This document shows positions 1 through 58,128 of a stretch of 58,128 nucleotides of DNA, one piece after another. The stretch covers positions 125,989,873 through 126,048,000 of the forward strand of contig CM097884.1 in the NCBI GenBank assembly GCA_044892505.1, in the 5' to 3' direction. How positions within the stretch are numbered: position 1 is the first letter of the stretch; every line of letters begins with the position of its first letter. The notes under the pieces are model-generated. The model worked only from the letters and a program-made list of their open reading frames with translations, made no database searches and was not told where the DNA came from. The position numbers and the translations under genes are program-made. The stretch comes from Schmidtea nova. Lineage: Eukaryota.

Positions 1-13690: not shown

Positions 13691-15899
13691 GACTTTTATG
13701 TTGAAATTAGCGTAGAAAAAAAGATTATTTAATTTAATAATACATTAATAATTCTATTACTAAATTAATGTCAATATTAAATTGGAATGTATGAGGCACT
13801 ACAGGTGGAAATATTTGATTATAAAATAAAATTGATAAATTGATTAGGATTATTTTATATTTGAAAATTATCACCTAATAAAACTTCTCAAAACTGCTTA
13901 TTTTGTTATTTATTAATTACAGTGAGGTATTGTTATTATTCAAAAATTTATACGCACTCGCAAGGNNNNNNNNNNNNNNNNNNNNNNNNNNNNNNNNNNN
14001 NNNNNNNNNNNNNNNNNNNNNNNNNNNNNNNNNNNNNNNNNNNNNNNNNNNNNNNNNNNNNNNNNNNNNNNNNNNNNNNNNNNNNNNNNNNNNNNNNNNN
14101 NNNNNNNNNNNNNNNNNNNNNNNNNNNNNNNNNNNNNNNNNNNNNNNNNNNNCGTTTATACAAAGAACATTTGTTTAAACAAATAAAACAATTTTAAAAA
14201 TAAGTTTTAAAAGATTTCTTAAAACATTATCATGCAGAGAACTAAAATCTCTACAATTTTGCTGTTGATGACTTGTTGAAAAGATAATTTCTTTGAGGCT
14301 AAAAACTCTCTAAAAACTCGCTTAATACTTTATTTTCCGATTAGACGGATGACCCCGCACCAAATTAAAATATTAAAATAGCTTACCGGTAGAGAATTAA
14401 CTTTTCTACAACATTTATATAAAAATATTTTTTAATCCGACACACCATTTGAGTATTAAAAGTCGGAAAGTTATTTTTGTCCGTGTATTTACGTATGTCA
14501 GACACGTATATTCAAAAATTTCATTCATACATATTTGTAGGGAAAAATATTTTGTATCAAAATTCCCAATTTTAAAATTTATTAAATGATTCCATATATG
14601 TGAAAAATGCGTTTGCTCTCGCGGGCTCACATCTTCCTAAAGTATATACAATTCAAAGTAAAAACCTTTGCTGAAAACTGTTCTTTTAAAAATTTCGATT
14701 TGGGCTGCATTTAATTGGAAAGAGTAATTATACTTGTCTATTTACATATCTTTTGTATCTATTTTCATAAACCTTTAATATTTAGAGTCAAGACATTAGA
14801 AATGAAAGATTCAATACCAAAGAAAATAATCAACTACTTCAAATTAAAAAGCACAAGGCGACGCCTTGACAGTCCACAGCGTAAGTTATTTATATATTTC
14901 TAACAAACTTGTTTAACATAAGTAACATCTCTTATTTTTACATTTGATCTTTTAGCTTCTATTTCAGAAATTTTCATTTTTTTAAAAAGACTTTCAATCA
15001 ATATTTTTTTTTAAGTTACACGAATTTTCGGCACAGCTTTTTTTAAGTGTGTATTTTAATCGGTATATTTTACTTAATCTTATATAGGAAATTTTAAATA
15101 TGTTGAGTTATTAATGAGAAGTCGGTTGGTATCTGACTCCGGTGTTCTTTCGTTCACAAAATAAATTAGACCCAACACAGTAATCTTTATTTTCAACAAT
15201 ATCACAACAATATAAATCACAGAAAGTTCCAATAGTGTCCGCACTCTTCTGCGTGAGGGCAGAACACCCAATTGGATATCTCCCTTTCTGGTACGCAAGA
15301 AGATCGAGTAAATTCAAGTTCTACCTTTGGTTTTCTTTAGCGTCTCCTCCAATCGCATCTACTAGTTTACACAATTCTATATTCCTAAAATTTATCTTCG
15401 ACCTCTCTGGCTTCGACAAATTGGTTTCGATCAATTGGCGAGTACTGCAATTTTGACTTGCCTTTTATAATGAATTTTGAGTGTCCCGGTCACACCTTAA
15501 TGGATCTGTCAATTTAAAAATTAATTTAGGAGTTGCCGCTAAATGAGTTTGCGGCTTCTTTCCCTGGGGTACCCTTCAATTTTTTTCATTAATTTTAATT
15601 ATCGATTTGTTGCTGCTCCGGGTTTCCCACATCGATCGGGTTTCCCATTAGCTCGGGGTTTCCATTAGCCCGGGTTTCCTATGGGTAATTAATTATTTTA
15701 ATTAATTTGTATTTTTTTAATATTTCTTACTGGGGATTAATAATTATTTTACATTAATTATATATTAATTATTATTTTCCAATTTTCGTATCTTTATCTA
15801 TTTGCACAAAGTTTTTGTGCTTTTTAACTTTGTATTTCAAGCCTGTTCAGGCAACCCCAACAAATATAATTTTATATTTTAACTTAATATTATATAATG

Positions 15900-17566
15900 A
15901 AAAGAGAATTTTTTAATTTAATTTAATTTGATATAATTCTAATTTAAACCTGATTTGAATGGTGATGGATGAATTGTGTTTTATGATGAAAGTATAAAAG
16001 CTAATCATTGTAAGAAATATTTTAATCGTTCTTGTAAAAGTTGGCATTTTGTTTCGTCAGTAGATATGGTCGTCTTATGTACTTTCTCTTAATGGTCTGA
16101 TAATTGCTGGTTTTGTTTTTAATGTGTCGACACTGAAGGTTCTATGAGTTTCTCGTATAAAAGTTGTGTCACATTTTAAGCAGGTCAGTCTATAAACCAT
16201 ATTTTTGTAAAAAGAAAAGGATATGGCGGACAGGCAAATCTTTGTTACTGATAATTTTTCTAATTTTTTTGGATGTAGTGATATTTAAAAAGGGAATCGT
16301 AAATATATTGGGTTAATCACTGTGTCTTTTATTGCTTTAGTGTTCATTCAAAGAATATTTAATTAAAAAGTTTTCGGGGTATCCATTCTGAAGCAATCTT
16401 ATTTTGAAATTTTCTTGAGTTTCTTTCATTTTGTTTTGGTCTGAACCATCTCTAATGGCTACTGTCTTTCACTTGTTGTTATCTCGCCTTAAATAATTAT
16501 TTATGATCTAAATATTTTTACTCGTCTATTGCGGTAGTGCTCGTTCAAAGAATATTTAGTTACCAATTTTTCGGGGTATCCATTCTGAGGCAAGTTTATC
16601 TTAAATTTTTCTAGTGTTTCTTTTATTTTATTTTGGCCTGAACAGTCTCTAATGACTCGTCTTTTTCCTGTTACTAATGAAATTTTTTGCAGTGAATTAA
16701 AACGTGTTTTTTTCTTACGGGATAATTTGATCCCTGTAAATTCTTAGAATATAGATGAATCGAGGCAGTATTTGAGCCTTTAGTAAAACTTACTATAGTG
16801 TCAAGAAATGGGATTTTACCATATGAGCTGTTTAAATCAAAATTGAATTATATATTGGTGTTAGTGAAATATGCAGGTGATTAGATGATCTACATAATAA
16901 GTGAGGAGACTATGAAAGATTTTTCGAAGCAAAAAAGAAAAAAAACCTTAATCTTAAAACTCTCTAAAGATTATAGAAAAATGGCTAACATGAGAGAAAG
17001 GTTATTGTTCATGGTTAATCCACGTTTTTGTTTAAGTGGTTTTCCTTTAATTATGACAGTGTCAGAATTTATTGCTAATTTGAGGAATTCTATAAATTTT
17101 GGTTTAGTTAAATCAGTGAAGTAACTTTTGATTTTATAAGTTTTAAGGAAATAATCGGCAATACCGCTAAGTAGGATAGAACCGTAAAATTCGGAGACAC
17201 CAAGAGATCCACAAAAAGCCGCAGAAGGTAATTTTCCCATTTCTTGACACCATTGTAAGTTTCTCTAAAGGTCCATAAACACTGACTACCATAATCAATC
17301 TATATCCTAGGAATTTACAGTGATCAAATTATACCATAAAAAAACACGTTTTAATTCACCGCAAAATTACACTATTAACAGGAAAAAGAAGAGTCATCAG
17401 AGACTGTTCAGATCAAAATAAAATGAAAGAAACTAGAAAAATTTAAGATAACCTTGCCTTAGTATGGATACTCCGGAAAACTTGTAACTAAATATTCTTT
17501 GAACGAGCACTGTCACAATAAACGAGTAAAAATGCTTGTCATACATAATTATTTAAGGCGAGATAA
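15900..17566 (-). mobile_element. Decayed Penelope-like retroelement: RT fragment between long inverted repeats, with a possible endonuclease remnant downstream
   Basis: FLKLAINSDTVIIKGKPLKQKRGLTMNNNLSLMLAIFL resembles PLE RT motif B (Q..GL.MGS.LSP.LA.IFM), followed by YYVDH (decayed YVDD). Inverted arms 16479-16820 and 17227-17566. QLLQERLKYFL at ~16020-16055. Confidence 0.55.
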
Positions 17567-17842
17567 TAATAATACTAATTTAGTAGCATTCTTTATTATA
17601 ATTTTAAATCAAATGCTTTTAACCTAACATGTTTACTGATTTGTCTGTTAATTACAATTTTAAACAAGCATAATCATGAAATTATTTAAATCTCTGCTTT
17701 ATAAAATTGAATGCCAATTTGTGATTTCAAATAATATGCCATATTTCTATGAATTTTAATCCAACCGTGTAACGGCATTACATAACTCGGACATTCGACC
17801 AATAAAATGAGAGATTAAGAAAAATTAAGCATAACTTTAATA

Positions 17843-18239
17843 CAGGCATGTCAAACTCGCGGCCCTCCGCAATATTTTTCGCGACCCGCAACAGCTTTTT
17901 TCACAGATAAAAATTACTAAAACTAAGCAGCGAACCAGATTGACTGAAGAACATTTAGGTTCGATATTAAAAATTAAATCTAACCAAAGTCTAATACCAA
18001 ATTTTGAAGATTGAAAAATGAGAAGCGGTTCATTATATCAATCAAAAAATAATTTATATTCTTTATTATTAATAAATCTCTTTCTATAATTTTTTTGTTT
18101 TCTTTATGGTATTTATATTCAATTAACACTCAAAATTTGAATTTTTAACAAAACTAAGTAGGTGCAGCCGACAAAATGGATTTGGAATACAATTTTCGAA
18201 GAATTAGGCCCGTATACCGAAATGAGTTTGACATGCCTG
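17843..18239 (+). mobile_element. Non-autonomous hAT (Charlie/SPIN-like) element, 397 bp
   Basis: Perfect 16-bp TIR CAGGCATGTCAAACTC and GAGTTTGACATGCCTG; internal KTKQRTRLTEEHLGSILKI (transposase C-terminus); TSD degraded (CTTTAATA vs CTAAAATG). Confidence 0.85.
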
Positions 18240-20163
18240 CTAAAATGTATACACATACACAAATATAAAATTTATAATCGACATATTTCTCGTATTTTTG
18301 TAATCAAATGATTTCTGATGTATATTTGACATGGTTGTAATCTGTAAACCGCACCTGTTTGTTTACTTTGTTTCTTGTGTGTAAAATGTTTGTAATCTCA
18401 GGTGTATCAATTTTACAACTATTATTTACCTATTTTATCTGAGTGTGGCCATATAACAACGTGGAAAGTACACATATAAACTGACAATAGCCACGTAACT
18501 AACACCTTTGAATAGGTGAGAATTAGTTGATTAAATAAGTAGAGATTGTTTACCATTTTATCATGCATAATATGTACTAAAGAAATTAATATATAGAAAT
18601 TTTTTTGTAAATTTTTTGTAAATATATCGTAAATCTGCTGAAAAATATATATAAAGCACCAAGAAGCTTCAATGAATAAGTTATTTATTTTCTAAAAATA
18701 CAATAGTATTTAGTTCACATAACAACATCGACGAACATAAATAAGAAATTAGGTAAGCTACGGGCAAGTCATGAACAGTAACATATTTGTATCGAAATGC
18801 AAGATATTATTTACCAGTAATTATTCACAAAAAAATAACAAATGTGAGCATTGAATCAAGACTGTCGCAGTCTGCTGTCAGATAATTATCACAAATATAA
18901 CAAAATATACATGCAGAGTTTCTAAGGACTGTTTGATAAAATCATTTTAACAATTTTGTCGTCTATAATTATTTCAACCTTTAGGTTTGATCACAGCTGT
19001 CCCAACGAGGGGGCTAACTGTGCCATAGCACATGGGCACCAAATAATTAAAAAACAATAACGAAATTTTTTAAGGTTACATGAAATTATTATTTCATTAA
19101 TACAGGTAAATATATGGTAAAACTCTTACATATAAAGGTATAATGCAATATCAATTTTTTAAGGGGTGCCACAAAATAATTAGCACAGGGCTGCCAAATA
19201 TGTTGAGATGGCTATGTGTGTCGATGGTAAAACATTATATTTTCTTACTAAAACCTTGATTATATAATAAGAATTACTTAGTGAAACTGTAATAAATTGT
19301 AATTCTATGTTGACTTGTATAACAGACTGTATTTTGAAATACTTATATATTCGCTAATATATGCGCTGCCAAAAAGTGAGATTTTAACCCCCCCCCCCTT
19401 CCATGTCTAATGTTAAAAAATGGTTTAAAAAAGTCAACAAAAACAAGTAAAATATACAGGAAATTTTATATATTTGTTATAACTAAATAACATAAGCATT
19501 GTAACGTATAACAGAATGGGTTATGGTGTGTTTTTAGCACGTAATGAAGTGTGAGTTTACTGAATATGTTAACTAAATTTTTTATAAATTATTTTTGAAA
19601 TATTTATAATTGGTTAATTTTTTTTATTTGCCCTTTTATCGTAGAATAAACTTTCAAAATATTTTCAAAAACAGTATATTTTTCTTTTGTCTTAATTTTA
19701 TACATTAAACTATTTTGCGCGAATAAATAAGGTCATATTTATAAAGTAAATTAAAATCTTCAAATTTTATTACTTTTTTTCAAAAAATATATAGAAAGTT
19801 TGGGATGAGTGAACTCGGGATGCCGGTCAAAGAGGTTAAGGTAGGTATTAAAATCTTTAATTATAAAACAAATGATGTAAGCATTATTTATTAACAAATA
19901 TGGTGTCATGGAGTAGTTACATTGTGACTTAGACAATTATAGTGACAAACTGAATTCACTAAACTACATTTTAAAGATATATTTAATTATTCCACGCAAT
20001 ATTAGTGTATGTCCTTTGAAGATTAACTAATTAATTAAATTACAATTCCATTATAAATCATATTATTTATATTAATTAAATTGAATGATGATTTGGTTTT
20101 GTTAAAATTAAATAAATAATTTTTTTAAAATATTTTAAAAATTTATTAATAATTAAAATTTTT

Positions 20164-21170
20164 AAAAACAAACGCCAATCCAAATATATATTCTGCACAA
20201 TATATTTCGAGAACTTCATTCTCATCATTAGGGGCTATTCAATCTTTAATTCGAATATAAATCAAATTAATTGATTTTCAAAGAAATTCATCATAGTTTT
20301 TAAATAAAATGCATATTATAATTTTATAAAATAGCCAAAAAAATTAAAGCGATAAAATTATTTTTTTATTTAAATAAATTAATCTTAAAAAATATTATAT
20401 TCTCTTTTTATATTAAAAACATTTTTTTAAGAATATTTTATAAATATTCTCATATTTATAAACAACACATGACTGAAAACAAAGCCCGTAACACTTGAGT
20501 ACAGAAAAGACGTCAGTCTTTTCCAAAGTATGTGGCATTTCGCCCATGACTTTTGAAAAATTAAACGAGTATAGAATACAGATCAAAAGAAAAAAATAAG
20601 AATCGTCAACAATCACATCAGTTAATTTACTTAAATCGCAAAATTCTCACACTCTCATATTCACGAACATCGATATGATTGGAAACAACGCTAAATCCCA
20701 TTAATTGACTATGCTCTGAAACTCGAATACAGAGAAGACGGGCAGTATTTTCTAAGGTATGTGGCATGAGAAATGCCACATACTTTGGAAAATACTGACC
20801 GTTTTTTGTACTTGAGTTTTAGAGAATTTTCAATTAATGATTATGGGCTTCGTTTTTAGTCATAATGCTGTTTAAAAATATGAGAATGTTTATAAAATAT
20901 TCATTAAGAAAATATTTTTTATAAAAAAAGTGAATATTATATTTTTAAAGATTAATTTATTTAAATGAAAAAATAATTTTATCGCTTTAATTTTTTTGGC
21001 TATTTTATAAAATTATAATATGCATTTTATTTAAAAATTATGATGAATTTATTTGAAAATCAATTAATTTGACTTATATTCGAATGTAAGATCGAATAGC
21101 ACCTGGTGATGAGAAGGAGTCTCTCGAAATATATTGTACAGAATATATATTTGGAGTGGCGTTTGTTTTT
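20164..21170. repeat. ~1-kb imperfect palindrome (foldback-like) with an internal 25-bp hairpin
   Basis: Arm 20164-20541 is the reverse complement of 20770-21170. Hairpin 20743-20797 has a 25-bp stem with 2 mismatches and a GAGAA loop. Confidence 0.85.
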
Positions 21171-21855
21171 AATTATTTTAATACCATGTTCGTTGTGTTA
21201 TATATTAAAATTTTGTTAATAATTTTAAAATTAATTTCTAGATTGACTTTTGGTAAATAAAAAATATTATATTTAAAATTTTTCTAAAATTATTTTATGA
21301 TTTCTATCGATAAATTGAATTTAACATCAATTTTGGATACCAAAAGATGGTAAAGAGTTTGTCTAAATATATAGTTCGAATGTTATGAGTGGTGTTTTTC
21401 ATTGATTAATAATTTAATAATTGTTTAATAATTTTTTTAATTGTTTGTAATATCAAATAAAAATCATAATTTTCCTTTATATCGATAAAATTATTATTGT
21501 TCCACCATTTTATTATATGAAGAAATCAATCAATAGAAAAATATTTAATTAAATTTTCATAAAAAATAACTAAATGAAAAGAAATTGTGCTCGATCAGTA
21601 ATTAAATTTAGGTTTAATTTAAATTAAATTAATTAGTTTGTACATCACAAAAAATTCATAACTGAATTTTCCTTATTAAGTTGATCGAATTGTGATCATG
21701 CGTAATATTTTATAATCATATTATAATTTAATATATGTTTATTATCATCGCATTTGAAAAACGATATATTAATTATTATAATGATATAAGAGATCGGTAA
21801 ATGACTGCGAAATAAGAGTATAATAATAAATAATATCATAATCCACTTAAAATCG

Positions 21856-21880
21856 TATATATATATATATATATATATAT
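21856..21880. repeat. (TA)n microsatellite
   Basis: Uninterrupted TA run. Confidence 0.95.
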
Positions 21881-23008
21881 TTCATCCATTATTGTGACCT
21901 TGAATTCTAACTATTTTCCTTGATACAAGTTTTGCATGCCGAAGAAATTTTTCAATTCCAAAAAGAATACCTTGACATCACTATTTGGAAGCCATTGGTG
22001 TAGTTCTTTAATAAAACTCTGAAATCCTGGTGTAATTGGCTTATTATTATATCATACCATATTTGACCTTATTACATCATACATGACATTTGACTGTTGT
22101 TACATCACACGTGACCTTTGACCACAGTTAACCTTTGGCGCTTGTGTCACCTTGACACGGTGATATGCGTACTCACTTATTCACACGCGTTCTAACTTGC
22201 GTACACATGGTAATTCATTTTCATTATCACCACTTGCTTACTAACCCACTCCCAATGTAACTCACATGTACTTATTTATTTAATAAAATACTTTTCTAAC
22301 ATCCAAACAAAACACTATCTAAATTACTTCCAAATTGCATAATCTAGAAGAGAATACAGTTAGTTTATTTTATTGATACAGAACATTCACACATATGTAT
22401 ACTTAAAGCATACAATTACAGGCATTAAATAAATTAATAAATAAGTAACAAAAAAGCTTTAGCTGCCAAAATAATTTTATAATCGAAAATTTTCTCACTT
22501 AATAAAGTTGTTTATGCAGCAAAGGCTTATTTTGTTACTAATTTATTAATTTATTTAATATTTAACGTTTATTAGTGAATACATAATCACATGTATAAAT
22601 TACAATAAAACTGTTATTAATCCTAAAAAATAAGTTAAAACTCTCATGATGCACATAGATATTGCATTTTTCAAATTTATTTTCGAATTAAATGATTTTA
22701 TCATCAAAACTTCACAATTTATACATTCATAATAATTTTAAAACCCCTGGACAATATTTTAAAATATCAATGCTATTTTTGCATGGTTTATTATGCTCAG
22801 TAATATTACTCTTCGTTTTTTTTCACGTGCATCTGAACGGTAAAACTAACAAAGAGACTTTTATTTATTTCATTACATTTATTATTATTATCAACGTCAT
22901 CATTCATCCTAATTAGAACATCATAGGTTTTAATCAAAGGAAAAGAAAGAGTGAAGAGTAATATAATACAAAAGAGCTGTAGGAATACTAAAAGCCAATT
23001 CGATTTAT

Positions 23009-23584
23009 TTAATATATATATTGAGTATTAATAGATAATTCAATTTTTAGTAGAAGGGAATCTGGACCAATGATATCGAGAGTTGATCTGTACAAACTCT
23101 GTGACTGTCTGTATAGATTGATTTCCTGTGCAGATAAATGATGCATTGAAATGGACTGACTGTGATCCAGAGAATTGATTGATAACGTTGTAAAGTTAGG
23201 CATCTCATATGGGTCCGAATTGAGGTTCATGAGAAGTCCCTTGATTGATAAACATATCTCTGTATGTACAGGTTCTTTTCGCTTTTCGACATTGAAACAT
23301 TTTCGCAATTTAGAGAACTGACAATTGCTTCTTCTTTGAATGTCAAATAAACAATAAAAACTTATGCATTCATGATGTTGAACACGGCATTTGTTTCTAT
23401 AAACTTTGCAGTCGGGTTCAGATTTTAGTTTTGACGTTTCAACATTGATATTGTTGTTGTTCAGTAAAAATGAGTAATTGTGTAGATCTTGGATAAAATG
23501 TTGTGAATTCTCAATCATGAAAAATCGGTCGATGTAAATTGAGCTGTTGACTGAAGACATCGAATCATTTGAAGTTGCTTGCAT
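23009..23584 (-). CDS. Orphan 191-aa protein with a degenerate nuclear-receptor DNA-binding-domain-like segment
   Basis: Longest gap-free ORF of the left half outside TEs, ATG in an A-rich context. DCKVYRNKCRVQHHECISFYCLFDIQRRSNCQFSKLRKCFNVEKRKEPVHTE parallels C-K-x-F-F...C..C..D..RR..CQ.CRL.KC...GM.KE.V. Confidence 0.45.
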   Translation of the reverse strand: MQATSNDSMSSVNSSIYIDRFFMIENSQHFIQDLHNYSFLLNNNNINVETSKLKSEPDCKVYRNKCRVQHHECISFYCLFDIQRRSNCQFSKLRKCFNVEKRKEPVHTEICLSIKGLLMNLNSDPYEMPNFTTLSINSLDHSQSISMHHLSAQEINLYRQSQSLYRSTLDIIGPDSLLLKIELSINTQYIY

Positions 23585-25139
23585 TTTGTTTGTGTGATAA
23601 GCGTGAATATGAAATATGTGAATATTAAAACAACGTCTATTAATTTTTTTGCTCCATTTAATAATTACTTAAATTAAATTAATTAATTTAAAAAATAAAA
23701 GAACTTTATAAAATTGAATATTTAATCTAAGGCACTACAAGAGCATAATACAAATGCAAAAAAGGCATTGATATTTCCAATTTTAAAATATTATCTAAGG
23801 ATTTTAAAACTATTATGAATGTATAAATTGTTAGGTTTTGAAGATAAAATCATTTAATTCTAAAATAAATATACAAAATGCAATATATATGTGCATTTTG
23901 AGATTTTTATCTAATTTTACTTGGATAAATAATAGTTTTTTGGATTTTGCACATGTAATTATGAGGTCACTAATAAACTTATAAAACTTATAAATTTCTG
24001 TTATTGAATTAATTTATTGTCAAAAGATGACACAGTTGTGTTGTCGAAATATGTTGCAAAAATATATGTTAACAAATAGTATTCATTTATTAATTTTTTT
24101 ATTACTCAATATTTTGAAGTAATTAATAACAATAAAAAATTTTTATTATTAATTATTATTATCCTTTAAAATAAAAATAATTCAACATTTATTGTTTGTA
24201 AGTAGCGAAGTATTATTAAAATTTAATAAAGATATAATTCCTGATCTATGAGAGCTATAATCTTAATGTTGTTCGTAAATTATGTGACTTTTTCATGAGT
24301 TACAATTAGTAAGTACTNNNNNNNNNNNNNNNNNNNNNNNNNNNNNNNNNNNNNNNNNNNNNNNNNNNNNNNNNNNNNNNNNNNNNNNNNNNNNNNNNNN
24401 NNNNNNNNNNNNNNNNNNNNNNNNNNNNNNNNNNNNNNNNNNNNNNNATATTATTTATAATGTAACATGTACTTTTGTATTGTTATTTAATTGCAATAAT
24501 TTATATTCATAAATTTATTAATTTTATTTCTTTTAGAATTGGTATCAATCGAAGAAAATAAAAAATTATCTGTAAGTTATGTTTAAATAAACGAATTTAA
24601 AGACGATTATATAAATGTATAAAACAATGAAGTCAGTAGATAGGTGTGAGCCCTTAAAAGAAAGAAAATTATTTAAAAAGACTCCCTGTCAATATCTAAT
24701 AATGAAAGGGGATGTGAACTTTAAAATATTGTAAAGAATTTAAGAACAATATATTTAAGTAACTTTAGTGTATTTTACTTTAATCTGTAATTTTATGTTT
24801 ACCAGCTTCATTGAGTTACATTGAAAATATCATAGGGTACCTCATTTTATTCGTTTTTTGTATTTGAAGGAAAAACAGTCAAGATGAAATTCAAAATGTA
24901 ACTCAATGCTGTTAATGGTGAAGAAATTCCTTCATTGGCTACAGTGAAACACTAGTTCAACGAATATAAATCCGAAAGAACCCTTAGGGTAGATCTGGAA
25001 AAGTAAGAAAAACTGGATGTCAAAACAATTTTCTCTGAGAAAGCACTGTAAAAATTTGCTTTCTTTTCTGGATACATCTTTTTCGGAATCTTTTTTTGAA
25101 TCTTCTTGGTTTCCATAGTCTTTATGGAGATGACATATT

Positions 25140-25310
25140 TCTAAATATTTATAATCCTCCTAACAATTAATGTTTCAATGGCTACCTGTGAGGTATCCTT
25201 CAGCAAAATGAAGTTCGATTTGTTTTGTTTGTATATTTTAATGTTACAAAGTTGTCTCAGTGATCTGGATTTTCTTAGCGTTGAAAGAGAAACATTGGAA
25301 AAATAAATGT
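25140..25310 (+). pseudogene. hAT dimerisation-domain remnant
   Basis: FIILLTINVSMATCEVSFSKMK ... LSDLDFLSVERETLEK. Confidence 0.6.
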
Positions 25311-26039
25311 TTACAGTAATTTATCATTTTACGACAGTTTAATCAAGAAAAATTACTAATATTTTTAGTTTTTTCAAAATGATTTTATGTCTGCTTTTGT
25401 CCCTAAAACTACTTCACGCATTCCACTGCCCGACAGTATTGAGTTCCTTTAACATTTCGGTTATACTTGGAGATCATCAGCTGTATAGCAATACCGTTAC
25501 GTCTTATATGAATCCCAGAATCTCATTTTGTAGATTTCCAAGAAGTTACAAGACTTTTAATCTAAATATTGTTTCTTTAAAATTTACATTGCAAGTAAAA
25601 TACGAAAAAGACTTCAGGTTTATAGTGCATCCCCCCCGAGTTTATATTAACTACATCTCTGCGTTTAGGGCACTGTAGCTATGAAACCCATTCAAAAACA
25701 ACAACTTATTTATTATAATTTTGTATCATTATAAAAAGAAAGACTGTTAATTGAATTCTTTATTCAATTAAAACAATTCAGGTCAAGAGGCAAACAATAA
25801 AATTTCATCATTATCTTGCAAGGTGCCATTTAATCGCAGGTTGTAAAGAGAAACATTAATTTAATAATATTATTAAGAATACGCATGAGTTTGATAAGTA
25901 CAGACACTGACATGAACATCCAGGCTCGATTTGAGCCCTTGCAAAAAATAATATCATTTTTTCATTTTGCGTGTTTGATTCAATTTGCATCGACATTTAA
26001 AAAATATTTTATTAAAAAATAAACATAGCTAAGAAATTA

Positions 26040-26560
26040 TATGGATTGCAATGGAACACATCTTTAGTGTGTGTAAAGAAAAAGATTAAAACTATGTATG
26101 AATTTGTCCAGATTTTAGAGCGCTAAACAGTATCAGAGAATGATCAATATTTCCAATCCTGAATATAAATGAATTATTAGATACATTGGAAAGGCAAAGT
26201 ATTTCAGAACAATTGATTTAGTGAATAGTATTACGAAGTGGAGCTCGATGAAGAATCAAGACTGAATACAGCATTATCTATCTAAAATAGATAATATTAA
26301 TTTATTTTAGATGCCATTTGTAATAGCAGCAGCTCCCGCAACTTTTCAAAAATAAATGAACATGGTATTTAAAGTAGAAGACATAGTGTTAGTAAAAAGA
26401 AATAATAGCAACAAAGACGATGATAGATATTTTGGATATACTGAAGTGATAAAACAAATTCCGAGAAAATCTATGAAGTAGAACTTGATAATGAAAAAAG
26501 GTTTATACGAAATAAAGAGTGGCTAAAGCCTTTTAAAAAGGGGAATGTAAGAATAATTAA
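26040..26560 (+). pseudogene. Internally deleted Ty3/gypsy remnant (RT 5' part joined to integrase end, PPT, start of 3' LTR)
   Basis: QWNTSLVCVKK, DFRALN, KYFRTIDLVNS, MPFVIAAAPATFQK; then DNEKRFIRNKEWLKPF, the purine run AAAAAGGGGAA (26535-26545) and TGTAAG at 26546. Confidence 0.75.
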
Positions 26561-29500
26561 ATATAAGTAGTATATAATTTTCCGTTTTAATTAGATTTGT
26601 AGAATATAAGAAAATAAAATTATAAATTAGCATAATAAATTAAATATAAAAGTTATTAATTAGCCTGAGTGTAAATTTCATATTTAAGAATGATTGAAAA
26701 TTGAAATATAAAATATTTATTGAATGTTTGTGTATGAATATTCCCTTTTCAATTAGTAACTCGTGCTAGCAAAAATATAAAATATAATAAAGAAAATTAT
26801 TTGAATGATATAAAAAATTTGTATTGTGTTTAAAAATAGTTTTTTTAACATTATGGATGTTCTTAATTTACGAAACAAAACAAATACTAGAACCAATCTG
26901 CCAAAATTGTAATAAATCATATTTCTGCTCTGATTCTTCATTTATAGGTGGTTGTTCATGAACTAGATTTTAATTTTGTAATGTCGATAATGTCGCAAAA
27001 TGTAGCCCAGCTTATTATACTAAAAAATGGCAGCAATTTAAGGTCATGGCCTTACAGTGCTCACAAATACCCCCCCTACATCTTTGACTTGTCCCCTCAA
27101 GTAATCCATGATTTTCTTTGAAAATACCTTTTATGAGCTAACCGCGAAAAGTTTATTTGTCTTGGTTGTTATGAATAAAAAGATGTTTTGGAATTTCACC
27201 TTATTTATTATATTAGACTCCAATTATTGAGCACACCATGCATTTAAATCAGATATATTAATTATATTTTAATAAAACAATTTTTTAGGTTTTTTAAAAA
27301 TAATGTACTCGATTTTGGTATGTATGAATTGCTTTAAAGCTAAAGAAGAATATTTGAGTTAGGATCACGGAAATGTTTTTTAATACTATAAATTAAGAGG
27401 ATTTAATTTTGTGTTACTGAAATAAATATTATTTGGAAATTTAATTATGAGTTTTTATTGTACCGATTAAAATGATGTTGCAACTAACAATGACAATCAT
27501 ATTATATGTATCAACCCGTATATTTTTGCCAAATCATCTTTAATATATGAGCCATATTTTACACAATAATCAAACAAAAAATGCTGAAACATGAAAGAGA
27601 GAATAGCGTGACCTTACTGTAATGTAGACTTAACTAATTTCAAACAAATGATAATATTTGTATTTACTATTTCTGGCTTCATTTTATAAAATTTATCATC
27701 CGAATAACAAATTTTAGGATCTTTTTTTAAATATCAGTAAGATTTAAATTANNNNNNNNNNNNNNNNNNNNNNNNNNNNNNNNNNNNNNNNNNNNNNNNN
27801 NNNNNNNNNNNNNNNNNNNNNNNNNNNNNNNNNNNNNNNNNNNNNNNNNNNNNNNNNNNNNNNNNNNNNNNNNNNNNNNNNNNNNNNNNNNNNNNNNNNN
27901 NNNNNNNNNNNNNNNNNNNNNNNNNNNNNNNNNNNNNNNNNNNNNNNNNNNNNNNNGATGACTATAGATCAAAATTTTTTTTTAAACAATAAAAAAAAAT
28001 TGATCTATAGTCATCATTATGAGAATTATTGATAATAATAATAAAAAAAGATCNNNNNNNNNNNNNNNNNNNNNNNNNNNNNNNNNNNNNNNNNNNNNNN
28101 NNNNNNNNNNNNNNNNNNNNNNNNNNNNNNNNNNNNNNNNNNNNNNNNNNNNNNNNNNNNNNNNNNNNNNNNNNNNNNNNNNNNNNNNNNNNNNNNNNNN
28201 NNNNNNNNNNNNNNNNNNNNNNNNNNNNNNNNNNNNNNNNNNNNNNNNNNNNNNNNNNNNNNNNNNNNNNNNNNNNNNNNNNNNNNNNNNNNNNNNNNNN
28301 NNNNNNNNNNNNNNNNNNNNNNNNNTAATTAGAGAAAAATTAAGTCATTATTTTTCATTTAGAAAACTAAATTCAATGATTCCAACCCCTCCACGCAGCA
28401 ATCTCAAAGCAGTTTCACAAGTCTTCATTTTGACAAACGGTCAGAATCCATTTCCCAGAATAAAAACAATCCTCAAATTCAAGAAAACTGAAAAGCTAAA
28501 AATATAAATAAATTATTCCAAACCATTTTATTTATCTTTATCAATTTACACTACAATCATTCGTTTATTTGTAATAATAATTTATTATGCTAATAATGAA
28601 TGTAACATCATAGATGATAAATATTTAATATTATTTTCTTTTGTTAATATTGTGTTGTTTTATATTTATGAATTGCAAATATATTTTGTAGAAGTTATTA
28701 TGATTTTATATAACTATTTTTTAACATAAAAAGAAATTTGCATAATTATTTTTAATTGTGAAATCTTAAAAATAATAAAGTACCGTTTATTTTGAAAATG
28801 AGACAAGTCCATTTGATTATCTTTAATTTTCTTAAGACATTTTTAAACTACATTTTGTATAACTGCAAAACACACAAAAGCTGGCTACATTAAGGTCGAT
28901 GTTTGTTTGAACTTTTAATGAGCTTTTTAAAGGTTATCACGAAGGTTATCAACTTCAGGACGTTAATCGCCATGGATGTTCCAAGTTACTGCTATCAATA
29001 GGTTAGAAATCTTTCTATTCACTAGACGTGTTAAGCAATAATTGTAATCTTGCTCGGAACTAGATTCGAAAGACTTGATCCTTGATCTTAAGGGAAAAAA
29101 TTGTAGAGGTCAAGGTTATATTAAAAGGTTTTAACAAAAGTCGATTATTAATTTTTATTTTATGTTCTCTATTTTGTTGCTGACCCCATATCATATATAT
29201 TCAAGCTAAATACAAAATTTTTCAAATAATTCAGCCTTGAAATCTCTCTGTCGTGTTCCATTGGTAACTATCCTAGGCACTGCAATAATGGTACATGCTC
29301 GGTCACACTAATAATTTTATTAAAAGAAATCATCAAGTGTCAATAAATTCGTTAGGAAAAATTGCAAATGTTATTTTATAGTTTAAATGAAGCCAACAGA
29401 TAATATTGCTGGGTTCATGGACGGGTTGGTAAAGAGGCTAATGATGGCTAGGGATCTCCCATCCATGATCATGCATAAAATGTCGTAAGTTACACTCGAG

Positions 29501-29841
29501 CGCCCTTGATTATTTCCCTTGATAACCAAGTTGGTGATGCGCAGGGTGATTAAACAATGAGGGGCATGTGAGCACTATTGCTAGGACTACTCCCCCTTTA
29601 TGTTTACGGGTTCACGCGGCCGTGGAAGGACTTACGCAATTATTGTTCTATTGTGTGTGTGATGTCATGTAATTATCAAAAACAAAATTTAAGCACAACG
29701 AAACTACTAATACGATAATACTTAAGCTACTCCTTTCGTTGTGTGACGGGTAATTTAAATTTAATTAAATGAATTAGGTAATTGAAGGAAAACATCAGAA
29801 ATAACAACAACAAAACAAAACGAGTAAAAATTTAATTGAGT

Positions 29842-30449
29842 TCAAATTCTGACATCGTATTTTATTTGTAATATAAATTCTTTGAATATTCCTTCAGGAG
29901 GGAACATCTCTGCTAACCACTCGGCTTCCGACATTTCTGCCATCGTGGTTACTTGTGTCCGCAATTGCTGGGAAAACAGCTTCCTTTGGCGACGGCGCTT
30001 GGAGCCGATTCGTTTTCGCTTATTCGGTTTTCCGGCGGGAGTTGGTGCAGTGGTGGTTTCCCCCCGACTCTGCGTCGTTGTTGCCTCGAGTCCATCGGTG
30101 TCTGTACTGATTGAGCAGGCCACTTTCCGTTCTCCTACCCAATTCTGGTAAGTAATGGGTCGGATTTGTGCTTTTAATTCGGACTCGATAAACGAAGTCG
30201 TCACCGAATGGAGGCATCGGCGCAACTCAATTTTTGTTGCTTCCCATTCGGTGCGATAATCGTCAGCTGTCCTTTGAGCCCTTTCTGTCCGACTCATCTG
30301 CTCCTTCATGCGAGCTGGTGCGAACCAGCTGGTCCGTAAATGCTGAATCTGAGCTTCTGCTTTGGCTCGTAAGGCTTTTTCTTGGTTTAGCTCCTTTTCC
30401 AATGCTCGGCGGGTTCTCCACGCCTTGTCCAATTCTCGCTGTTGGCTAG
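29842..30449 (-). CDS. LTR-encoded ORF B, 3' LTR copy: coiled-coil plus basic R/K-rich segment; likely start MTETSQQ
   Basis: ORF track 29842-30537. The internal ATG at 30449 follows ttgttatttag|T. KPNKRKRIGSKRRRQRK is NLS/RNA-binding-like. The protein is identical in both LTRs. Confidence 0.55.
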
Positions 30450-30651
30450 TTTCCGTCATACTAAATAACAAACCCAATTTATAATGCATCAAACATGTTA
30501 CCAAGATTAATATTATCCGTCGAAGGTAAAAAATCACATGATTAAATAAATAGAAATAATTTTAACTAAGGAAAATCAAAAAAAAAAAACACGGATCAAC
30601 ACCATTTAATTTATTGAAATCATTTAGTTTATAAAAATGTGAATATAATGT

Positions 30652-31152
30652 TTAGTGGAAAACACTTCGCTTGAGGCCGTGAACGGGAGTAATATGCAAC
30701 CCGTGATTGACTGGATTTCTTCGGATGTGAGCCATCGAACAGTTTAGTTTGGGGCGTCCATGGCACGTTTTCGGTAGGTGATTCGGAATCAATCCGAATT
30801 TAAGCAACTTGAGCGGTGAGACATATCCCCAATAGATCACTGTCGTTGGATTTCCTTCGCTGTCTGACACCACTATGACGAACAGAGCTGTCGTCTCCCG
30901 GTCTCTTTCGTCCTGAATTTCCCATCCGGGGCCTCCTCGATATACGATGGTATCCAATCCCCCGGTCCAAATTGAGAATGGACATTTCTTTCCTAGTTCC
31001 CACCGCCATTTATACATCAACGCATTTAGCGTTCTGAGGAGTTCCTGTGGGAGCGACTTCAATTTCTGCTGTTGCGTCCGGATTAGAGGATTTTCGACCC
31101 GTGCCGCCTGACGTTGAGTTGTTAGAAATTTATCCAGTATCGTTGCTTTCAT
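30652..31152 (-). CDS. LTR-encoded ORF A, 3' LTR copy: 166-aa unknown protein
   Basis: Open 166-codon frame with higher GC than its flanks; the ATG directly follows tttttttttatcag|. Confidence 0.5.
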   Translation of the reverse strand: MKATILDKFLTTQRQAARVENPLIRTQQQKLKSLPQELLRTLNALMYKWRWELGKKCPFSIWTGGLDTIVYRGGPGWEIQDERDRETTALFVIVVSDSEGNPTTVIYWGYVSPLKLLKFGLIPNHLPKTCHGRPKLNCSMAHIRRNPVNHGLHITPVHGLKRSVFH

Positions 31153-32033
31153 CTGATAAAAAAAAATATAATGCTAATAAATTTTATTGTGACGAATCCG
31201 TAAATTTTGGTGGGACCTGATAAAAATGCTCTGCTCGTTGATCAATAACACAAAAAAATGTGAAAAGGAGGAATAAAAAAAATATTTTCCAAACTAGTCA
31301 ATTAACACCGTCGCTATGTACAGCGATCGGAATATTAAAATTTTACATATTGTTACCTGCGCTATGTACAGCGATCAGGTTACGATTTTACTTGTTTAAT
31401 CCGTAATGTCGATCCGAACATGTCGTTATTTATGTCTAAATTAAACCATAGTTGAAACATCGAAATCGTCTCGGTGTGTCCGGACATTATTTCGATTAGT
31501 TATGTTGATTCACAAAAATTCGCGTGTAGATGGAAAAAAAAATCGATCTAGTCGACCTGATAATTGATATTGTAGTTTGTTTTCGCCTATCTGATCGAAT
31601 ATTAATGTTAACCACTGTCTACAAAGTGTCCTTGTCCCTGCACAACTTTACCGTACCGTGAAACTTTCAAAACCAAAAATTTAAATCAAATAAAGAATAC
31701 CCATAAAAACTCTGCTCACCATCTTGTGGAACGGTGAAATCCCACATTTACGGCGTACTCCCTCGCAGCGTGAGCTACTGAGGAAGTGAATATATATGCA
31801 TAAGTAAAATAAATGAAATAATAAAATCATCAGAATCATTTACGATAAGTTATATTAAATAAAATCATAGGATCAATAAAACTTATAATGACAATCAAAA
31901 TAATTACTTCCACAGGTTTTCCAGATAGCTTTGAATAAATCGTAAAATAAACGCTTTCACAAAGTTCGTGAATTAATGTTTCTAGACAAAGTCTGTCGAC
32001 AAAATTAGTGTTGTGTTGTTATTTTCGGATCGG

Positions 32034-32075
32034 TATTTATACTGATCCAGTTGGTCAGATTGACCAATCAGGATC
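32034..32075 (-). promoter_or_regulatory. Candidate LTR core promoter: palindromic CCAAT element followed by a TATA box
   Basis: Near-palindrome GATCCAGTTGGTCAGATTGACCAATCAGGATC (32044-32075), then TATAAATA on the minus strand at 32041-32034. An Inr-like CTAATTT lies near 32006. Confidence 0.5.
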
Positions 32076-32636
32076 AGGCCGTCCATCAAAGTAATTTTGT
32101 TATTTTATTTTAATATAAACCATTTTAAATTTCCGGTTCAGATTTCTCGCTGGGTGGTCTCGATTTTTTCAAGTAATTAACCAATTAATTGTACTTTTAT
32201 TTGATTTTATTTATAATTTTCTTATTTCAGACCCCCATACTGCTCGTTCCCGTGTCAATTTGATTTTCTTCCTTTGCTGGAAATTTAGTAATTATTATTT
32301 ATTATTTTATTTTAATTTTTAATTTAGGTTTTTCGAATGTTTTTGTGGTTATTATTTGTATCTATTGTTTGAATTAATACAATATCTTTGCCTTTTTAGA
32401 CCAATTGGTGGGCCCAACATCACTCGGGGACCCCTAAAATTGCGTCCCGCAATTAATTATACATAACTACTTATAACATCATACATAAAAAGTTTTACAG
32501 ATATATACATAAACACAAGAAAATCACTTAAGGTGATAGAATTTATACACATCATGAGATTTGTTATAGGATAGTTGAATATTATCAGATTATTGTCATA
32601 GGATAGTCAAAGGTTCATCAGAGATGTTCACAAAGT

Positions 32637-33197
32637 CTATTCGATCCTCCGGCTCGCATTGGGTTGGGTTTGAGTTCTCTCATTGATTGTAGCTAATTCG
32701 TAGTGGGTCTGAATTTGATCTAGATGTTTTCTCATACGTCTTTGGGTTCGGTTGTCTCGCCTTGATGTTTGATTGACGATGGTTTGTTTCTGTTTGAGGA
32801 TTTTTATCCGGTAGGAGGCGATCAGGATTGTGATTGCGATGGTAGTTATGCTGATTGAAAGGATTATGATGATTGCTATGATCCATTTTTCTTGATATTC
32901 TATTTCAGCTTGGGCTAGGCTTTTTATGGGCTCTCTACCTTCTTTCAGGGTTTTTTGGGTTTCTTTTAGTTTCAGTTGTTGGTTATCGAAGATTTGTTGG
33001 ATTTGATGATCTTGATTGTGGGGATATTTCTGTCGGAATTCGTTGATTTCTTTAATTACTTCTTCGATTAGGCTGTCTACTTTTTGGTAGGTTTTGTCGG
33101 GTAGAACTCGTAATTGGGTTTCGGTAAGTTGTAGATCTTCTCTCTGTAGGGTGATGGTTATTAACCATAGGAGTATTGGTATTGCGAGCTTTCTCAT
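32637..33197 (-). CDS. Accessory 186-aa type I membrane protein (signal peptide, helical ectodomain, TM, basic tail)
   Basis: N-terminal MRKLAIPILLWLITITL; TM WIIAIIIILSISITTIAITILIASY; A-rich codon use like the rest of the element. Confidence 0.75.
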   Translation of the reverse strand: MRKLAIPILLWLITITLQREDLQLTETQLRVLPDKTYQKVDSLIEEVIKEINEFRQKYPHNQDHQIQQIFDNQQLKLKETQKTLKEGREPIKSLAQAEIEYQEKWIIAIIIILSISITTIAITILIASYRIKILKQKQTIVNQTSRRDNRTQRRMRKHLDQIQTHYELATINERTQTQPNASRRIE

Positions 33198-33275
33198 TTC
33201 TATCTTTACATAGGAGTCAATACAGCTTGACGCTTTTTATTTTACATCATCTATTTACAATTGGTTTCCGCTCAT

Positions 33276-34337
33276 TTACACGAGGGTTTCGTTAGGTTCG
33301 TGAAAACCTTCGTCTTGAGGTTCCACCTGATTTATGGGGAGTGGCATCCATATTACCGTACTCCTCCACATTTCCACTTCCTCTCGGTATGTGTGGGATA
33401 TCTGAATCTCTTCATCTAATAAGTATTCCAGATAGTTCGCCTGCTCTGTTAGGGTTTCTATTTGTTTTTCTAGTTCTGCTAATTTTTTCTCTCTCTCTTC
33501 TTTCTCTATCATTTCGGTCACTGCTGCTGTGATACTTGTTTCCTTTGTGGGTACTGGTTTTTCTGTTAGCTTCTTTCTCAGTTCTTCGTTTTCTTTTGTC
33601 AAGTTGGTTATGTTCTCTTCATAACTCTGTTTTGCTTCTTCCATTCTTTCTTTGGTCCTTTTTAATTCTATTTTCTTCTGGGTAATCACTCCTTGATATC
33701 CATTTATATCTCTTTTCATGTTTTCCTCCTTGTGATTCCACATTCCGGTCAGCATACCTTTTAACTGTTCTTGATTGGCTAACTCCTCTCCCATTCTTTG
33801 CACTTGATAAGTTAGTTCTTTAATTTTCTTGGCTTGTTCTCTGATGAATTGTTGTCTTTTCTTACTCCATACCTTATTTGACGCTTCTTGACTGATCTTT
33901 TGCCCTAATTCCTCTTTTAATTCGTCGATCTCTTTAAACAGTTTCCAATCATCGCTGTACGCTGTTCGTTCAATTATCTCCCTGGCTTCCTTGTAAGAGT
34001 CTTTTGCCTCTTTCTTCCAATATCTTGCTTGTTCGGTGATTGACTGAATCTTATGGTCTGTTTTTATCTGTTGTCTATCTCTATCCTCTCGTCGCTCTTT
34101 CATCATCCCTTTGTAGTATTCGTTTTGTTGTCTTAGCAGTTTGTAGACTTCTTCTATTTTTTCTCGACTTTTATGATTCGTTTTCTCGGCTTCTCTTAGT
34201 GCTTGGGTTTGTCTTTCTAATTCCTCCTGTTTTCGATAATAGGCGTGAATCCATATCCCAATCCGCTCCATGTGATTTCTGATCATTTCGTCTTGATGTA
34301 CGGTTACTTCCTGTAAGGTTACCTCTATATTTCCCAT
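33276..34337 (-). CDS. Accessory 353-aa coiled-coil protein, function unknown
   Basis: Long E/K/Q/R heptad-like ORF in the element's sense orientation; no recognisable family motif. Confidence 0.8.
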   Translation of the reverse strand: MGNIEVTLQEVTVHQDEMIRNHMERIGIWIHAYYRKQEELERQTQALREAEKTNHKSREKIEEVYKLLRQQNEYYKGMMKERREDRDRQQIKTDHKIQSITEQARYWKKEAKDSYKEAREIIERTAYSDDWKLFKEIDELKEELGQKISQEASNKVWSKKRQQFIREQAKKIKELTYQVQRMGEELANQEQLKGMLTGMWNHKEENMKRDINGYQGVITQKKIELKRTKERMEEAKQSYEENITNLTKENEELRKKLTEKPVPTKETSITAAVTEMIEKEEREKKLAELEKQIETLTEQANYLEYLLDEEIQISHTYREEVEMWRSTVIWMPLPINQVEPQDEGFHEPNETLV

Positions 34338-34448
34338 TTCTATAATTACAGATAAAAGAATATTTAATCAGTTTTTATTTTTATTGTTTTTGATTATTTG
34401 TTATTTCATATTGTTTTATACAGTTTATTTACATGGTTACTTTCTTCA

Positions 34449-35825
34449 TTACGCCAACCATCCTTTTCTGTCTGTTTTCTCGTGCCTCTCCATCTCTATG
34501 TATAGCGTGTCTGCATACAGTTGCTCCCATAGGTTTTCTTTCCTTATAAACATTGGTTCTCCTGCTGCTAGTCCGCATTCTGTTGTTGGTTTTTCGCTTG
34601 TACTCGTATGTTTGTCTGTTTCAAAGAACTTTTCTACTGGTTTTCCTATACTTTTGATTCTTATAATGACTCCTACTTTCAAGGGCCATTCTATTAGGTC
34701 ATCGTATTCTCCTTTACATAACGAGAAGAATATTGATACGTGTGTTCCTTGTCCTCTCCCGTCTCCATTTGGGTAGACCTTCAATCTTATTTTAACCCCA
34801 TTTTTCCATAAATAAAATGGTGGGCTTATTACTGCTGTTTTCGTCATATTTCTGGCTTCTGCTAGTTTGTCTCTGAAATCTGTTACTTTCCATAGGTAAG
34901 GTGCGATTGGTAAGTCCCTTCTTTCGTCAATTTCTCGTATTAATTGATTATATTGTATTTTCATTCCTTTTCCTAATTCTTCTATGGCTATTATTTTCTT
35001 TTCCATTCTTTCGCGAGTTAGTTCAAACTGCTCTCTTGTTTCTAGTAGTAAACTCATCATTATCTTATGTGATTCTACTTCTTTTTCTAATTTCTGGATT
35101 GTCTGTTCTGTTTCTTTTGTCGTTTCGTTTGTCATTTCCACATGCGTTAGTGCTGCTTCTTCCAAGTGTTGTTTCATTGTTTTTCGCGTCCGCTTTTCCT
35201 TGCATCCATGCTTGTTATATGGACATTCTCTTGGCCTTTCGGTGCATATTTTCCAATGTTCATGTAACTTTATTTCTTCTGTTATTTCGCAATTGTTTGG
35301 ACATTTGCTTACATATTGTCCGCATACTTTCTCCTCTGTTATATTTAAGTGTTCTTCTTCGATTTTTCTCCTTGTTTCTCGAGTTTCACAATACTCGCAT
35401 GCGATTTCTTCTTCTTTACATTCTTCCTTGTGTTGTTTTCTCTTCTTTAGAGTTATTGTCTGTTGGCATTTCTCGCATTCGGCTCTCTTTTCCTCGCATT
35501 TTTCCATATGGTTTTCCAGATTACTTATTTGTCCTTGCCATGTACAAGGTGTATTTACGCACTCCGTTGTGGTGCTCATAATTTCTCTTTGGGTTGCTTT
35601 GTCCATTCTGGTTTCATCCAACACTATTTTTCCTTCCTTACATTCTGGGCATGTTGTTATTCCTGTTGCATCTAATTCTTGTATACATTTTGTACATATT
35701 CTACATCCACATATCGTTTGTCTGGGTTCTCGCAATAAATTATTACATTTTCCGCATGTGAGCCTCTTGCTCCATTTTCTGTTTTCTAATCTCAAGATTT
35801 CGATTATTCGTTCTTCTCTGTCCAT
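34449..35825 (-). CDS. TRAF: Full-length TRAF-family protein (RING, TRAF zinc fingers, coiled coil, MATH)
   Basis: RING CGKC...CGCRICTKC...CPEC; fingers such as CVNTPCTW...HMEKC and CPYNKHGC...H; MATH signature SPPFY...KIRLKVYPNGDGRGQGTHVSIFF...GEYDDLIEWP. Confidence 0.93.
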   Translation of the reverse strand: MDREERIIEILRLENRKWSKRLTCGKCNNLLREPRQTICGCRICTKCIQELDATGITTCPECKEGKIVLDETRMDKATQREIMSTTTECVNTPCTWQGQISNLENHMEKCEEKRAECEKCQQTITLKKRKQHKEECKEEEIACEYCETRETRRKIEEEHLNITEEKVCGQYVSKCPNNCEITEEIKLHEHWKICTERPRECPYNKHGCKEKRTRKTMKQHLEEAALTHVEMTNETTKETEQTIQKLEKEVESHKIMMSLLLETREQFELTRERMEKKIIAIEELGKGMKIQYNQLIREIDERRDLPIAPYLWKVTDFRDKLAEARNMTKTAVISPPFYLWKNGVKIRLKVYPNGDGRGQGTHVSIFFSLCKGEYDDLIEWPLKVGVIIRIKSIGKPVEKFFETDKHTSTSEKPTTECGLAAGEPMFIRKENLWEQLYADTLYIEMERHEKTDRKGWLA

Positions 35826-35919
35826 TTTCTACAATAATATATACATTCGACTTGTCATTTATTTTTGGATTTTTTCTTGTTTTTATTTTTACATATTTAC
35901 AGTTTTCCGCTTTATTTAT

Positions 35920-36276
35920 CTATGGCTCATTCGTTGAATCTGGTTCCGCTTCGTTGTTTAATCTATTTATTACCCAACTCATCCATCCTTCTTCGGATCC
36001 TTCTCTTTCTCCTCGTGTTAAATGGTTTATTTCTATTGCTTGTCTTTGATTGGTGTTGCTTATCGTTTGATTTTCCCTGGTGAGTTCAGTTATCGCTCTT
36101 TGTTGTTCCTCTATTCTGTGTAATTGTTCGAAACAATTGTTATAACTTTCTGATAGTAACATTTGTTTTTCCGCTAATTGGTTCTGTAATGAGTTGACTG
36201 TTCGTACTAATAAATCGCATTGTGCTTTCCATCTCATAGCCATAGTTATTTCGGTTGTTTCGTCCTGTTCGGTCAT
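35920..36276 (-). CDS. Accessory 118-aa coiled-coil protein
   Basis: First ORF after the polyprotein; heptad-like Q/E/L pattern; same TAG-AAA-ATG start context as its neighbours. Confidence 0.65.
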   Translation of the reverse strand: MTEQDETTEITMAMRWKAQCDLLVRTVNSLQNQLAEKQMLLSESYNNCFEQLHRIEEQQRAITELTRENQTISNTNQRQAIEINHLTRGEREGSEEGWMSWVINRLNNEAEPDSTNEP

Positions 36277-36402
36277 TTTCTAAATTATATACATTATTTA
36301 CTTTGCTTTTCTATCTTTTTACAATTTTTTATAATATCGATACCCATACTATTACGGTAATGCTTTGTTATTTACACTATTATTTACAGTCATAATCCGC
36401 CC

Positions 36403-39400
36403 CTATACCATCATTATCGTCTTTTCTTCGTATCGTTCTTCCTCTTCTATTTGTTTCCAGAATTCTTTACCTTTCGTTCTTCTTTGAAATTCTTTCTGTA
36501 TCTCCTCTGGTATTTCTATTCCTAGTTTCATGATTTTAATATCTGGCCATTGTATGGCTGTCGCTTTGTTTCTCTTTCTGTATCTCCAATATACTATTAT
36601 GCTTGTCGTCAGTATTCCATATGCTATTAATATTCCTATACTCATTAATCCTATTATTGTTTTTCCACTGTTTGTTTCTCTTTTATTCTGGTTCGCTTTT
36701 ATCTCATTTTGGGTTTGAGCCTCTGGCTTCTTCTCTTTCGGTATTTGACTCTTGACTTTGTTCATTACTTCTTGGGTAGACCAATGGTGGTTTAGTAGTT
36801 GTTTGACGTCATTTTTCGTCGTCTGGTTTTCTACGCCTCCTGGTTCGGTCTGTTGTGATAGTTTCTCTGAGATCTGATATAATCCGCATTCTGGTTTTTC
36901 TGAACCTTTTCTGGTGAAGGTACATATCGCGTATGTCCTATTTACTTCCATTTTCTTTAATTCGACTTTTTCTTTATTCTTTATTTCTTTACAGTGGGTT
37001 AGGTTGTCTTCTTCTACTTCTGGTTTATGTTTTGTCCAACATATTACTTTAACTGTCTGATCGAGTCCTGTTAATGTCAGAGTTCTTTCTGTTTTAGTTA
37101 GTTCTTCTTCATCGAATTTCAGAGTTTCTCCTTTTTGGAATGTCTTGCAATTTTCTATTCCGGGTTGATCTTCTTGGGTTCCTTTCTCCCATATACATAT
37201 ACTTCCTTCTTCATTCATTTGTATTTCTTGTATTTCGATTTCCTTGTTTGTTCGTGATTCGTCGCTTGTCTGAACTTGGTATTCTCTTGGTTCGTTGTAC
37301 CATACCCAGCATATTTTGTTACTTTGGTTTTTTCTCCTTATTGTCATAGCCATTTGTTCTATTCTTATTCCTTTATCGATACGTTTGGACATTGCTATTA
37401 TTAATGCTATGCATACGAAATCTTGTTGGGGTGATACTTCTTCTCTCGTGTTATTTGTGCTTCTCTCCCCTTCTCCTGGTTTGTCCGTTGTGTTTTTCAT
37501 CTGAGTTGCTGGTTGATCTATTGTGTTTTTGATTTCTTTCTTTGTTGGTTTTACTCTATACCATTCAAGTCTAGGCGTTTCATATTTTTGGCATACGACT
37601 GTCTTAGGTAGCCCCGACTTCTTTTCCTTTTCTATTATGCATATCCGATGCATGGTCCCTCCATCCATTTCTTCTATTCGTATTATATCCTGGTCGGATT
37701 TTCGGATTATGCATTTTAGTGGGTTATTTTCTCCAATTGGTTCATCTTCTCTATACCAACATATTTTCTCGACTTCCTGGACATTTATTATTTTTATCCC
37801 TGTCTGTGGGTTTATTGCTTCTTCCCCATTGATTAATGTCAATATTATTGTTAGACCCAACCATTTTGAACTCTGCGGTAGGCTTCTGGTTCGCCTTTCA
37901 TATTTTTTCTCTTCTCCTTTAATCTCTTTTATTTCCTTGTCTTTGTTGTTCATTCCTAGTTTTGCGATTTTTGCTTCTTTCTTATTCCTGGTCGGTTTTG
38001 GTTCTTCTCGTGCGTTTTCTTCCAGTATTTCAACTCCATGGCTTGTATTGTATATATTTGGCCATTGGGTTGCCGATTTCCTTGGGTTTATCTTGCGTAT
38101 CCATATAGCTGATAACGCGATTATTACGGGTATGGTCGCTGTTAATATTCCTAAGCCAATTAATTCTTTGATTTGTTTATTCTCGTCTGTTTGTATAGAT
38201 TTGCTTTGGTTGAACATTATTCCGTATTGTCCTTTTAGTTTTCTCATTAATTGTTCTCGTTCCTCTTGCTTTCTTTTGACTTCTTTGATAACTTCTTCGG
38301 GTGTCCATTTTGCTTGAGGGTCGATTATTATTTTTTCTGCGTCCATTTGTTCATTCGTTTGGCTTAGTTCCCTGAATTCGAGTTTCCTTGTTATTCCTTT
38401 TGATGTCGCGTTTACTGGTGTATAGTAGGTTTCGCATCTTTCTTGTTGGTTTCTTAGTGCGTCCATTATTTCTATTGCGCATACTTCGTACTCGCTATTA
38501 AATTGTAGTTTTTCGATCTTGATTTCTTTATTTGTTTTTCTGCATTCTCTTGATTGTCTTCTTATATGTTTCTGTACTATTATCCAACATATTTCTAATG
38601 TTTTATTCTCTATTTTCCATAATGTTAGAGTTGCTGATGTTTTTCTCTCGGGTTTCGTCGTAACTTCTTGGTTTGTTGGTTGTTTATTGTTTTTAAAGGT
38701 AGTGGTGTACTTCGGTTTTCCTTTGTTTCGTTGTTTCCTTTTATTTTTCCGTGTTAACGTTTTGGTTCTTGTTCCGGATGACGTTGTATATATTCCGCAT
38801 TCTAGGTCGTTTATCGTTATCTGATCATTTTTCTTTACCAAACATATTTCGTAGGTTTGTTTACTTTCTAAACCTTTTATTTGAATCGTCGTTGTTCCTG
38901 TGTTTGTTCGACATTGTGGTGTCGTTCTTTTATTTACTTCTTTTTCGTACTTCCTCCAGCATACTCCTTTCACATTTGGTTCTATCTCTTTTATTTCTAA
39001 TGTTATGTTTACTTTCCGCTTGATTTGTTTATTTCTCTTCCTCGTTCTCCTTCTGAACTTTATTACCTCTCCAGGTTGAAATGTTTTACATTTTGTGGTA
39101 CCTTTCTTGTTCGTTTCTTTTTCTAGTAGGCATAGTTTGTACGTCTTATCTGCTTTTACTTCGGATATTTTAATTACTTTATTCGTTGTTGGTTTTCGAC
39201 TTTTCCTTATTTCGTTTACGCCGATTTCCTCGTTATTTCTCGCCCAACATTTTATGTTAGTATTCTGTGTATCTTCTACTTCTGTTATTGTCATAGTTTC
39301 AATTTCTATCCCTTCCTCTAATCGTTTTATCATTATTAGTATGAGTGCTAAACATAATACTTCCATTTGGTAGGACACTCTTTCGGTTTCGTTTGTGGCA

Positions 39401-42400
39401 ACTCTTGCTTCAGGCCTCTCTATTGTAATTCGTAGGGTTGGTGTTGTTTGCTTATCTGTTGCCTGGGGTTTTTTGTTTTCTGTTCCCTGTGTCTCTGTCC
39501 TTCCACATTTTCCGATGATGTAATCTCCTTTGGGTGACTGTTGTATTGTCATGGCTGCTTTAGGTGTTTGGTATTTTGCACATGCGATTGTGTTGTGTGA
39601 TCTTGGATGCTTTTGTTTTCTAACGGTGCATATTTTGTACCAGGTATTTAGATCCAGGTCGTTGATCTCTATGATTTCTTGCTCGTGTTTTGAGATTCTG
39701 CAATCCATCGGGCTATTTTGTTCCGTGATTTTGTCCTTTTTTGACCAACATACTCGTTCGATTCCTTTTGCGTTTTTTATTTGTATTATTGCCCTTTCTT
39801 CACATGTCATTCCTTGACTTGGATTAATTAACGTTATAATCATTGTTAGTAATAGTAATTCTGGTTTGAAGAATGGTTTTATGGTTGATTTATAACCTGT
39901 TCTTTGGGTGTCATTTTTATCTCCTTGGTCGTTTGTTCCTTGTTCTCTCTCTTCATCTCTTTGTTTTTCTTCTTCACCTTTCTTTTCTTCCTTGTCTCGT
40001 TTCTTGTCTTTTCTCTCGTTTTCCTCTTTATCGGGTGGTTCGTGATCGCTTGAATTTTCTGAGTTGTTACCGTCGTCACTATCTGTGTTGTCATCTCCCC
40101 CTGGCTCGTCGAAAATGTCGTCCTCGACATTGATTTCTTCTATCAATTTTGCGTATGCTAATGTCGTTAGATTACTTGCCTCAAATTCTTGTGTTTCTAT
40201 CTGCTCCGGTATTATTTTGTTAGTGGATTTATATTCTAAGATTTCCCTTTTGGCCTTGATCCAATTGTTGATGTATGTCTTCATTAATTCTTTCCATTTG
40301 CCTGTGTATTTTCCCTCTCTCGGGTTGTTTGTGACTCTTAGATCCTTTCTTTCCATAAACATCTTCAATATCTCTGGCCATTTATATGTTATTAGGGCAC
40401 TTCTTATACACCAGTTTTGGTTATGTTCTGTAAACTCATTAATCTTGAATGCTGGTTCGTTGGTATTCGGATTTATCCACGTAAGTATTGATTCTGTTAG
40501 TTCGACGTTGTTCATCATTGCTAGTACACTGGGTTTCCTGACCGTATCAGTTAGGTAATCTATTTCTTCCTGATTTGAGATTGTTTTAATGAAGTTGACC
40601 ATTTCCCAATTATGTGTTAGTAATGCTACATCCAAAATTGAATTATCTTTATCTGTCTTTCCTGTAAGTCCTGCACCTGCTTTGTATAGTTCTTTTAATA
40701 CCTTTGTTTTCGTTTTGGCCCTTGCTGCAAATACCATAAGTGTATCTCCTTTCTCGTCTACCATATTCATATTGCTTCCGCAATTTAGCATTACTCTTGC
40801 AATTTCCATTACTTTTCTATCTTTGCCATTTCGTAGAGCTCTGTGTATGGGCATTATTCCGTCCTTTGGTAGTAAAAATGTTACTGGCATCTCCTTTTTT
40901 ATAGTTGTTATGTCGTTACCATTGTATGTTCCTTTTGCGTATGCGTGTACTTTTTCAACTAATGCACCGAGTATTTCCAGTGCATGTTTACTATTCTCAA
41001 ATTCCGGTAACAATTCTTTTGCTTTTTCTTGTATCGCATCTAGTCTAGCTTGGTATGGTGCTTCTGCTTTGAAGAGTGGTGTGAGTTTCTTGTTGCTTTC
41101 TCTTTCTTTTTTCTCTAAAACCTGTTTGCATTTTTCGGGATGGTTTAAAATTTTTACTAATTCCTCATATTCGCTTACTATTGTCTGGTATTTCTCGTTA
41201 AAATTGTTTATGTCTTTGTATGTTATTAGTTTGTCAAGTGGTTTCGCACACCATTTCCTAATCTTGTTGAATAAGGCTTCCTTCTCTTTATCGAATTTGT
41301 ATTCTTCTTCATTCTTTGTGATGTTTATGTTTCCTCTATCTAATAAGGTTAGTAATGTCTTCTGATCACAAGTAAATTTCAAAAGGTATCTTAACAGTGC
41401 GTTTTGTCCTTCGCTGTATACTTCGTTTATGTCTAAGACCCATGTATCATCTTCTGGTCGTTTCCATTTGATTAACTTACGGATCGTGTTGCATTTACCA
41501 ATTTTGATGGCCTCTTTGATAATGTCTCCTTTAACTAGTTCGTCTATCTCCCAAGTGGAGTTAGCTATTATGTATTTCAGCATTGGTTGGTGAGAACTCC
41601 ATATTACGTGATTTAGCACTGTTTTATCTTCTCTATCTCGTTCTGTCCAACTGAAACGGGCTTTTATCAGCAGATCTACCATTTCTTTATCCGCTTGGTA
41701 GATTGCTGCTGTCATTAATGGAGTTTCTTGTTCACGATTCCCCACGTCCAAGTTTTGGTTTGTTTCCTTTGCGATTTTTAGGAATTCTTTTGCTCTTTCA
41801 ATGTTTTTACACTGAATCGCATTATGTAAGGCTGGTTGTCCTCCTACATCTTTTAATAAGAGTATTTCAGGGATTTTTATCAATAATTCAGAAATAATTG
41901 GTTCGGTTGGTAATCCTTGTGCGTAACGGCTAATTATGTGTCTAATGTCCCTTGATATGCCTGCTTCGTCTCTAACATGCCATCTTCCCATTATCTCTCT
42001 CGCCTTCAATAGGATTTCTTTATTTCTGATTTCTTTTTGCCTTATTTCTGTTTTGTCGTCTTCGCTGGTGTTTGCTCTGAGCATGTTTATCCTGGCTGTT
42101 TGTGATCTGGTTATTATTCGATTCTCTGGTGTTGTAGTTATCGTTTTAGGCACCTTCTTACATCTGCAGGTGTTTACATATATGGGTCGTATTAACGGTC
42201 GATTTATTAGCTTAACTTTGACATTGTTGTCCTTTTTGTATATAATTTCATAAGGTCCTCTTCCAGGTCTTTGGAGTTTCTTAACAGTTCCTGGTATTAT
42301 TTCGGGAGTTTCTATTATCACCCAATCTCCTGGTTTTAGGTCGTTCGCTTTAACATTTTTCTTCTGGTCGTGTAAATCCTTATAACTTTCCTGATAAAAT

Positions 42401-45400
42401 TTAATGTTGAGTTCTGCCGTTTTCCATATTTCCTGCATCCTTTCTTTGAATTTGGTTACGTAGTCGTCGTCTTCCATATATTGCGATAATGGTGGCTGGT
42501 ACTCCAAATCTATGGGCATGTTGCATTCTCTGCCATACATAAGTTGAAACGGGCTTAGTTTTGTTGCGGCATGTATCGACATTCGGTATGCCATTAAACA
42601 TAATTTTATGTATTCATCCCAGTCAGTTTGGTGTCTGCTGACGTAATTTGATAACATTCTAATCAATGTGCCGTTGAATCGCTCCGTTTGTCCATTCGTT
42701 TGCGGGTGATATGGTGAAGTTCTCAATTTCGCTATTCTGAAATAGTTCGTCACCTCGTTTAATAACTCACTCATAAAATTAGTTCCTTGGTCTGTGAGTA
42801 TTTGTTTTGGAGTTCCATATCTGCAGCATATTTCTTCCACTAGAATTTTTGCTACGGTTTTTGCTTTTTGATCTTGCATGGCAAATGCTTCCGGGAATTT
42901 CGTCAGGTAATCCGTTATTACCAGTATGTAAATGTTTCCGTTTAAGCTTTCTGGTAATGGTCCTATTACGTCCATTGCTATAGTTGTCATTGGCTCTGCT
43001 GGTATCGGCATTGGTTGTAGCGGGTTCTTCCATTTCTTCCCACTATCCTTTCTAGTTGCGCAAGTTAGACAATTTTTAATCCATTCTTTTATATCTTCTT
43101 CCATTGTTCGCCAATAATATTTTTGTCTCATCCGATTTATTGTCTTTTTCTCTGACATATGACCTCCTAATTTCCCATCATGGTACTGGATCATTATCTC
43201 TTTCCTTCTGTTTTCCGGTAAACACATCAATCTCTTTTCTCCGTTTTGTATTAACAACCATCCTTTATTTATTATGTAGCGATGTTGATATTTTCCTATA
43301 TGTTCCTTTAGTTCCTTATTATCCTTGAATACCTCCATGTTTCGAGATGTTAGGAACTCTATGATCTGTCCCAATTCTTTGTCTTCCTGTTGATCTTTCT
43401 TTAACTCACTAAAGTCCAAATCTTCCGCTATTAACACACAAATTCGTTGTACATCAGGATCGGTTAATTCCGGAAATGTCAGTCTTGACATACAATCTGC
43501 ATTCGCATTCGCTTTTCCTGATTTAAATTTTATGTCCGGTGAGTACTCCTGTAACTGCATTGCCCATCGCATTAATCTACTGGATGTTTCCTTATGTTGT
43601 CCTAACCACACAAGCGGTTGGTGATCTGTGGTTATACAGATGATGTGTCCCCATAATAAATATTTAAAGTGTTTAATTGCTAGTATAATTGCTAACGCTT
43701 CTCGCTCGGTTACTGAGTAATTTTTCTCATGCTTTTTGAATGTCCGGCTATAATATCCGATTACACGTTCTTTTCCTTCATCGTCGTATTGTCCTAATAC
43801 TGCTCCTGCTGCATATCCGCTTGCATCCGTTGCAAGTAGGAATGGCTTCTTGAAGTCTGGGTGTACCAATATGGGTGCGGTTATCAGTTTATCTCTCAAT
43901 GTTTCAAAGGCTGTTTGCTGTTCATCTCCCCATATGAATGATACATCTTTCTTTACCAGCTCCTGTATAGGTTTTGCAATTCCGGCGTAATCTTTTATAA
44001 ACTTTCTATAATATCCACATAATCCAAGAAATTCTTGTATCTGGGTTATTGTTTTTGGTACTGGACATTCCTTTACTTTGTCGATATTTCTAGGATCCGG
44101 TTCTTTTCCTTTTGCTGACACTATATGTCCTAAAAATGTTACTTTCTCTTTCGCCCAATCACACTTGGATGGCTTGAGTTTTAACTTCCATTGTCTAAGT
44201 CTAACGAATACATCTCGAATATCCTGTATGTGTTGTTCAAACGTGCTAGAGTAGATTAATAAGTCGTCGATGTAGACCATACACTGCTTTATTCCATGGG
44301 TGACAAAATTCATGCATCTCTGAAATGATGCTGGTGCGTTTGTTAATCCAAAGGGCATCTTTCGAAATTGATATAGGTCTCTACCGATGGTAAAGGCAGT
44401 TTTCTCTTTATCTTCTTCCTTCATTTTTATTTGCCAGTATCCGCTTTTCAGATCTAGTGATGTAAAATATGCTGCTCCCTGTAATGTTAGTAGCATTTCG
44501 TTGATGTCTGGTAATGGGTAAGTATCTCGTTTTGTCACTGTATTCAATCTTCGATAATCTATGCAGAATCTCTGTGTTCCGTCTTTCTTCTTTACCATTA
44601 CTACTGGAAATTGCCAGGGTGAACAACTTGGTTCGATTACTTCTGCATCCAACATTTTCTTCACTTCTGCTTCTGCTACTGCTTTCTGTGCTTCCGCTAA
44701 TTTGTACGGCCTTAATGCAATTGGTGTTTCATCTGTTAATGGTATTGTATGTAGTGTGACATCACATGTTCCTAGATCCAAATCGGATGCTGCAAATATA
44801 TCCTTATACTCTATCAGGAGTTTTTCTAGCTGCTTCCTTTGATCCTCATTTAATAATTCACTGTCGATATTCCAGGTTGGTTCTTTATCTTTCTCTGCCC
44901 CTGCTATTGGTAGTTCGATATCCATCATTGGGGTTAATTTACCTAATCTTTCGTTTTCGTAGATTATTTTATCCTCTTCGTCGAAATTTACCACGTTTAT
45001 TGGGATTTCTCCATTATCATTTATGTTGACTAATCCTCTTGCCATTGGCAACGCTTTTCTTTTCTCGAATCTCTTACTTGGTTCGAAAATCATATCGCCT
45101 TGGATTGTCGGATCTATTTTTACGTAACATATTTTTTCCTTTCTTGCCGGTATTATCATTTGCTTTGAACTTGTCACTTTGGCTTCTATTGCGCATATTT
45201 GTCCTGTGCGATCCTTTAGTCTCATTGTTCCGAGGTCGATTACAATCTCTTTAAATAGTGCTGGCATCAAATCTGTTCCGATAATGCAAGGTACGCTTAA
45301 TGCTGGTATGACAGCTACGTACGTATCGATTTCCGTATTTAAGTGGCGTATTTTTACCCACCATCTTCCTGCTACTTCCACAACTTCTTTGCTACATGCA

Positions 45401-48400
45401 ATTACATGGACGTTTGTCCTTTCTATATCTCGTCTTTGCTCTTGTGGTATCCATTTGATGTCGATGGCGGAAATGTTTGCTCCAGTGTCGATCATTGCTT
45501 CGATTTCTCTTCCGTTAATTTCTATTGTCGTGGTTAGTACTGGGCCTGTGTTTGATGACATTACTGCGATCGTATGTGCGTCTCCTTGTGGATCTACACT
45601 TCTACATCTTCTCATTTTATAATCTTCTGGTATCATGGGGTATACATTTGTCATTGGCAACATTTGCATCGTGCTATTTTTTCCTCCTTGTAGTGGTTCT
45701 TGATACATTGTTGGCGGAGGTGCGTAACATTTCCATGCGTCGGCTGGATTCTTTTCGATGTATCGTGGTGCTTGGTTCTTGTACACTTGTCCTCCCTTAT
45801 AGTCGTCGTCGTCATCATCGTCGTCACTCGAATCATTTTGGGTTTTATATCCTTTCACCCTCTCCCATAAACCTTTTCTTTCTCTCTTGAGCTGTTGTCT
45901 TGCTTGTTCGTCATTCATTATCTTTTTAAATTTTCGTCCTACTTCTTCATCTGTTCCCTTCATTTTTGCTAGTATCTTTAGGAGTCTTTTTATTCGATGG
46001 ATATCTTTTGAGTGTCCATGCAACACCATTGTTTTCGCAAGGAATGGTAAAAACCCTACTATCATTTTCCAATTCACTTTCTTTTCTCTCTTGTATATAT
46101 CGAAACACGCTAACATTTGCGTTATTATTACTCTGACGATTTGGATTATTAATATGACCCCCAGTATTCCCGCCATCATTTGTCCAAATATCAGGAATCT
46201 TCCCCACATTGCTTTCATCATATTTTCTGTGGCTTTCTTGAAATGTGCTGGTGACAACAACAGTTCATAATTCGGTCCTTCTCGATAATCCGTTCCTCCC
46301 GTTATTGTTACGATATTTGATAGTAATGCTTCTCTTCTCGCTGGAAATAATATATTCTGCCTTGCTGCTTCTAAATCCTTTGGACTATATATTCCGTTAT
46401 TTGAGACATCCACGTCGCTGAATTGCCTATCCTTTGACAACTGCATTAGCTCGAATTCTCTTGGTGCTATCACTTCGGATCTTCCTGGGAACATAACCCA
46501 TTTACCATCTGGTTTCTGATAAAGTGGTCCATACGCATTACTACAGTTGAATGGATTTGGTTCAAACCCTGGTGGATTGATGATTCTCGTCACTGGTTGA
46601 ACGTATCGTACTTTTCCTTTGTAGTCGATTTCTAACTCGTTTGTACAGGTTCCAGGTTTCAACTGTGTTGTTGCTGCTAACGATGCGTGTGTCTTTTCAC
46701 AAATGTATACATACATTGCTTCTCCAACCACTCTTCCGAAATGTCCTTCTCTCAGTGGTAATAATGGCATCGCACTATCTGGATTCGTAATTGCTACGGC
46801 CAACTTTGTCTTTAATATTTCTCGATTCAGTATACAATCATTGTTTATCAGATCGTAGTACACTTTTTGTAATGAGGCTTGTCCTCTATGGAATAGGAAA
46901 TCCATTTTATTATTCACATATAGGTGTAGTTTGATATCCATTGTGTCGATTTTGGGTTTCGCATTTGGCACTTCTTGTTTTGACACATATATTCCTGGAT
47001 AATTCGTTTCGTATACCGTTGTACTACACTTAAGGGTTGCTTTCCCTTTTATGAACCTCATTCCTACATCCTGATTTGTGGTTATCAACACTGTTGGTGT
47101 GGCTCTCATCTCTATCCGTCTTTCTCTATGATCTGGTTTCAGTTGTCTTTTATTCTCTAAAGCTTCCTTGAGATGCTTTGCTCTAGCTTTGTCGTCATCG
47201 TCTTCTTCCTGGAACGTTTTTCCTTGGATTTCGTCGAACTTTGCTCCTTGTAGCAGTTGTAATTGACATTCGTTCACCTTTGGTTTGTACACTAATGTTG
47301 ACATTCCCGTTTGACACATGCTCCTGTCGATTTTACACATGGATAACGTTTTCATTTCTCCCGTTGTGGGTTCGAAGAATGCTTCGTAGCTTTTTAGTTC
47401 GACTATATACGTATCCATCACCACTAAGTTGGTTGCGAGTGTTCTTAACATCGGGTACGTTTCTCCTTGACAATATCCTTCTCCTCCCGTAATCCGTCCT
47501 GCTACATAGTACGTCTGTTGCATCATCATTCCTGGCTTTCCTTTTATCTTGATTTTATCTCTTGTTGTTACTTCTCCATGTTTAAACAATGCTTCGCAGT
47601 CCTCTCCTTGTAACACGATTGGTTCTCTTTCCGTTCCTGGCATGACAATTGCTGAATAATGTCCTCTCCCGCAGTAGAATGCGAATCTCGTCTTCTGCAC
47701 CTTACATTCATTTACCATTGTCTTTATGAGTTCTGCTTCTTGATACACGTGGTACCATTGTTCCTTTTTAATCTTTTGCAACTCTACTGGAGTTGCATCT
47801 TTGCATTGCTCCGTGCCTCTCAATGAATACTTTTCTCCTAACTTCATTTGGTCGCAATCAAACACTTCGAACGCTGTTGCGCTATCGGTGCTAATCATCC
47901 ATATCAACATCATCATTATTATAGAACTCAAATTCATTGATGACTTCGCGTTTCTTGTTCCTGCTTGTTCTTTTCCTAACTCTTCCAATATTTTTTCGAA
48001 TTTCTTTTTCATATTCTTGGCTTGTGTTTTCTTCTGGTTAGTTTTTATAAATGTTTCCCATCCTCCTTTGTTAATGACGTAGGGTTCTATTTCTCTAGCT
48101 ATAATCTTTGCGGTAATTTTTATATGTCTCTCTAATGCAGTGGGTTTTGGTCGACCTCTACTCAGTGTCAACAGATTGTAGATCGTGTATGCAATAGCTA
48201 TTACGTATTTGTTATCTGTTTCCGCTCCTTCTGTCAATTTCTTTATTAACATAGTGGTTCCTTGCCAGTCTAAATGATTTGACTTCGTCTTTTCTTTTAT
48301 GAATTCCGGTAAGATGGGTGCAATTGCGCTGTGCAATGACTTCGCCTTTTCGCTTATCTCAGTTATACGCCAGTATTTTTTCAATTCCGGATCAATTATT

Positions 48401-51291
48401 GCCAATATTTCCATTATTGTTTTCGATATCCATTCCTCACCTTGACATATTGGTGTTGTCTCTTTTTCTTTTATCTCCGCGATTTTATTTAATTTCTTTA
48501 AACATACTTCCCATTGATCTTGTCTCTTTTCATCCTTATTTCTGATGACTACATTTGCCGGATCTGTCTTGGGTCTACCTCGAGGTCGTCTATCCATTCC
48601 TGTACCCGTTTCCACAAATCTTGTTGCTCGTCCTGTTTCTTCCGTGACATCTCTTGGTTCGTTAGCTCTTTCTTCTAACCATCTTTCCATTTCTTGGGTT
48701 AATTGTACATTTTCGACATTCGTCCCTCTCGCTTCGTCTTCTATCAAATCGTTTATTTCTTCTATTATTATTTCTTCTTCGACTTCTGTTTCTCCGGGGT
48801 TGGTTACTTGTATTGTCGTAGGTAATTCTTGTATTCTTTCGAAAATGTTATCGTCTTTTTCTTTTGTTAATTCGGTTAATTCTTCTATCATATCGTCGCT
48901 ATCCGTTAAAATTTCGTCCACGTCGTATGGTTGTGGTGGAGTCATTTCTCTATTCCCTCTGGGTGTTGTCTCAGATCGTCTTGAACTTGTCCCTGGTGTT
49001 AGTACTGATTTCATCGGGCTCGGCGTACTTATACTTCCGTGTGGTTTATGGTTTTCTTCTTTACGTTTCAATGGTTGACCTGCTATTGCTTCTACTGTCA
49101 AGGTATTCATGAGATCTAGTTGTGCTGGCGTTATTCCGATTTCCAAACTGTTATCTAATGATCGTCCTTGGTGTTGTAAATGGAATGGTGGTTCGTATCT
49201 CAATTTCTTTTTAATATCTCGAATTTTTTCTGCTATTCCTACCCACAATTCTTCCTTATCCTTGTTTGGATATATTATTCTTAAATGCACTTTTTGTGGA
49301 ATTTCCTGCGAGAATTCTTGATTTCTCCATTTCCTAATTACGTGGTCTAGTTGTTCCGGGCACCATTCGTTAACTCTTTTATATTCTGCGATTGCCTTTG
49401 CCACTTTACGCAAGCATGTTATATCTTCTCCATTAACCACGAAAAAATCTGCGAGACCTTTTATTATTTTTCTCTTACCGTGCGCATTAGTTTTTAATAT
49501 TTCGACAAATTCCTCCGTTTTTTGCTTTTCCTTTTCTAACCATATGGCCACTGTTTCTGGTCCATCTAGGTCTATTGGCGTAGCTTTCCTTGTCACCATG
49601 CAAACCCTTCTCATTTCTGGTTCGCAGTCGTCTTCCATTCCTCTTTCATATTCTTCTTCATATTCCCCTTCCTTTGGTACCCAACATTTTCCTTTCTCGT
49701 TCCATTGTTTTTCTACGGGTGTTCGTCTTCGTCTGTTGAGATTGAGTTCTTCTAATACATTTTCCCACTCTGGCCAAATTCGCCAATTCCGATAGATGTC
49801 TACTATTTGTTGTAATTTGCGCACAACTTCTTTCCGTCGTTCCCGTTCTCTTTTCTCATCTTTAGCAGTTTCTCTGGGTGTATCGTCCATTCTGATAACG
49901 TGGATGGTTTGGTGATTATCCCATATGCCGATTTTATATAGTCGTCTCTCATCGTGATCCCATAATACATGTTCGTTATATTGTATGATTATGTCGTCTT
50001 CCCATTCGTCTTCTGGTTCTCTTTGCACTAGTGTCTCGTTGATGACATTTATTAATTCTTTAATGGTGCAATCCGCTACTACTTCTATTTCTTTGGTGTC
50101 TTCATTAGGCAATTCCACTGAAATTTTTAGGTCTGTTATTTTCCCTTGTCTGAACATTGTTTTTCCCATTTTTGCGATTAATTTGTCGTGTGAGATTTGT
50201 GACCATCTCGTGTGACTTGTGTCACGTATGCACTCAATACATTGTTTCAATTTCTCGTATTCGCTTCTCATTAACTCCTTTCTATGTTTTTTGACTTGTG
50301 GTATGATTTGCTCTATCAGGGAATTTAGATTCTTTCGTAAGACTCGTTCTTTCTCGTATTCTAACCGAGGTTTTATTCTCCTTTCAAAGCACGTGTTTGC
50401 TTCCCTTGCAACTTCTTGTAGGTTCTCTTCTTCCTTCTCATCACATATTGATAACAGAGTTATTTCTCCTGGCCATATACCTGTTTCTACTAAGTGCGTT
50501 CTTTTCTTTACGAGTCTATTCTGCGAATAGATGAATTTGTTTTTGTATGAGCTCCCTAGTCTATCCTCTACCCATCTGTAGATATCGTCTGTAAATGGAG
50601 TTTTGATCCAGATTCTTGGTGTAGATGTATTTATTATTATTGAGATGGTGTAATTGAGGAGTGGTTCCTCTATTAATTTCCCTACGTATCGATTTAACAT
50701 GTCTACTTCCCGGTCTTGTAACCATTCTTTGTAGTTCATTTGTAATAATGCTTTCATGAATTTCCGATATTGTTTCTTGTCCATGAACTCTTCGTTATAT
50801 ATCACTTCTAGCGAGTTATCTAGTAATTTCTGGATTTCATCTACCTTTATCTGTGTAGGTTCTGAGGTCTTTATTACTTCTCTCTCTTTATTTTCGTCTT
50901 CGGATTCGTTTAATATGTCTCCTGCTAGGCTACTGATGTCGTTATCTTCTTCCTCATCGGAAAACTCTCTGGCGGTATTTCTTAACATATTAATATGTGC
51001 TATTTGGTTCGTTTCTCCTTGTATATTCTTCGTTGGTTCTGGTTCGTTTTTGTCAATCTCTGGTGTTTGTTCACTCTTGTCCTCTATTACTTCGACTTTT
51101 CTCATTTTCTTTTCCAACTCGTCTATCTCTTTCAAACGTCTTCTTATCATTTTTCCTTTAAATATTCGACTGATTCGGGTTTCGTGACGCACTGGTGGTG
51201 GAATTTCTTCTGATTCTATTTCTTTGATTCTCATCACATTTCTTTTTGTCTCTGTTACTCCCATGTTTTCCCATATATCCGTTAATTTCAA
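36403..51291 (-). CDS. pol: 4,962-aa polyprotein: UBL, Bcl-2-like, Env, PR-RT-RH-IN, ankyrin, two FN3-like membrane proteins
   Basis: Uninterrupted 14.9-kb frame. PR IDTGA (D at ~45488), RT LDLKSGY and YIDD (44263-44274), RH TDAS/ERE/TDH, IN HHCC plus D,D(35)E and GPY. The track start is TTG; the frame is continuous with gag except for one TAA. Confidence 0.97.
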   Translation of the reverse strand: MKLTDIWENMGVTETKRNVMRIKEIESEEIPPPVRHETRISRIFKGKMIRRRLKEIDELEKKMRKVEVIEDKSEQTPEIDKNEPEPTKNIQGETNQIAHINMLRNTAREFSDEEEDNDISSLAGDILNESEDENKEREVIKTSEPTQIKVDEIQKLLDNSLEVIYNEEFMDKKQYRKFMKALLQMNYKEWLQDREVDMLNRYVGKLIEEPLLNYTISIIINTSTPRIWIKTPFTDDIYRWVEDRLGSSYKNKFIYSQNRLVKKRTHLVETGIWPGEITLLSICDEKEEENLQEVAREANTCFERRIKPRLEYEKERVLRKNLNSLIEQIIPQVKKHRKELMRSEYEKLKQCIECIRDTSHTRWSQISHDKLIAKMGKTMFRQGKITDLKISVELPNEDTKEIEVVADCTIKELINVINETLVQREPEDEWEDDIIIQYNEHVLWDHDERRLYKIGIWDNHQTIHVIRMDDTPRETAKDEKRERERRKEVVRKLQQIVDIYRNWRIWPEWENVLEELNLNRRRRTPVEKQWNEKGKCWVPKEGEYEEEYERGMEDDCEPEMRRVCMVTRKATPIDLDGPETVAIWLEKEKQKTEEFVEILKTNAHGKRKIIKGLADFFVVNGEDITCLRKVAKAIAEYKRVNEWCPEQLDHVIRKWRNQEFSQEIPQKVHLRIIYPNKDKEELWVGIAEKIRDIKKKLRYEPPFHLQHQGRSLDNSLEIGITPAQLDLMNTLTVEAIAGQPLKRKEENHKPHGSISTPSPMKSVLTPGTSSRRSETTPRGNREMTPPQPYDVDEILTDSDDMIEELTELTKEKDDNIFERIQELPTTIQVTNPGETEVEEEIIIEEINDLIEDEARGTNVENVQLTQEMERWLEERANEPRDVTEETGRATRFVETGTGMDRRPRGRPKTDPANVVIRNKDEKRQDQWEVCLKKLNKIAEIKEKETTPICQGEEWISKTIMEILAIIDPELKKYWRITEISEKAKSLHSAIAPILPEFIKEKTKSNHLDWQGTTMLIKKLTEGAETDNKYVIAIAYTIYNLLTLSRGRPKPTALERHIKITAKIIAREIEPYVINKGGWETFIKTNQKKTQAKNMKKKFEKILEELGKEQAGTRNAKSSMNLSSIIMMMLIWMISTDSATAFEVFDCDQMKLGEKYSLRGTEQCKDATPVELQKIKKEQWYHVYQEAELIKTMVNECKVQKTRFAFYCGRGHYSAIVMPGTEREPIVLQGEDCEALFKHGEVTTRDKIKIKGKPGMMMQQTYYVAGRITGGEGYCQGETYPMLRTLATNLVVMDTYIVELKSYEAFFEPTTGEMKTLSMCKIDRSMCQTGMSTLVYKPKVNECQLQLLQGAKFDEIQGKTFQEEDDDDKARAKHLKEALENKRQLKPDHRERRIEMRATPTVLITTNQDVGMRFIKGKATLKCSTTVYETNYPGIYVSKQEVPNAKPKIDTMDIKLHLYVNNKMDFLFHRGQASLQKVYYDLINNDCILNREILKTKLAVAITNPDSAMPLLPLREGHFGRVVGEAMYVYICEKTHASLAATTQLKPGTCTNELEIDYKGKVRYVQPVTRIINPPGFEPNPFNCSNAYGPLYQKPDGKWVMFPGRSEVIAPREFELMQLSKDRQFSDVDVSNNGIYSPKDLEAARQNILFPARREALLSNIVTITGGTDYREGPNYELLLSPAHFKKATENMMKAMWGRFLIFGQMMAGILGVILIIQIVRVIITQMLACFDIYKREKKVNWKMIVGFLPFLAKTMVLHGHSKDIHRIKRLLKILAKMKGTDEEVGRKFKKIMNDEQARQQLKRERKGLWERVKGYKTQNDSSDDDDDDDDYKGGQVYKNQAPRYIEKNPADAWKCYAPPPTMYQEPLQGGKNSTMQMLPMTNVYPMIPEDYKMRRCRSVDPQGDAHTIAVMSSNTGPVLTTTIEINGREIEAMIDTGANISAIDIKWIPQEQRRDIERTNVHVIACSKEVVEVAGRWWVKIRHLNTEIDTYVAVIPALSVPCIIGTDLMPALFKEIVIDLGTMRLKDRTGQICAIEAKVTSSKQMIIPARKEKICYVKIDPTIQGDMIFEPSKRFEKRKALPMARGLVNINDNGEIPINVVNFDEEDKIIYENERLGKLTPMMDIELPIAGAEKDKEPTWNIDSELLNEDQRKQLEKLLIEYKDIFAASDLDLGTCDVTLHTIPLTDETPIALRPYKLAEAQKAVAEAEVKKMLDAEVIEPSCSPWQFPVVMVKKKDGTQRFCIDYRRLNTVTKRDTYPLPDINEMLLTLQGAAYFTSLDLKSGYWQIKMKEEDKEKTAFTIGRDLYQFRKMPFGLTNAPASFQRCMNFVTHGIKQCMVYIDDLLIYSSTFEQHIQDIRDVFVRLRQWKLKLKPSKCDWAKEKVTFLGHIVSAKGKEPDPRNIDKVKECPVPKTITQIQEFLGLCGYYRKFIKDYAGIAKPIQELVKKDVSFIWGDEQQTAFETLRDKLITAPILVHPDFKKPFLLATDASGYAAGAVLGQYDDEGKERVIGYYSRTFKKHEKNYSVTEREALAIILAIKHFKYLLWGHIICITTDHQPLVWLGQHKETSSRLMRWAMQLQEYSPDIKFKSGKANANADCMSRLTFPELTDPDVQRICVLIAEDLDFSELKKDQQEDKELGQIIEFLTSRNMEVFKDNKELKEHIGKYQHRYIINKGWLLIQNGEKRLMCLPENRRKEIMIQYHDGKLGGHMSEKKTINRMRQKYYWRTMEEDIKEWIKNCLTCATRKDSGKKWKNPLQPMPIPAEPMTTIAMDVIGPLPESLNGNIYILVITDYLTKFPEAFAMQDQKAKTVAKILVEEICCRYGTPKQILTDQGTNFMSELLNEVTNYFRIAKLRTSPYHPQTNGQTERFNGTLIRMLSNYVSRHQTDWDEYIKLCLMAYRMSIHAATKLSPFQLMYGRECNMPIDLEYQPPLSQYMEDDDYVTKFKERMQEIWKTAELNIKFYQESYKDLHDQKKNVKANDLKPGDWVIIETPEIIPGTVKKLQRPGRGPYEIIYKKDNNVKVKLINRPLIRPIYVNTCRCKKVPKTITTTPENRIITRSQTARINMLRANTSEDDKTEIRQKEIRNKEILLKAREIMGRWHVRDEAGISRDIRHIISRYAQGLPTEPIISELLIKIPEILLLKDVGGQPALHNAIQCKNIERAKEFLKIAKETNQNLDVGNREQETPLMTAAIYQADKEMVDLLIKARFSWTERDREDKTVLNHVIWSSHQPMLKYIIANSTWEIDELVKGDIIKEAIKIGKCNTIRKLIKWKRPEDDTWVLDINEVYSEGQNALLRYLLKFTCDQKTLLTLLDRGNINITKNEEEYKFDKEKEALFNKIRKWCAKPLDKLITYKDINNFNEKYQTIVSEYEELVKILNHPEKCKQVLEKKERESNKKLTPLFKAEAPYQARLDAIQEKAKELLPEFENSKHALEILGALVEKVHAYAKGTYNGNDITTIKKEMPVTFLLPKDGIMPIHRALRNGKDRKVMEIARVMLNCGSNMNMVDEKGDTLMVFAARAKTKTKVLKELYKAGAGLTGKTDKDNSILDVALLTHNWEMVNFIKTISNQEEIDYLTDTVRKPSVLAMMNNVELTESILTWINPNTNEPAFKINEFTEHNQNWCIRSALITYKWPEILKMFMERKDLRVTNNPREGKYTGKWKELMKTYINNWIKAKREILEYKSTNKIIPEQIETQEFEASNLTTLAYAKLIEEINVEDDIFDEPGGDDNTDSDDGNNSENSSDHEPPDKEENERKDKKRDKEEKKGEEEKQRDEEREQGTNDQGDKNDTQRTGYKSTIKPFFKPELLLLTMIITLINPSQGMTCEERAIIQIKNAKGIERVCWSKKDKITEQNSPMDCRISKHEQEIIEINDLDLNTWYKICTVRKQKHPRSHNTIACAKYQTPKAAMTIQQSPKGDYIIGKCGRTETQGTENKKPQATDKQTTPTLRITIERPEARVATNETERVSYQMEVLCLALILIMIKRLEEGIEIETMTITEVEDTQNTNIKCWARNNEEIGVNEIRKSRKPTTNKVIKISEVKADKTYKLCLLEKETNKKGTTKCKTFQPGEVIKFRRRTRKRNKQIKRKVNITLEIKEIEPNVKGVCWRKYEKEVNKRTTPQCRTNTGTTTIQIKGLESKQTYEICLVKKNDQITINDLECGIYTTSSGTRTKTLTRKNKRKQRNKGKPKYTTTFKNNKQPTNQEVTTKPERKTSATLTLWKIENKTLEICWIIVQKHIRRQSRECRKTNKEIKIEKLQFNSEYEVCAIEIMDALRNQQERCETYYTPVNATSKGITRKLEFRELSQTNEQMDAEKIIIDPQAKWTPEEVIKEVKRKQEEREQLMRKLKGQYGIMFNQSKSIQTDENKQIKELIGLGILTATIPVIIALSAIWIRKINPRKSATQWPNIYNTSHGVEILEENAREEPKPTRNKKEAKIAKLGMNNKDKEIKEIKGEEKKYERRTRSLPQSSKWLGLTIILTLINGEEAINPQTGIKIINVQEVEKICWYREDEPIGENNPLKCIIRKSDQDIIRIEEMDGGTMHRICIIEKEKKSGLPKTVVCQKYETPRLEWYRVKPTKKEIKNTIDQPATQMKNTTDKPGEGERSTNNTREEVSPQQDFVCIALIIAMSKRIDKGIRIEQMAMTIRRKNQSNKICWVWYNEPREYQVQTSDESRTNKEIEIQEIQMNEEGSICIWEKGTQEDQPGIENCKTFQKGETLKFDEEELTKTERTLTLTGLDQTVKVICWTKHKPEVEEDNLTHCKEIKNKEKVELKKMEVNRTYAICTFTRKGSEKPECGLYQISEKLSQQTEPGGVENQTTKNDVKQLLNHHWSTQEVMNKVKSQIPKEKKPEAQTQNEIKANQNKRETNSGKTIIGLMSIGILIAYGILTTSIIVYWRYRKRNKATAIQWPDIKIMKLGIEIPEEIQKEFQRRTKGKEFWKQIEEEERYEEKTIMMV
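36538..39866 (-). other. Polyprotein C-terminus: two tandem signal peptide / FN3-like repeat / TM units
   Basis: Signal peptides at ~39811-39866 and ~37825-37863; TMs at ~38098-38163 and ~36587-36660. Seven modules follow C-W-x-C-x-I-x-I-xx-L-x4-Y-x-I-C-x-C-xx-Y/F. Both tails carry QWPxI. Confidence 0.7.
40430..41850 (-). other. Ankyrin-repeat region (two clusters) downstream of integrase
   Basis: GQPALHNAI, QETPLMTAA, DKTVLNHVI, GIMPIHRAL, GDTLMVFAA...LYKAGAGL. Confidence 0.88.
42170..45540 (-). other. pol: Pol core: protease ~45210-45540, RT ~44116-44740, RNase H ~43481-43850, integrase ~42170-43190
   Basis: All catalytic residues appear intact. The PR-RT-RH-IN order defines Ty3/gypsy. 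Confidence 0.97.
46020..47937 (-). other. env: Env: chuvirus/Monjiviricetes-like (class III-type) fusion glycoprotein embedded in the polyprotein
   Basis: Signal peptide MNLSSIIMMMLIWMISTDSATA then FEVFDC..YSL..C; NNDC.LN; G..GRVVGEAMY..IC; C.NEL..DY.G...VQP.TRII..C; GIYS..DL...ILFP; furin-type RERR (47116-47127); TM ~46102-46197. Confidence 0.8.
48040..48520 (-). other. Bcl-2-like domain
   Basis: BH2-like EPYVINKGGWETF (cf. WI..NGGW..F), preceded by a helical, degenerate BH1-like DNKYVIAIAY. Confidence 0.72.
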
Positions 51292-51450
51292 TTTTACTGA
51301 TGGTGCATCTCCTATTTGTAAGAACGCTTATCTGGGCAGTTTCGTTACTCCTGGAATCATCTGGTTTACTTTATTGAATAGTATTTCCACCTTTTCTTTT
51401 GCGTTATATTGGAATCGAAACATATGGTCGTTGGGCATGATTACCATCAT
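49084..51450 (-). other. Three ubiquitin-like (beta-grasp) domains at ~51220-51450, ~49888-50130 and ~49084-49290
   Basis: Each starts with a hydrophobic strand, x-P-N-x-D/H, a second strand, then T/K-I/V-x-x-L/I. The best example is LKISVELPNEDTKEIEVVADCTIKELINVI...LYKIGIWDNHQTIHVI. Confidence 0.6.
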
Positions 51451-53310
51451 TCCTTTTTTCCAAATTTTTCTTCTCTCTTCCTGGTTTATCTCAGTTTCCC
51501 CTTCCTTTTTTATTTCTTTTTCTACTTCTTCATCTTTTTGTACTATTTCTTTTAGACTTTCGTTGTTGGTTGGATTCGGATTTATTTCTAATGTGGTTTC
51601 TTTCTCGCGAGTGTCTGTTTGGTTTGTTGCTCTTAGCATGTTAATTCTTAGAGGTTGTCGCTCTCTTTCTTGCTGTTTTTGTTCATCCTCTCTTTGTATT
51701 CTTGCCCATTCCTGAGCGTGTCGTGCTTGACTTTCTCGATTCAATCGTTCATTTTCGCTTTCTATTTTTCTCATCATGCTAATTTGCTGTTGATTGGTTT
51801 GCGAATTTCCTCTCGTCGTATTGTTTATCAGTTCCGTCAACCTTTGAACTTCTTGCATCAAATGTATTTCTTTGGTGGTAGTTTTGTTCTGATTATTATT
51901 ATTGTTGTTTTGTTGGTTTCCATAATCTGGTCGGTTTACGGTATTTGCTTGATTTCCGTAATTTGGTCGGTTCCCATTACTCTGCCAGTTTCCTCGCTGA
52001 TTACTTTTTTGTCCGCAATTTCTTGAATAGTGACCAGGTCGTCCGCAATTAAAACAGATTATCGTAGAACATCTACTCTCCGAGTGTCCTTTAACTCCAC
52101 ATTTTCCGCAATTCAAATTTTGATAGCATTCTTGTTGCCAATGTCCCAATTTTCCACATGTTTTACATTGTTTTGTTTGTCCTTGAGGATTGTAATTGTT
52201 TTGGTTTCTAAAGTTTTGCACTTTATTTCCTTCGTTCCTTCGTTGAGGGGGTGGTCGGTTTAATTGTTGCGAATTTGGAATGTGATTGTTGAGATTTACT
52301 TCTGGTTCGATTTGCGCCGTGTCCATGGCTAAATAAATTCTACCCTCACTTCCTATCATGTGCAGTTCGAATCTGTTAGCTGTTTCTAGTGCTTGGTCTA
52401 GGGTTTTACATCCTTGGCATCCCACTTGTGCTCTTATGTCGGGTCTTCTTAGTCCTCCTATGAAGATAGCTGCCATTAACTCCTCGTTTATTGGACCTCC
52501 ATCCTTGAATACCGATTTTGCTAATTTTTTCAATTCGCTCGCGTATACCGCATTAGATTCGTTCATCTTTTGTTTCCTCATTGAAAATTCTATGAATGCT
52601 TCGCTTAGCACTTTATTTATTCCAAATGTTTGTTGGAAAAAGTCCTTTATCGCTGGCCAGTCTGCAGGTGGATTGGTACCGTTTTTTGCTTCCAAATATA
52701 GGTCCAATGCGCTATCTTTCAAATATAACTGTATTCTACTTGCTGTTGTCTCAGCTTTCCATTTGCATACTTCCACGAATATGCCAAATTCCTTTAGAAA
52801 AATTTCTAATTTACTCGCATCTCCGTTAAACGGTTCTCCTGAAAATTTATCCTTTATTTCTTCTCTTGGTTCACCCATTTCAATTCCGCTGTCTTGAGTT
52901 ATTTTACTTTCGTTTCCTCTTGTTTCTAGTTCGTTGTTATGTTCGTCTTCTGTTCCACTCGAGCTTGAATCGCTTTCAGTTTCTCTTATTACCACGTTAT
53001 CTGATATTATACTCTCGTTATCACTCTCGTTGGTTTCTACCTCTGGTTCTACCTCGTTTTCTACTTCTTCGATATTATCGTTGTTAGTTTCGTCGCTTTC
53101 TATTTCGCTTGTTTGGTTCTCCTTGGGTTCCGCTTGGTTCTCTTTGTTACTTGAGCTGTTGCTTACTACTGACAATTTATCGTTTTCGATAATTGATTTA
53201 TCTCTTATTATTTTCCTCGCTTTACTCCCTTGTGGGTTTTTGTGGTTATCTTTGCCGGCTTTCTGCTTTTTTGTTGGCTTTATTGCGACACTCTTTGCTC
53301 CTTTTCTCAA
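51328..53310 (-). CDS. gag: Gag: acidic N-terminal extension, capsid-like domain, three CCHC knuckles
   Basis: FNGDASKLEIFLKEF capsid start; CKTCGKLGHWQQEC, CGKCGVKGHSESRC and CFNCGRPGHYSRNC (52015-52167). The track start is TTG; the first ATG is ~143 codons in. Confidence 0.93.
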   Translation of the reverse strand: MRKGAKSVAIKPTKKQKAGKDNHKNPQGSKARKIIRDKSIIENDKLSVVSNSSSNKENQAEPKENQTSEIESDETNNDNIEEVENEVEPEVETNESDNESIISDNVVIRETESDSSSSGTEDEHNNELETRGNESKITQDSGIEMGEPREEIKDKFSGEPFNGDASKLEIFLKEFGIFVEVCKWKAETTASRIQLYLKDSALDLYLEAKNGTNPPADWPAIKDFFQQTFGINKVLSEAFIEFSMRKQKMNESNAVYASELKKLAKSVFKDGGPINEELMAAIFIGGLRRPDIRAQVGCQGCKTLDQALETANRFELHMIGSEGRIYLAMDTAQIEPEVNLNNHIPNSQQLNRPPPQRRNEGNKVQNFRNQNNYNPQGQTKQCKTCGKLGHWQQECYQNLNCGKCGVKGHSESRCSTIICFNCGRPGHYSRNCGQKSNQRGNWQSNGNRPNYGNQANTVNRPDYGNQQNNNNNNQNKTTTKEIHLMQEVQRLTELINNTTRGNSQTNQQQISMMRKIESENERLNRESQARHAQEWARIQREDEQKQQERERQPLRINMLRATNQTDTREKETTLEINPNPTNNESLKEIVQKDEEVEKEIKKEGETEINQEERRKIWKKGMMVIMPNDHMFRFQYNAKEKVEILFNKVNQMIPGVTKLPR

Positions 53311-53920
53311 CTGGATTACTTTTATATTATCAATTTTCTTGTCCTATCTATTATCGTTTTTCTGATTCTTCTTGTTGTTTGATTGATTTGATTGATTTGT
53401 ATATCTAAAATACAAAGGTCCTCAACGATACCTTATTGTTATCGTCGCGCTTTTATTCCCTTTCTTTCGGGATTACTTATTACTGGGTTTTCATTATTTC
53501 CCATTCTCAGATTCCCCTTTATTTTTAGTCTATTTAAATTATCTATAGACTGGTCACAATTATCTATTTATGTCGTAATAATTATCTATGTTTTATCAAA
53601 TCCATTACTTTTCCCACAGTTTCCCAATTTATTGGTCGCTCGAGCGCTCTAATTCCCTGAGTCTTTCTGACTCGTTTATCATTATTTTATCATCTTTATT
53701 CATTATTCCCTGCTAGCAATCGTTTTACTCATTCTGCCGGTTGTTCCGGTCAGCTCGAATTTTTATTATTCTCCTTGCATGCTTTACTTAAGGTTGCATA
53801 ATCAGCTTTACTCGCATTTCTTAACTACTAGTGCGCACTATTCTAAATCTCGTCGACGATTACACTATGGGTCTATATTCCCTCGGTTACTATTTATCCG
53901 GATATCTCTATAATCCACTA

Positions 53921-54200
53921 TGGCTCTTTTGGCCTCAATTTATATCTCACATGGCTCTATTGGCCTCATTTTACTATCTCAAACGGCTCTATTGGCCTCA
54001 ATTTAATATCTCACATGGCTCTATTGGCCTTAATTTAATATCTCACATGGCTCTATTGGCCTCAAATTAATCTCTCCATAACGCCTAGCTAGGTCATTCA
54101 ATAAGGCTCGTTGGCCTCAACCCTTTTTTTCAAGGGACAAACCGCTAATAACCCTTTGCTTCAAGGGACAACTCTAATAACCCTTTGTTTCAAGGGACAA
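53921..54200. repeat. Leader tandem repeats: five ~32-bp units plus a partial sixth, then three CCCTT-N6-AAGGG hairpins
   Basis: Units of atctcacatggctctattggcctcaattta at 53921-54070 and a core at 54105-54120; ccctt..ttcaagggacaa x3 at 54121-54200. Confidence 0.9.
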
Positions 54201-54684
54201 ATCTCGTATAACTTTACTTAACCGGTTAATCACAATTCCCTACTTCGCTAGCGATTAAAACTTCTCAGCTGAGTTATAACTACTTCTATGCGAGCTGACT
54301 ATGCACCTTTTATTCTCTCAAAATTGTCATTTATCTCTTTATTCTATCATAACTAATTCCTGATCAGTCTGCTTCAACTTTTCATTTATTTTTTCTCTAT
54401 GCGCGCTTTACTCCATCGAGATTTCCCTATCTCTCTCCCCAACCAAAATATACAAAAAGATCGCGTTGGTCTATTAATGCAGGATGTGGTGATCAATCAC
54501 ATCACAAAAACTTTCCAACATTTGCGATGGGCCCCTTTCCATACACCCTGACTAGGTTGATCAATCGGTACCCCCCAATGGATTCTTATCGGACTACTTT
54601 GCAGTAGCTCAAAAATTATTTAAATACAATGATTGTTCCCATGATTCACCATTCGATCTTTTACTAATCAACTCTAAACATTTA

Positions 54685-55188
54685 TTACAAATAAACTATA
54701 ATTTTTTCATTCACGGTAAAGTTGCACATCGGACACCGGTCACACTTGCTGGCACAGATCTTACAAAAACGGAAATGTCCGCAAGGTAAAAACATAATTT
54801 GTATCTCGTTGTTTTCACATATATAGCACTGTCGGTATTTTTTCGCTGCTTCTACCCCTTGCGCCCTCCATCGATTGTATGTTGGGGTTAATTGTTGTTC
54901 TATTTGTCTGCATCTAATGTTTAGCTCCGCATTCTCTAGTCGTGCTCGGTACCATTTGTAGCGGGTTTTTATGTCGATTTTACTTGTTCTTTCTGTTATC
55001 TTTATTAATTCATCTGTTTCCTCGGTCTGTGTTGTGGGTTCTTGAAATTCAATTTCTCTAAATCGGTTTATTTTCTTGCCAATTGTTGCTAATGTTTCGT
55101 TTTCTGTGTTGAGAAATTCTTCGATTTCCTTCAGTTTTTCCTCCATTTGCTGAATAAATAATCGTTTTAACTTTGTTGTTTTTATCAT
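54685..55188 (-). CDS. 167-aa coiled-coil plus IAP/MDM-type C-terminal RING protein upstream of gag
   Basis: CYICENNEIQIMFLPCGHFRFCKICASKCDRCPMC matches the IAP-type RING pattern; no BIR motif seen. Confidence 0.85.
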   Translation of the reverse strand: MIKTTKLKRLFIQQMEEKLKEIEEFLNTENETLATIGKKINRFREIEFQEPTTQTEETDELIKITERTSKIDIKTRYKWYRARLENAELNIRCRQIEQQLTPTYNRWRAQGVEAAKKYRQCYICENNEIQIMFLPCGHFRFCKICASKCDRCPMCNFTVNEKIIVYL

Positions 55189-55502
55189 TTTTAAAGTAGT
55201 AATATGTCTCGTTTTGTGAATTTAATATTTATTTAAAGTAGTAATATGTTTCGTTTTGTATCTTTTAGCATTTATTTACTCTCCCCGTGTTTCCGAAAAT
55301 TGTCGTCCCGACAAATTGTTTATGCATGCATTCGATTTTTATAACTTTACTTTTATTTGCTGTTGTGTTTGTTGTTTATTTTTGTACATCATTTAGATTT
55401 AATTACCAATTTTCTGTTTCTATTAAATTTATTCACACGACACGAGCACTTTAAACTTCTCTGCAGATTTTTCATTCACCTTTTTCCGATAAAACGAAGT
55501 TG

Positions 55503-55520
55503 ATCCCGGCTGAGCCCCCA
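55503..55520 (-). promoter_or_regulatory. Primer-binding site, tRNA-Pro type
   Basis: TGGGGGCTCAGCCGGGAT lies 6 nt inside the 5' LTR and is a 16/18 match to the classical tRNA-Pro PBS TGGGGGCTCGTCCGGGAT. Confidence 0.85.
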
Positions 55521-55961
55521 AATTTATGCTGGGTTCATGGACGGGTTGGTAAAGAGGCTAATGATGGCTAGGGATCTCCCATCCATGATCATGCATAAAA
55601 TGTCGTAAGTTACACTCGAGCGCCCTTGATTATTTCCCTTGATAACCAAGTTGGTGATGCGCAGGGTGATTAAACAATGAGGGGCAGGTGAGCACTATTG
55701 CTAGGACTACTCCCCCTTTATGTTTACGGGTTCACGCGGCCGTGGAAGGACTTACGCAATTATTGTTCTATTGTGTGTGTGATGTCATGTAATTATCAAA
55801 AACAAAATTTAAGCACAACGAAACTACTAATACGATAATACTTAAGCTACTCCTTTCGTTGTGTGACGGGTAATTTAAATTTAATTAAATGAATTAGGTA
55901 ATTGAAGGAAAACATCAGAAATAACAACAACAAAACAAAACGAGTAAAAATTTAATTGAGT

Positions 55962-56569
55962 TCAAATTCTGACATCGTATTTTATTTGTAATATAAATTC
56001 TTTGAATATTCCTTCAGGAGGGAACATCTCTGCTAACCACTCGGCTTCCGACATTTCTGCCATCGTGGTTACTTGTGTCCGCAATTGCTGGGAAAACAGC
56101 TTCCTTTGGCGACGGCGCTTGGAGCCGATTCGTTTTCGCTTATTCGGTTTTCCGGCGGGAGTTGGTGCAGTGGTGGTTTCCCCCCGACTCTGCGTCGTTG
56201 TTGCCTCGAGTCCATCGGTGTCTGTACTGATTGAGCAGGCCACTTTCCGTTCTCCTACCCAATTCTGGTAAGTAATGGGTCGGATTTGTGCTTTTAATTC
56301 GGACTCGATAAACGAAGTCGTCACCGAATGGAGGCATCGGCGCAACTCAATTTTTGTTGCTTCCCATTCGGTGCGATAATCGTCAGCTGTCCTTTGAGCC
56401 CTTTCTGTCCGACTCATCTGCTCCTTCATGCGAGCTGGTGCGAACCAGCTGGTCCGTAAATGCTGAATCTGAGCTTCTGCTTTGGCTCGTAAGGCTTTTT
56501 CTTGGTTTAGCTCCTTTTCCAATGCTCGGCGGGTTCTCCACGCCTTGTCCAATTCTCGCTGTTGGCTAG
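55962..56569 (-). CDS. LTR-encoded ORF B, 5' LTR copy
   Basis: Identical translation to the 3' LTR copy. Confidence 0.55.
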
Positions 56570-56769
56570 TTTCCGTCATACTAAATAACAAACCCAATTT
56601 ATAATGCATCAAACATGTTACCAAGATTAATATTATCCGTCGAAGGTAAAAAATCACATGATTAAATAAATAGAAATAATTTTAACTAAGGAAAATCAAA
56701 AAAAAAACACGGATCAACACCATTTAATTTATTGAAATCATTTAGTTTATAAAAATGTGAATATAATGT

Positions 56770-57270
56770 TTAGTGGAAAACACTTCGCTTGAGGCCGTGA
56801 ACGGGAGTAATATGCAACCCGTGATTGACTGGATTTCTTCGGATGTGAGCCATCGAACAGTTTAGTTTGGGGCGTCCATGGCACGTTTTCGGTAGGTGAT
56901 TCGGAATCAATCCGAATTTAAGCAACTTGAGCGGTGAGACATATCCCCAATGGATCACTGTCGTTGGATTTCCTTCGCTGTCTGACACCACTATGACGAA
57001 CAGAGCTGTCGTCTCCCGGTCTCTTTCGTCCTGAATTTCCCATCCGGGGCCTCCTCGATATACGATGGTATCCAATCCCCCGGTCCAAATTGAGAATGGA
57101 CATTTCTTTCCTAGTTCCCACCGCCATTTATACATCAACGCATTTAGCGTTCTGAGGAGTTCCTGTGGGAGCGACTTCAATTTCTGCTGTTGCGTCCGGA
57201 TTAGAGGATTTTCGACCCGTGCCGCCTGACGTTGAGTTGTTAGAAATTTATCCAGTATCGTTGCTTTCAT
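56770..57270 (-). CDS. LTR-encoded ORF A, 5' LTR copy
   Basis: One amino-acid difference from the 3' copy (VIHWG vs VIYWG). Confidence 0.5.
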   Translation of the reverse strand: MKATILDKFLTTQRQAARVENPLIRTQQQKLKSLPQELLRTLNALMYKWRWELGKKCPFSIWTGGLDTIVYRGGPGWEIQDERDRETTALFVIVVSDSEGNPTTVIHWGYVSPLKLLKFGLIPNHLPKTCHGRPKLNCSMAHIRRNPVNHGLHITPVHGLKRSVFH

Positions 57271-58128
57271 CTGATAAAAAAAAATATAATGCTAATAAAT
57301 TTTATTGTGACGAATCCGTAAATTTTGGTGGGACCTGATAAAAATGCTCTGCTCGTTGATCAATAACACAAAAAAAATGTGAAAAGGAGGAATAAAAAAA
57401 ATATTTTCCAAACTAGTCAATTAACACCGTCGCTATGTACAGCGATCGGAATATTAAAATTTTACATATTGTTACCTGCGCTATGTACAGCGATCAGGTT
57501 ACGATTTTACTTGTTTAATCCGTAATGTCGATCCGAACATGTCGTTATTTATGTCTAAATTAAACCATAGTTGAAACATCGAAATCGTCTCGGTGTGTCC
57601 GGACATTATTTCGATTAGTTATGTTGATTCACAAAAATTCGCGTGTAGATGGAAAAAAAAATCGATCTAGTCGACCTGATAATTGATATTGTAGTTTGTT
57701 TTCGCCTATCTGATCGAATATTAATGTTAACCACTGTCTACAAAGTGTCCTTGTCCCTGCACAACTTTACCGTACCGTGAAACTTTCAAAACCAAAAATT
57801 TAAATCAAATAAAGAATACCCATAAAAACTCTGCTCACCATCTTGTGGAACGGTGAAATCCCACATTTACGGCGTACTCCCTCGCAGCGTGAGCTACTGA
57901 GGAAGTGAATATATATGCATAAGTAAAATAAATGAAATAATAAAATCATCAGAATCATTTACGATAAGTTATATTAAATAAAATCATAGGATCAATAAAA
58001 CTTATAATGACAATCAAAATAATTACTTCCACAGGTTTTCCAGATAGCTTTGAATAAATCGTAAAATAAACGCTTTCACAAAGTTCGTGAATTAATGTTT
58101 CTAGACAAAGTCTGTCGACAAAATTAGT

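What the first reader, a model, noticed from the sequence alone, without database searches (positions are those of the whole stretch)
29407..58128. Giant, young, env-bearing gypsy 'complex retrovirus' with a coherent apoptosis/TNF-signalling toolkit
Seen: a ~29-kb LTR element whose non-core cargo is an IAP-type RING, ubiquitin-like domains, a Bcl-2-like domain, ankyrin repeats, FN3-like receptors and a full TRAF, plus an Env. Established: TRAFs, cIAP RINGs, IkB-type ankyrins and Bcl-2 proteins act in death-receptor/NF-kB/apoptosis control, and large DNA viruses (pox-, herpes-, baculo-, polydnaviruses) capture them. Inference: this is an infectious invertebrate retrovirus-like agent with a DNA-virus-style immunomodulatory arsenal. 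From memory, giant 'Burro' gypsy elements with apoptosis-related domains were reported in the planarian Schmidtea mediterranea (Grohme et al. 2018), so part of the cargo may be known. The Env placement, receptor units and accessory-gene cassette are the likeliest new aspects.
Basis: partly seen in the sequence, partly recalled or inferred. Interest (0 to 1): 0.95.

Follow-up and report, generated by a model that had tools for sequence, protein, structure and literature searches.

The report
Giant Burro-type planarian retrovirus-like element

Summary
The element is real. It lies on the minus strand and its 99.8%-identical LTRs (at least 2.6 kb) bracket about 23.5 kb. It has a tRNA-type primer site and a gag part with three CCHC knuckles. 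A 4,962-codon stop-free frame holds a class III (Monjiviricetes-type) fusion glycoprotein, PR-RT-RH-IN (best match Ty3) and two ankyrin blocks. Separate intact ORFs encode an IAP-type RING protein and a full TRAF.

The claimed Bcl-2-like, ubiquitin-like and FN3 domains could not be confirmed: Pfam and PDB searches were silent, no homologues were found, and AlphaFold models were too poor. The 'FN3 receptors' are two paralogous units, each bounded by a signal-like stretch and a membrane anchor, built from seven copies of a ~90-residue four-cysteine module of unassigned fold.

The headline is published (Jurka 2007; Grohme 2018; Arkhipova & Yushenova 2019), including env in frame between gag and pol, the apoptosis/ubiquitin cargo and the provirus hypothesis. 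Features I did not find in the literature I could read:
- the C-terminal membrane units
- a small type-I membrane ORF
- two ORFs inside the LTR
- seven distant relatives in metagenome assemblies with the same gag-env-pol single-ORF layout

Infectivity is not shown. I did not fetch other copies, so no copy census was made.

The parts
55527..58128 (-). 5' LTR (upstream LTR of the minus-strand element), cut by the window end. It carries copies of the two LTR ORFs at 56770-57270 and 55962-56657.
   Evidence: 99.8% identical to 29407-32009 over 2,604 aligned positions. Ends ...CA at 55527.
55499..55520 (-). Primer-binding site: 22 nt beginning TGG, 6 nt downstream of the 5' LTR.
   Evidence: Read directly. 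It is complementary to an RNA ending in CCA, as expected of a tRNA 3' end. The matching tRNA was not identified, and the window holds no tRNA gene.
54685..55188 (-). Upstream accessory ORF, 167 aa, with a C-terminal IAP-type RING. It has no BIR domain.
   Evidence: Pfam zf-C3HC4_3 E 3.7e-11. Best PDB matches are the RINGs of cIAP2, XIAP and cIAP1, E 3e-10 to 9e-9.
53920..54215 (-). Tandem repeats in the leader between the RING ORF and gag (32 nt x 4.9 copies; 29 nt x about 3 copies).
   Evidence: Tandem Repeats Finder.
36403..52878 (-). Main gag-env-pol-cargo reading frame, from the first ATG of the gag part to the final stop (about 5,490 codons). It has no frameshifts and one in-frame stop between the gag part and the rest. 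That stop is either a natural gag terminator or a single break.
   Evidence: the ORF listing. The two stretches share one frame. The longest uninterrupted stretch is 4,962 codons.
52015..52167 (-). Gag nucleocapsid: three CCHC zinc knuckles.
   Evidence: Pfam zf-CCHC E 6e-9. Three C-x2-C-x4-H-x4-C matches. PDB matches are retroviral nucleocapsid proteins.
47938..52014 (-). Unassigned region between the gag knuckles and env, largely helical or disordered in the model. This is the position where Burro elements are reported to carry SUMO-like and BCL2-like motifs.
   Evidence: No Pfam hit at E<=1, no PDB hit and no homologues. AlphaFold mean pLDDT 35.
46087..47937 (-). Env: a class III-type fusion glycoprotein module (polyprotein residues 1119-1735) with its own Met and signal peptide, 14 ectodomain cysteines and a membrane anchor.
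   Evidence: Pfam PF24664 Monjiviricetes_fusion E 2.3e-70, covering profile positions 5-579 of 653. Hydrophobic segments. All 14 cysteines invariant in 8 of 8 relatives.
45259..45531 (-). Retroviral-type aspartic protease.
   Evidence: Pfam RVP E 6.7e-7. One D-S/T-G motif is present.
44119..44595 (-). Reverse transcriptase.
   Evidence: Pfam RVT_1 E 9.7e-37. Y-x-D-D motif present. Best PDB match is Ty3 Gag-Pol 7q5b, E 5e-117.
43543..43932 (-). RNase H (Ty3/gypsy type).
   Evidence: Pfam RT_RNaseH E 7e-38 and RT_RNaseH_2 E 1.6e-36.
42649..43218 (-). Integrase (H2C2 zinc domain plus catalytic core).
   Evidence: Pfam Integrase_H2C2 E 6.4e-20 and rve E 1.6e-10. The Ty3 and foamy-virus integrases are among the PDB matches.
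41542..41853 (-). Ankyrin repeat block 1.
   Evidence: Pfam Ank_2 E 3.9e-15. PDB ankyrin matches.
40486..40947 (-). Ankyrin repeat block 2.
   Evidence: PDB sequence matches to designed and natural ankyrin repeats, best E 3e-7. Pfam reports a second Ank_2 stretch.
38089..39873 (-). C-terminal membrane unit 1: a signal-like hydrophobic stretch, four ~90-residue four-cysteine modules and a membrane anchor.
   Evidence: Hydrophobicity. Paralogous to unit 2. Module alignment A1. No homologue among 1.84 billion representative proteins.
36592..37869 (-). C-terminal membrane unit 2: a signal-like stretch, three modules, a membrane anchor and a 62-residue tail.
35920..36276 (-). Accessory ORF, 118 aa, acidic and coiled-coil-like. 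No family assigned.
   Evidence: the ORF listing. Only weak coiled-coil-type Pfam hits. 45.7% A on the coding strand, like the rest of the element.
34449..35825 (-). Accessory ORF, 458 aa: a complete TRAF (RING, TRAF zinc fingers, linker, MATH/TRAF-C).
   Evidence: Pfam MATH_2 E 8.4e-21 and zf-TRAF E 2.3e-6. PDB: TRAF3, TRAF5 and TRAF2 TRAF-C at E 4e-23 to 2e-20; TRAF6, TRAF5 and TRAF2 RING-zinc-finger at E 5e-13 to 3e-10.
33276..34337 (-). Accessory ORF, 353 aa, cysteine-free, charged and coiled-coil-like. No family assigned.
   Evidence: Pfam Filament E 7.6e-4, below its cut-off. No meaningful PDB match.
32637..33197 (-). Accessory ORF, 186 aa: a small type-I membrane protein (signal peptide, ~85-residue ectodomain, membrane anchor, basic tail).
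   Evidence: Hydrophobic segments at residues 1-18 and 106-134. Translation. No Pfam family.
29407..32009 (-). 3' LTR, the part that can be paired with the 5' LTR. Its true upstream edge lies between 32010 and 32636, with a candidate TG... start near 32418. It holds two ORFs (30652-31152, 166 aa; 29842-30537, 231 aa) in GC-rich islands.
   Evidence: ORF lengths were reached by 0 and 1 of 500 dinucleotide shuffles. The islands are 46-56% GC against 26-33% in the spacers. The 231-aa ORF has a coiled coil and an Arg/Lys-rich run.

Best explanation
The region is one full-length, very recently integrated copy of a giant Ty3/gypsy endogenous retrovirus-like element of the Burro kind described in dugesiid planarians.

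Shown by the sequence:
- Two near-identical LTRs and a tRNA-type primer site.
- A gag part with three zinc knuckles.
- A huge reading frame holding env, then PR-RT-RH-IN, then two ankyrin blocks, then two membrane-protein units.
- One accessory ORF upstream of gag (IAP-type RING), four downstream of the main frame (one a full TRAF), and two inside the LTR.

Inferred mechanism:
- It replicates like any LTR retroelement. LTR-driven transcription is followed by tRNA-primed reverse transcription inside Gag particles and then by integration.
- Hydrophobic segments alternate regularly along the main frame: signal then anchor around env, then signal then anchor twice more at the C-terminus. This suggests the product is threaded through the ER membrane as a polytopic polyprotein. 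It would then be cut by signal peptidase as well as by the element's own protease.
- Alternatively, env is read from a spliced message that starts at its own Met.
- The class III fusogen would let particles pass between cells. In an animal where only stem cells divide, and where BURRO1 RNA is seen mainly in differentiated cells under PIWI control, that would be a route back into the heritable lineage.
- The TRAF, the IAP-type RING E3 and the ankyrin blocks would act on host TRAF/ubiquitin-dependent signalling and cell-death control in the producing cell. So would the Bcl-2-like segment reported for relatives, if it is present here.
For: Structure and youth:
- LTR pair 99.8% identical; PBS.
- 4,962-codon stop-free frame, no frameshifts in the main frame, and all the accessory ORFs listed run uninterrupted from an ATG to their stop.

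Gypsy membership:
- PR-RT-RH-IN order with Pfam RT_RNaseH and Integrase_H2C2.
- Best PDB match is Ty3 Gag-Pol, E 5e-117.

Env:
- Pfam PF24664 E 2.3e-70; own Met, signal peptide and anchor.
- 14 of 14 ectodomain cysteines invariant across 8 sequences that share only 35-40% identity.
- Seven giant relatives have CCHC-env-PR-RT-RH-IN in one ORF.

Cargo:
- RING, TRAF and ankyrin.
- All cargo ORFs share the element's unusual 43-46% A on the coding strand. This argues for long residence in the element, not a recent chimera.

Match to published Burro (PMC6431247):
- Giant ORF of 4,873-5,140 aa and three CCHC knuckles in S. mediterranea.
- MATH_TRAF_C, ankyrin and IAP-related motifs.
- Env in frame between gag and pol, with hits to mononegavirus glycoproteins.
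- Accessory ORFs that can alternate with polyprotein subdomains.
- Tandem repeats (marked in that paper's Fig. 2 legend).

Host: flank above 70% A+T, as reported for the S. mediterranea genome (PMC11410931).

Expression of the family: BURRO1 RNA is tissue-enriched and rises on smedwi-2 knock-down (PMC8532177).
Against: - Identity to Burro1-4 at the nucleotide level was not tested. I had no reference sequence and fetched none.
- The layout differs from both layouts described in text. Burro1 has TRAF inside the polyprotein and the D. tigrina element has it in an upstream ORF. Here TRAF is a downstream ORF.
- Total length is about 29 kb, not above 30 kb.
- The Bcl-2-like, SUMO-like and dUTPase-like motifs reported for Burro gave no Pfam signal here.
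- One in-frame stop separates the gag part from the rest. The RNA after it shows no stimulatory structure (z -0.06), so this copy may not make the full product.
- Nothing here shows particles, glycoprotein processing, splicing, or any effect on host signalling.
- The host species was not identified.
Confidence: 0.85

Rival explanations
1. It is a separate, so far undescribed family of giant env-bearing gypsy elements. It would be related to Burro but not one of Burro1-4, perhaps from another flatworm, with its own arrangement of cargo.
For: - TRAF is a downstream accessory ORF and the RING an upstream one. This matches neither published text description.
- No close protein relative was returned for the polyprotein. 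The best relatives are only 35-45% identical.
- The N- and C-terminal cargo regions have no homologue at all in the protein collections.
Against: - Three CCHC knuckles, ORF size, cargo types, env position and the AT-rich host all fit S. mediterranea Burro.
- The published text does not describe the Burro-2, -3 and -4 layouts in detail, so a mismatch with Burro1 proves little.
- Planarian genome ORFs may simply be missing from the protein collections searched.
Confidence: 0.2
2. It is an intracellular retrotransposon only. The env-like segment and the membrane units would be retained for some non-infectious role, or be relics, and the element would never leave the cell.
For: - Env sits inside the polyprotein frame rather than in a separate gene.
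- One in-frame stop lies upstream of it.
- No evidence of particles or transmission exists in the papers I could read.
- According to the review, copy numbers run to thousands. Germline or stem-cell retrotransposition alone can achieve that.
Against: - Env keeps its own Met, signal peptide, anchor and all 14 cysteines through divergence down to 35% identity, in eight lineages. That is hard to explain without selection on a folded, membrane-inserted glycoprotein.
- The same argument holds for other env-carrying gypsy elements (PMC13524379).
Confidence: 0.25
3. It is an assembly artefact or a nested chimera. The cargo would come from host genes or other elements that landed inside an ordinary gypsy element or were mis-joined to it.
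For: - The flank contains seven N runs, so the assembly is not perfect.
- Planarians have a large expansion of host TRAF genes that could be donors (PMC6109357).
Against: - There are no N runs inside the element.
- Ankyrin, env and the membrane units lie inside one uninterrupted 4,962-codon frame.
- Base composition is uniform across core and cargo.
- No internal long direct repeats or extra LTRs were found.
- Accessory ORFs are packed 78-126 nt apart on the same strand.
- The literature reports the same cargo types in many copies.
Confidence: 0.03

Closest known systems
[quoted passage not shown] 2018; Arkhipova & Yushenova 2019, PMC6431247)
   Same: - Giant size and LTRs of kilobase length.
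- A reading frame of about 4,900-5,100 codons.
- Gag with three CCHC knuckles.
- Env in frame between gag and pol, with similarity to mononegavirus fusion glycoproteins.
- PR-RT-RH-IN, ankyrin repeats, TRAF/MATH and IAP-related motifs.
- Tandem repeats, accessory ORFs and an AT-rich host.
   Different: - TRAF is a separate ORF downstream of the polyprotein, not a polyprotein subdomain.
- The gag part is set off by one in-frame stop.
- The BCL2-like, SUMO-like and dUTPase-like motifs were not detectable here.
- Total length is about 29 kb.
- The C-terminal membrane units, the small membrane ORF and the LTR ORFs are not mentioned in the text I could read.
- Nucleotide identity was not tested.
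Burro-like element of Dugesia (Girardia) tigrina (Arkhipova & Yushenova 2019)
   Same: TRAF is encoded by an accessory ORF rather than in the polyprotein, and the ORF is giant (5,140 aa).
   Different: There the TRAF ORF is upstream, gag has two CCHC knuckles and a midasin-like segment is reported. None of these holds here.
GAG-ENV-POL 'errantiviruses' with class III (gB-type) Env in Platyhelminthes, Nematoda and Bryozoa (eLife 2026, PMC13524379)
   Same: Ty3/gypsy core, env placed between gag and pol, a class III fusogen and conserved cysteine bridges.
   Different: The passages I read mention neither giant size nor signalling cargo. Here Pfam assigns the env to the Monjiviricetes (rhabdo/chu-like) G family, not to gB.
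Seven unnamed giant polyproteins from ENA/JGI metagenome assemblies (P0001-P0007)
   Same: - CCHC-env-PR-RT-RH-IN in one 3,036-4,029-residue protein.
- 35-40% identity in env and 42-45% in pol.
- A signal-like stretch and an anchor flank env.
- Six of seven also have a signal/anchor-bounded unit after IN.
   Different: - No ankyrin, RING or MATH domains.
- Their N- and C-terminal regions are unrelated in sequence to this element.
- Some have two or three protease-like domains.
Cell-death and signalling genes captured by large DNA viruses (baculovirus IAPs, poxvirus ankyrin and Bcl-2-like proteins, polydnavirus ankyrins); comparison from established knowledge
   Same: The same classes of host-derived modules are carried by a mobile or viral genome: an IAP-type RING E3, ankyrin repeats and an apoptosis regulator.
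   Different: The carrier here is a reverse-transcribing LTR element. The RING protein has no BIR domain, so it is not an IAP. A whole TRAF adaptor is carried. No function has been tested.
Complex retroviruses and foamy-like fish endogenous retroviruses with accessory ORFs (Aiewsakun & Katzourakis 2017, cited in PMC6431247)
   Same: Accessory ORFs lie beyond gag-pol-env and the coding strand is A-rich.
   Different: The polymerase lineage differs (Ty3/gypsy, not Retroviridae). Env lies upstream of pol and in frame. Much of the cargo is fused into the polyprotein.

Membership tests
Ty3/gypsy (Metaviridae) LTR retroelement | Long terminal repeats flanking the coding region, ending TG...CA | tested here: met
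   LTR pair 99.8% identical. Both ends read ...CA. The TG start could not be fixed because the upstream LTR is cut by the window.
Ty3/gypsy (Metaviridae) LTR retroelement | Domain order PR-RT-RNase H-IN, with gypsy-type RNase H and an H2C2 integrase | tested here: met
   Pfam order RVP, RVT_1, RT_RNaseH, Integrase_H2C2, rve. Best PDB match is Ty3 Gag-Pol 7q5b at E 5e-117, ahead of caulimovirus, foamy-virus and MLV enzymes.
Ty3/gypsy (Metaviridae) LTR retroelement | tRNA primer-binding site next to the 5' LTR, and a target-site duplication | tested here: inconclusive
   A 22-nt TGG... site lies 6 nt after the LTR, but the tRNA was not identified. The target-site duplication cannot be tested because the 5' end lies outside the window.
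Burro giant retroelements of planarians | Host is a dugesiid planarian | not testable with these tools
   No eukaryotic genome collection was available. The flank is 69-79% A+T, in line with the above-70% A/T reported for S. mediterranea.
Burro giant retroelements of planarians | Giant size (internal region up to 25 kb, total above 30 kb) and a polyprotein of about 4,900-5,100 aa | tested here: met
   Internal region about 23.1-23.5 kb, total 28.7-29.35 kb, and a stop-free frame of 4,962 codons. This is slightly under 30 kb but within the family's described range ('up to').
Burro giant retroelements of planarians | Gag with CCHC knuckles (three in S. mediterranea) | tested here: met
   Three knuckles. 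The retrotrans_gag motif itself was not detected by Pfam.
Burro giant retroelements of planarians | Env-like segment in frame between gag and PR, similar to mononegavirus fusion glycoproteins | tested here: met
   PF24664 at E 2.3e-70, located upstream of PR in the same frame.
Burro giant retroelements of planarians | Cargo motifs: MATH/TRAF, ankyrin, IAP-related | tested here: met
   Their positions differ from the published Burro1 layout.
Burro giant retroelements of planarians | BCL2-like, Ubi2/SUMO-like and dUTPase-like motifs | tested here: inconclusive
   No Pfam hit at E<=1 to 5, no PDB hit, no homologues from which to build a profile, and an AlphaFold model too poor to use. HHpred, which the published work used, was not available.
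Burro giant retroelements of planarians | Nucleotide or protein identity to the Burro1-4 / GYPSM1 reference entries | not tested
   No tool returned a reference sequence.
Class III viral fusion glycoprotein (Monjiviricetes G type) | Sequence membership above the family threshold over most of the ectodomain | tested here: met
   237.8 bits against a 27-bit cut-off; profile positions 5-209 and 243-579 of 653. No PDB sequence-level match.
Class III viral fusion glycoprotein (Monjiviricetes G type) | Type-I membrane topology and a conserved disulfide framework | tested here: met
   Met plus signal peptide at residues 1119-1140 and an anchor at about 1700-1730. 14 of 14 cysteines invariant in 8 sequences.
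Class III viral fusion glycoprotein (Monjiviricetes G type) | Three-domain class III fold with internal fusion loops, and trimer formation | not tested
TRAF adaptor family | N-terminal RING, TRAF zinc fingers and a C-terminal MATH/TRAF-C domain | tested here: met
   Pfam MATH_2 E 8.4e-21 and zf-TRAF E 2.3e-6, with the RING weak. PDB: TRAF6, TRAF5 and TRAF2 RING-zinc-finger over residues 17-148, and TRAF3, TRAF5 and TRAF2 TRAF-C over residues 292-444.
IAP (inhibitor of apoptosis) family | At least one BIR domain | tested here: not met
   Pfam finds no BIR in the 167-aa ORF or anywhere in the element's ORFs. Only the C-terminal RING is IAP-like. It is an IAP-type RING protein, not an IAP.
Fibronectin type III domain | Significant match to an FN3 profile, or a confident seven-strand beta-sandwich model | tested here: inconclusive
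   Fn3_ELFN only at E 0.46-1.6. A profile of the seven modules finds nothing in PDB. The model has pLDDT 33.5, with seven strands predicted in one module at pLDDT 50-59. Foldseek best E is 0.075.

The most novel reading that the evidence does not exclude
This element, together with a wider clade of single-ORF gag-env-pol gypsy elements now visible in metagenome assemblies, makes a polytopic polyprotein. Besides the class III fusogen, one or two further type-I membrane glycoproteins are encoded downstream of integrase and released by host signal peptidase. In this element they are built from a cysteine-framed ~90-residue module with no known relatives. The envelope, or the surface of the producing cell, would then carry several element-encoded glycoproteins. 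Such a multi-glycoprotein design is not described for LTR retroelements in the literature I could read. In addition, the LTR would itself encode two proteins, one of them an arginine/lysine-rich coiled-coil protein that might be a regulator.
Probability: 0.2. Interest if true: 0.6.

Novelty: already known. Interest (0 to 1): 0.3.

Why it matters
Burro-type elements are the largest known LTR retroelements. They are a rare case of a reverse-transcribing element that has gathered the kind of host-signalling cargo otherwise seen in large DNA viruses.

This window offers a clean, almost unbroken copy in which the layout can be read directly.

The points worth passing on are modest:
- The C-terminal third is not featureless. 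It contains two paralogous membrane-protein units.
- Signal-like stretches and anchors alternate in a way that suggests a membrane-threaded polyprotein.
- The same gag-env-pol single-ORF design, with a post-integrase membrane unit, occurs in distant relatives from metagenome assemblies.
- The LTR itself appears to carry genes.

None of this changes the published picture. It would, however, sharpen the annotation of planarian genomes, where TRAF and ankyrin 'gene family expansions' may partly be element cargo.

Tried and rejected
Searches that found nothing:
- Homologues of the N-terminal 1,118 residues and of the C-terminal 1,183 residues: no hits in the search for homologous proteins. No hit for the C-terminal piece among 1.84 billion representatives. 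No alignments could therefore be built.
- AlphaFold on both pieces as single sequences: mean pLDDT 35 and 33.5, unusable. Foldseek with the C-terminal model: best E 0.075, discarded.
- A profile of the seven C-terminal modules against PDB: nothing.
- hhalign of the window's units against the post-integrase units of relatives: probability below 1%. The likeness is therefore positional only.
- PDB sequence searches of env, the gag body, the 353-aa ORF and the 166-aa LTR ORF: nothing useful.
- A dUTPase between PR and RT: no Pfam hit.
- tRNA genes and Rfam families in the window: none.
- Plus-strand ORFs inside the element, and ORFs in the flank: no Pfam family. I treat them as chance products of the skewed composition.

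Other negative results:
- A programmed read-through signal after the in-frame stop: the following 120 nt fold no better than shuffles.
- Grohme et al. 2018 is not held in the paper library. I know the Burro-2 to -4 layouts only through the 2019 review.
- Rejected: 'IkB-type' as a label for the ankyrins, because the matches are generic.
- Rejected: 'IAP' as a label for the RING ORF, because it has no BIR.

Slips, stated as required:
- I realised only later that this stop might count as a break. I have deleted nothing and do not give its place in this report.
- While planning, I recalled from memory the generic shape of a tRNA 3' end and a four-residue family motif of Bcl-2 proteins.
- The short generic patterns used (zinc knuckle, protease and polymerase catalytic motifs, dibasic site) came from general knowledge.

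Full report
**Layout of the window.** The first 29.4 kb are AT-rich (22-31% GC) and hold seven runs of N. I left the N runs untouched. From 29407 onward, GC rises to 35-41% and the plus strand becomes strongly T-rich over A. The coding strand is therefore the minus strand, with 43-46% A.

**LTRs and size.**
- A BLAST of the two ends shows one repeat pair, 29407-32009 against 55527-58128. It is 99.8% identical over 2,604 aligned positions (2 mismatches, 2 gaps).
- The pairing stops only because the window ends. The LTR is therefore at least 2,603 nt.
- Its upstream edge in the 3' copy must lie between 32010 and 32636. A candidate TG... start sits near 32418.
- The element is thus 28.7-29.35 kb long and is cut by a few hundred bases at its 5' end.
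- Both LTR copies end ...CA.
- Six bases after the 5' LTR comes a 22-nt stretch beginning TGG (55520-55499). It has the complementarity expected of a tRNA 3' end.
- The window holds no tRNA gene and no Rfam family.

**Core genes.**
- On the minus strand, the gag part has three CCHC knuckles and matches retroviral nucleocapsid proteins only.
- It lies in the same frame as a 4,962-codon stop-free stretch, with one in-frame stop between them and no frameshift.
- Pfam places the following domains in order along that stretch:
  - Monjiviricetes_fusion, E 2.3e-70, profile positions 5-579 of 653
  - RVP
  - RVT_1
  - RT_RNaseH
  - Integrase_H2C2 and rve
  - ankyrin repeats
- The PR-IN segment matches Ty3 Gag-Pol best (7q5b, E 5e-117). 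Caulimovirus, foamy-virus and MLV enzymes follow.
- The protease and polymerase catalytic motifs are present.
- This is a Ty3/gypsy element.

**Env.**
- The env segment begins with its own methionine and a canonical signal peptide at polyprotein residues 1119-1140.
- It has 14 ectodomain cysteines and ends in a membrane anchor at about residues 1700-1730.
- A search with this region found seven unnamed giant proteins (3,036-4,029 aa) from ENA and JGI metagenome assemblies.
- They share 35-40% identity in env and 42-45% from PR to IN, but nothing before env or after IN.
- The two scanned with Pfam (P0001, P0004) show env-PR-RT-RH-IN in one protein, and P0004 also carries a CCHC knuckle upstream of env. 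The precomputed domain lists for all seven include env, PR, RT, RNase H and IN, with CCHC listed for P0004 and P0005.
- All 14 cysteines are invariant in all eight sequences.
- Each relative has a hydrophobic stretch at the start of env, and six of the seven show an anchor-strength stretch near its end.
- Env in frame between gag and pol is therefore a conserved, constrained family trait. It is not an accident of this copy.

**Cargo that is confirmed.**
- The 167-aa ORF between the primer site and gag ends in a RING. Its best solved relatives are the RINGs of cIAP2, XIAP and cIAP1. It has no BIR domain, so it is an IAP-type RING protein and not an IAP.
- The 458-aa ORF downstream of the polyprotein is a complete TRAF. 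Its RING and zinc fingers resemble those of TRAF6, TRAF5 and TRAF2, and its TRAF-C domain resembles those of TRAF3, TRAF5 and TRAF2 (E 4e-23).
- Two ankyrin blocks lie after integrase. Their matches are generic, so 'IkB-type' is unsupported.

**Cargo that is not confirmed.**
- The stretch of about 1,350 residues between the gag knuckles and env is where the published Burro elements carry SUMO-like and BCL2-like motifs. Here it gave:
  - no Pfam hit at E<=1
  - no PDB hit
  - no homologues
  - an AlphaFold model of mean pLDDT 35
- That model predicts a run of helices just before env, which is compatible with a Bcl-2-like bundle but proves nothing.
- The PR-RT spacer gave no dUTPase signal.

**The 'FN3-like receptors'.**
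- After an acidic linker, the last 1,150 residues form two units.
- Each unit starts with a signal-like hydrophobic stretch (residues 3807-3824 and 4475-4489) and ends with a membrane anchor (4378-4401 and 4878-4900).
- The units are paralogues: 31% identity over 363 residues, E 3e-45.
- They contain four and three copies of a ~90-residue module with an invariant C-W...C...C framework.
- The sequence pattern and the strands predicted in the best-scoring module fit a small beta-sandwich. FN3 itself is not supported:
  - Fn3_ELFN E 0.5-1.6
  - a profile search of PDB was empty
  - the model's mean pLDDT was 33.5 and Foldseek's best E was 0.075
- The piece has no relative among 1.84 billion representative proteins.
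- Six of the seven distant relatives also carry a signal/anchor-bounded unit after integrase. It is unrelated in sequence.

**Other accessory ORFs.**
- Four ATG-initiated ORFs follow the polyprotein on the same strand, 78-126 nt apart:
  - a 118-aa acidic coiled-coil protein
  - the TRAF
  - a 353-aa cysteine-free coiled-coil protein
  - a 186-aa small type-I membrane protein with a signal peptide and an anchor
- All four have the element's 43-46% A. That speaks for long residence in the element and against a chimera.
- The LTR holds two further ORFs, of 166 and 231 aa. They sit in GC-rich islands (46-56% GC) separated by AT-rich spacers.
- Only 0 and 1 of 500 dinucleotide shuffles reached those lengths.
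- The longer LTR ORF has a coiled coil and an arginine/lysine-rich run.
- No family was found for any of these ORFs.

**How it most likely works.**
- Shown: the parts list above, the youth of the insertion, and the constraint on env.
- Inferred:
  - Replication is ordinary LTR-retroelement replication.
  - The regular alternation of start-transfer and stop-transfer segments (env, unit 1, unit 2) suggests a polyprotein threaded through the ER membrane. It would be cut by signal peptidase as well as by the element's protease. Env's own Met also allows a spliced message.
  - Fusogen-mediated passage between cells would matter in an animal whose heritable lineage is its stem cells. BURRO1 RNA is enriched in differentiated tissue and is held down by SMEDWI-2 (PMC8532177).
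  - The TRAF, the RING E3 and the ankyrins would interfere with host TRAF/ubiquitin signalling and cell death.
- The last three points are hypotheses. My confidence that the cargo modulates host signalling is about 0.4.

**Is this copy whole?**
- Counting breaks: no frameshifts and no insertions that I could detect.
- There is one in-frame stop, between the gag part and the rest of the main frame.
- The RNA after the stop has no notable structure (z -0.06).
- I cannot tell a natural gag terminator from a single break without other copies.

**Comparison with what is known.**
- Arkhipova & Yushenova 2019 (PMC6431247) summarise Jurka 2007 and Grohme et al. 2018. They describe for Burro/GYPSM1:
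  - thousands of copies
  - an internal region up to 25 kb
  - a 4,873-aa ORF with Gag and three CCHC knuckles
  - MATH_TRAF_C, SUMO-like, BCL2, env in frame between gag and pol with hits to mononegavirus glycoproteins ('the first case'), PR, dUTPase-like, RT, RH, IN, ankyrin and BIR
  - accessory ORFs that can alternate with polyprotein subdomains
  - the hypothesis that these are integrated proviruses meddling with apoptosis and ubiquitination
- GAG-ENV-POL gypsy elements with class III Env in Platyhelminthes are also reported (PMC13524379).
- This copy differs from the two layouts described in text in the position of TRAF and in the stop after the gag part.
- I found no mention of the C-terminal membrane units, the small membrane ORF or the LTR ORFs.
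- Grohme et al. is not in the library.

- I did not fetch DNA or cluster members of other copies or relatives by look-up, pattern or accession.
- As a result there is no copy census, no identity to reference Burro entries and no host identification. The statement about copy number rests on the literature.

**Verdict.** This is a real and well-preserved element. Four of the seven cargo calls were verified and three could not be. The headline is already published. Interest is low to moderate, and it rests on the undescribed C-terminal membrane units, the LTR ORFs and the wider clade.

Noticed in passing
window 4029-4266 (minus strand): A decayed reverse-transcriptase-like fragment in the host flank. 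It shows 32-42% identity to the element's RT by tblastx (E 5e-10) and matches Pfam RVT_1 at E 0.005. It is probably the remnant of an older retroelement in a locally GC-richer patch (4001-6000).
   Followed up: partly
window 3226-3757 / 20210-20691; 20152-20541 / 20770-21182; 16473-16813 / 17235-17572; 22548-22798 / 23741-23996: Several direct and inverted repeat pairs of 250-530 nt at 78-85% identity in the AT-rich flank. They look like foldback or MITE-like repeats. No ORF with a Pfam family lies in or near them.
   Followed up: partly
window 29842-30537 and 30652-31152 (copies at 55962-56657 and 56770-57270), minus strand: Two ORFs (231 and 166 aa) inside the LTR, in GC-rich islands separated by AT-rich spacers that carry TATAAA and AATAAA strings. 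Dinucleotide shuffles almost never reach these lengths. The longer ORF has a coiled coil and an Arg/Lys-rich run. No known family.
   Followed up: partly
window 32637-33197 (minus strand): The last accessory ORF encodes a 186-aa small type-I membrane protein with a signal peptide, a short ectodomain, an anchor and a basic tail. No family was found.
   Followed up: partly
proteins P0001-P0007 (metagenome assemblies): Distant relatives carry two or three protease-like domains, one of them after integrase. Six of seven have a signal/anchor-bounded unit downstream of integrase that is unrelated in sequence to the window's units.
   Followed up: partly
window 32637-55188 (minus strand): Every ORF between the LTRs, core and cargo alike, has 43-46% A on the coding strand. 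The LTR has about 31% A. This strand-asymmetric composition resembles that of A-rich retroviral genomes.
   Followed up: no
window 53920-54215: Two tandem-repeat arrays (32-nt and 29-nt units) lie in the 1.8-kb untranslated stretch between the RING ORF and the first ATG of gag.
   Followed up: no
window 3081-3225, 5879-6062, 7086-7219, 13966-14152, 24318-24447, 27752-27956, 28054-28325: Seven runs of N (130-272 nt), all in the flank and none in the element. Several 'ORFs' listed there (for example 28019-28507 and 5831-6133) run across N and are artefacts. The runs were left as they are.
   Followed up: no

Follow-up and report, generated by a model that had tools for sequence, protein, structure and literature searches.

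A candidate two-part signal in the accessory-gene spacers of a Burro-like giant retroelement from Schmidtea nova

The minus strand of the window (the whole 58,128-nt stretch of Schmidtea nova DNA that was analyzed) carries a Burro-like giant gypsy LTR retroelement, and all four spacers ahead of its accessory genes hold both a Pumilio-type word shortly past the upstream stop codon and an acceptor-like word directly before the next start codon. This recurrent two-part signal suggests how the accessory genes might be made and regulated. We tentatively propose, at a little less than even probability, that every spacer works as an expression module in two parts, pairing a weak splice acceptor with a stop-proximal PUF-type site. 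The module gives exact coordinates, predicting four splice junctions (36279, 35828, 34339, and 33199) and four stop-proximal protein-binding sites. If PUF binding is true, a retroelement would be repeatedly placing the site of a host translational regulator behind each gene, and our literature search found no report of a retroelement with a PUF site so placed. Weak acceptors, PUF sites, and stop-proximal elements are each already known separately, which limits the surprise.

A Burro-like element with four accessory genes

Planarian genomes contain many Burro-type elements, whose cargo includes genes of the apoptosis and ubiquitin pathways. The element described here (Table 1) has an internal region of 23.1 kb (32452-55526), the 5' edge of its 3' LTR being inferred from a TG start, and a word that follows its 5' LTR resembles a tRNA-Pro primer-binding site. 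Pfam matches in the polyprotein comprised PF24664 (E 2e-70), RVP, RVT_1, RT_RNaseH, rve, and Ank_2; the PF24664 match, a mononegavirus-like fusion protein, covers residues 1385-1725, the protease begins at residue 1912, and hydrophobic segments were computed in the C-terminal modules.

These features closely parallel Burro/GYPSM1 of dugesiid planarians, which share the size (~29 kb with LTRs, ~23 kb internal), the giant polyprotein in which a fusion glycoprotein of mononegavirus type sits between gag and protease, the ankyrin, TRAF/MATH, and RING domains, the accessory ORFs, the leader tandem repeats, and the AT-rich host (part of PMC6431247). The PR-RT-RH-IN order, an internal region of great length (up to 25 kb in Burro), and an env in frame between gag and pol were all found here. 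Ank_2, MATH_2, and zf-C3HC4_3 scored above the cut-off as representatives of the ankyrin, MATH/TRAF, and RING/BIR-type domains, whereas a Pfam search of the element gave no BIR match, the BCL2-like and ubiquitin-like matches were weak (Bcl-2, E 0.18; Bcl-xL, E ~1.8; Ubiquitin_4, E 0.09), and no dUTPase-like segment was matched in the element. None of the 44 protein matches was to a named protein of Burro or of a planarian. Here the TRAF-like gene forms an accessory ORF downstream, whereas in the elements described in part of PMC6431247 TRAF lies inside the polyprotein or upstream of it. In addition, an in-frame stop divides gag from a polyprotein in the same frame, whereas Burro Gag is the N terminus of one ORF, and Gag, env, and pol form a single ORF in the relative P0037; in the one copy read, this stop may be either a read-through site or a lesion. 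The section of PMC6431247 on Burro elements is silent on spacer signals and on the expression of accessory ORFs.

Accessory ORF 1 gave no Pfam match above the cut-off. Accessory ORF 2 aligned with animal TRAFs at 24-27% identity, and 8 of the 11 matches spanned 79-94% of the ORF. For accessory ORF 3, none of 7274 candidates reached an E value of ≤0.01, and for accessory ORF 4 the Atlas gave leads only (best score, 0.79).

Table 1. Coordinates of the element and of its candidate expression signals, in transcript order
Feature	Position	Strand	Details
5' LTR	55527..58128	-	truncated by window end, near inferred transcription start
First donor-like site, gaa/GTAATT	58021..58029 (31907 in 3' LTR)	-	first of 3 GT sites scoring ≥6/9 in 58128-57200
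Two near-identical LTR hairpins	57425..57510	-	UGUACAUA spans each loop; 3' LTR copies at 31370, 31322
Primer-binding-site-like word	55520-55503	-	follows 5' LTR
RING-finger ORF	54685..55188	-	167 aa; PF13920 E 4e-11
Acceptor-like TGTATTTTAG upstream of gag	53405..53414	-	no ATG between it and gag start; fifth acceptor-like word
gag	51328..52878	-	516 aa; zf-CCHC; in-frame stop precedes polyprotein
Polyprotein	36403..51264	-	4953 aa; env fusion glycoprotein, protease, RT, RNase H, integrase, ankyrin, membrane-anchored C-terminal modules
Spacer 1	36277..36402	-	TGTAAATA at +14 (36388) and +26 (36376); TGTATATA at 36293; TAG 36282-36280; AAA-ATG
Accessory ORF 1	35920..36276	-	118 aa
Spacer 2	35826..35919	-	TGTAAATA at +18 (35901); TGTA at +26; TGTATATA at 35845; TAG 35831-35829; AAA-ATG
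Accessory ORF 2, TRAF-like	34449..35825	-	458 aa; RING, zinc fingers, MATH; MATH_2 E 8e-21
Spacer 3	34338..34448	-	TGTAAATA at +15 (34433); TGTA at +26; pyrimidine tract; TAG 34342-34340; AA-ATG
Accessory ORF 3	33276..34337	-	353 aa; coiled-coil-like; weak Filament match, below cut-off
Spacer 4	33198..33275	-	TGTAAATA at +16 (33259); TGTA at +29; TAG 33202-33200; AA-ATG
Accessory ORF 4	32637..33197	-	186 aa; signal-peptide-like N terminus, one membrane segment
Final untranslated stretch before 3' LTR	32452..32636	-	U-rich; three TATGTAT repeats
3' LTR	29407..32451	-	~3.0 kb; 99.8% identity over 2604 nt to 55527-58128; ends in CA
TATA-like box, LTR promoter	32034..32041	-	CCAAT-type words upstream; consensus match only

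UGUAHAUA words are enriched in the spacers and anchored to the upstream stop codons

The sequence-only reading had listed eight UGUAHAUA sites and placed the word in every accessory spacer. We found all eight on the minus (sense) strand, with three, two, one, and one matches in spacers 1 to 4, although the list was incomplete, since each LTR carries two more sense matches (TGTACATA, at 57489/57441 and 31370/31322). The site at 32509 in the final 3' UTR is present as claimed but belongs to a set of three TATGTAT repeats where the sequence is 50% U, unlike the A-rich spacers. The expectation of fewer than one match also held: the spacers (126, 94, 111, and 78 nt; 409 nt in total) contain seven, against a dinucleotide-shuffle mean of 0.35, and none of 20,000 shuffles reached seven when either mononucleotide (mean, 0.105) or dinucleotide (mean, 0.352) composition was kept. 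The rate in the AT-rich host flank predicts 0.05 matches per 409 nt, and none of 1008 overlapping N-free 409-nt segments of that flank contained more than two. The enrichment extends beyond the UGUA core, as HATA follows 7 of the 15 spacer TGTA words but only 7 of 309 in the flank (p 9e-6, local composition). TGTAAATA is the sole exact 8-mer common to all four spacers; with the last 7 nt fixed, some common 8-mer arose in 4.1% of shuffles and one with at most five A residues in 0.25%. All 15 spacer TGTA words, and with them every spacer UGUAHAUA, are in the sense orientation, the reverse word TACA being absent from the spacers (2.3 expected). Coding sequence (19.8 kb) has no sense match against 1.7 expected, a difference that is not significant, and five antisense matches.

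The first TGTAAATA begins 14, 18, 15, and 16 nt past the upstream stop codon (4/4 spacers; p 5e-4), and a second TGTA follows at +26 to +29 in every spacer. Two TGTA words fall within a common 16-nt window if the spacers are aligned on the stop but not if they are aligned on the ATG (p 0.003, with either anchor allowed); clustering of TGTA near the acceptor was marginal (p 0.04-0.11). No such stop-proximal arrangement was found after the RING, gag, or last accessory stop, so that it is present only where a further accessory ORF follows. The first 15 nt past a stop were left out as ribosome covered in part of PMC6277124. The module patterns were chosen post hoc from four spacers in a single element copy.

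An acceptor-like word precedes each accessory start codon

The spacer motif belongs to an arrangement of two parts, whose acceptor-like second half was absent from the sequence-only reading. TAG-AA(A)-ATG occurs four times on the sense strand of the 28.7-kb element, at all four accessory starts and nowhere else, and at none of the 448 other ATG triplets in four coding regions. A YAG at -6/-5 in all four has a chance probability of 1e-5, or 0.003 for any common 3-mer there. The spacers contain 12 upstream ATGs (3, 3, 2, and 4), all of which an acceptor at the TAG would remove, making scanning or reinitiation unlikely. We consider it probable, from these patterns, that the accessory genes are expressed by splicing to the TAG acceptors; AA(A)ATG may be a simple start-codon context. 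The donor-like site gaa/GTAATT would close an ATG-free leader exon of ~105 nt, the first ATG past the inferred start lying 39 nt beyond it, at 31868, and we regard it as a candidate with a slightly less than even chance of being the donor used.

Retroviruses follow a rule of strong donors and weak acceptors (part of PMC9143442). The spacer acceptors have 6, 8, 12, and 8 pyrimidines per 16 nt, versus 12 and 14 at two LTR acceptors; a clear pyrimidine tract is missing at three of the four, and AGATAG in spacer 4 is a poor site. The implied intron of 22 to 25 kb, which would skip the stronger LTR acceptors, counts against splicing. Complex retroviruses (HIV-1, foamy viruses) likewise make a single LTR transcript that has a donor at its 5' end and a number of weak acceptors ahead of accessory starts (part of PMC9143442), the sites here being predicted from pattern. 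Unlike them, this is a gypsy-type invertebrate element whose four acceptors share one stereotyped word, lie in short non-coding spacers, and are paired with a stop-proximal motif.

A proposed two-part module

The module that we propose takes as its base the directly observed anatomy, enrichment, sense-only orientation, stop anchoring, and unique pre-ATG word. In it, TAG-AA(A)-ATG would be a deliberately weak 3' splice acceptor 2 to 3 nt ahead of the start codon, and the 5' LTR would supply a short first exon, free of ATG, that is spliced to one of the acceptors, so that each accessory gene has its own subgenomic mRNA, as in complex retroviruses. TGTAAATA (+14 to +18) and the second TGTA (+26 to +29) would form the start of the 3' UTR of the upstream gene, just beyond the terminating ribosome. 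There a cytoplasmic protein specific for UGUA, most likely Pumilio/PUF, could bind the pair and tune the stability or translation of that mRNA.

The earlier interpretation stood in part. Its PUF response element is plausible, given the enrichment of the full 8-mer, its sense-only and stop-anchored placement, and a position 5 that is A, U, or C, never G, throughout the element's 12 sense matches; we judge it an even question whether the protein binding the UGUA pair would be PUF. As expected of a Pumilio element, the UGUAHAUA words are sense and non-coding. An accessible, single-stranded setting would also be expected; the mean unpaired probability at the seven spacer sites ranged from 0.37 to 0.85. 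Pumilio is usually a repressor; this counts against the module reading, and the gain for the element is not evident. The spacer word equals the response element UGUANAUA / UGUAHAUA (part of PMC5855632) as an exact, sense, non-coding, clustered, post-stop 8-mer, although these candidate sites occupy spacers inside a mobile element and keep a fixed distance from each stop. A planarian Pumilio, DjPum, is known and is required in neoblasts (part of PMC5855632).

The proposal of programmed internal polyadenylation through CFIm was weakened. AATAAA is present in three of the four spacers but is not enriched (p 0.06-0.21), spacer 1 has neither a canonical nor a planarian-variant hexamer, and U content after the stop-proximal hexamers was 17-32%, versus 40% at the LTR signal, which also has a GU-rich run. 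The combination of UGUA, AAUAAA, and a U/GU-rich downstream element was thus lacking in the spacers, and planarian poly(A) signals reportedly have no upstream UGUA, with CFIm59/68 not detectable (part of PMC5068929). Control of accessory mRNAs in stem or germ cells found no support, its sole basis being where Pumilio acts, and we think any cell-type specificity of the spacer module unlikely. In S. mediterranea, smedwi-2 RNAi de-represses BURRO1 RNA in cells that are differentiated and intestine-enriched (part of PMC8532177).

Alternative readings

Operon-type processing is a rather unlikely alternative. The upstream cistron would be cleaved and polyadenylated past the UGUA/AAUAAA cluster and the downstream cistron would receive a spliced leader (SL) by trans-splicing at the TAG. 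Operons of flatworms and nematodes are processed in this way and share with the cassette same-strand genes ~100 nt apart and a YAG shortly before the next start. The same-strand spacers lie within the ≤300-nt SL-operon threshold, and their lengths (78-126 nt) fit the ~100-nt intercistronic mode in Macrostomum (part of PMC8629364) and the 99-bp median in S. mansoni (part of PMC12582326); SL trans-splicing is known in Schmidtea (part of PMC10899757). AATAAA begins within 0-2 nt past a TGTA in three spacers, and the module's restriction to spacers followed by another accessory ORF also fits. The acceptor UUNYAG, a motif from parasitic flatworms, is found at two of the four accessory sites and upstream of gag, with YAG at all four, but it fails at the other two. 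The cassette further differs from SL operons in that it is part of an LTR element and has a candidate cis donor ahead of it, a cis donor so placed being stated to out-compete the SL (PMC4558846), and in its weak 3'-end signals: AATAAA is not enriched, spacer 1 lacks a hexamer, U is low past the hexamers (0.17-0.32), and planarian poly(A) sites reportedly lack UGUA (part of PMC5068929). Efficient cleavage would also destroy the genomic RNA. A combined version, a miniature operon with host SL trans-splicing at the four TAGs and Pumilio past the stops gating processing or translation in stem or germ cells, seems to us unlikely on these sequence patterns. On that reading, stem and germ cells are where SL splicing and Pumilio both concentrate.

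The spacers could instead be diverged copies of an ancestral intergenic unit in which only the acceptor matters, TGTAAATA being a passenger or a generic AU-rich 3' UTR word. GCGGA precedes the first TGTA in three of the four spacers, so that shared ancestry could account for the spacing without a ribosome constraint, and all six pairwise alignment z-scores were positive (1.0-2.4, motifs included). Outside the motifs, however, the spacers do not align, and the retention of 15 TGTA and 0 TACA while the remainder diverged implies selection; we find this reading quite unlikely.

Nor is it probable that the UGUA pair, together with the unstructured A-rich run, protects mRNAs whose 3' ends are very long against nonsense-mediated decay, through a binder that need not be PUF. 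The stop anchoring and the weak folding of the spacers (-2.7 to -11.4 kcal/mol, z ~0) fit such a role, and position-dependent elements near stop codons have precedent (parts of PMC4764554 and PMC6277124), but the RING, gag, and last accessory stops lack the module though long 3' regions follow, and the known elements are pyrimidine-rich or just unstructured. In the Rous sarcoma virus RNA stability element (PTBP1; part of PMC4764554), protein-binding words likewise adjoin an internal stop of a retroelement RNA; those predicted here are A-rich UGUA words rather than pyrimidine tracts and are missing after the gag stop.

We consider it very unlikely that the spacer words act at the DNA level in small internal promoters, one per accessory gene. 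GTAAATA, a forkhead-type core, occurs six times in the spacers against 0.67 expected, but it is missing from two of the seven UGUAHAUA matches. Although internal promoters are known in foamy viruses and MMTV (part of PMC9143442), all 15 TGTA words share one orientation, spacing follows the upstream stop rather than the downstream ATG, and a 5' UTR longer than 14-72 nt would keep upstream ATGs. Termination-reinitiation or internal entry on the A-rich, unstructured spacers of one polycistronic RNA, the TAG ending a small upstream ORF, is highly improbable: in spacers 1 and 2 the TAG, which lies 3 nt ahead of the main ATG, closes an upstream ORF of 4 to 5 codons, but in spacers 3 and 4 it closes none, and the 12 ATGs would compete.

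Apart from the spacers, the two LTR hairpins fold at -22.7 kcal/mol in RNAfold (native sequence only), and the stem of the first contains a donor-like cag/GTAACA at 57475.

UGUAHAUA words are concentrated in the accessory spacers

The Burro-like giant gypsy element separates accessory ORFs 1 to 4 from their upstream neighbors by spacers of 126, 94, 111 and 78 nt. All eight sites at which the sequence-only reading had placed the Pumilio/PUF-type word UGUAHAUA are present, and the enrichment that it had claimed for the spacers was upheld, with 7 words in 409 nt (17 per kb) against 0.35 expected, and at least 7 in 0 of 20,000 dinucleotide shuffles, in statistics drawn from one element copy and four spacers with patterns picked after inspection. 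None of 1008 windows of 409 nt from the host flank held more than two, and the shuffles and flank windows together rule out chance in AT-rich DNA. Assembly gaps are likewise ruled out as the cause of the pattern, because the element contains no N (the flank contains 1257).

The spacers carry 15 copies of TGTA and none of TACA; 7 of these TGTA continue into the complete word, versus 7 of 309 in the flank. Only one exact 8-mer, TGTAAATA, is present in every spacer (p = 0.04 with look-elsewhere over all 8-mers; p = 0.002 for words with at most five A), and at position 5 of TGTANATA on the element sense strand the base is A, C or T in 12 of 12 cases. Depletion of sense UGUAHAUA from the element coding sequence was not significant (0 versus 1.7 expected); five antisense matches occur there. 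The eighth site, at 32509, is one of three TATGTAT repeats in a U-rich context, 127 nt beyond the final stop codon, and probably represents a feature separate from the spacer sites. A known structured RNA was ruled out, since Rfam gave no matches at E ≤ 1 over 29300-58128 and spacer folding had z ~0; scans for tRNAs (0 found) and bacterial promoters (12 found versus 11.2 expected) were uninformative.

The motif is positioned from the upstream stop codon

Neither the position of the motif nor the acceptor-like end of the spacers had been picked up in the sequence-only reading. In spacers 1 to 4, the distance from the upstream stop to the start of the first TGTAAATA is 14, 18, 15 and 16 nt (p = 5e-4), and that to the next TGTA is 26, 26, 26 and 29 nt. 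Two TGTA fall within one common 16-nt window when the spacers are anchored on the stop but not when they are anchored on the ATG (p = 0.003, either anchor allowed). The accessible text of PMC6277124 treats the first ~15 nt past a stop as covered by the terminating ribosome; we infer that in a compact genome a site bound in the cytoplasm would come to lie right against this limit, whereas a nuclear processing signal would be free of it. Because GCGGA precedes the first TGTA in three of the four spacers, common ancestry is an alternative that might account for the spacing. Overall spacer homology was rejected, the spacers being otherwise unalignable and the motifs left unaligned by MAFFT. In the polyprotein, a search for relics of the module found TGTAAA five times and TAG-AA(A)-ATG not at all.

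Each spacer ends in an acceptor-like sequence

All four spacers terminate in TAG-AA(A)-ATG, and these are the only four copies of it on the 28.7-kb element sense strand; it was found at none of the 448 other ATG triplets tested. A YAG in this position in every spacer has p = 1e-5, and any triplet common to all of them there has p = 0.003. The 12 upstream ATGs within the spacers would trap scanning ribosomes, an obstacle that would be gone if the TAG were a splice acceptor. Ahead of gag lies a fifth acceptor-like word, with no ATG between the two. The acceptors are weak, with 6, 8, 12 and 8 pyrimidines of 16 and UUNYAG in two of four; in retroviruses weak acceptors are the rule, as unspliced RNA must be kept (PMC9143442, accessible part). 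A TGTA also lies 4-16 nt ahead of each acceptor, but its clustering was only marginal (p = 0.04-0.11) and we did not rely on it as a fixed element.

On the donor side, the TATA-like box of the LTR is followed by a donor-like site ~105 nt past the inferred transcription start, and the first ATG comes 39 nt beyond that site; of the GT sites within the first 930 nt, only three match the donor consensus at 6 or more of 9 positions. Another donor-like site falls within the first stem of a pair of near-identical bulged LTR hairpins, candidate protein-binding or packaging signals, each with its loop spanned by UGUACAUA. The positions of the TATA-like box and the AATAAA imply an unusually long R region, which would measure ~2.2 kb. 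The LTR also contains two ORFs with U-rich acceptor-like sites nearby; neither has a Pfam match, and the 166-aa ORF has no usable Atlas match. The 215-aa ORF has an arginine-rich run reminiscent of Tat/Rev RNA-binding motifs.

Proposed leader splicing and alternative explanations

We tentatively propose as the most likely mechanism, at somewhat less than even confidence, that an LTR leader exon is spliced onto one of the spacer acceptors, which would yield a separate mRNA for each accessory gene, and that the stop-proximal UGUA pair would be a putative PUF-type site heading the 3' UTR of the upstream gene. PUF proteins bind words of the UGUAHAUA type and can repress, activate or localize RNA, and planarian DjPum is required for neoblasts (both from the accessible text of PMC5855632). 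The earlier suggestion that accessory mRNAs are wired to stem/germ-cell translational control or to programmed internal polyadenylation through the enhancer factor CFIm holds in part. A PUF-type site is plausible; the CFIm branch is weakened, since according to the available portion of PMC5068929 planarian poly(A) signals have no UGUA ahead of them and CFIm59/68 went undetected, the latter a homology-search negative and not final. The stem/germ-cell branch is without direct support, and the cells in which the S. mediterranea element BURRO1 is de-repressed after smedwi-2 RNAi are differentiated ones (PMC8532177, in part).

The main rival, operon-style cleavage with spliced leader (SL) trans-splicing, seems to us unlikely. 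Spacer lengths are in the range of flatworm operons (PMC8629364 and PMC12582326, accessible parts) and SL splicing occurs in Schmidtea (PMC10899757, likewise), but AATAAA is unenriched in the spacers, U-rich downstream elements are absent from them, and a cis donor normally wins over the SL (PMC4558846, excerpt). Protection against nonsense-mediated decay has precedent (PMC4764554, excerpt), but no module follows the stops of the RING ORF, gag or the last accessory ORF.

Taken singly, neither the element type nor the motif nor the proposed mechanisms are new. The two-part spacer pattern is a real feature, and we found no report of it in the literature or in the accessible text of Burro descriptions (PMC6431247, PMC8532177, PMC13238120, PMC11410931), which is weak evidence of absence since subscription papers lay mostly outside the search. 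The available parts of PMC13238120 and PMC11410931 contain nothing on spacer signals, and the literature search found no viral precedent for stop-proximal Pumilio sites.

Anatomy of the element and its flank

The element occupies the right half of the window on the minus strand, and the 99.8% identity of its two LTRs over 2604 nt suggests that it inserted recently. The layout, above all the env between gag and protease, is that of the planarian Burro/GYPSM1 elements (PMC6431247, accessible text). Together with the AT-rich flank it points to a probable planarian host, on which everything taken here from the planarian literature depends. Searches with pol returned 44 matches, mostly pseudoscorpion gypsy proteins at ~40% identity; the best, P0037 (52% over pol), is a relative in which one ORF encodes Gag, a ubiquitin-like domain, env, ankyrins and pol. 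Gag shares the ORF in the described Burro elements also, whereas here a stop intervenes, which may reflect read-through or a lesion of this single copy. The TRAF-like ORF gave 11 matches (24-36% identity), accessory ORF 3 had no relative in the protein search, and the Atlas search gave no usable match.

Features of the window

Feature	Position	Strand	Remarks
Host bestrophin exons	2794-2946 and 6064-6300	+	best protein match 70% among 150 listed
MITE-like inverted-repeat elements	16325-17587, 20152-21182, 22424-23997		in flank
LTR pair	55527-58128 / 29407-32009		5' LTR truncated by window end
TATA-like box in LTR; AATAAA + GU-rich run	32041; 29866 (within 32041-29800)	-
LTR ORFs	31152-30652, 30489-29842	-	166 and 215 aa; repeated in 5' LTR
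LTR hairpins	57510-57425 and 31391-31306	-
Element interior		-	RING ORF, gag, polyprotein, four accessory ORFs
Polyprotein			4953 aa; fusion glycoprotein PF24664, protease, RT, RNase H, integrase, ankyrin repeats
Accessory ORFs			118, 458 (TRAF-like), 353, 186 aa; downstream of polyprotein
Polyprotein C-terminus	~39900-36403	-	several hydrophobic segments
Gag stop	51330-51265	-	in frame with 4953-aa ORF, 21 open codons between
Open frame upstream of gag ATG	53343-52879	-	155 codons; acidic, no ATG
Fifth acceptor-like word	53414-53405
Tandem 32-nt and ~30-nt repeats	53907-54212		in leader between RING ORF and gag

The open frame ahead of gag is a possible N-terminal extension. The peptide motif I-N/S-M-L/M-R recurs at domain borders (gag residues 366 and 412; polyprotein residues 91 and 3059) and probably marks protease cleavage sites; the pattern [IV][NH]ML has no match in P0037. 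The polyprotein C-terminus, with look-alike cysteine-containing modules, resembles fused surface proteins; BLASTP at E < 0.01 found no internal repeat there. The flank, with GC mostly 18-36% and short N-masked stretches, contains hAT and gypsy fragments besides the two bestrophin exons.

Follow-up and report, generated by a model that had tools for sequence, protein, structure and literature searches.

Fossil splicing in the accessory-gene cassette of a giant Burro-like retrotransposon from Schmidtea nova

The element, its genes and its LTR leader

The window analysed here is a 58,128-nt stretch of Schmidtea nova DNA (contig CM097884.1, assembly GCA_044892505.1); positions refer to it, and all features described lie on its minus strand. 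It harbours a 29.1-kb element bounded by 3013-bp LTRs, with a 4-bp target duplication, ATAT. The 3' LTR (29407..32419, TG...CA) is 99.8% identical to the 5' LTR (55527..58128), which extends 410 bp beyond the window end; the TATA box of the 5' LTR falls outside the window. Pfam scans identify a Gag-like ORF with CCHC knuckles (51328..52878), interrupted by a stop in the window copy only, and a polyprotein frame of 4953 aa (36403..51264) containing fusion glycoprotein-like, protease, RT, RNase H and integrase domains together with ankyrin repeats. The order gag, env-like, PR-RT-RH-IN in a ∼5000-aa polyprotein with ankyrin repeats is Burro-like, as is the TRAF and RING cargo found by Pfam scan. 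By its architecture and cargo, the element belongs with the Burro-like giant gypsy retrotransposons, a kind already known. Burro elements carry regulators of apoptosis and ubiquitin and are, to our knowledge, the largest LTR retrotransposons.

Four accessory genes follow the polyprotein. A1 (35920..36276, 118 aa) matches no family above the cut-off and shares 32% identity with the gene that opens the cassette in a distant family of elements, family B. A2 (34449..35825, 458 aa) is TRAF-like, with zf-TRAF and MATH domains in the Pfam scan; A3 (33276..34337, 353 aa) is coiled-coil-like and has 27% identity with one of the family B cassette genes; and A4 (32637..33197, 186 aa) has two hydrophobic stretches and no Pfam match. 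Family B, whose cargo comprises TRAF, BIR and RING, shares only 27–37% protein identity with the family of the window element. Two further ORFs lie within the LTR: L1 (30652..31152), with a T-rich acceptor immediately 5' of its ATG, and L2, read from its second ATG (29842..30459).

The LTR promoter carries a TATA box, GTATAAATA, at 32034..32042 in the 3' LTR copy, which is present in at least 33 LTR copies. Downstream of a start site placed from this box would run an ATG-free leader of ∼105 nt (31907..32014), ending at the donor GGAA/GTAATT (GT at 31907). The sequence-only reading had proposed this donor, which we find as described; the working copy is that of the 5' LTR, at 58026. In three LTR types, 126, 128 and 125 nt separate the TATA box from the donor, and ATG is absent from each interval (p ∼0.12 each). 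Among 68 LTR copies the donor is found in 53, 15 lack it in the scanned interval, and a single one has an ATG in the leader. At the level of sequence, all three LTR types offer a non-coding leader with a major donor near the putative start site, and there is good support for a constant ATG-free leader that ends at the LTR donor.

A candidate acceptor for gag, TTTGTATTTTAG, lies at 53405..53416 and is kept in 16 of 16 copies; no ATG occurs in the 526 nt that lead from there to the start codon of gag (shuffle p 0.0003). A start reading ATG-GGA, 616 nt 5' of gag, was rejected, as it is not conserved. In 13 of 15 copies the ATG of the upstream RING gene is not preceded by an AG, an observation that speaks against the leader-splicing scheme set out below. 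An SL-like exon encoded by the LTR itself (CCTCAG/...CAAGATG/GTGAGC, exon 31777-31720, ending in ATG) was also considered. An Sm-like word lies downstream of it in the window copy, yet the candidate was rejected as a general device because only one of 14 other copies has this word and because the second LTR subfamily lacks both acceptor and donor.

Acceptors before the starts and a motif past the stops

The four spacers measure 126, 94, 111 and 78 nt, and the starts read TTTAG/AAA-ATG (36276), TTGTAG/AAA-ATG (35825), TTATAG/AA-ATG (34337) and GATAG/AA-ATG (33197), as in the sequence-only reading. The LTR ORFs do share the pattern, with TATCAG/ATG at 31152 and TTTAG/T-ATG at 30459, the second ATG of its ORF. 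A YAG 0–3 nt from the ATG in four of four spacers is not expected by chance (joint p 1e-4 in base shuffles and 4e-6 in dinucleotide shuffles); within the polyprotein, none of the 145 internal Met codons follows TAGAA(A), and of the 531 ATGs of the internal region four do. In family B, six of seven spacers place a YAG 1–5 nt ahead of the ATG. The gap between AG and ATG is 0, 1, 2 or 3 nt, as expected if the leader is non-coding. AATAAA does occur in spacers 2–4 and not in the first, at a frequency no higher than chance in such A-rich sequence (per-spacer p 0.23–0.86).

The sequence-only reading missed a second landmark. The motif TGTA(A/T)ATA (TGTAHATA) begins 15–19 nt past the upstream stop in nine of 11 spacers from the two distant families, namely all four of the window and five of seven in family B (per-spacer shuffle p 0.001–0.007); it is absent from 18.2 kb of coding sequence and invariant in 68–83 copies per spacer, while spacer middles vary. 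Read as a donor, every post-stop motif has T at position -1. The donor consensus being AG/GT, this is a poor donor context. The motif also matches the Pumilio element, UGUAHAUA, and a further TGTA follows 8–13 nt after it.

In the spacer between polyprotein and A1 (36277..36402) the donor-like T/GTAAATA has its GT at 36387, with a second copy of the motif at +27, and the acceptor AG occupies 36281-36280. The A1-A2 spacer (35826..35919), which is conserved, has T/GTAAATA with GT at 35900 and its acceptor AG at 35830-35829. The A2-A3 spacer includes a 93-nt GT-AG intron (34340..34432) that opens with the post-stop GTAAAT and closes with an AG, 2 nt short of the A3 ATG. The A3-A4 spacer (33198..33275) combines an invariant T/GTAAATA (GT at 33258) with a conserved block, CTGTATTGAC. 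Its acceptor is a TAG at 33201-33200 in the window copy, a sequence kept only in the subfamily of the window element; most relatives have only AAG or GAG there, without a pyrimidine tract. A search of A4 starts that left out this subfamily counted 116 matches; 98 of the 100 listed carry a purine-rich sequence such as AAAAGAG, AAAAGAA or GGAAGAG ahead of the ATG, and the remaining two look unrelated. The A4 acceptor is weak, a candidate only.

Genomic copies that lost exact introns

Retrotransposed copies constitute a fossil record of an element's splicing, and this approach is general. Four independent exact GT...AG removals were found among genomic copies. One copy (L083) lacks precisely window positions 34432-34340, with a single possible split and no microhomology, and reads stop, 18 nt, ATG. 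Two further events affect three copies of family B: in L098 the missing 105 nt begin with a post-stop GTAAAG and end with the AG that lies 1 nt ahead of an A3-like ATG, and L099 has lost 128 nt running from that donor up to a cryptic AG, a loss that recurs in L100 with one letter changed at the joint. The family B donor actually used is the second TGTA, not the perfect 8-mer. In the fourth case (L067-L069), positions 39896-36280 are missing, joining the A1 acceptor to a donor inside the polyprotein, CAG/GTTATA (39891..39896), which is probably cryptic.

Among 23 deletion events of at least 40 nt that were met unsought and counted by hand, three of them with poorly resolved joints (identity 0.65–0.69), three have exact GT-AG boundaries, where 0.26 would be expected (Poisson p 0.002); all three exact losses begin at the post-stop motif. 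Shared events were counted once (a 3076-nt loss in 12 rows; L100 with L099), and the count leaves out a 41–43-nt tandem duplication near 55200 (nine rows) and the targeted copy L067-L069. The exact losses therefore show cis activity of the A1 and A3 acceptors, and show that the post-stop GTAAA motif is able to serve as donor, in RNA that went on to be reverse-transcribed and inserted into the genome. They also settle that spacers are introns, the losses having been seen for the A2-A3 spacer and its family B counterpart. An AT-rich Kozak context, the caveat attached to the sequence-only reading, does not account for A1 and A3. The fossils may nevertheless be accidents of strong acceptors, as one donor is probably cryptic and one acceptor is cryptic, and the post-stop motif may be conserved for a reason other than splicing.

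Exact-match genome searches found no spliced copies from the A1-A2 spacer, the A3-A4 spacer or the first donor between polyprotein and A1, and none was found in 40 further family A and 20 further family B loci. Exact searches with the exon-2 donor and the first-spacer donor gave no match; the second-spacer donor gave 38 matches, none spliced, and the polyprotein donor 29, of which the known copy alone is spliced. The A2 start yielded 12 matches against 16 for the control, none of the 12 in the element's cassette; the A3 start yielded none, exact matching having missed L083 itself; and no spliced copy was seen among the matches listed for the A4 start. The leader donor of LTR subfamily 1 gave two matches, both unrelated (the pattern is blind to a join with L1), and that of subfamily 2 none, so that DNA searches gave no leader-to-ORF joint from the element. 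Leader joints are expected to leave no element copies, because splicing from leader to gene removes the primer site. For four runs of unknown kind, whose contigs span spacers and genes alike, the matches listed include neither a joint nor a loose end at any of the four AGs, and the 39896-36280 joint is likewise not among them; these runs do not count as evidence.

Modes of expression and comparison with known systems

The arrangement that we consider probable is that short spliceosomal introns separate the accessory genes, and that each mRNA is produced by alternative cis-splicing of the one ATG-free LTR leader. The leader would be joined to the acceptor of the chosen gene along a ladder of acceptors, yielding one message per gene; these would be the AGs 2–3 nt before each ATG, with cis activity seen for A1 and A3. 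Each ORF would behave as an exon, with an acceptor just 5' of the start and a weak donor 16–20 nt past the stop, and weak donors would keep most genomic RNA unspliced. The leader-to-gene joints and the use of the A2 and A4 acceptors are predictions of this scheme. On the 3' side of each gene, messages may be nested and 3'-coterminal with the spacer introns removed, may jump to a last exon or may end in the spacer. A stricter version, less likely than not, would make every cargo gene one whole cassette exon (acceptor 0–5 nt before the ATG, donor 16–20 nt after the stop), chosen singly and set between the LTR leader and a 3' end, both of them constant; the donor would be close enough to the stop to avoid nonsense-mediated decay. 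If true, this would be a plug-in array of one gene per exon, in which a retroelement could add, drop or rearrange genes of host origin (TRAF, IAP) simply by giving each of them the same flanking spacer.

The sequence-only reading had left the choice between cis-splicing from the LTR donor and spliced-leader (SL) trans-splicing, with an analogy to operons in which 3'-end formation and trans-splicing are coupled. Its acceptors hold for A1 and A3 and its LTR donor stands; the operon analogy fares poorly. On that view every spacer would be a site of cleavage and polyadenylation of the long RNA, the host SL would be trans-spliced to every AG, and the cis-spliced copies would be leakage; this is unlikely. 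Planarians do trans-splice an SL, according to the accessible parts of PMC12582326 and PMC10899757, the spacers of 78–126 nt would fit the operon spacing of under 300 nt used in the former, and there flatworm acceptors often double for cis and trans use (on average 66% of SL acceptors). An LTR-to-cassette intron of 20–25 kb would also be demanding to remove in cis. However, a donor-like motif is kept in each spacer and cis use is documented, whereas the acceptors that resolve flatworm operons are the class most protected from cis-splicing in the available text of PMC12582326. The same text has flatworm SLs ending in AUG, which would stand out of frame immediately upstream of A3, A4 and L2. AATAAA at chance frequency and an ATG-free leader with a donor owned by the element itself point the same way, and leader splicing is the likelier mechanism, SL trans-splicing being disfavoured. 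A proposal partly compatible with leader splicing, because only the 3' half of the explanation changes, holds that TGTAHATA is mainly a 3' UTR protein site (Pumilio/PUF) or a 3'-end signal, that messages end in the spacers and that donor use is incidental. It deserves serious thought, if short of an even chance: the constant T at -1, the second TGTA, the UGUAHAUA match and the family B choice of donor all suit it, as does a position just past the terminating ribosome. Against it, the motif served as donor in three independent events, and the U-/GU-rich downstream element seen after the LTR ORFs is absent from the spacers. In the accessible part of PMC5068929, poly(A) sites of Schmidtea mediterranea lack an upstream UGUA and CFIm59/68 is undetected, which weakens a CFIm-type cleavage signal and leaves PUF binding untouched.

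Removal of the spacer introns could instead create one polycistronic mRNA with stop-to-start linkers of 18–30 nt, translated by reinitiation. The copies record precisely such an RNA, as L083 illustrates, but reinitiation is inefficient after long ORFs unless special elements assist, and the acceptors before L1 and gag and the ATG-free leader would be left unexplained; we regard it as very unlikely. Most improbable of all is that each spacer is a mini-promoter, TAGAAAATG being merely an AT-rich start context. Here TGTATATAA resembles a TATA box, A4 lacks a good acceptor, and internal env promoters occur in Oikopleura Tor elements (accessible part of PMC4402516); yet the TATA-like word lies 8–20 nt from the ATG, too near for a start site upstream of it, and the AGs of A1 and A3 are demonstrated acceptors. 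For A4 the mini-promoter reading could hold.

A literature search turned up no account of how 7–10 separate genes are expressed from a single promoter in a eukaryotic element, although Grohme et al. 2018 and its supplements may describe Burro transcripts. The exact joints given here can now be searched for in existing planarian RNA data. Among known systems, complex retroviruses such as HIV-1 and foamy viruses use one major 5' donor and a ladder of acceptors. Leader splicing in the window element would share with them a constant non-coding LTR leader, weak sites and unspliced RNA kept as genome; it differs in that its ORFs do not overlap, each being bracketed by its own acceptor and post-stop donor, and in that two more ORFs lie inside the LTR. 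The adenovirus major late unit joins a constant leader to one or another of its acceptors, perhaps in combination with several poly(A) sites; it belongs to a DNA virus, and poly(A) sites in the window-element spacers are not supported above chance.

The closest relatives are the giant gypsy-like LTR elements of dugesiid planarians, Burro and GYPSM1 (PMC6431247, as far as its accessible text goes). In common are a size near 29 kb, long LTRs, accessory ORFs, a ∼5000-aa polyprotein, an env-like region between gag and pol, ankyrin repeats and TRAF/MATH, BIR and RING cargo, whereas the TRAF of the window element resides in the downstream cassette. That portion of the source does not describe accessory-ORF expression or fossil-proven spacer introns. 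Cer1 of C. elegans (PMC10309623) and Tor3a of Oikopleura (PMC4402516) are, in the parts available, likewise LTR elements of SL-using animals that obtain an extra protein from cis-spliced RNA, in Cer1 with the acceptor before the initiator ATG, as in the window element; each makes one spliced product, in contrast to an array of four to seven genes plus the LTR genes. Flatworm and nematode SL operons also present co-oriented genes at intervals of ∼100 nt, every start being preceded by an acceptor (accessible text of PMC12582326), whereas the window element has a conserved, used cis donor in the spacer and a leader of its own.

The element and its cassette

The four cassette ORFs and their spacers lie on the minus strand of the window, within a 29.1-kb LTR element whose 3013-bp LTRs are 99.8% identical and whose target duplication is ATAT. 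They follow the polyprotein and comprise A1 (118 aa), A2 (TRAF-like), A3 (353 aa) and A4 (186 aa). A Pfam scan of the polyprotein side identified Gag, a fusion-glycoprotein-like region, protease, RT, RNase H, integrase and ankyrin repeats; gene content and domain order fit what PMC6431247 describes of planarian Burro elements and make a planarian host probable. The last 1160 aa of the polyprotein (36403-39896, minus) contain repeated modules, whose hydrophobic stretches look signal-like or membrane-like, and have no Pfam match. At least 40 close cassette copies exist in the genome (40 scored among 676 candidates), and 116 A4-start matches fall outside the subfamily of the window element. The window copy carries an in-frame stop (51328-51330) between gag and the remaining polyprotein, where the frame is continuous in 13/13 other matched copies. 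At G000:C1 590.84-590.94 Mb four copies are spaced ∼33 kb apart, with identical scores in three: they are either arranged in tandem or repeated by the assembly.

A few bases past the 5' LTR is a candidate primer-binding site, GGGGGCTCAGCCGGGAT (55502-55521, minus), similar to tRNA-Pro sites. A RING-finger ORF (54685-55188, minus) separates the 5' LTR from gag: its ATG is missing in some copies, is preceded by AG in just 2 of 15, and has a 42-nt duplication immediately upstream in the window subfamily. Between this ORF and gag lies a 32-nt tandem repeat of variable copy number (53907-54098). On the host side, inverted-repeat units of ∼1.0-1.4 kb (16325-17587, 20152-21182 and 22561-23985) are probably non-autonomous DNA transposons.

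A conserved motif and acceptor pattern in the spacers

The sequence-only reading is correct on the lengths of the spacers, the start contexts, the LTR donor and where AATAAA occurs. Shuffling gives a joint p of 1e-4 to 4e-6 for the YAG located 0-3 nt upstream of all four ATGs; AATAAA, seen earlier in three spacers, occurs at chance frequency. The strongest signal in the spacers had been overlooked: TGTAHATA lies in every spacer within 35 nt of its start (joint p 4e-9 to 3e-7), and 18.2 kb of coding sequence contain no instance. Its GT would form a post-stop donor, the T at -1 counting against this. The motif is invariant over 84 loci, each spacer being spanned by 68-83 of them, and the spacer middles are variable. 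The last 12-18 nt of spacers 1-3 are likewise invariant, except for the A-run before the ATG; the 3' end of spacer 4 (A3-A4) is variable across the same loci, and most relatives have AAG or GAG within a purine run before the A4 ATG, which speaks against an acceptor there. A conserved block in this spacer, CTGTATTGAC, may nevertheless be a branch site.

The same pattern recurs in family B, a second, distant Burro-like family whose cassette includes TRAF and BIR-RING and whose proteins are 27-37% identical to A1-A3. TGTAHATA occurs at +15 to +18 after the stop in 5/7 of its spacers, and YAG stands 1-5 nt before the ATG in six and 17 nt before it in the seventh. As motif and acceptor pattern are common to such divergent families, the architecture is older than the sequence. 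Family B, exemplified by G000:C3 about 47.915-47.936 Mb (L041-L043) and relatives, is abundant (3873 first-look candidates), lacks RT and integrase and carries up to seven cassette genes: it is apparently non-autonomous. One branch has lost 3076 nt, including both TRAF and BIR-RING.

Genomic copies made from spliced RNA

The genome was screened for element copies derived from spliced RNA. A query for the A1 start behind foreign upstream sequence gave a single match, copy L067-L069, which has a whole 3' LTR and a 5'-truncated 5' LTR. It lacks exactly window 39896-36280, GTTATA through TTTAG, and with it the C-terminal part of the polyprotein; because the AG is shared, the joint admits three equivalent splits. 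In L083, one of 16 diverged copies chosen by A4 context, precisely 34432-34340 is missing: the gap opens at the post-stop GTAAAT, closes with the AG before A3 and can be split in one way only. Three of the 36 family B copies scored are missing part of the spacer that matches A2-A3: L098 has lost 105 nt, from GT to the AG preceding the ATG; L099 has lost 128 nt, starting at that GT and running to a cryptic AG that lies 23 nt beyond; and L100 repeats the loss of L099 with one letter changed at the joint.

In a hand-counted tally of 23 untargeted deletion events of at least 40 nt, three were exact GT-AG losses against 0.26 expected (p 0.002); the remaining 20 mostly involve microhomology. No further exact loss was found in 40 additional family A (window-type) or 20 additional family B loci, and the copies screened included none using the A2 or A4 acceptor or joining a post-stop donor to a non-adjacent acceptor. 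It follows from these copies that packageable RNA is spliced in cis at the A1 and A3 acceptors and at post-stop donors; the frequency and purpose of this splicing lie beyond what they show. Against the reading of spacers as regular introns, two of the four splicing events probably have a cryptic partner.

Leader, expression and comparison with known systems

A GTAAT/GTAAG donor follows the TATA box by 126, 128 and 125 nt in the window LTR, a second LTR subfamily and family B, respectively. The intervening leader is free of ATG in all three, and the window and family B LTRs share no likeness beyond AT-rich noise. Across 68 LTR copies the donor is seen in 53 and an ATG in the leader in one. Both LTR ORFs, L1 and L2, have AG before the start; they sit between promoter and gag, so all downstream genes need some skipping. 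A conserved candidate acceptor lies 526 nt upstream of gag, whose ATG is the first after it (p 0.0003). Searches with leader donor patterns found no leader-to-ORF joints in genomic DNA, an absence that says little, since such a joint would remove the primer site and could not be copied by the element.

Upstream of gag, an ATG-free open frame of 465 nt (52879-53343, minus) runs in frame into the gene; in 17 other copies it measures 465-591 nt in steps of multiples of 3, which suggests an N-terminal extension whose start is either a codon other than AUG or supplied by an unseen exon. The two LTR subfamilies (window 30150-32015; L018-L031, L056-L064) have promoter end, far end and internal region in common, differ over ∼1.7 kb between the ends, and each retain two ORFs with AG before the ATG. 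A 58-nt GC-rich exon-like block (31720-31777, minus; CAG| ... ATG|GTGAGC) is conserved within subfamily 1; subfamily 2 retains its first 20 nt and no splice sites, which points to a possible RNA element.

Transcription would start from the LTR and the leader would be spliced to one acceptor per message, placing the first ATG 0-3 nt past the joint; weak donors would let unspliced RNA persist as genome. With a donor 16-20 nt past the stop, a junction complex would come to sit on the ORF end, where translation clears it. This fits a reading of each whole gene as one cassette exon, which we nevertheless hold to be unlikely.

The sequence-only reading had proposed either an SL-resolved operon or alternative cis-splicing. 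The exact losses bear out cis acceptors at A1 and A3. Flatworm SLs end in AUG, as described in PMC12582326; joined here, this AUG would share the frame of A1, A2 and L1 and miss that of A3, A4 and L2. The same source describes cis-splicing as strongly prevented at operon-resolving acceptors and frequent at the remaining SL acceptors. That each spacer contains a donor which is conserved and used thus argues against the operon; occasional SL addition at these acceptors may occur. TGTAHATA also fits the PUF-site motif and may serve as such, perhaps alongside its donor role. A cleavage signal is unlikely, as S. mediterranea poly(A) sites in PMC5068929 are described without upstream UGUA.

The literature searched yielded no account of Burro accessory-gene expression. 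A donor-free spacer is one defining trait of an SL operon, and the spacers of this element lack it. Cer1 (PMC10309623) and Tor3a (PMC4402516), as portrayed there, resemble the element but on a small scale. The expression proposed here, with leader joints that we infer, would work as in complex retroviruses.

What the first reader, a model, noticed from the sequence alone, without database searches (positions are those of the whole stretch)
34449..35825. Intronless, full-length captured TRAF with a His-to-Cys RING variant
Seen: RING, zinc fingers, coiled coil and MATH intact in one exon, with the element's A-rich codon bias. The RING has CGCRIC where TRAFs typically have CGHRFC. Established: TRAF2/3/5/6 transmit TNFR/TLR signals. 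Inference: an anciently retro-captured host gene that has ameliorated to the element and may act as an agonist or dominant-negative. Mobile copies could also inflate apparent host TRAF family expansions.
Basis: partly seen in the sequence, partly recalled or inferred. Interest (0 to 1): 0.72.

Follow-up and report, generated by a model that had tools for sequence, protein, structure and literature searches.

The report
Whole TRAF gene in giant retrotransposons
Giant jumping genes of a kind known from planarian flatworms carry an intact, conserved cell-signalling gene (TRAF) in well over a thousand copies, likely taken once from the host and likely used to help keep their cells alive; the odd cysteine and the lack of introns are shared with host TRAFs and are not special to the element.

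Summary
The ORF is a 458-aa single-frame TRAF (RING, zinc fingers, coiled coil, MATH) in a young 29,132-bp Burro-type LTR element. Its codon use matches the element, and pairwise dN/dS among copies is about 0.12. The gene sits at the same place in at least five element families (36-77% identical). The RING motif QTxCGC has 1,822 genomic DNA matches against 21 for the control. The His-to-Cys RING is not an element novelty: 8 of 8 RING-bearing host TRAF frames examined, three Dendrocoelum TRAFs and three echinoderm TRAFs have it. Those 8 host frames are also uninterrupted, so lack of introns does not show retro-capture. Element TRAFs form one clade that groups with triclad CGC-type TRAFs. The MATH inside the Burro1-type polyprotein joins that clade; sampled host MATH genes do not. 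The residues TRAF6 uses to bind Ubc13 are not kept, so a scaffold role is likelier than TRAF6-type ligase activity. The commonest family (1,195 motif hits) puts TRAF directly before a BIR-RING IAP gene. MATH/TRAF cargo in Burro is in print (PMC6431247), and this scan has found it before on other copies. Function and expression are untested.

The parts
34449..35825 (-). Full-length TRAF ORF, 458 aa, second of four 3' accessory ORFs
35640..35756 (-). RING domain C24-C62 with eight Cys ligands; C41 (codon 35703-35705) replaces the usual His; K26 and N28 stand at TRAF6 I72 and L74
   Evidence: residue roles from PMC5702613 passages
35139..35561 (-). Five zinc-finger-like Cys/His clusters (residues about 89-229), read from the sequence
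   Evidence: Pfam zf-TRAF 166-220; invariant C/H columns
34917..35153 (-). Long helix with heptad pattern (residues 225-303), predicted coiled coil
   Evidence: 13 of 23 a/d positions hydrophobic in the best register
34488..34898 (-). MATH / TRAF-C domain (310-446), the most conserved part (dN/dS 0.05-0.08)
35829..35831 (-). TAG after a T-rich tract, 3 nt before the TRAF ATG: putative splice acceptor
   Evidence: TAG in 60 of 60 locus rows (54 distinct copies); 121 genomic copies with T against 0 with A/C/G; use as an acceptor not shown
29407..32419 (-). 3' LTR, 3,013 bp
55527..58128 (-). 5' LTR (runs on to 58538, past the window end)
29403..29406 (.). Target-site duplication ATAT (partner just past the other LTR, outside the window)
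54685..55188 (-). 167-aa ORF ending in an IAP-type RING, no BIR
   Evidence: Pfam zf-C3HC4_3; tblastn with a sister family's IAP hits only this RING in the window
51328..52878 (-). gag with CCHC knuckles
36403..51264 (-). 4,953-aa polyprotein: fusion glycoprotein, protease, RT, RNase H, integrase, ankyrin repeats
35920..36276 (-). Accessory ORF, 118 aa, conserved across families (dN/dS 0.07-0.11)
33276..34337 (-). Accessory ORF, 353 aa, coiled-coil-like, conserved (dN/dS 0.08)
32637..33197 (-). Accessory ORF, 186 aa, with two hydrophobic stretches
55478..55479 (-). GT of a putative splice donor just after the 5' LTR
   Evidence: sequence; 22 copies with GT, 0 with a non-G at the first base; inference only

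Best explanation
This is an intact TRAF gene carried and kept under purifying selection by Burro-type giant LTR retrotransposons, likely captured once from the planarian CGC-type TRAF lineage and likely acting as a trimeric scaffold that tilts host TRAF/IAP signalling towards survival of the cell in which the element is expressed. Shown: the architecture, copy number, selection, codon adaptation and grouping with triclad TRAFs. Inferred: (1) the gene is expressed from a spliced subgenomic RNA through the acceptor 3 nt before its ATG; (2) the coiled coil and MATH trimerise, alone or with host TRAFs, and the MATH binds receptor-tail or adaptor peptides; (3) the all-Cys RING still binds zinc but probably does not dock Ubc13 as TRAF6 does, so ubiquitin transfer would come from a partner such as a host TRAF or an IAP-type ligase. 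Confidence that it is functional cargo is about 0.95; the figure below is for the pro-survival scaffold mechanism.
For: Selection: pairwise dN/dS is 0.125 in 27 best-scoring copies and 0.118 in 29 full-length copies of a positional sample; 25 of those 30 positional copies are intact; shared variants give 0.12 and singletons 0.26-0.35; between families A-E dN 0.12 and dS 0.87. The same gene position is found in five families at 36-77% identity. Tree: 5 element rows form a clade (100/99) inside a 100/99 group of host and triclad CGC TRAFs. AU tests reject joining the element rows to the TRAF2-like (p 0.0002), TRAF3-like (p 0.0002) or TRAF4-like (p 0.02) sets. TRAF6 I72/L74, whose mutation abolishes Ubc13 binding (PMC5702613), are K/N here, K/K in B, N/K in E, Y/N in D and V/R in C. 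Arg-link is kept (R80) and Arg-ZF1 is not (S101), by counting along the alignment with numbering; that paper proposes that TRAFs which do not bind E2 can still act as RING heterodimer partners. The commonest family places TRAF directly before a BIR+RING IAP ORF (1,195 motif hits). Mammalian TRAF2 trimers recruit cIAP (PMC6262405 passages). RNAi of host planarian TRAFs increases cell death (PMC7586133 abstract). Burro1's IAP protects stem cells from apoptosis (Lee 2026, seen only as summarised in PMC13465017).
Against: No expression data and no binding or activity data. The window's own family has no BIR domain, so a TRAF-IAP module would need a host IAP or one supplied by another family. The sister family's IAP has a single BIR whose type was not determined, whereas TRAF2 binding in mammals uses BIR1. 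The element's MATH groove differs from TRAF2/3 (AAGEP for ASGCP), so its ligands are unknown. The one tested viral TRAF in the papers seen promotes apoptosis (PMC3352826). The RING stays under purifying selection (0.12-0.15), which also fits an active ligase. The main tree uses 34 of 57 rows: I removed 23, long-branch rows among them, after the 57-row careful run did not finish, and in the 57-row quick tree the same grouping had only 56% support. Four of five element rows have biased composition, and nested versus sister placement is unresolved (p-AU 0.36).
Confidence: 0.5

Rival explanations
1. Decoy or dominant-negative: the element TRAF occupies receptor tails or enters host TRAF trimers and dampens wound or immune signalling that would otherwise silence or kill element-expressing cells.
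For: MATH is the most constrained domain (0.05-0.08). The Ubc13-docking residues and Arg-ZF1 are not kept. The Burro1-type lineage retains a MATH of the same origin inside its polyprotein, where Pfam found no RING or TRAF zinc finger in the 1,411-aa frame scanned.
Against: The RING and zinc fingers are conserved across five families, which a pure decoy would not need. Blocking host TRAF would be expected to increase cell death in planarians (PMC7586133 abstract).
Confidence: 0.25
2. Active E3 ligase with a different E2: the all-Cys RING ubiquitinates a host restriction factor or an element protein recruited through the MATH.
For: All eight ligands and a clean final CxxC are kept in all five families, more regularly than in several host paralogues. 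RING dN/dS is 0.12-0.15 and Arg-link is kept. E2 surfaces vary among TRAFs (PMC5702613).
Against: The two E2-facing positions vary freely among families (K, N, Y, V and N, K, R).
Confidence: 0.15
3. Self-contained signalling: the TRAF binds the cytoplasmic tail of one of the element's own membrane proteins, in the way EBV LMP1 recruits TRAFs (recalled).
For: The polyprotein C-terminus and the 186-aa ORF have hydrophobic, membrane-like stretches followed by short tails (sequence).
Against: No PxQx(T/S/D) motif lies in those tails; the only two matches are in the polyprotein's N-terminal part. The commonest TRAF-bearing family lacks most of the polyprotein.
Confidence: 0.08
4. Neutral passenger or recent host retrocopy.
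For: None found beyond the absence of expression data.
Against: dN/dS is 0.12, the best identity to any host TRAF examined is about 30%, and the gene is kept in five families.
Confidence: 0.02

Closest known systems
Burro / GYPSM1 giant Ty3/gypsy elements of planarians (PMC6431247, passages seen; Jurka 2007 and Grohme 2018 not seen)
   Same: About 30 kb; roughly 5,000-aa polyprotein with env-like fusion protein before the protease; ankyrin repeats; MATH_TRAF_C cargo. The review already notes a MATH encoded by a separate accessory ORF in a Dugesia tigrina element and proposes interference with apoptosis and ubiquitination.
   Different: The passages name only a MATH_TRAF_C domain, in the polyprotein or an upstream ORF. 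Here it is a whole RING-to-MATH TRAF in a 3' accessory row, gag is a separate ORF and there is no BIR.
Burro1 B-IAP (Lee et al. 2026 Dev Cell; not held, seen only as summarised in PMC13465017)
   Same: Host-derived apoptosis regulator carried by a Burro element.
   Different: B-IAP is BIR+RING and functionally tested; this is a TRAF and untested. Whether that paper describes the TRAF could not be checked.
Triclad host CGC-type TRAFs (host loci L062, L074, L076, L077, L078, L080; Dendrocoelum lacteum 'TRAF-2/4/5'; Dugesia japonica TRAF2-like A)
   Same: Same architecture and CGC RING (the Dugesia record is partial and lacks the RING); single coding frame in the host loci; nearest group in the tree.
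   Different: Only 26-31% identical; host-like codon use; not in Burro elements.
Vertebrate TRAF2/3/5/6 (PDB 1kzz, 3knv, 7l3l, 3hcs, 5vo0)
   Same: Domain order and fold.
   Different: C3HC4 RING with His; TRAF6 has I72/L74 and Arg-ZF1; different MATH groove residues.
Megalocytivirus viral TRAF, ISKNV ORF111L (PMC3352826, abstract and passages)
   Same: Virus-borne TRAF with RING, coiled coil and MATH.
   Different: 296 aa, carried by a large DNA virus of fish, binds TRADD and promotes apoptosis; sequence relationship not tested here.

Membership tests
TRAF family (RING-bearing type) | C-terminal MATH / TRAF-C domain | tested here: met
   Pfam above cut-off; PDB sequence hits E 4e-23; Foldseek E 3e-17
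TRAF family (RING-bearing type) | Coiled coil before the MATH | tested here: met
   Predicted helix 225-303 at high pLDDT; heptad pattern. Prediction only.
TRAF family (RING-bearing type) | N-terminal RING and zinc fingers | tested here: met
   Alignment to TRAF6/5/2 N-terminal structures, E 1e-13 to 6e-11; zf-TRAF above cut-off
TRAF family (RING-bearing type) | Canonical C3HC4 ligand set | tested here: not met
   Cys at ligand 4 in 27 of 27 best-scoring copies. Shared with host and other animal TRAFs, so it marks a subtype, not exclusion from the family.
TRAF family (RING-bearing type) | Trimer formation and receptor-peptide binding | not tested
TRAF6-type K63 E3 ligase | Ubc13-docking I72/L74 and Arg-ZF1 | tested here: not met
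   K26, N28, S101 by alignment (PMC5702613)
TRAF6-type K63 E3 ligase | Ubiquitin chain-building activity | not testable with these tools
   needs an in vitro assay
Burro-type giant Ty3/gypsy elements | About 30 kb, LTRs, target-site duplication | tested here: met
   29,132 bp, 3-kb LTRs, ATAT
Burro-type giant Ty3/gypsy elements | Giant polyprotein with env-like region before PR-RT-RH-IN and ankyrin repeats | tested here: met
   against the description in PMC6431247
Burro-type giant Ty3/gypsy elements | gag fused to the polyprotein; BIR present (Burro1) | tested here: not met
   gag is a separate ORF; no BIR in the window. It is a sister family, not Burro1 itself.
Burro-type giant Ty3/gypsy elements | Sequence identity to published Burro1-4 | not testable with these tools
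Retro-captured (processed) host gene | Lacks introns that the host parent has | tested here: inconclusive
   The 8 RING-bearing host CGC TRAF frames examined are uninterrupted too, but they were picked for long open frames; no direct parent was identified

The most novel reading that the evidence does not exclude
The Burro clade carries a captured TRAF-IAP survival module. One ancient TRAF capture persists as a whole gene in most families and as a lone MATH in Burro1-type polyproteins. A non-autonomous family of over a thousand copies has shed gag, RT and integrase but kept TRAF next to IAP. Together these copies would act as a large, mobile, element-encoded layer of planarian cell-death control that outnumbers the host's own TRAF genes more than tenfold.
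Probability: 0.25. Interest if true: 0.78.

Novelty: new variant of a known kind. Interest (0 to 1): 0.42.

Why it matters
It sharpens a published but coarse note (a MATH domain in Burro) into a testable claim: a whole signalling adaptor is retained under strong selection across the clade, often next to an IAP. If it works as proposed, Burro-host mutualism involves a pathway module and not only one anti-apoptotic protein. In practice, TRAF counts, expression values and RNAi reagents in planarians should be screened for element-borne copies. The all-Cys RING is best treated as a marker of a triclad TRAF lineage.

Tried and rejected
His-to-Cys as an element innovation: rejected. A His-type TRAF RING in this genome: the QTxCGH pattern gave 21 hits against 22 for the control, and none of the 21 matched TRAF; the pattern would miss RINGs with other flanking residues or an intron. 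Intronlessness as proof of retro-capture: rejected as a test. Host MATH cluster derived from elements: not supported for the 20 host rows in the MATH tree. Expression: no RNA holder was listed, which is no evidence either way. Four runs of unrecorded kind were laid on 32450-36700 and showed no joint at the TRAF acceptor among the rows displayed. A second lay spanning donor and acceptor gave no result. Genomic copies of a spliced TRAF RNA: none by two exact patterns. The 121-to-0 acceptor count is weak, because only one or two mutated copies would be expected by my rough estimate. Complex prediction of a sister-family TRAF trimer with its neighbouring BIR: tool not available, nothing folded. 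The 57-row careful tree did not finish. The pattern was mis-specified (1 hit) and was replaced. ARAGORN found no tRNA in the window. The primer-binding site was not identified. Grohme 2018 and Lee 2026 are not held. No supplementary files were read; they may bear on novelty.

Full report
OBSERVATION. The ORF at 34449-35825 (minus strand) encodes 458 aa without interruption. Pfam finds MATH and zf-TRAF above cut-off but no RING family. The RING is nevertheless clear from alignment to TRAF6, TRAF5 and TRAF2 N-terminal structures, with CGCRIC opposite CGHRFC. An AlphaFold model from an 18-sequence alignment has mean pLDDT 87 (pTM 0.39, as expected for an elongated chain) and a helix at 225-303, and its listed fold matches are all TRAFs. 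Four-fold sites are 72% A, against 60% in the element polyprotein and 25-40% in 11 host TRAF frames.

CONTEXT. The ORF is the second of four small ORFs after a 4,953-aa polyprotein (fusion glycoprotein, protease, RT, RNase H, integrase, ankyrins). A separate gag and an IAP-type RING ORF lie upstream. The element is 29,132 bp, with LTRs 99.83% identical and an ATAT target duplication, so this copy is young. The layout matches the Burro elements of planarians as described in PMC6431247 (passages). The nearest named proteins are triclad TRAFs, so the host is very likely a planarian.

COPIES. A DNA search found 561 candidates and scored 40 at 97-100% identity. An exact 23-mer in the RING has 154 copies. 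The degenerate motif QTxCGC has 1,822 hits against 21 for the control; QTxCGH has 21 against 22, none a TRAF. I fetched 17 of the 1,822, hand-picked for different codon variants, plus one locus. All 18 carry TRAF together with other element genes. They fall into at least five families, 36-77% identical in pairs. One 18-mer accounts for 1,195 hits. In the three intact copies examined, that family lacks gag, RT and integrase and has a BIR+RING IAP ORF directly after the TRAF.

SELECTION. Pairwise Nei-Gojobori dN/dS is 0.125 for 27 best-scoring copies (30 less 3 tandem near-duplicates) and 0.118 for the 29 full-length copies among the first 30 motif hits on contig C1, of which 25 of 30 are intact. 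Six loci are in both samples, and both samples favour young copies. The second was chosen on an exact RING motif, so its RING values and its Cys41 count are circular. Variants shared by several copies give 0.12 and singletons 0.26-0.35, as expected if selection acts in the active lineage. MATH is the most constrained part. Between families, dN/dS is 0.14 (A-E) and 0.17 (A-D); deeper pairs are saturated.

THE CYSTEINE AND THE INTRONS. From the MATH search I fetched 12 loci chosen for long open frames that were not of the element type; they yielded 11 TRAF frames. Eight have a RING in frame with the MATH, and all eight have CGC. None of the 11 loci shows DNA similarity to the element; four have distant hits (25-37%) to its pol, which I read as unrelated gypsy fragments. 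Among 161 database proteins, ligand 4 was His in 87, Cys in 16, another residue in 16 and not parsed in 42; 150 of them came from a profile built on CGC sequences, so this is not a frequency estimate. Named Cys-type proteins include three Dendrocoelum lacteum TRAFs and three echinoderm TRAF3-like proteins. The substitution is therefore inherited from the host lineage and has arisen elsewhere. The absence of introns cannot distinguish capture of spliced RNA from capture of an already single-exon coding region.

ORIGIN. In a 34-row tree (23 of 57 rows removed by me, long branches among them; LG+G4) the five element TRAFs are a clade (100/99) inside a 100/99 group of host and triclad CGC TRAFs. 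AU tests reject joining them to TRAF2-like, TRAF3-like or TRAF4-like sets (p 0.0002, 0.0002, 0.02) but not to the L062 clade (p 0.27), and do not reject a sister position to all triclad rows (p 0.36). In the 57-row quick tree the element clade held (96) but the triclad grouping was weak (56). No host TRAF examined exceeds about 31% identity, so the capture is old or the gene evolved fast. In a MATH-only tree of 49 rows, the seven element rows, including the MATH inside a Burro1-type polyprotein, are separated from all 20 host rows (99/97). A single capture is thus the simplest reading, and the host's tandem cluster on C2 is a separate expansion. By my hand count about 77 of the 150 best MATH hits are dispersed element-type copies (8 verified by fetching) and about 73 are host-type; both are lower bounds.

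MECHANISM. Counting along the zebrafish TRAF6 alignment with the numbering of PMC5702613 (passages): the Ubc13-docking I72/L74 correspond to K26/N28, Arg-link to R80 (kept) and Arg-ZF1 to S101 (not kept). The docking positions vary among element families. This argues against a TRAF6-type ligase but leaves a partner or scaffold role, which that paper proposes for TRAFs that do not bind E2. Adjacency to an IAP in the commonest family, TRAF2-cIAP binding in mammals (PMC6262405, passages), the survival role of host planarian TRAFs (PMC7586133, abstract, passages and section 8) and the reported anti-apoptotic role of Burro1's IAP (second-hand) make a pro-survival scaffold my first choice (0.5). A decoy (0.25), an active ligase with another E2 (0.15) and signalling from the element's own membrane proteins (0.08) remain. 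Against the first choice: this family has no BIR, and ISKNV's viral TRAF is pro-apoptotic (PMC3352826, abstract and passages). Expression probably needs splicing, since a TAG after a T-rich tract lies 3 nt before the ATG in 60 of 60 rows (54 distinct copies), but no spliced form was seen.

WHAT IS KNOWN. MATH_TRAF_C, BIR and ankyrin cargo in Burro, with the MATH sometimes in its own accessory ORF, is in print (PMC6431247). TRAF expansion in planarians is in print (PMC6109357, passages). Burro elements are expressed and piRNA-controlled in S. mediterranea (PMC8532177, passages). PMC11410931 (passages) has no TRAF mention in its main text. Searches (listings only, apart from the papers named) showed no description of a full-length TRAF in an LTR element or of the CGC RING. 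However, Jurka 2007, Grohme 2018 and Lee 2026 were not seen and no supplements were read, so novelty is provisional. Earlier notes of this scan reached similar conclusions on other copies; they are not independent evidence. I had noted the host CGC motif and the acceptors before that look-up.

VERDICT. Real, functional-looking cargo of a known kind of element, more complete and more widespread than the passages seen describe. The flagged cysteine is ordinary for triclad TRAFs. New variant of a known kind; interest 0.42.

Noticed in passing
L134, L135, L136 with upstream stretches L154, L155, L157 (G000:C1): The commonest TRAF-bearing family (1,195 exact motif hits) looks non-autonomous in 3 of 3 copies checked: RING ORF, then a protease+ankyrin ORF with no gag, RT or integrase, then TRAF directly followed by a BIR+RING IAP ORF.
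   Followed up: partly
window 33197, 34337, 35825, 36276 and sister families: All four 3' accessory ORFs have YAG ending 2-3 nt before the ATG, three of them after a T-rich tract. Only 25 of 531 ATGs in the element's interior have that combination. This suggests subgenomic splicing or spliced-leader trans-splicing.
   Followed up: partly
L065:4670-8902, L066:795-9998: Burro1-type elements with MATH inside a gag-containing polyprotein are present in this genome; their MATH groups with the accessory TRAFs (99/97).
   Followed up: partly
G000:C2 about 405-455 Mb: Dense cluster of host MATH/TRAF genes, many in tandem, with 160-210-aa open frames; the sampled ones form their own clade apart from the element.
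   Followed up: partly
window 33276-33320 (minus strand): The C-terminus of the 353-aa ORF, (Q/E)DEGF-x-E, is kept in families A-E. It resembles an acidic beta-TrCP degron-like motif (recalled, untested).
   Followed up: no
L067:4722-6170, L068:1527-5438, L148:4707-6656: Internally deleted copies make in-frame fusions: TRAF to the next ORF, or polyprotein to MATH.
   Followed up: no
window 53907-54212: 32-bp and about 30-bp tandem repeats between the RING ORF and gag.
   Followed up: no
window 36403-39300: The last 300 codons of the polyprotein evolve faster than the accessory ORFs (dN/dS 0.32). The C-terminal part has internally repeated segments and membrane-like stretches.
   Followed up: no
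P0039, P0047, P0083: Echinoderm TRAF3-like proteins also have the CGC RING and group apart from the triclad ones, so His-to-Cys arose at least twice.
   Followed up: partly
window 16325-17587, 20152-21182, 22548-23997: Three short elements with long inverted ends (MITE-like) in the flanking DNA.
   Followed up: no
window 4722-5159: A 145-aa ORF with CCHC-like knuckles, probably a gag remnant of another retroelement.
   Followed up: no

What the first reader, a model, noticed from the sequence alone, without database searches (positions are those of the whole stretch)
36538..39866. Two tandem receptor-like FN3 membrane proteins appended to the end of Pol
Seen: after an acidic linker come unit A (signal peptide, 4 Cys-containing FN3-like modules, TM, QWPNI) and unit B (RRTRS, signal peptide, 3 modules, TM, QWPDI). 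The units are clear paralogues, including a shared internal hydrophobic patch (VLCLALILIMIKR vs VCIALIIAMSKR). Established: FN3 + TM + juxtamembrane WPxI/V(P)xP is the layout of gp130/Domeless-type cytokine receptors (Box1 binds JAK). Inference: these are decoy or dominant-negative receptors, adhesion or attachment factors, or superinfection-exclusion proteins, released by signal peptidase. I know of no LTR element with this module.
Basis: partly seen in the sequence, partly recalled or inferred. Interest (0 to 1): 0.85.

Follow-up and report, generated by a model that had tools for sequence, protein, structure and literature searches.

The report
FN3 membrane proteins ending a retroelement polyprotein
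The last 1,160 codons of the giant reading frame of a young, virus-like LTR retroelement encode two related single-pass membrane proteins built from fibronectin-III-like modules, an undescribed cargo sitting in a slot where related elements also carry fast-evolving membrane proteins, though no link to cytokine receptors was found.

Summary
On the minus strand, window 36406-39876 is the C-terminal end of an uninterrupted 4,962-codon ORF. It encodes two paralogous units: A with 4 modules and B with 3. Each has a signal-peptide-like start, Cys/Trp-framed modules, a stalk, one TM helix and a tail with QWP(N/D)I.

A versus B gives E=6e-45. Module A1 models as a beta-sandwich (pLDDT 84.5), and all of its top 50 PDB matches are FN3 domains.

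The host element is a roughly 28 kb Burro-like GAG-ENV-POL Ty3/gypsy element. Its LTRs are 99.8% identical. It has a rhabdovirus-G-like fusion protein in frame before PR, ankyrin repeats after IN, and a TRAF/MATH ORF downstream.

The hydrophobic segments alternate as signal, anchor, signal, anchor, signal, anchor. This fits co-translational insertion of a single polyprotein.

Five of six metagenomic relatives also end, after IN, in a signal-ectodomain-TM-tail unit. These units are not detectably homologous to A/B, and between two close relatives they are the fastest-evolving part.

The cytokine-receptor/JAK reading is not supported: there is no WSxWS, no proline-rich Box1 and no named receptor hit.

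A+B has no sequence homologue among 1.84 billion representative proteins.

My best reading is that these are variable surface glycoproteins in the env position. Their function is inferred, not shown.

The parts
29407..58128 (-). Burro-like giant LTR retroelement. The 3' LTR starts at 29407. The 5' LTR runs off the window end at 58128.
   Evidence: Direct repeat 29407-32009 vs 55527-58128: 99.8% identity over 2,604 columns. The LTR ends in ..CA, and a PBS-like TGG.. follows the 5' copy.
51328..53310 (-). gag ORF (660 aa) with a CCHC zinc knuckle. It is in the same frame as the giant ORF, with one stop between them.
   Evidence: Pfam zf-CCHC, E=6.3e-9. ORF list. Similar to the gag part of relatives.
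36403..51291 (-). Giant ORF of 4,962 codons: unknown N-terminal part, G-like Env, PR, RT, RNase H, IN, ankyrin, acidic linker, unit A, unit B.
46111..47943 (-). Signal-like segment plus rhabdovirus-G-like (class III) fusion glycoprotein with TM anchor, in frame before PR.
   Evidence: Pfam Monjiviricetes_fusion, E=5.3e-63. Signal-like segment at aa 1123-1134 and TM at aa 1705-1724.
41980..45546 (-). PR-RT-RNase H-IN core.
   Evidence: Pfam RVP, RVT_1, RT_RNaseH, Integrase_H2C2, rve. 41-45% identical to relatives.
40612..41829 (-). Ankyrin-repeat region after IN.
   Evidence: Pfam Ank_2, E=1e-14. Translation.
39892..40146 (-). Acidic linker (39% D+E).
37882..39876 (-). Unit A (ORF aa 3806-4470): signal-like 39808-39876; A1 39547-39807; linker 39370-39546; hydrophobic patch 39322-39369; A2 39067-39321; A3 38776-39030; basic linker 38659-38775; A4 38407-38658; stalk 38164-38406; TM 38095-38163; tail with QWPNI 37882-38094.
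36406..37881 (-). Unit B (ORF aa 4471-4962): signal-like 37822-37881; B1 37567-37821; linker 37426-37566; patch 37381-37425; B2 37126-37380; B3 36862-37104; stalk 36661-36861; TM 36592-36660; tail with QWPDI 36406-36591.
34449..35825 (-). Accessory ORF, TRAF-like (TRAF zinc finger plus MATH).
   Evidence: Pfam MATH_2, E=8.4e-21; zf-TRAF, E=2.3e-6.
32637..33197 (-). Last accessory ORF (186 aa): own ATG, N-terminal signal-like segment, one strong TM and a basic tail. This is a third small type I membrane protein.
   Evidence: KD19 maximum 2.80. Translation.

Best explanation
Window 36406-39876 (minus strand) encodes two paralogous type I membrane glycoproteins. Unit A has four FN3-like beta-sandwich modules and unit B has three. 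In each unit the modules are followed by a stalk, one transmembrane helix and a 60-70 residue cytosolic tail with a conserved Q-W-P-(N/D)-I motif.

The units are the last part of the single env-pol reading frame of a young, Burro-like giant Ty3/gypsy element of the GAG-ENV-POL (errantivirus-like) kind.

Proposed mechanism; every step is inferred unless marked as shown:
1. The units are translated as part of the polyprotein. It is shown that they have no start codon of their own.
2. Each signal-like segment restarts translocation into the ER, and each TM stops it. PR-RT-IN-ankyrin and the tails therefore stay cytosolic, while the G-like fusion protein and the ectodomains of A and B face the lumen, and later the cell or particle surface.
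3. Signal peptidase cuts on the luminal side, and the element's protease presumably cuts on the cytosolic side.
4. The units act as the element's variable surface proteins. They most likely serve as attachment or host-interaction partners of the much more conserved G-like fusogen.
5. The conserved juxtamembrane aromatic-proline motif is a docking site on the cytosolic side.

The anatomy and the FN3 fold are well supported (about 0.8). The topology and processing are plausible (about 0.6). The attachment role is the weakest step (about 0.35). The single confidence value given is for the explanation as a whole.
For: Anatomy and paralogy.

Fold:
- AlphaFold2 of module A1 on the 7-module alignment gives pLDDT 84.5, pTM 0.72, all strands.
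- All top 50 Foldseek PDB matches are FN3 domains or FN3-derived monobodies, probability 0.93-1.00, TM-score 0.42-0.61 (most 0.55-0.61).
- Sub-threshold Pfam hits on four modules are to Fn3_ELFN, fn3 and Interfer-bind, in a consistent register.
- The sequence has Trp in strand B and, in 5 of 7 modules, Tyr in strand F, as in FN3.

Extracellular character: all 30 Cys lie in the ectodomains, in even numbers per module (counting the extra Cys of the A1-A2 linker with A1). In modules A2 and B2 the missing strand-C Cys is replaced by a Cys in the hydrophobic patch.

Topology:
- The hydrophobic segments alternate as signal-like 1123-1134, TM 1705-1724, signal-like 3812-3823, TM 4382-4398, signal-like 4477-4487, TM 4879-4900.
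- Basic residues follow each TM.
- Only these three TMs are TM-grade on the 19-residue Kyte-Doolittle threshold; the patches do not reach it, and the one other borderline stretch lies in the protease domain.

Expression: there is no Met for about 140 residues before the signal-like segment of A.

Slot conservation: 5 of 6 related polyproteins (P0003-P0007) have signal-like, ectodomain, TM and tail in frame after IN.

Fast evolution: P0005 and P0006 are 87-99% identical in the G-like part and 64-92% in Pol, but only 40-48% in the C-terminal unit.

Shared tail feature: a basic stretch followed by the first aromatic-x(0-2)-Pro at tail position 14-28 in all seven units.
Against: - Only one module (A1) was modelled with confidence. 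The whole-unit-B model was poor (pLDDT 42.3).
- Foldseek E-values are modest (0.011 or higher) and no Pfam FN3 model reaches its cut-off.
- No signal-peptide or cleavage predictor was available. The -3/-1 positions look canonical for A (S, G) but not for B.
- N-glycosylation sequons are only about twofold enriched in the ectodomains.
- The C-terminal units of the relatives show no sequence or profile similarity to A/B. The common slot may therefore reflect repeated independent capture rather than a shared function.
- The tail motif was defined after looking at the data, and per-tail chance is 0.11-0.28.
- A rhabdovirus-type G normally binds its receptor and fuses membranes on its own, so a separate attachment protein is not required.
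- There is no expression or protein evidence of any kind.
Confidence: 0.45

Rival explanations
1. Captured host receptor used as a decoy or dominant-negative. Under this reading A/B descend from a host FN3 cell-surface receptor and interfere with host signalling, in line with the other host-like regulators that these elements carry.
For: The element carries other host-type modules: ankyrin repeats and a TRAF/MATH ORF. Published Burro elements add BIR and BCL2 motifs (PMC6431247). The layout of FN3 repeats, one TM and a short conserved tail is that of many animal receptors. One module has a weak Interfer-bind hit, E=0.015.
Against: There is no homologue of A+B at E<=0.001 among 1.84 billion representative proteins or among long polyproteins. 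There is no WSxWS, no proline-rich Box1, and no cytokine-receptor hit in Pfam, PDB sequences or the top 50 structural matches. The post-IN membrane-protein slot is shared with relatives that lack ankyrin and TRAF, which points to an old element function rather than a recent capture.
Confidence: 0.2
2. Superinfection exclusion or receptor interference. The proteins sit in the membrane of cells that express the element and mask or down-regulate whatever surface molecule the element uses.
For: The layout is type I membrane. The equivalent slot evolves rapidly in relatives, as expected for proteins locked in conflict. Two diverged paralogues could cover two targets.
Against: No direct evidence. 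In retroviruses interference is usually a by-product of the receptor-binding Env itself, so this reading is hard to separate from the best explanation.
Confidence: 0.1
3. Same proteins, different expression route. A/B (and perhaps the G-like Env) are made from spliced or trans-spliced subgenomic mRNAs, as retroviral env is, and not by insertion of the full polyprotein.
For: Env of retroviruses and errantiviruses is normally made from a spliced mRNA (established knowledge). A polyprotein of 4,962 residues with three translocated stretches would be unusual for a retroelement.
Against: There is no Met for about 140 residues before the signal-like segment of A. The unit is kept in frame with Pol in the window and in five relatives, which splicing alone would not require. 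The signal/anchor segments alternate in exactly the order that keeps the enzymes cytosolic. A giant polyprotein processed by signal peptidase and furin has been proposed for a planarian nidovirus (PMC6211748).
Confidence: 0.15
4. No membrane function. The tail of the ORF is a drifting extension whose hydrophobic segments are not used, kept open only because the copy is very young.
For: The LTRs are 99.8% identical, so this copy has had little time to decay. No homologues are known.
Against: A and B have diverged to 31% identity yet both keep the signal-like segment, the C/W/C/C framework of every module, the patch with its Cys, the TM, the basic stretch and the QWP motif. That is the pattern of purifying selection on structure. 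1,157 open codons in DNA of 35% G+C are not expected by chance.
Confidence: 0.07

Closest known systems
Burro / GYPSM1 giant gypsy-like LTR retrotransposons of planarians (Grohme et al. 2018; Arkhipova & Yushenova 2019, PMC6431247)
   Same: The total size is near 30 kb, with an ORF of about 4.9-5.1 thousand codons. An env-like fusion glycoprotein lies in frame between gag and PR, ankyrin repeats are present, and a TRAF/MATH domain is either inside the ORF or a separate accessory ORF. The flanks are AT-rich.
   Different: Pfam finds no BIR, BCL2, SUMO-like or dUTPase domain here at E<=0.01. Here gag is set off by one in-frame stop, and TRAF/MATH lies downstream of pol. The review's domain maps do not mention any signal/TM/FN3 unit after ankyrin. 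No Burro reference sequence was available to the tools, so identity was not measured and the host is not identified.
GAG-ENV-POL errantivirus-type Ty3/gypsy elements with class III (gB/G-like) ENV in Platyhelminthes, Nematoda and Bryozoa (eLife 2026, PMC13524379)
   Same: The gene order is gag, class III fusogen, pol. There are multiple young copies in invertebrate genomes. P0002-P0007 found here have this order.
   Different: In the passages I searched, that study says nothing of membrane proteins after integrase or of FN3. Here, and in 5 of 6 relatives, a second (and here a third) type I membrane protein follows IN in frame.
Class I cytokine receptors of the gp130/Domeless type
   Same: Tandem FN3-like modules, one TM, a short tail, and a conserved membrane-proximal motif that contains W-P.
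   Different: There is no WSxWS, no proline-rich Box1 and no significant profile or structural hit to any cytokine-receptor family. Every module carries its own C/W/C/C framework, rather than four cysteines in the first domain only.
env genes downstream of pol in retroviruses and insect errantiviruses
   Same: The position is after integrase. The layout is signal peptide, glycosylated ectodomain, TM and short tail. The evolution is rapid relative to pol.
   Different: Here the unit is fused in frame to Pol rather than being a separate spliced ORF. There is no fusion-protein fold or heptad pattern. The element already has a class III fusogen upstream.
Planarian secretory cell nidovirus polyprotein (Saberi et al. 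2018, PMC6211748)
   Same: It is one giant polyprotein in a planarian parasite. It carries host-like ankyrin and fibronectin (type II) modules, and its C-terminal structural part is proposed to be cut by signal peptidase and furin.
   Different: It is an RNA virus and is unrelated in sequence. Its modules are fibronectin type II, not type III. The parallel is by analogy only.
sORF2 small transmembrane proteins of Drosophila MDG1-group LTR retrotransposons (bioRxiv 10.1101/2025.03.14.642691)
   Same: It is an accessory membrane protein encoded by an LTR retrotransposon in addition to gag-pol, and it is linked to cell-to-cell spread.
   Different: sORF2 is short, FAST-like and a separate ORF. 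A/B are 490-665 residues with FN3-like ectodomains. The 186-aa ORF at 32637-33197 is nearer in size, but I did not compare it.

Membership tests
Fibronectin type III fold | Beta-sandwich of about 90 residues with FN3 strand topology | tested here: met
   AlphaFold2 of module A1 gives pLDDT 84.5 and six strands. All top 50 Foldseek PDB matches are FN3 domains or monobodies, probability 0.93-1.00, TM-score 0.42-0.61 (most 0.55-0.61). This is a prediction for one module only. The low-confidence model of unit B draws B1 and B3 as 7-strand all-beta domains.
Fibronectin type III fold | Significant match to a curated FN3 sequence profile | tested here: not met
   Only sub-threshold hits: Fn3_ELFN E=0.073 and E=0.12, fn3 E=0.078, Interfer-bind E=0.015. 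All are below the Pfam cut-offs. The PDB profile search gives contactin-4 FN3 at E=1.2.
Fibronectin type III fold | Conserved Trp in strand B and Tyr in strand F | tested here: met
   Trp is invariant in all 7 modules (the CW pair). Tyr lies two residues before the strand-F Cys in 5 of 7 modules.
Class I cytokine receptor (gp130/Domeless type) | Cytokine-binding module with a WSxWS-type motif | tested here: not met
   No W[ST]xW[ST] anywhere in A/B.
Class I cytokine receptor (gp130/Domeless type) | Membrane-proximal proline-rich Box1 | tested here: not met
   The tails read QWPNIY and QWPDIK with no further proline in the motif. There are 4 and 2 prolines per tail.
Class I cytokine receptor (gp130/Domeless type) | A named relative returned by sequence, profile or fold search | tested here: not met
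   None in Pfam, PDB sequences, PDB folds top 50 or 1.84 billion representative proteins.
Class I cytokine receptor (gp130/Domeless type) | JAK binding by the tail | not testable with these tools
   This would need protein-level evidence.
Burro-like giant Ty3/gypsy (GAG-ENV-POL) element | LTRs flanking an internal region of more than 20 kb with gag, PR, RT, RH and IN | tested here: met
Burro-like giant Ty3/gypsy (GAG-ENV-POL) element | Fusion glycoprotein in frame between gag and PR | tested here: met
   Pfam Monjiviricetes_fusion, E=5.3e-63, at ORF aa ~1394-1734, preceded by a signal-like segment and ending in a TM.
Burro-like giant Ty3/gypsy (GAG-ENV-POL) element | Host-like accessory domains (ankyrin, TRAF/MATH) | tested here: met
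   Ank_2 E=1e-14; MATH_2 E=8.4e-21 in a downstream ORF. BIR, BCL2 and dUTPase, reported for Burro1, were not found.
Burro-like giant Ty3/gypsy (GAG-ENV-POL) element | Sequence identity to a named Burro reference | not tested
   No reference is reachable with the tools and none was fetched. The nearest proteins found are unnamed metagenomic polyproteins at 41-45% identity in Pol.
Viral fusion Env (class I, II or III) | Fusogen fold or fusion peptide in A/B | tested here: not met
   The BFVD search gives only generic beta-sandwich matches. The hydrophobic patches are 10-11 residues long, fall below the TM threshold and carry a framework Cys.

The most novel reading that the evidence does not exclude
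GAG-ENV-POL retroelements of flatworm type may use a two-part surface machinery. One part is a conserved class III fusogen encoded before pol. The other is a hypervariable, exchangeable attachment or host-interface glycoprotein encoded in a dedicated slot after integrase. Both would be made from one polyprotein that threads the ER membrane six times, with the slot filled here by a duplicated FN3-repeat protein of unknown origin. That would be a retroelement counterpart of the fusion-plus-attachment protein pairs of some enveloped RNA viruses, combined with a flavivirus-style polyprotein topology.
Probability: 0.25. Interest if true: 0.8.

Novelty: new variant of a known kind. Interest (0 to 1): 0.62.

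Why it matters
Giant planarian retroelements are already notable for their collection of host-like regulators and for an env gene fused between gag and pol. About half of their coding capacity remains unannotated.

This finding assigns roughly 1,160 codons to a definite class: secreted-pathway, FN3-like, single-pass membrane proteins. It also shows that the post-integrase position is a recurrent home for fast-evolving membrane proteins in the wider GAG-ENV-POL group.

If these proteins are surface determinants, three things would follow:
- They would bear on how such elements move between cells.
- They would explain why the slot evolves so fast.
- They would supply a new case of a retroelement polyprotein with alternating membrane topology.

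The work also corrects an attractive but unsupported link to JAK-binding cytokine receptors.

Tried and rejected
1. Sequence homology of A/B. All of the following found nothing:
   - Pfam on the units and on each module. There was nothing above threshold.
   - PDB sequence and profile searches.
   - Word-indexed search of long polyproteins with region 3806-4962.
   - phmmer of A+B against 1.84 billion representatives, which gave 0 hits.

2. AlphaFold2 of whole unit B on a 3-row alignment gave pLDDT 42.3. The model was unusable, so it was not sent to fold search.

3. The BFVD fold search gave only generic sandwich matches.

4. Homology between A/B and the C-terminal units of relatives was tested with phmmer, the module HMM, BLASTP and hhalign. 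All were negative, and the controls were positive. Pfam also finds nothing on those units.

5. The look-up of the window's TRAF-like ORF in the contig index returned 'not on record', so the host genome could not be named. Rfam and tRNA scans of the window found nothing.

6. I considered whether the hydrophobic patches are extra TM helices or relic signal peptides and rejected the TM reading:
   - They are 10-11 hydrophobic residues long.
   - They do not reach the 19-residue threshold.
   - They are flanked by charges.
   - They carry the Cys that replaces the missing strand-C Cys of module 2.
   The relic-signal idea (in A the patch begins with Met) stays open.

7. The minimal furin-type RRTR occurs in the A2-A3 linker and again at the A/B junction. 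The second copy would be cytosolic in my topology, so I draw no conclusion from either.

9. The N runs in the flanks were left as they are.

The content is otherwise unchanged.

Full report
**What is there**

The finding lies on the minus strand, at the 3' end of an uninterrupted ORF of 4,962 codons (36403-51291). After an 85-residue linker that is 39% Asp+Glu (39892-40146) come two units.

Unit A (37882-39876) has these parts:
- a signal-peptide-like hydrophobic segment;
- module A1;
- a linker;
- a short hydrophobic patch directly ahead of module A2;
- modules A3 and A4;
- a stalk;
- a transmembrane segment;
- a 71-residue tail.

Unit B (36406-37881) repeats the plan with three modules.

Across the whole ORF, three segments clearly reach the classical 19-residue Kyte-Doolittle threshold for a membrane span: the anchor of the upstream G-like protein and the TM segments of A and B. 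One further stretch just over the threshold (mean 1.64-1.67) lies inside the protease domain. QWPNI and QWPDI sit 14-15 residues after the TM cores.

**More than chance**

- A and B align at 31% identity over 363 residues (E=6e-45).
- A second alignment (E=1e-11) joins A4-stalk-TM-tail with B3-stalk-TM-tail. Unit A is therefore unit B with one extra module.
- The seven modules align with four invariant positions, C-W in strand B and one Cys each in strands F and G.
- A profile of the modules finds exactly seven copies in the six-frame translation of the window and recovers B1-B3 at hhalign probability 98.8-99.6%. Both checks are partly circular, because the profile was built from the same modules.
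- All 30 cysteines of the region are in the predicted ectodomains, in even numbers per module (counting the extra Cys of the A1-A2 linker with A1).
- In A2 and B2 the strand-C Cys is missing, and the hydrophobic patch supplies a Cys instead. I infer that the patch belongs to the fold of module 2 and is not a membrane span.
- Identity between the paralogues is spread evenly (21-43% per segment) and includes the signal-like segment, the patch and the tail.

**Fold**

No curated FN3 profile reaches its threshold. The only sub-threshold Pfam hits that recur across modules are FN3 families, on four of the seven modules, in one register (Fn3_ELFN, fn3, Interfer-bind; E 0.015-0.12).

AlphaFold2 of module A1, using the seven modules as the alignment, gave mean pLDDT 84.5, pTM 0.72 and an all-strand domain. 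Foldseek against the PDB returned FN3 domains in all top 50 places: monobodies and adnectins, fibronectin type III domains, insulin receptor, NCAM, BOC, neogenin. Probabilities were 0.93-1.00 and query TM-scores 0.42-0.61 (most 0.55-0.61), but E-values were no better than 0.011.

The viral structure library gave only generic sandwiches. A model of whole unit B was too poor to use (pLDDT 42.3).

The FN3-like fold is therefore a well-supported prediction for one module, extended by homology to the other six.

**The element**

LTR copies at 29407-32009 and 55527-58128 are 99.8% identical. The 5' copy runs off the window. The LTR ends in CA, and a PBS-like TGG follows the 5' copy.

On the minus strand the order is as follows:
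1. A gag ORF with a CCHC knuckle. It is in the same frame as the giant ORF, with one stop between them.
2. The giant ORF: about 1,100 unannotated residues; a signal-like segment; a Monjiviricetes-type (rhabdovirus-G-like) fusion glycoprotein (E=5.3e-63) with its TM; PR; RT; RNase H; IN; ankyrin repeats; the acidic linker; unit A; unit B.
3. Four separate ORFs, including a TRAF zinc-finger/MATH protein and a 186-residue protein with its own ATG, signal-like start and TM.

Break count for this copy: none inside the giant ORF. One in-frame stop separates gag from it, and this may be programmed read-through or a single nonsense change; I cannot tell which.

The architecture matches published descriptions of Burro/GYPSM1 giant gypsy elements of planarians: an ORF of 4,873-5,140 residues, env in frame between gag and PR, ankyrin, and TRAF/MATH inside the ORF or as an accessory ORF (PMC6431247). 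It also matches GAG-ENV-POL errantivirus-type elements with class III ENV reported in Platyhelminthes, Nematoda and Bryozoa (PMC13524379).

Neither source, in the passages I read and searched, mentions a membrane protein or FN3 modules after integrase. BURRO1 is reported as abundant, transcribed and enriched in the intestine (PMC8532177). The host of this window was not identified; a planarian origin is inferred only from the architecture and the AT-rich flanks.

**Topology argument**

At 11-residue resolution the hydrophobic segments of the ORF run in this order: signal-like 1123-1134, TM 1705-1724, signal-like 3812-3823, (patch), TM 4382-4398, signal-like 4477-4487, (patch), TM 4879-4900. 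One further hydrophobic stretch lies inside the protease domain.

Read as alternating start-transfer and stop-transfer signals, this places the G-like ectodomain and the ectodomains of A and B in the ER lumen. PR-RT-IN-ankyrin and both tails stay in the cytosol. Basic residues follow each TM.

Unit A has no Met for about 140 residues upstream of its signal-like segment. Its translation as part of the polyprotein, or after splicing onto an upstream start, is therefore required. Processing by signal peptidase is inferred. The same scheme was proposed for the C-terminal part of the single giant polyprotein of a planarian nidovirus, which also carries ankyrin and fibronectin (type II) modules (PMC6211748).

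**Relatives**

A search with the Env-Pol part of the ORF returned six unnamed metagenomic polyproteins (P0002-P0007, 2,855-3,865 residues). They have the same G-like Env before PR-RT-RH-IN, at 33-37% identity in Env and 41-45% in Pol.

Five of the six end, in frame after IN, with a signal-like segment, an ectodomain of about 170-290 residues, a TM and a tail.

These units show no sequence or profile similarity to A/B, and apart from the P0005-P0006 pair they show none to each other outside the TM-tail region.

Between the two close relatives P0005 and P0006, identity is 87-99% across the G-like protein and 64-92% across Pol, but only 40-48% in the C-terminal unit. It is the fastest-evolving part of the polyprotein.

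All seven tails (five relatives, A and B) have a basic stretch followed by their first aromatic-x(0-2)-proline at tail position 14-28. The motif is [K/Q][Y/F]x(1-2)PP in the relatives and QWP here. Per-tail chance is 0.11-0.28, and the pattern was defined after looking at the data, so this is only suggestive.

**Interpretation**

The cytokine-receptor analogy is not borne out:
- there is no WSxWS;
- the tails are proline-poor, with nothing after W-P that would make a Box1;
- no cytokine-receptor family or structure came back from any search.

My best reading is that A and B are variable surface glycoproteins in the env position of a GAG-ENV-POL element, inserted co-translationally. They are probably attachment or host-interface partners of the conserved fusogen, and the juxtamembrane aromatic-proline motif would be a cytosolic docking site.

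The rivals are a captured host receptor acting as a decoy, receptor interference, expression from subgenomic mRNAs, and a functionless extension. They are weighed in their own sections. The functionless reading is the least likely, because the two paralogues kept every framework feature while diverging to 31% identity.

**Novelty**

The element kind is known. The FN3-repeat membrane units and the recurrent post-integrase membrane-protein slot are, as far as the searched literature and databases show, undescribed. I rate this a new variant of a known kind.

**Limits**

- Only one module was modelled confidently.
- There is no signal-peptide predictor, no RNA or protein data and no host identification.
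- The relatives are known only as predicted proteins.
- Both steps are listed as referred.
- One slip: a short motif of a human receptor was recalled from memory in my reasoning.

Noticed in passing
window 46111-47943 (-): A rhabdovirus-G-like (Monjiviricetes_fusion, E=5.3e-63) glycoprotein sits in frame between the gag-side region and PR. It has its own signal-like segment and TM anchor. This arrangement is already reported for Burro and for GAG-ENV-POL errantiviruses.
   Followed up: partly
window 32637-33197 (-): The last ORF before the 3' LTR (186 aa) has its own ATG, an N-terminal signal-like segment, a charged, possibly coiled-coil ectodomain (read by eye), a strong TM (KD19 2.80) and a basic tail. 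It is a third, small type I membrane protein of the element. Its size recalls the sORF2-type proteins of insect elements, but I did not compare them.
   Followed up: partly
window 34449-35825 (-): Separate accessory ORF with a TRAF-type zinc finger and a MATH domain (E=8.4e-21), lying downstream of pol. In published Burro elements this domain is inside the polyprotein or in an upstream ORF.
   Followed up: partly
window 35920-36276 (-) and 33276-34337 (-): Two further accessory ORFs (118 and 353 aa), hydrophilic, with no confident family. The longer one has only a weak coiled-coil-type 'Filament' hit, E=7.6e-4.
   Followed up: no
window 51291-51328 (-): The gag ORF and the giant ORF are in the same frame with a single stop between them. 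In relatives P0003, P0004 and P0007 gag is fused to the rest. This is either programmed read-through or one nonsense break; it is undecided.
   Followed up: partly
window 47944-51291 (-): The first ~1,100 residues of the giant ORF have no Pfam family at E<=0.01 apart from a chance-level RAMP hit. The BIR, BCL2 and SUMO-like motifs reported for Burro1 were not seen.
   Followed up: no
window ~39030-39066 and ~37882-37900 (-): The minimal furin-type RRTR occurs twice: in the basic linker between A2 and A3 (luminal in my topology) and at the A/B junction (cytosolic in my topology). Unexplained.
   Followed up: no
P0002-P0007 (proteins): The relatives carry two or three retropepsin-like domains, one of them between IN and the C-terminal membrane unit, and C2H2-type zinc fingers between Env and PR. 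The window's element has ankyrin repeats and an acidic linker in that place instead.
   Followed up: partly
window 4029-4266 (-): Short RT-like fragment of another retroelement (32-42% identity to the element's RT) in the AT-rich flank.
   Followed up: no
window 3081-28325: Seven runs of N (1,257 bases in all) lie in the left flank, which has 21-31% G+C against 35-41% in the element. They were left untouched.
   Followed up: no

Follow-up and report, generated by a model that had tools for sequence, protein, structure and literature searches.

We observed that the envelope gene (env) in the window, a 58,128-nucleotide stretch of Schmidtea nova DNA, lies between the gag and protease of a retroelement in an open frame that runs on into pol, that it encodes a glycoprotein with a gB-like fold, and that it is fixed across copies of the element. 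We consider it likely, with a probability of about 0.65, that this env, which belongs to a young Burro-type Ty3/gypsy element of high copy number, is translated as a segment of a single polyprotein threading through the membrane of the endoplasmic reticulum (ER). The gag-env-pol arrangement is already published, and the gene order adds nothing to what is in print. The first-pass annotation of this DNA had given a place 3' of pol as the established one for env, which is incomplete, and had implied that the order seen here was new; the same layout was described for Burro in 2019 and more widely in 2026 (PMC6431247, PMC13524379).

A Burro-like element in the window

Self-BLAST and sequence inspection placed a Burro-type LTR retroelement of ~29.1 kb on the minus strand of the window. 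Its LTRs are 99.83% identical (3013/3012 bp) with TG...CA ends, and a 4-bp target duplication flanks the element when the window is joined to the neighboring stretch L021. These ends, the target duplication and the gypsy-type order of protease (PR), reverse transcriptase (RT), RNase H (RH) and integrase (IN), found by Pfam and in the sequence, place the element in Ty3/gypsy. Its main features are as follows.

55527..58128, minus strand: 5' LTR, extending 410 bases beyond the window end (self-BLAST, neighboring stretch L021)
55503..55520, minus strand: primer-binding-site-like 18-mer, 6 nt inward of the 5' LTR (sequence)
54685..55221, minus strand: accessory ORF with a C-terminal IAP-type RING finger (PF13920, E 4e-11)
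51328..53343, minus strand: gag with three CCHC knuckles (PF00098; knuckles read from the sequence)
36403..51327, minus strand: 4974-aa open frame, spanning the pre-env region, env, pol and the C-terminal membrane modules (ORF list)
49918..50130, minus strand: weak ubiquitin-like (Ubl) domain (PF18036, E 0.057, below cut-off)
45259..45528, minus strand: aspartic protease, DTG at 45489 (PF00077, E 2.4e-7)
42703..44595, minus strand: RT, RNase H, integrase zinc finger and core in Ty3/gypsy order (PF00078, PF17917, PF17919, PF17921, PF00665)
41560..41829, minus strand: ankyrin repeats, the best of two stretches, the second group lying downstream (PF12796, E 2.5e-15)
34449..35828, minus strand: TRAF-like accessory ORF with RING, TRAF zinc fingers, coiled coil and MATH (PF22486, E 8e-21; PF02176)
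29407..32419, minus strand: 3' LTR, 3013 bp (self-BLAST)

The 18-mer resembles what we take to be the 3' end of tRNA-Pro, and the 6-nt gap between it and the LTR end (55503-55526, minus strand) is wider than usual. No clear purine tract was seen ahead of the 3' LTR in the window sequence. Pfam gave no BIR match in the RING ORF or elsewhere among the 12 frames scanned, and no match in the PR-RT spacer, where a dUTPase-like domain was sought. The window copy carries a stop after gag that is absent from 15 other copies, 14 of them open at this point and one broken elsewhere (a sixteenth copy, without the marker motif, is not counted among the 15). A full polyprotein from the window copy would therefore need read-through. 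In 12 of 16 other copies, no stop separates a CCHC knuckle from the env start, whereas this stretch is broken in the window copy. The ORF of open copies reaches ~5650 aa.

We set the element against Burro (GYPSM1) of planarians by its published description, in which an in-frame env lies between BCL2 and protease (Arkhipova & Yushenova 2019, PMC6431247). Both are ~30 kb long, with three CCHC knuckles in Gag, followed in order by a BCL2-like domain, an env with matches to mononegavirus-type glycoproteins, PR-RT-RH-IN and ankyrins; both carry MATH/TRAF cargo and are present in hundreds to thousands of copies (PMC6431247). Burro has a Ubl ahead of the BCL2-like domain, where the window element gives a Ubl match below cut-off. 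The Burro ORF is given as ~5000 aa, compared to ~5650 aa in the open copies here. The Ubi2/SUMO-like and dUTPase-like domains of Burro were found using HHpred. In the window element, MATH/TRAF sits in a separate downstream ORF, the RING ORF is without a BIR match, and two membrane modules follow the integrase that go unmentioned in the Burro section of PMC6431247. Burro1 expression and its BIR-RING cargo are covered in PMC13465017 and PMC8532177. On length, ORF, copy number, CCHC gag, BCL2-env-protease order and ankyrin plus MATH/TRAF content, we classify the element as Burro-like, and not as Burro1, since it has RING only and no BIR match.

The gB-type errantiviruses of Chary & Hayashi (2026, PMC13524379) are GAG-ENV-POL elements of flatworms, nematodes and bryozoans, the nematode cases being credited there to Sacco 2022. 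Six of them are from Schmidtea mediterranea (Smed_errantivirus_1-6, Platyhelminthes C1a group). They share with the window element the gene order, the gB-type fold, the flanking signal and transmembrane (TM) segments, and furin sites that are not always retained, whereas their listed spans are 14.5-18 kb, compared to 29 kb here. Judged by eye against the env rows of that paper, the window env resembles Smed_5/6, and a second lineage in this genome (see below) resembles Smed_1. Neither single-ORF topology nor post-integrase membrane proteins, which the window element has, are discussed in the available part of PMC13524379.

Several minor features accompany the coding region. The TRAF-like ORF (34449-35828, minus strand) is intronless and lies downstream of the polyprotein frame. 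Three further accessory ORFs (32637-33236, 33276-34367 and 35920-36279, minus strand) encode a small protein with a signal and a TM, and two coiled-coil proteins. Each LTR holds a 239-aa and a 173-aa ORF (55962-56681 and 56770-57291, minus strand; repeated at 29842-30561 and 30652-31173), neither with a Pfam match over cut-off. A 32-bp tandem repeat occupies 53907-54098 in the 5' leader.

The Env segment and its fold

Bases 47937-45540 encode aa 1131-1930 of the stop-free 4974-aa minus-strand frame. The segment and its upstream neighbor comprise the following features, among which the topology calls (signal, TM and H2) come from crude hydropathy.

48013..48450, minus strand: Bcl-2-like domain, immediately ahead of the env signal (profile, Pfam)
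47872..47937, minus strand: internal signal sequence with a small-x-small end (hydropathy)
46207..47871, minus strand: class III (gB-like, Monjiviricetes/chuvirus-type) glycoprotein ectodomain with 14 Cys (PF24664, ESM Atlas, AlphaFold model, Foldseek)
47116..47127, minus strand: furin-type RERR in a lineage-specific, low-confidence loop (sequence, model)
46114..46197, minus strand: predicted Env transmembrane helix (hydropathy)
46021..46071, minus strand: H2, a second hydrophobic stretch, helix-kink-helix (hydropathy, relatives, model)
45559..46113, minus strand: predicted cytosolic tail with an acidic run, VYPMI (45645-45631) and a candidate protease site at its end (sequence)

The signal, Cys-rich ectodomain, TM and subsequent in-frame DTG named in the first-pass annotation were all recovered (hydropathy, 14 Cys, PF24664, DTG at 45489). 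The spacing of ~170 aa between TM and DTG needs correction, as 209 aa separate the TM end from the catalytic Asp; the earlier figure fits the distance from the end of H2, which was unlisted at that stage, to the same residue (178 aa). The furin site was likewise read correctly at 47127-47116, but of 20 copies only one has RERR; REKR, which is also a furin consensus, is found in the remaining 19. A furin motif is absent from the three other lineages and present in 6/94 stand-alone relatives.

The Bcl-2-like region is weakly matched in the lineage of the window copy. A six-copy profile matches Bax/Bcl-xL (E 0.004-0.007) and PF00452 is found in five second-lineage rows (best E 3.5e-5), though not in the window row; the window sequence alone gives a weak match to Bcl-xL (E 1.8). 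The env signal lies 30-50 aa past the GGW motif, presumably at the place where Bcl-2 proteins have their tail anchor. It occupies the same position in four lineages and in ten outside polyproteins, and the predicted signal-peptidase site precedes an F-D-C / Y-D-C start common to the relatives.

The ectodomain is, according to profile and structure predictions, a class III (gB-like) fusion fold. It matches PF24664 (Monjiviricetes_fusion) with E 5.9e-73, as do all 14 rows aligned across four lineages. In the ESM Atlas, the top ranks went to PF24664 and rhabdovirus G clusters (0.96), with a recognition value of 1565 that lies below the tool's 2300 mark. An ectodomain profile retrieved 1879 proteins at E <= 0.001 and reached herpes gB at E 0.004. 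The AlphaFold model (128 rows; pLDDT 88, pTM 0.67) shows a 48-residue central helix and the class III features of beta-rich domains I-II, a beta domain IV and an arm. Every Foldseek match listed for this model is a herpesvirus gB (best PDB match E 3.1e-14, TM 0.35), with TM-scores that are modest, 0.32-0.39 for most, and an rmsd over 11 Å. The viral fusion fold for which the first-pass annotation had proposed a Foldseek check is thus borne out.

Monjiviricetes/chuvirus glycoproteins and their BEL/Pao-borne copies belong to the same PF24664 family and have in common with the window env the ectodomain cysteines, TM, H2 and Y-P tail motif. The viral proteins stand alone, with 600-720 aa and a Met of their own, whereas the window env is embedded in a polyprotein. 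We considered a BEL/Pao element with a chuvirus glycoprotein and rejected this assignment: pol has no match to Peptidase_A17 or DUF5641, which we take to be the Pfam marks of BEL/Pao pol, and env lies 5' of pol.

H2 bears on the side of the membrane that Pol occupies, as a second crossing would place Pol in the lumen. Hydropathy did not call it a TM in the window and scored it as marginal in one second-lineage copy. Basic residues flank it on either side, and a model built without a membrane shows it as a helix, like the TM. An H2-like motif occurs in 61/94 stand-alone glycoproteins, counted with a pattern that was drawn after viewing 28 of them and has no control. The tails of the same set contain hydrophobic-Y-P in 49/94 (shuffles 4.2) and P[TS]AP in 16/94 (shuffles 0.7), motifs that we assume to be of late-domain or sorting type. 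Because stand-alone glycoproteins have both the H2-like motif and Y-P tails, H2 is, judging from these motifs, inherited from the viral glycoprotein. It likely lies on the cytosolic face or membrane surface and does not cross. The window Env tail has neither PTAP nor PPxY. In the second-lineage Env tail, PTAP stands beside a Y-P motif just ahead of the protease (L024, L026, L031).

Fixation of env across copies and lineages

We surveyed the 1.25-Gb assembly and scored 72 of 3739 first-look candidates, the candidates being shared among lineages. The env sequences of all 72 copies are 98-100% identical, and 24 of these copies sit in frames of at least 5600 aa. Among the 20 best copies, 18 have the protease motif in frame with env. 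Three more lineages are present in the genome, with env ~32-38% identical. Two have frames of 3400 aa and 3070 aa and one is known only from broken copies. The env-to-protease frame is open in the second-lineage copies examined as well, and in the third lineage (3070-aa frames) the protease is in frame with env in 7/8 copies. Outside this genome, env is followed by pol within a single chain in eight proteins, one of which also has gag in front.

Constraint on env was comparable to that on pol. Between two sub-lineages of the second lineage, env had a dN of 0.085, compared to 0.077 for pol, with dS at ~2.2, which is near saturation. Among 20 close copies, 79 synonymous and 3 non-synonymous changes were shared, a count biased by the choice of copies for protein likeness. 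In an env tree of 127 rows (128 minus 8 with low cover plus 7; midpoint root; sampled with a two-lineage profile), 18 embedded envs and one fragment form a single clade with support of 1.0. Since the order is kept across copies, lineages and outside relatives, and since env is constrained like pol, these comparisons indicate that env is a fixed component of the family and not a late insertion. The secondary insertion that the first-pass annotation had held out as a refutation is therefore not what the copies show.

Three further observations were made during the survey. Four element copies are spaced ~33 kb apart and may form a tandem array (G000:C1:590844236-590955488). A gag-env-pol polyprotein relative, P0009, is filed under a bacterial metagenome-assembled genome as a hypothetical protein and is likely misbinned animal DNA. 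A second-lineage element has a downstream ORF (L049:1550-2542, plus strand) with motifs that we assign, as an assumption, to a DEDDh-like exonuclease.

Proposed polyprotein topology and post-integrase membrane modules

The best reading of this anatomy is likely co-translational insertion into the ER with Pol on the cytosolic Env tail, as the first-pass annotation had suggested. In the mechanism that we propose, the hydrophobic stretch that follows the Bcl-2-like domain would open translocation, and signal peptidase would cut ahead of the ectodomain, leaving Gag-Ubl-Bcl-2 and Env-Pol as separate membrane-held chains. If the TM stops transfer and H2 stays on the cytosolic face, a second signal after the integrase would make PR-RT-RH-IN-ankyrin a cytosolic loop between two anchors; this second signal supports a multi-pass polyprotein. 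Flavivirus and hepacivirus polyproteins likewise carry internal signals together with stop-transfer anchors on a single chain, which is cut by host signal peptidase and their own protease. They are likely a working analogue and not kin, as the proteins are unrelated, the fusogens are class II and there is no reverse transcription.

A retroelement whose Pol cannot enter the particle as Gag-Pol must package it in another way. Cut from Gag, Pol would lose that link and would need the membrane shared by both chains to get into the particle. The earlier idea that Env tethers Pol for packaging fits and is plausible, with the addition that membrane sharing is then required, and the proposed equal synthesis of Env and Pol would hold only if the RNA is unspliced. 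The element protease would cut at short I-x-x-hydrophobic sites and so release the other enzymes as well as itself. Such a motif is repeated downstream of the knuckles, on either side of the protease, between RNase H and integrase and behind the latter; the ectodomain contains none. It was defined post hoc on this sequence, which makes the shuffle test circular, and its strict form misses the pre-PR site; we regard the recurrent motif as a fair candidate for the protease sites. The presumably trimeric glycoprotein would let particles move between cells. The lineage suits questions of both packaging and entry, as many of its copies have open frames and the chain includes extra surface proteins.

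An alternative that we regard as unlikely is that one DNA frame gives several mRNAs, with Env translated from its own message and Gag-Pol, or Gag only, from another, so that Pol is seldom tethered and is not made 1:1 with Env. A large excess of Gag over Pol is normally required, which this alternative would accommodate, and the window lineage has an in-frame Met at the signal start. In the single-ORF gypsy element Cer1, parts of the polyprotein frame are expressed as a spliced product (PMC10309623). However, no Met ahead of the hydrophobic core of the signal is conserved across lineages, and the frame through signal, TM, H2, tail and protease is open in lineages ~36-38% alike and in outside relatives, although splicing env out would remove the need to retain this frame.

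It is less probable still that Env no longer makes infectious particles and serves as an intracellular assembly anchor or in cell-cell passage without free virions. The furin site is dispensable across lineages, and PMC13524379 calls the entry mechanism of gB-type elements unknown, leaving open how they enter cells without partner glycoproteins. Against this, the whole ectodomain, including the cysteines shared with viruses, is constrained like pol, and a mere anchor would not need an ectodomain. Chance capture of a chuvirus-type endogenous viral element by one retrotransposon copy has a negligible probability: of ten stand-alone relatives examined, the closest one with a name is a chu-like virus glycoprotein (P0062), but env is present in at least 72 near-identical copies and in four lineages, is under purifying selection and groups with the other embedded envs in a single clade, which rules this reading out.

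Beyond the integrase, the multi-pass polyprotein would continue into two type I membrane modules.

38098..39861, minus strand: module 1, with a signal, four Cys-bearing ~77-aa repeats and a TM (hydropathy, sequence)
36589..37869, minus strand: module 2, with a signal, three repeats and a TM (hydropathy, sequence)

The seven repeats give weak FN3-type Pfam matches below cut-off. The last module is 85-100% identical (99 scored copies), compared to 98-100% for env (72 scored copies). The second-lineage ORF likewise ends in signal, ectodomain and TM, with a sequence unrelated to the window modules. A literature search that lacked some primary Burro papers did not find this pair of post-integrase membrane proteins described. 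Judging from their sequences, they may be attachment or host-modulating proteins. A more elaborate and doubtful reading is a multi-pass entry apparatus in which the Env signal is at the same time the tail anchor of the Bcl-2 domain, Pol is looped between two anchors, and the fast-changing post-integrase proteins partner the gB-like fusogen, with herpes gD/gH as the proposed counterparts in attachment. If true, this would answer how retroelements with gB only choose a target cell.

In the host flank of the element, we also observed inverted-repeat (MITE/foldback-like) elements at window positions 16325-17587, 20152-21182 and 22548-23997.

Follow-up and report, generated by a model that had tools for sequence, protein, structure and literature searches.

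The single in-frame stop codon that separates gag from the rest of a giant open reading frame in the 58,128-nucleotide stretch of the Schmidtea nova genome analyzed here (hereafter, the window) most likely reflects a chance nonsense mutation, private to one copy, that breaks a single-frame Burro-type gypsy element. On the minus strand, the sequence across the site reads AAA CTG CCC AGA TAA GCG TTC TTA CAA, with the TAA at 51330-51328, and re-reading of the letters together with the open reading frames confirmed that this codon lies in frame between gag and the giant ORF. The upstream (gag) frame occupies 53343-51328 (minus strand; 671 codons, stop to stop), and the frame 3' of the TAA continues over 36403..51327 (minus strand) for 4,974 codons, stop to stop, without a further stop. 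The two frames share the same phase and are separated by this one stop, for a total of 5,646 codons, and the rest of the 16.9-kb frame in the window copy contains neither a frameshift nor another stop. The preliminary description had joined the two parts into one frame, which holds, but the lengths it gave, 4,962 and 5,635 aa, fall 12 and 11 codons short of the stop-to-stop values and are consistent with counting that starts at a leucine (TTG) codon. Within the gag frame, an ATG first occurs at codon 156 (52878), and the zinc knuckles extend as far as residue 443. The TAA is located 228 codons 3' of the last knuckle and approximately 1,930 codons 5' of the protease; given these distances, it is an in-frame stop but not, as had been proposed, the end of Gag proper.

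Organization of the element

By comparison with the published description (PMC6431247), this is a Burro-type gypsy retroelement of 29 kb whose single frame encodes gag, env and pol, with a weak Bcl-2-like region before env; the single-frame layout of gag, env and pol has already been published for Burro elements (PMC6431247). The element is 29.1 kb long, from 29407 to 410 bases past the end of the window. Comparison of the LTRs delineated a 3' LTR of 3,013 nt (29407..32419, minus strand), with TG...CA ends and a 4-base target duplication, ATAT, and a 5' LTR of 3,012 nt in all (55527..58128 in the window, minus strand, and the 410 bases beyond its end), which differ by 2 mismatches and 2 gap events.

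Within gag (51328..53343), three CCHC-type knuckles start at 52167, 52110 and 52056 (Pfam zf-CCHC, E 6.7e-9), the match to Retrotran_gag_2 (E 0.017) is under the cut-off, and the capsid part shows a pN/pS of 0.06. The weak Bcl-2-like region (48001..48480, minus strand) was delineated using a joint profile and comparison with a sister family. The evidence for it is weak but consistent: the window's own stretch gave no Pfam match alone; it is 22% identical to the sister-family region, which itself matches Pfam Bcl-2 at E 0.0036, under the cut-off, and the joint four-sequence profile retrieved Bax (E 0.004) and Bcl-xL (E 0.017), ranked below two designed helical proteins. The best stretch of the Env-like fusion glycoprotein (46090..47112, minus strand; PF24664, E 2.3e-70) lies in frame in the gag-to-protease interval, at residues 1406-1746, and is followed by a membrane anchor predicted from hydropathy near 46179. 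The protease (residues 1933-2023), reverse transcriptase, RNase H and integrase follow in the gypsy order (42703..45531, minus strand; Pfam RVP, RVT_1, RT_RNaseH, Integrase_H2C2 and rve), with ankyrin repeats after the integrase (41560..41829, minus strand, the better of 2 stretches; Pfam Ank_2, E 1.7e-12) and, downstream of the polyprotein, an accessory ORF with a MATH/TRAF domain (35828-34449, minus strand; MATH_2, E 8.4e-21).

Compared with the published description (PMC6431247), the window element resembles Burro/GYPSM1 of planarians in its size of about 30 kb, long LTRs and one very long ORF, in a gag with CCHC knuckles, possibly in a Bcl-2-like region after it (a weak candidate in the window), in an env that matches mononegavirus fusion proteins and is placed in frame in the gag-to-protease interval, in the PR-RT-RH-IN order followed by ankyrin repeats, and in an accessory ORF that carries a MATH/TRAF domain. 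According to the same paper (PMC6431247), planarian Burro elements have one ORF of 4,873-5,140 aa, compared to 5,646 codons in the window, where this frame is broken by one stop; decaying copies with stop codons and frameshifts are described as well. The TRAF-like accessory ORF is downstream of the polyprotein in the window, whereas the Dugesia tigrina element has it upstream; the window has as many as three candidate ubiquitin-like segments against one reported in Burro; and, unlike in Burro, no BIR or dUTPase match was found in the window polyprotein using Pfam.

The stop codon is private to the window copy

Among 121 genome matches with identical 9+9 flanking bases, a pattern that overlooks copies differing in the flanks, the TAA was found once, in the window itself, and the other 120 places had no stop; a longer TAA pattern also had 1 match in the genome. 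All 52 other aligned copies carry a sense codon at the site, including the 29 nearest fetched copies (29/29), the more divergent ones (20/20) and those with a TAA somewhere nearby (3/3). More broadly, the 134 codons around the site are stop-free in 146 of 150 scored matches, and an unbroken frame of at least 5,600 codons is present in 33 of 150 scored copies, all these copy counts being minimum values (candidates scored: 40 of 418 and 150 of 579). In 3,401 nt of the window copy, 4 positions, the TAA base among them, were not found in the 29 other copies; these copies contain, within 3.4 kb, 6 other in-frame stops in 5 copies (5/29), each seen once. Thus, private stops are common in this element family. 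In all 5 fetched copies of a sister family (~30-35% identical), gag, the Bcl-2-like region and env are likewise in one frame, uninterrupted by a stop from gag to env. The alignment of this codon across copies favors a fresh mutation or sequencing error in an ancestral single ORF, the option preferred in the preliminary description.

The other option raised there was programmed read-through of the UAA, which would set how much Gag is made relative to the Env-Pol extension, in the manner of UAG read-through in murine leukemia virus. The geometry is suitable, with gag 5', pol 3', the same frame and a single stop, and one polyprotein leaves the Gag:Pol ratio unexplained. As described for Moloney MuLV (PMC5009743), a UAG at the gag terminator combined with a 3' stimulatory pseudoknot is the normal route to Gag-Pol, and gag and pol similarly lie in the same frame, interrupted by one stop; the stop in the window, in contrast, is UAA, not UAG, sits far from the protease and beyond the last knuckle, and is followed by no unusual stem, the fold z-scores of the 80, 120 and 150 nt 3' of the stop being -0.27, -0.06 and +0.17 versus shuffles (with pseudoknots outside the model). 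Furthermore, the stop lies within a stretch under similar selection on either side, and the sister family lacks it. Because the copy count shows a sense codon almost everywhere, read-through is refuted for the family, and such a role of this codon appears exceedingly improbable. A false lead is thereby dismissed: the site holds no UAA read-through switch, and in this family gag, env and pol are encoded in a single frame of about 5,650 codons.

Origin and consequences of the stop codon

From the LTR divergence of the window copy, 2 mismatches in 3,011, the frame is expected to carry 5.6 substitutions and 0.34 nonsense changes (P(>=1) = 0.28), with 6.0% of the possible single changes creating a stop; this clock is based on the 2 mismatches and assumes neutrality and even rates. 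One stop in so young a copy is ordinary, no more than chance predicts (~28%).

A single-base assembly error, such that the codon is open in the animal's copy, would likewise yield an allele unique among the flank-matched places, and repeats with hundreds of near-identical copies, such as this region, are where polishing can fail. Long-read errors are mostly indels, however, and the 3 frameshifting indels in ~98 kb of the 29 sister copies bound the error rate near 3e-5 per base, which would imply at most ~0.03 error-made stops per frame versus the 0.34 expected by mutation, about 10:1 for mutation; the frame is also otherwise free of frameshifts and stops. By these rate arguments, which alone tell the two apart, assembly error is an unlikely source of the TAA.

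If a mutation, the base change probably arose during reverse transcription of the window copy or after its recent insertion. Ribosomes would be predicted to terminate at the TAA, yielding at most a 516-aa product, counted from the first ATG, that comprises Gag, a linker and half of the domain that follows; with neither Env nor Pol produced, the copy would be non-autonomous, although, given its near-identical LTRs, proteins of other copies could still mobilize it.

For other retroelements, there are known cases of restriction factors that are truncated or Gag-only, and the capsid part and knuckles 5' of the stop are unbroken between nearly identical LTRs. That the stop has been kept, with the window copy acting as a Gag-only producer, helper or dominant-negative brake on the family, is nevertheless barely credible: the copy is too young to reveal selection, the 4,974 codons 3' of the stop show no decay, chance alone is expected to supply one stop, and no daughter copy carries it. 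In addition, long sequence after a stop favors transcript degradation by nonsense-mediated decay, a likely fate with ~20 kb past this one. It is very unlikely, if slightly less so, that the new stop converts the gag-env-pol gene of this copy into a natural supply of free Gag with a helping or blocking effect on the rest of the family; if true, such a copy would show how single-ORF giant elements gain surplus Gag from broken copies.

Candidate ubiquitin-like segments

The TAA is codon 46 of 84 in a domain-sized segment (51214..51465, minus strand) with a pN/pS of 0.27 before the site and 0.22 after it; the codons on either side are under similar purifying selection. A model of the same stretch in a sister copy (pLDDT 49.5, shallow alignment) shows the order strand-strand-helix-strand-helix-helix-strand-strand, compatible with a beta-grasp. 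The segment had no match in Pfam or PDB, and none in Foldseek at E 0.001, and the best VIA Z was 3.6; one of the 20 sister copies gave a FERM_N match (E 0.13), and the segment profile scored no better than shuffles against ubiquitin-like loci of the same genome (22/40). The beta-grasp fold proposed across the stop was not confirmed by these comparisons; the segment is possibly ubiquitin-like, and the splitting of such a domain would be a plausible reason to prefer mutation over read-through, as had been argued.

Of two further candidates on the minus strand, 49087..49308 was picked by eye only (pN/pS 0.11), with no Pfam support and an hhalign probability of 0.9% against the other, 49888..50148. 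For the latter, an Atlas feature points, as a lead only, to clusters of ubiquitin and of Rad60-SLD (0.88-0.89), and Pfam gives Ubiquitin_4 at E 0.081; its model (pLDDT 45.1) gave no Foldseek match.

Translation of the polyprotein

For the family, the question is how a single polyprotein with a membrane-anchored env between gag and pol comes to produce Gag in excess and to deliver Pol to particles. The gag frame has a conserved ATG-free extension, which may bear on this question.

The element and its reading frames

The LTR element that carries the stop extends from 29407 to 410 bases past the window end (29.1 kb). Its LTRs (3,013 and 3,012 nt) have TG...CA termini and a flanking 4-base duplication; between the two there are 2 mismatches and 2 gap events. 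Pfam searches place CCHC knuckles ahead of the stop and, beyond it, a Monjiviricetes-type fusion glycoprotein (E 2.3e-70) together with a protease, RT, RNase H, integrase and ankyrin repeats; a Bcl-2-like region ahead of env is weakly supported. The planarian Burro elements share this layout: the published account (PMC6431247) gives them a single ORF of 4,873-5,140 aa that includes gag, a Ubi2/SUMO-like motif, a Bcl-2-like region and ankyrins, with env placed in frame between gag and pol. By this layout, the element is of an already known kind; another report (PMC8532177) describes BURRO1 as abundant and active and as silenced through PIWI.

A single in-frame TAA is indeed present between gag and the giant ORF, at 51330-51328 on the minus strand. 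The frame upstream of it (53343-51328, minus strand) comprises 671 codons, with the first ATG at codon 156, and the frame downstream (51327-36403, minus strand) comprises 4,974 codons; the ORF lengths in the preliminary description were 11-12 codons shorter and fit counting from a leucine start. From the last zinc knuckle to the stop there are 228 codons, and from the stop to the protease about 1,930, which places the stop away from the gag-protease boundary. An alternative genetic code was rejected because the downstream frame itself terminates at TAA and the sister copies simply lack the stop.

The stop is private to one copy

Two explanations had been put forward for the TAA, namely, UAA read-through that sets the Gag:(Env-Pol) ratio, and a fresh nonsense mutation or a sequencing error in an ancestral single ORF. 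Other copies of the family, all counts of which are lower bounds, discriminate between the two. A DNA search of the same genome (40 of 418 candidates scored, 30 fetched, one of them the window) found a sense codon at the stop site in all 29 copies other than the window, and the more divergent copies (84-96% identical) likewise have a sense codon there in 20 of 20 cases. At least 121 places in the genome match a pattern that fixes the 9 bases on either side of the site and, when this pattern is restricted to stop-type codons, the window is the only match. When the break was masked as X in a protein search (150 of 579 candidates scored), the 134 codons around the site were stop-free in 146 of the 150 and contained one TAA in 4; one of the four is the window, and the other three are sense at the site itself: two carry their stops at positions equivalent to 51522 and 51372, whereas the remaining one has an indel and no stop in the frame of the window. 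Among these 150, at least 33 copies retain an unbroken frame of at least 5,600 codons. A sister family (~30-35% identical) also has gag, the Bcl-2-like region and env in one frame in all five fetched copies. Programmed read-through is therefore refuted. That the other copies are open at this codon supports the second explanation: the family has gag, env and pol in one continuous frame, and the stop is private to the window copy.

In murine leukemia virus (MuLV), as described in PMC5009743, read-through occurs at a UAG gag terminator followed by a 3' pseudoknot. Folded without pseudoknots, the 80, 120 and 150 nt of RNA after the TAA were no more stable than shuffled sequences (z -0.27, -0.06 and +0.17; 71, 98 and 105 of 200 shuffles, respectively, folded as well). 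In the 84-codon segment around the site, pN/pS is 0.27 before and 0.22 after it (49 copies), similar values on both sides being the expectation for one continuous coding stretch. No tRNA gene was found in the window. A narrow literature search for the stoichiometry of Gag and Pol in elements with a single ORF found no papers, which does not prove absence.

Mutation or assembly error

Other lesions of this type occur in the family. Within 3.4 kb, there are 6 in-frame stops elsewhere in 5 of the 29 sister copies, each seen once, and 3 frameshifting indels in 2 of the 29; the window copy has 4 positions unseen in those copies, 51330 among them. The LTR divergence corresponds to 3.3e-4 substitutions per site since insertion and, with stop-making changes accounting for 6.0% of all possible single-base changes in the frame, 5.6 substitutions and 0.34 nonsense changes are expected in 16.9 kb (probability of at least one, 0.28), a rough expectation based on two mismatches. 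One stop in the window copy is not surprising.

An error of the assembly could produce the same private TAA. In the read data, assembled contigs of four runs from one study, positions 51311-51340 were not covered by any contig at 100% likeness in any of the four runs. This hole carries no information on error versus mutation because the deepest run also leaves uncovered a second window-private site, 50942. The third such site in range, 51751, lies within a contig of depth 98 in this run, and its allele is therefore common to other copies. Rates allow an inference: long-read-type errors, bounded near 3e-5 per base from the frameshifting indels of the sister copies, would yield at most about 0.03 stops per frame, compared with 0.34 from mutation, which argues for mutation and makes an assembly error improbable. 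Very probably, then, the stop is a recent nonsense mutation.

The predicted translation product of the window copy, 516 aa long when counted from the first ATG, comprises Gag, a linker and half a domain, without Env or Pol. The RNA of this copy would be a likely target of nonsense-mediated decay, and the copy could move only with proteins supplied by other copies. In all likelihood, the stop is genuine yet unremarkable, a lesion confined to a single copy of an element whose type is known.

Candidate ubiquitin-like segments

The verdict on the stop is independent of the proposal that it splits a ubiquitin-like domain. The segment across the stop (51465-51214) had no Pfam or PDB sequence match, apart from FERM_N at E 0.13 in 1 of 20 copies. 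In a low-confidence model (pLDDT 49.5) of this segment from a natural sister copy, a pair of strands is followed by a helix, a third strand, short helices and a final pair of strands, with the stop site at residue 46 of 84; this order of elements is compatible with a beta-grasp. Used as a query in Foldseek and VIA, the model gave no match, with no ubiquitin-like entry among those listed, which, at such confidence, excludes nothing. The second segment (50148-49888) gave weak ubiquitin leads (Atlas 0.88-0.89; Ubiquitin_4, E 0.081), and its model was equally poor, with no ubiquitin-like entry among the matches listed. When the profiles of the three segments, including that at 49308-49087, were compared with one another, the agreement remained at chance level, as it did against the sister family and against ubiquitin-like loci. 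No homologues outside the genome were found among 432 candidates, and the 1,126 residues after the stop had no match among 1.84 billion representatives; hence, the alignments are shallow (96-98% column identity). A ubiquitin-like domain across the stop is nevertheless plausible, given the published Burro layout (PMC6431247).

In a Rad60-SLD search (loci L080-L099, outside the window; 150 of 2,223 candidates scored), many hits have identical scores and lie in long frames that differ in length. Apparently, a high-copy repeat carries a ubiquitin-like unit at these loci, besides tandem 228-nt polyubiquitin-type arrays.

Other features of the element and its flank

The gag frame contains no stop in the 155 codons ahead of its first ATG (53343-52881, minus strand). 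The same leader has 155-198 open codons in all 19 aligned copies (20 fetched, 1 unaligned), none of which has an upstream in-frame ATG in it, and large indels within it are multiples of 3 or add up to such. The pN/pS ratio is 0.26-0.60 in the leader, 0.73 beyond the upstream stop and 0.04 past the ATG. Candidate explanations are a non-AUG start, a spliced leader and simply weak constraint on the leader sequence. Further upstream of gag, the leader holds five tandem units of a 32-nt repeat (53907-54098).

Several accessory frames, all on the minus strand, accompany the polyprotein. One with a C3HC4 RING finger (55221-54685, E 4.1e-11) lies between the 5' LTR and gag, and a TRAF-like ORF with RING, TRAF zinc fingers and MATH (35828-34449, MATH E 8.4e-21) lies downstream of the polyprotein. 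Two more precede the 3' LTR, a 363-aa likely coiled coil (34367-33276) and a 199-aa protein with hydrophobic stretches (33236-32637), neither with a Pfam match above the cut-off. Both LTRs contain an open frame of 239 codons (56681-55962, copy at 30561-29842) and another of 173 codons (57291-56770, copy at 31173-30652). Beyond the ankyrins, the final third of the polyprotein (~40500-36403, minus strand) contains repeated cysteine- and strand-rich modules that have no Pfam match, with at least two predicted membrane anchors (38160, 36648).

The sister family (loci L055-L059), a second env-bearing giant family ~30-35% identical in env, has four zinc knuckles. In the AT-rich flank of the window, there are MITE-like elements with long terminal inverted repeats at 3226-3683, 16325-17572, 20152-21182 and 22548-23996.
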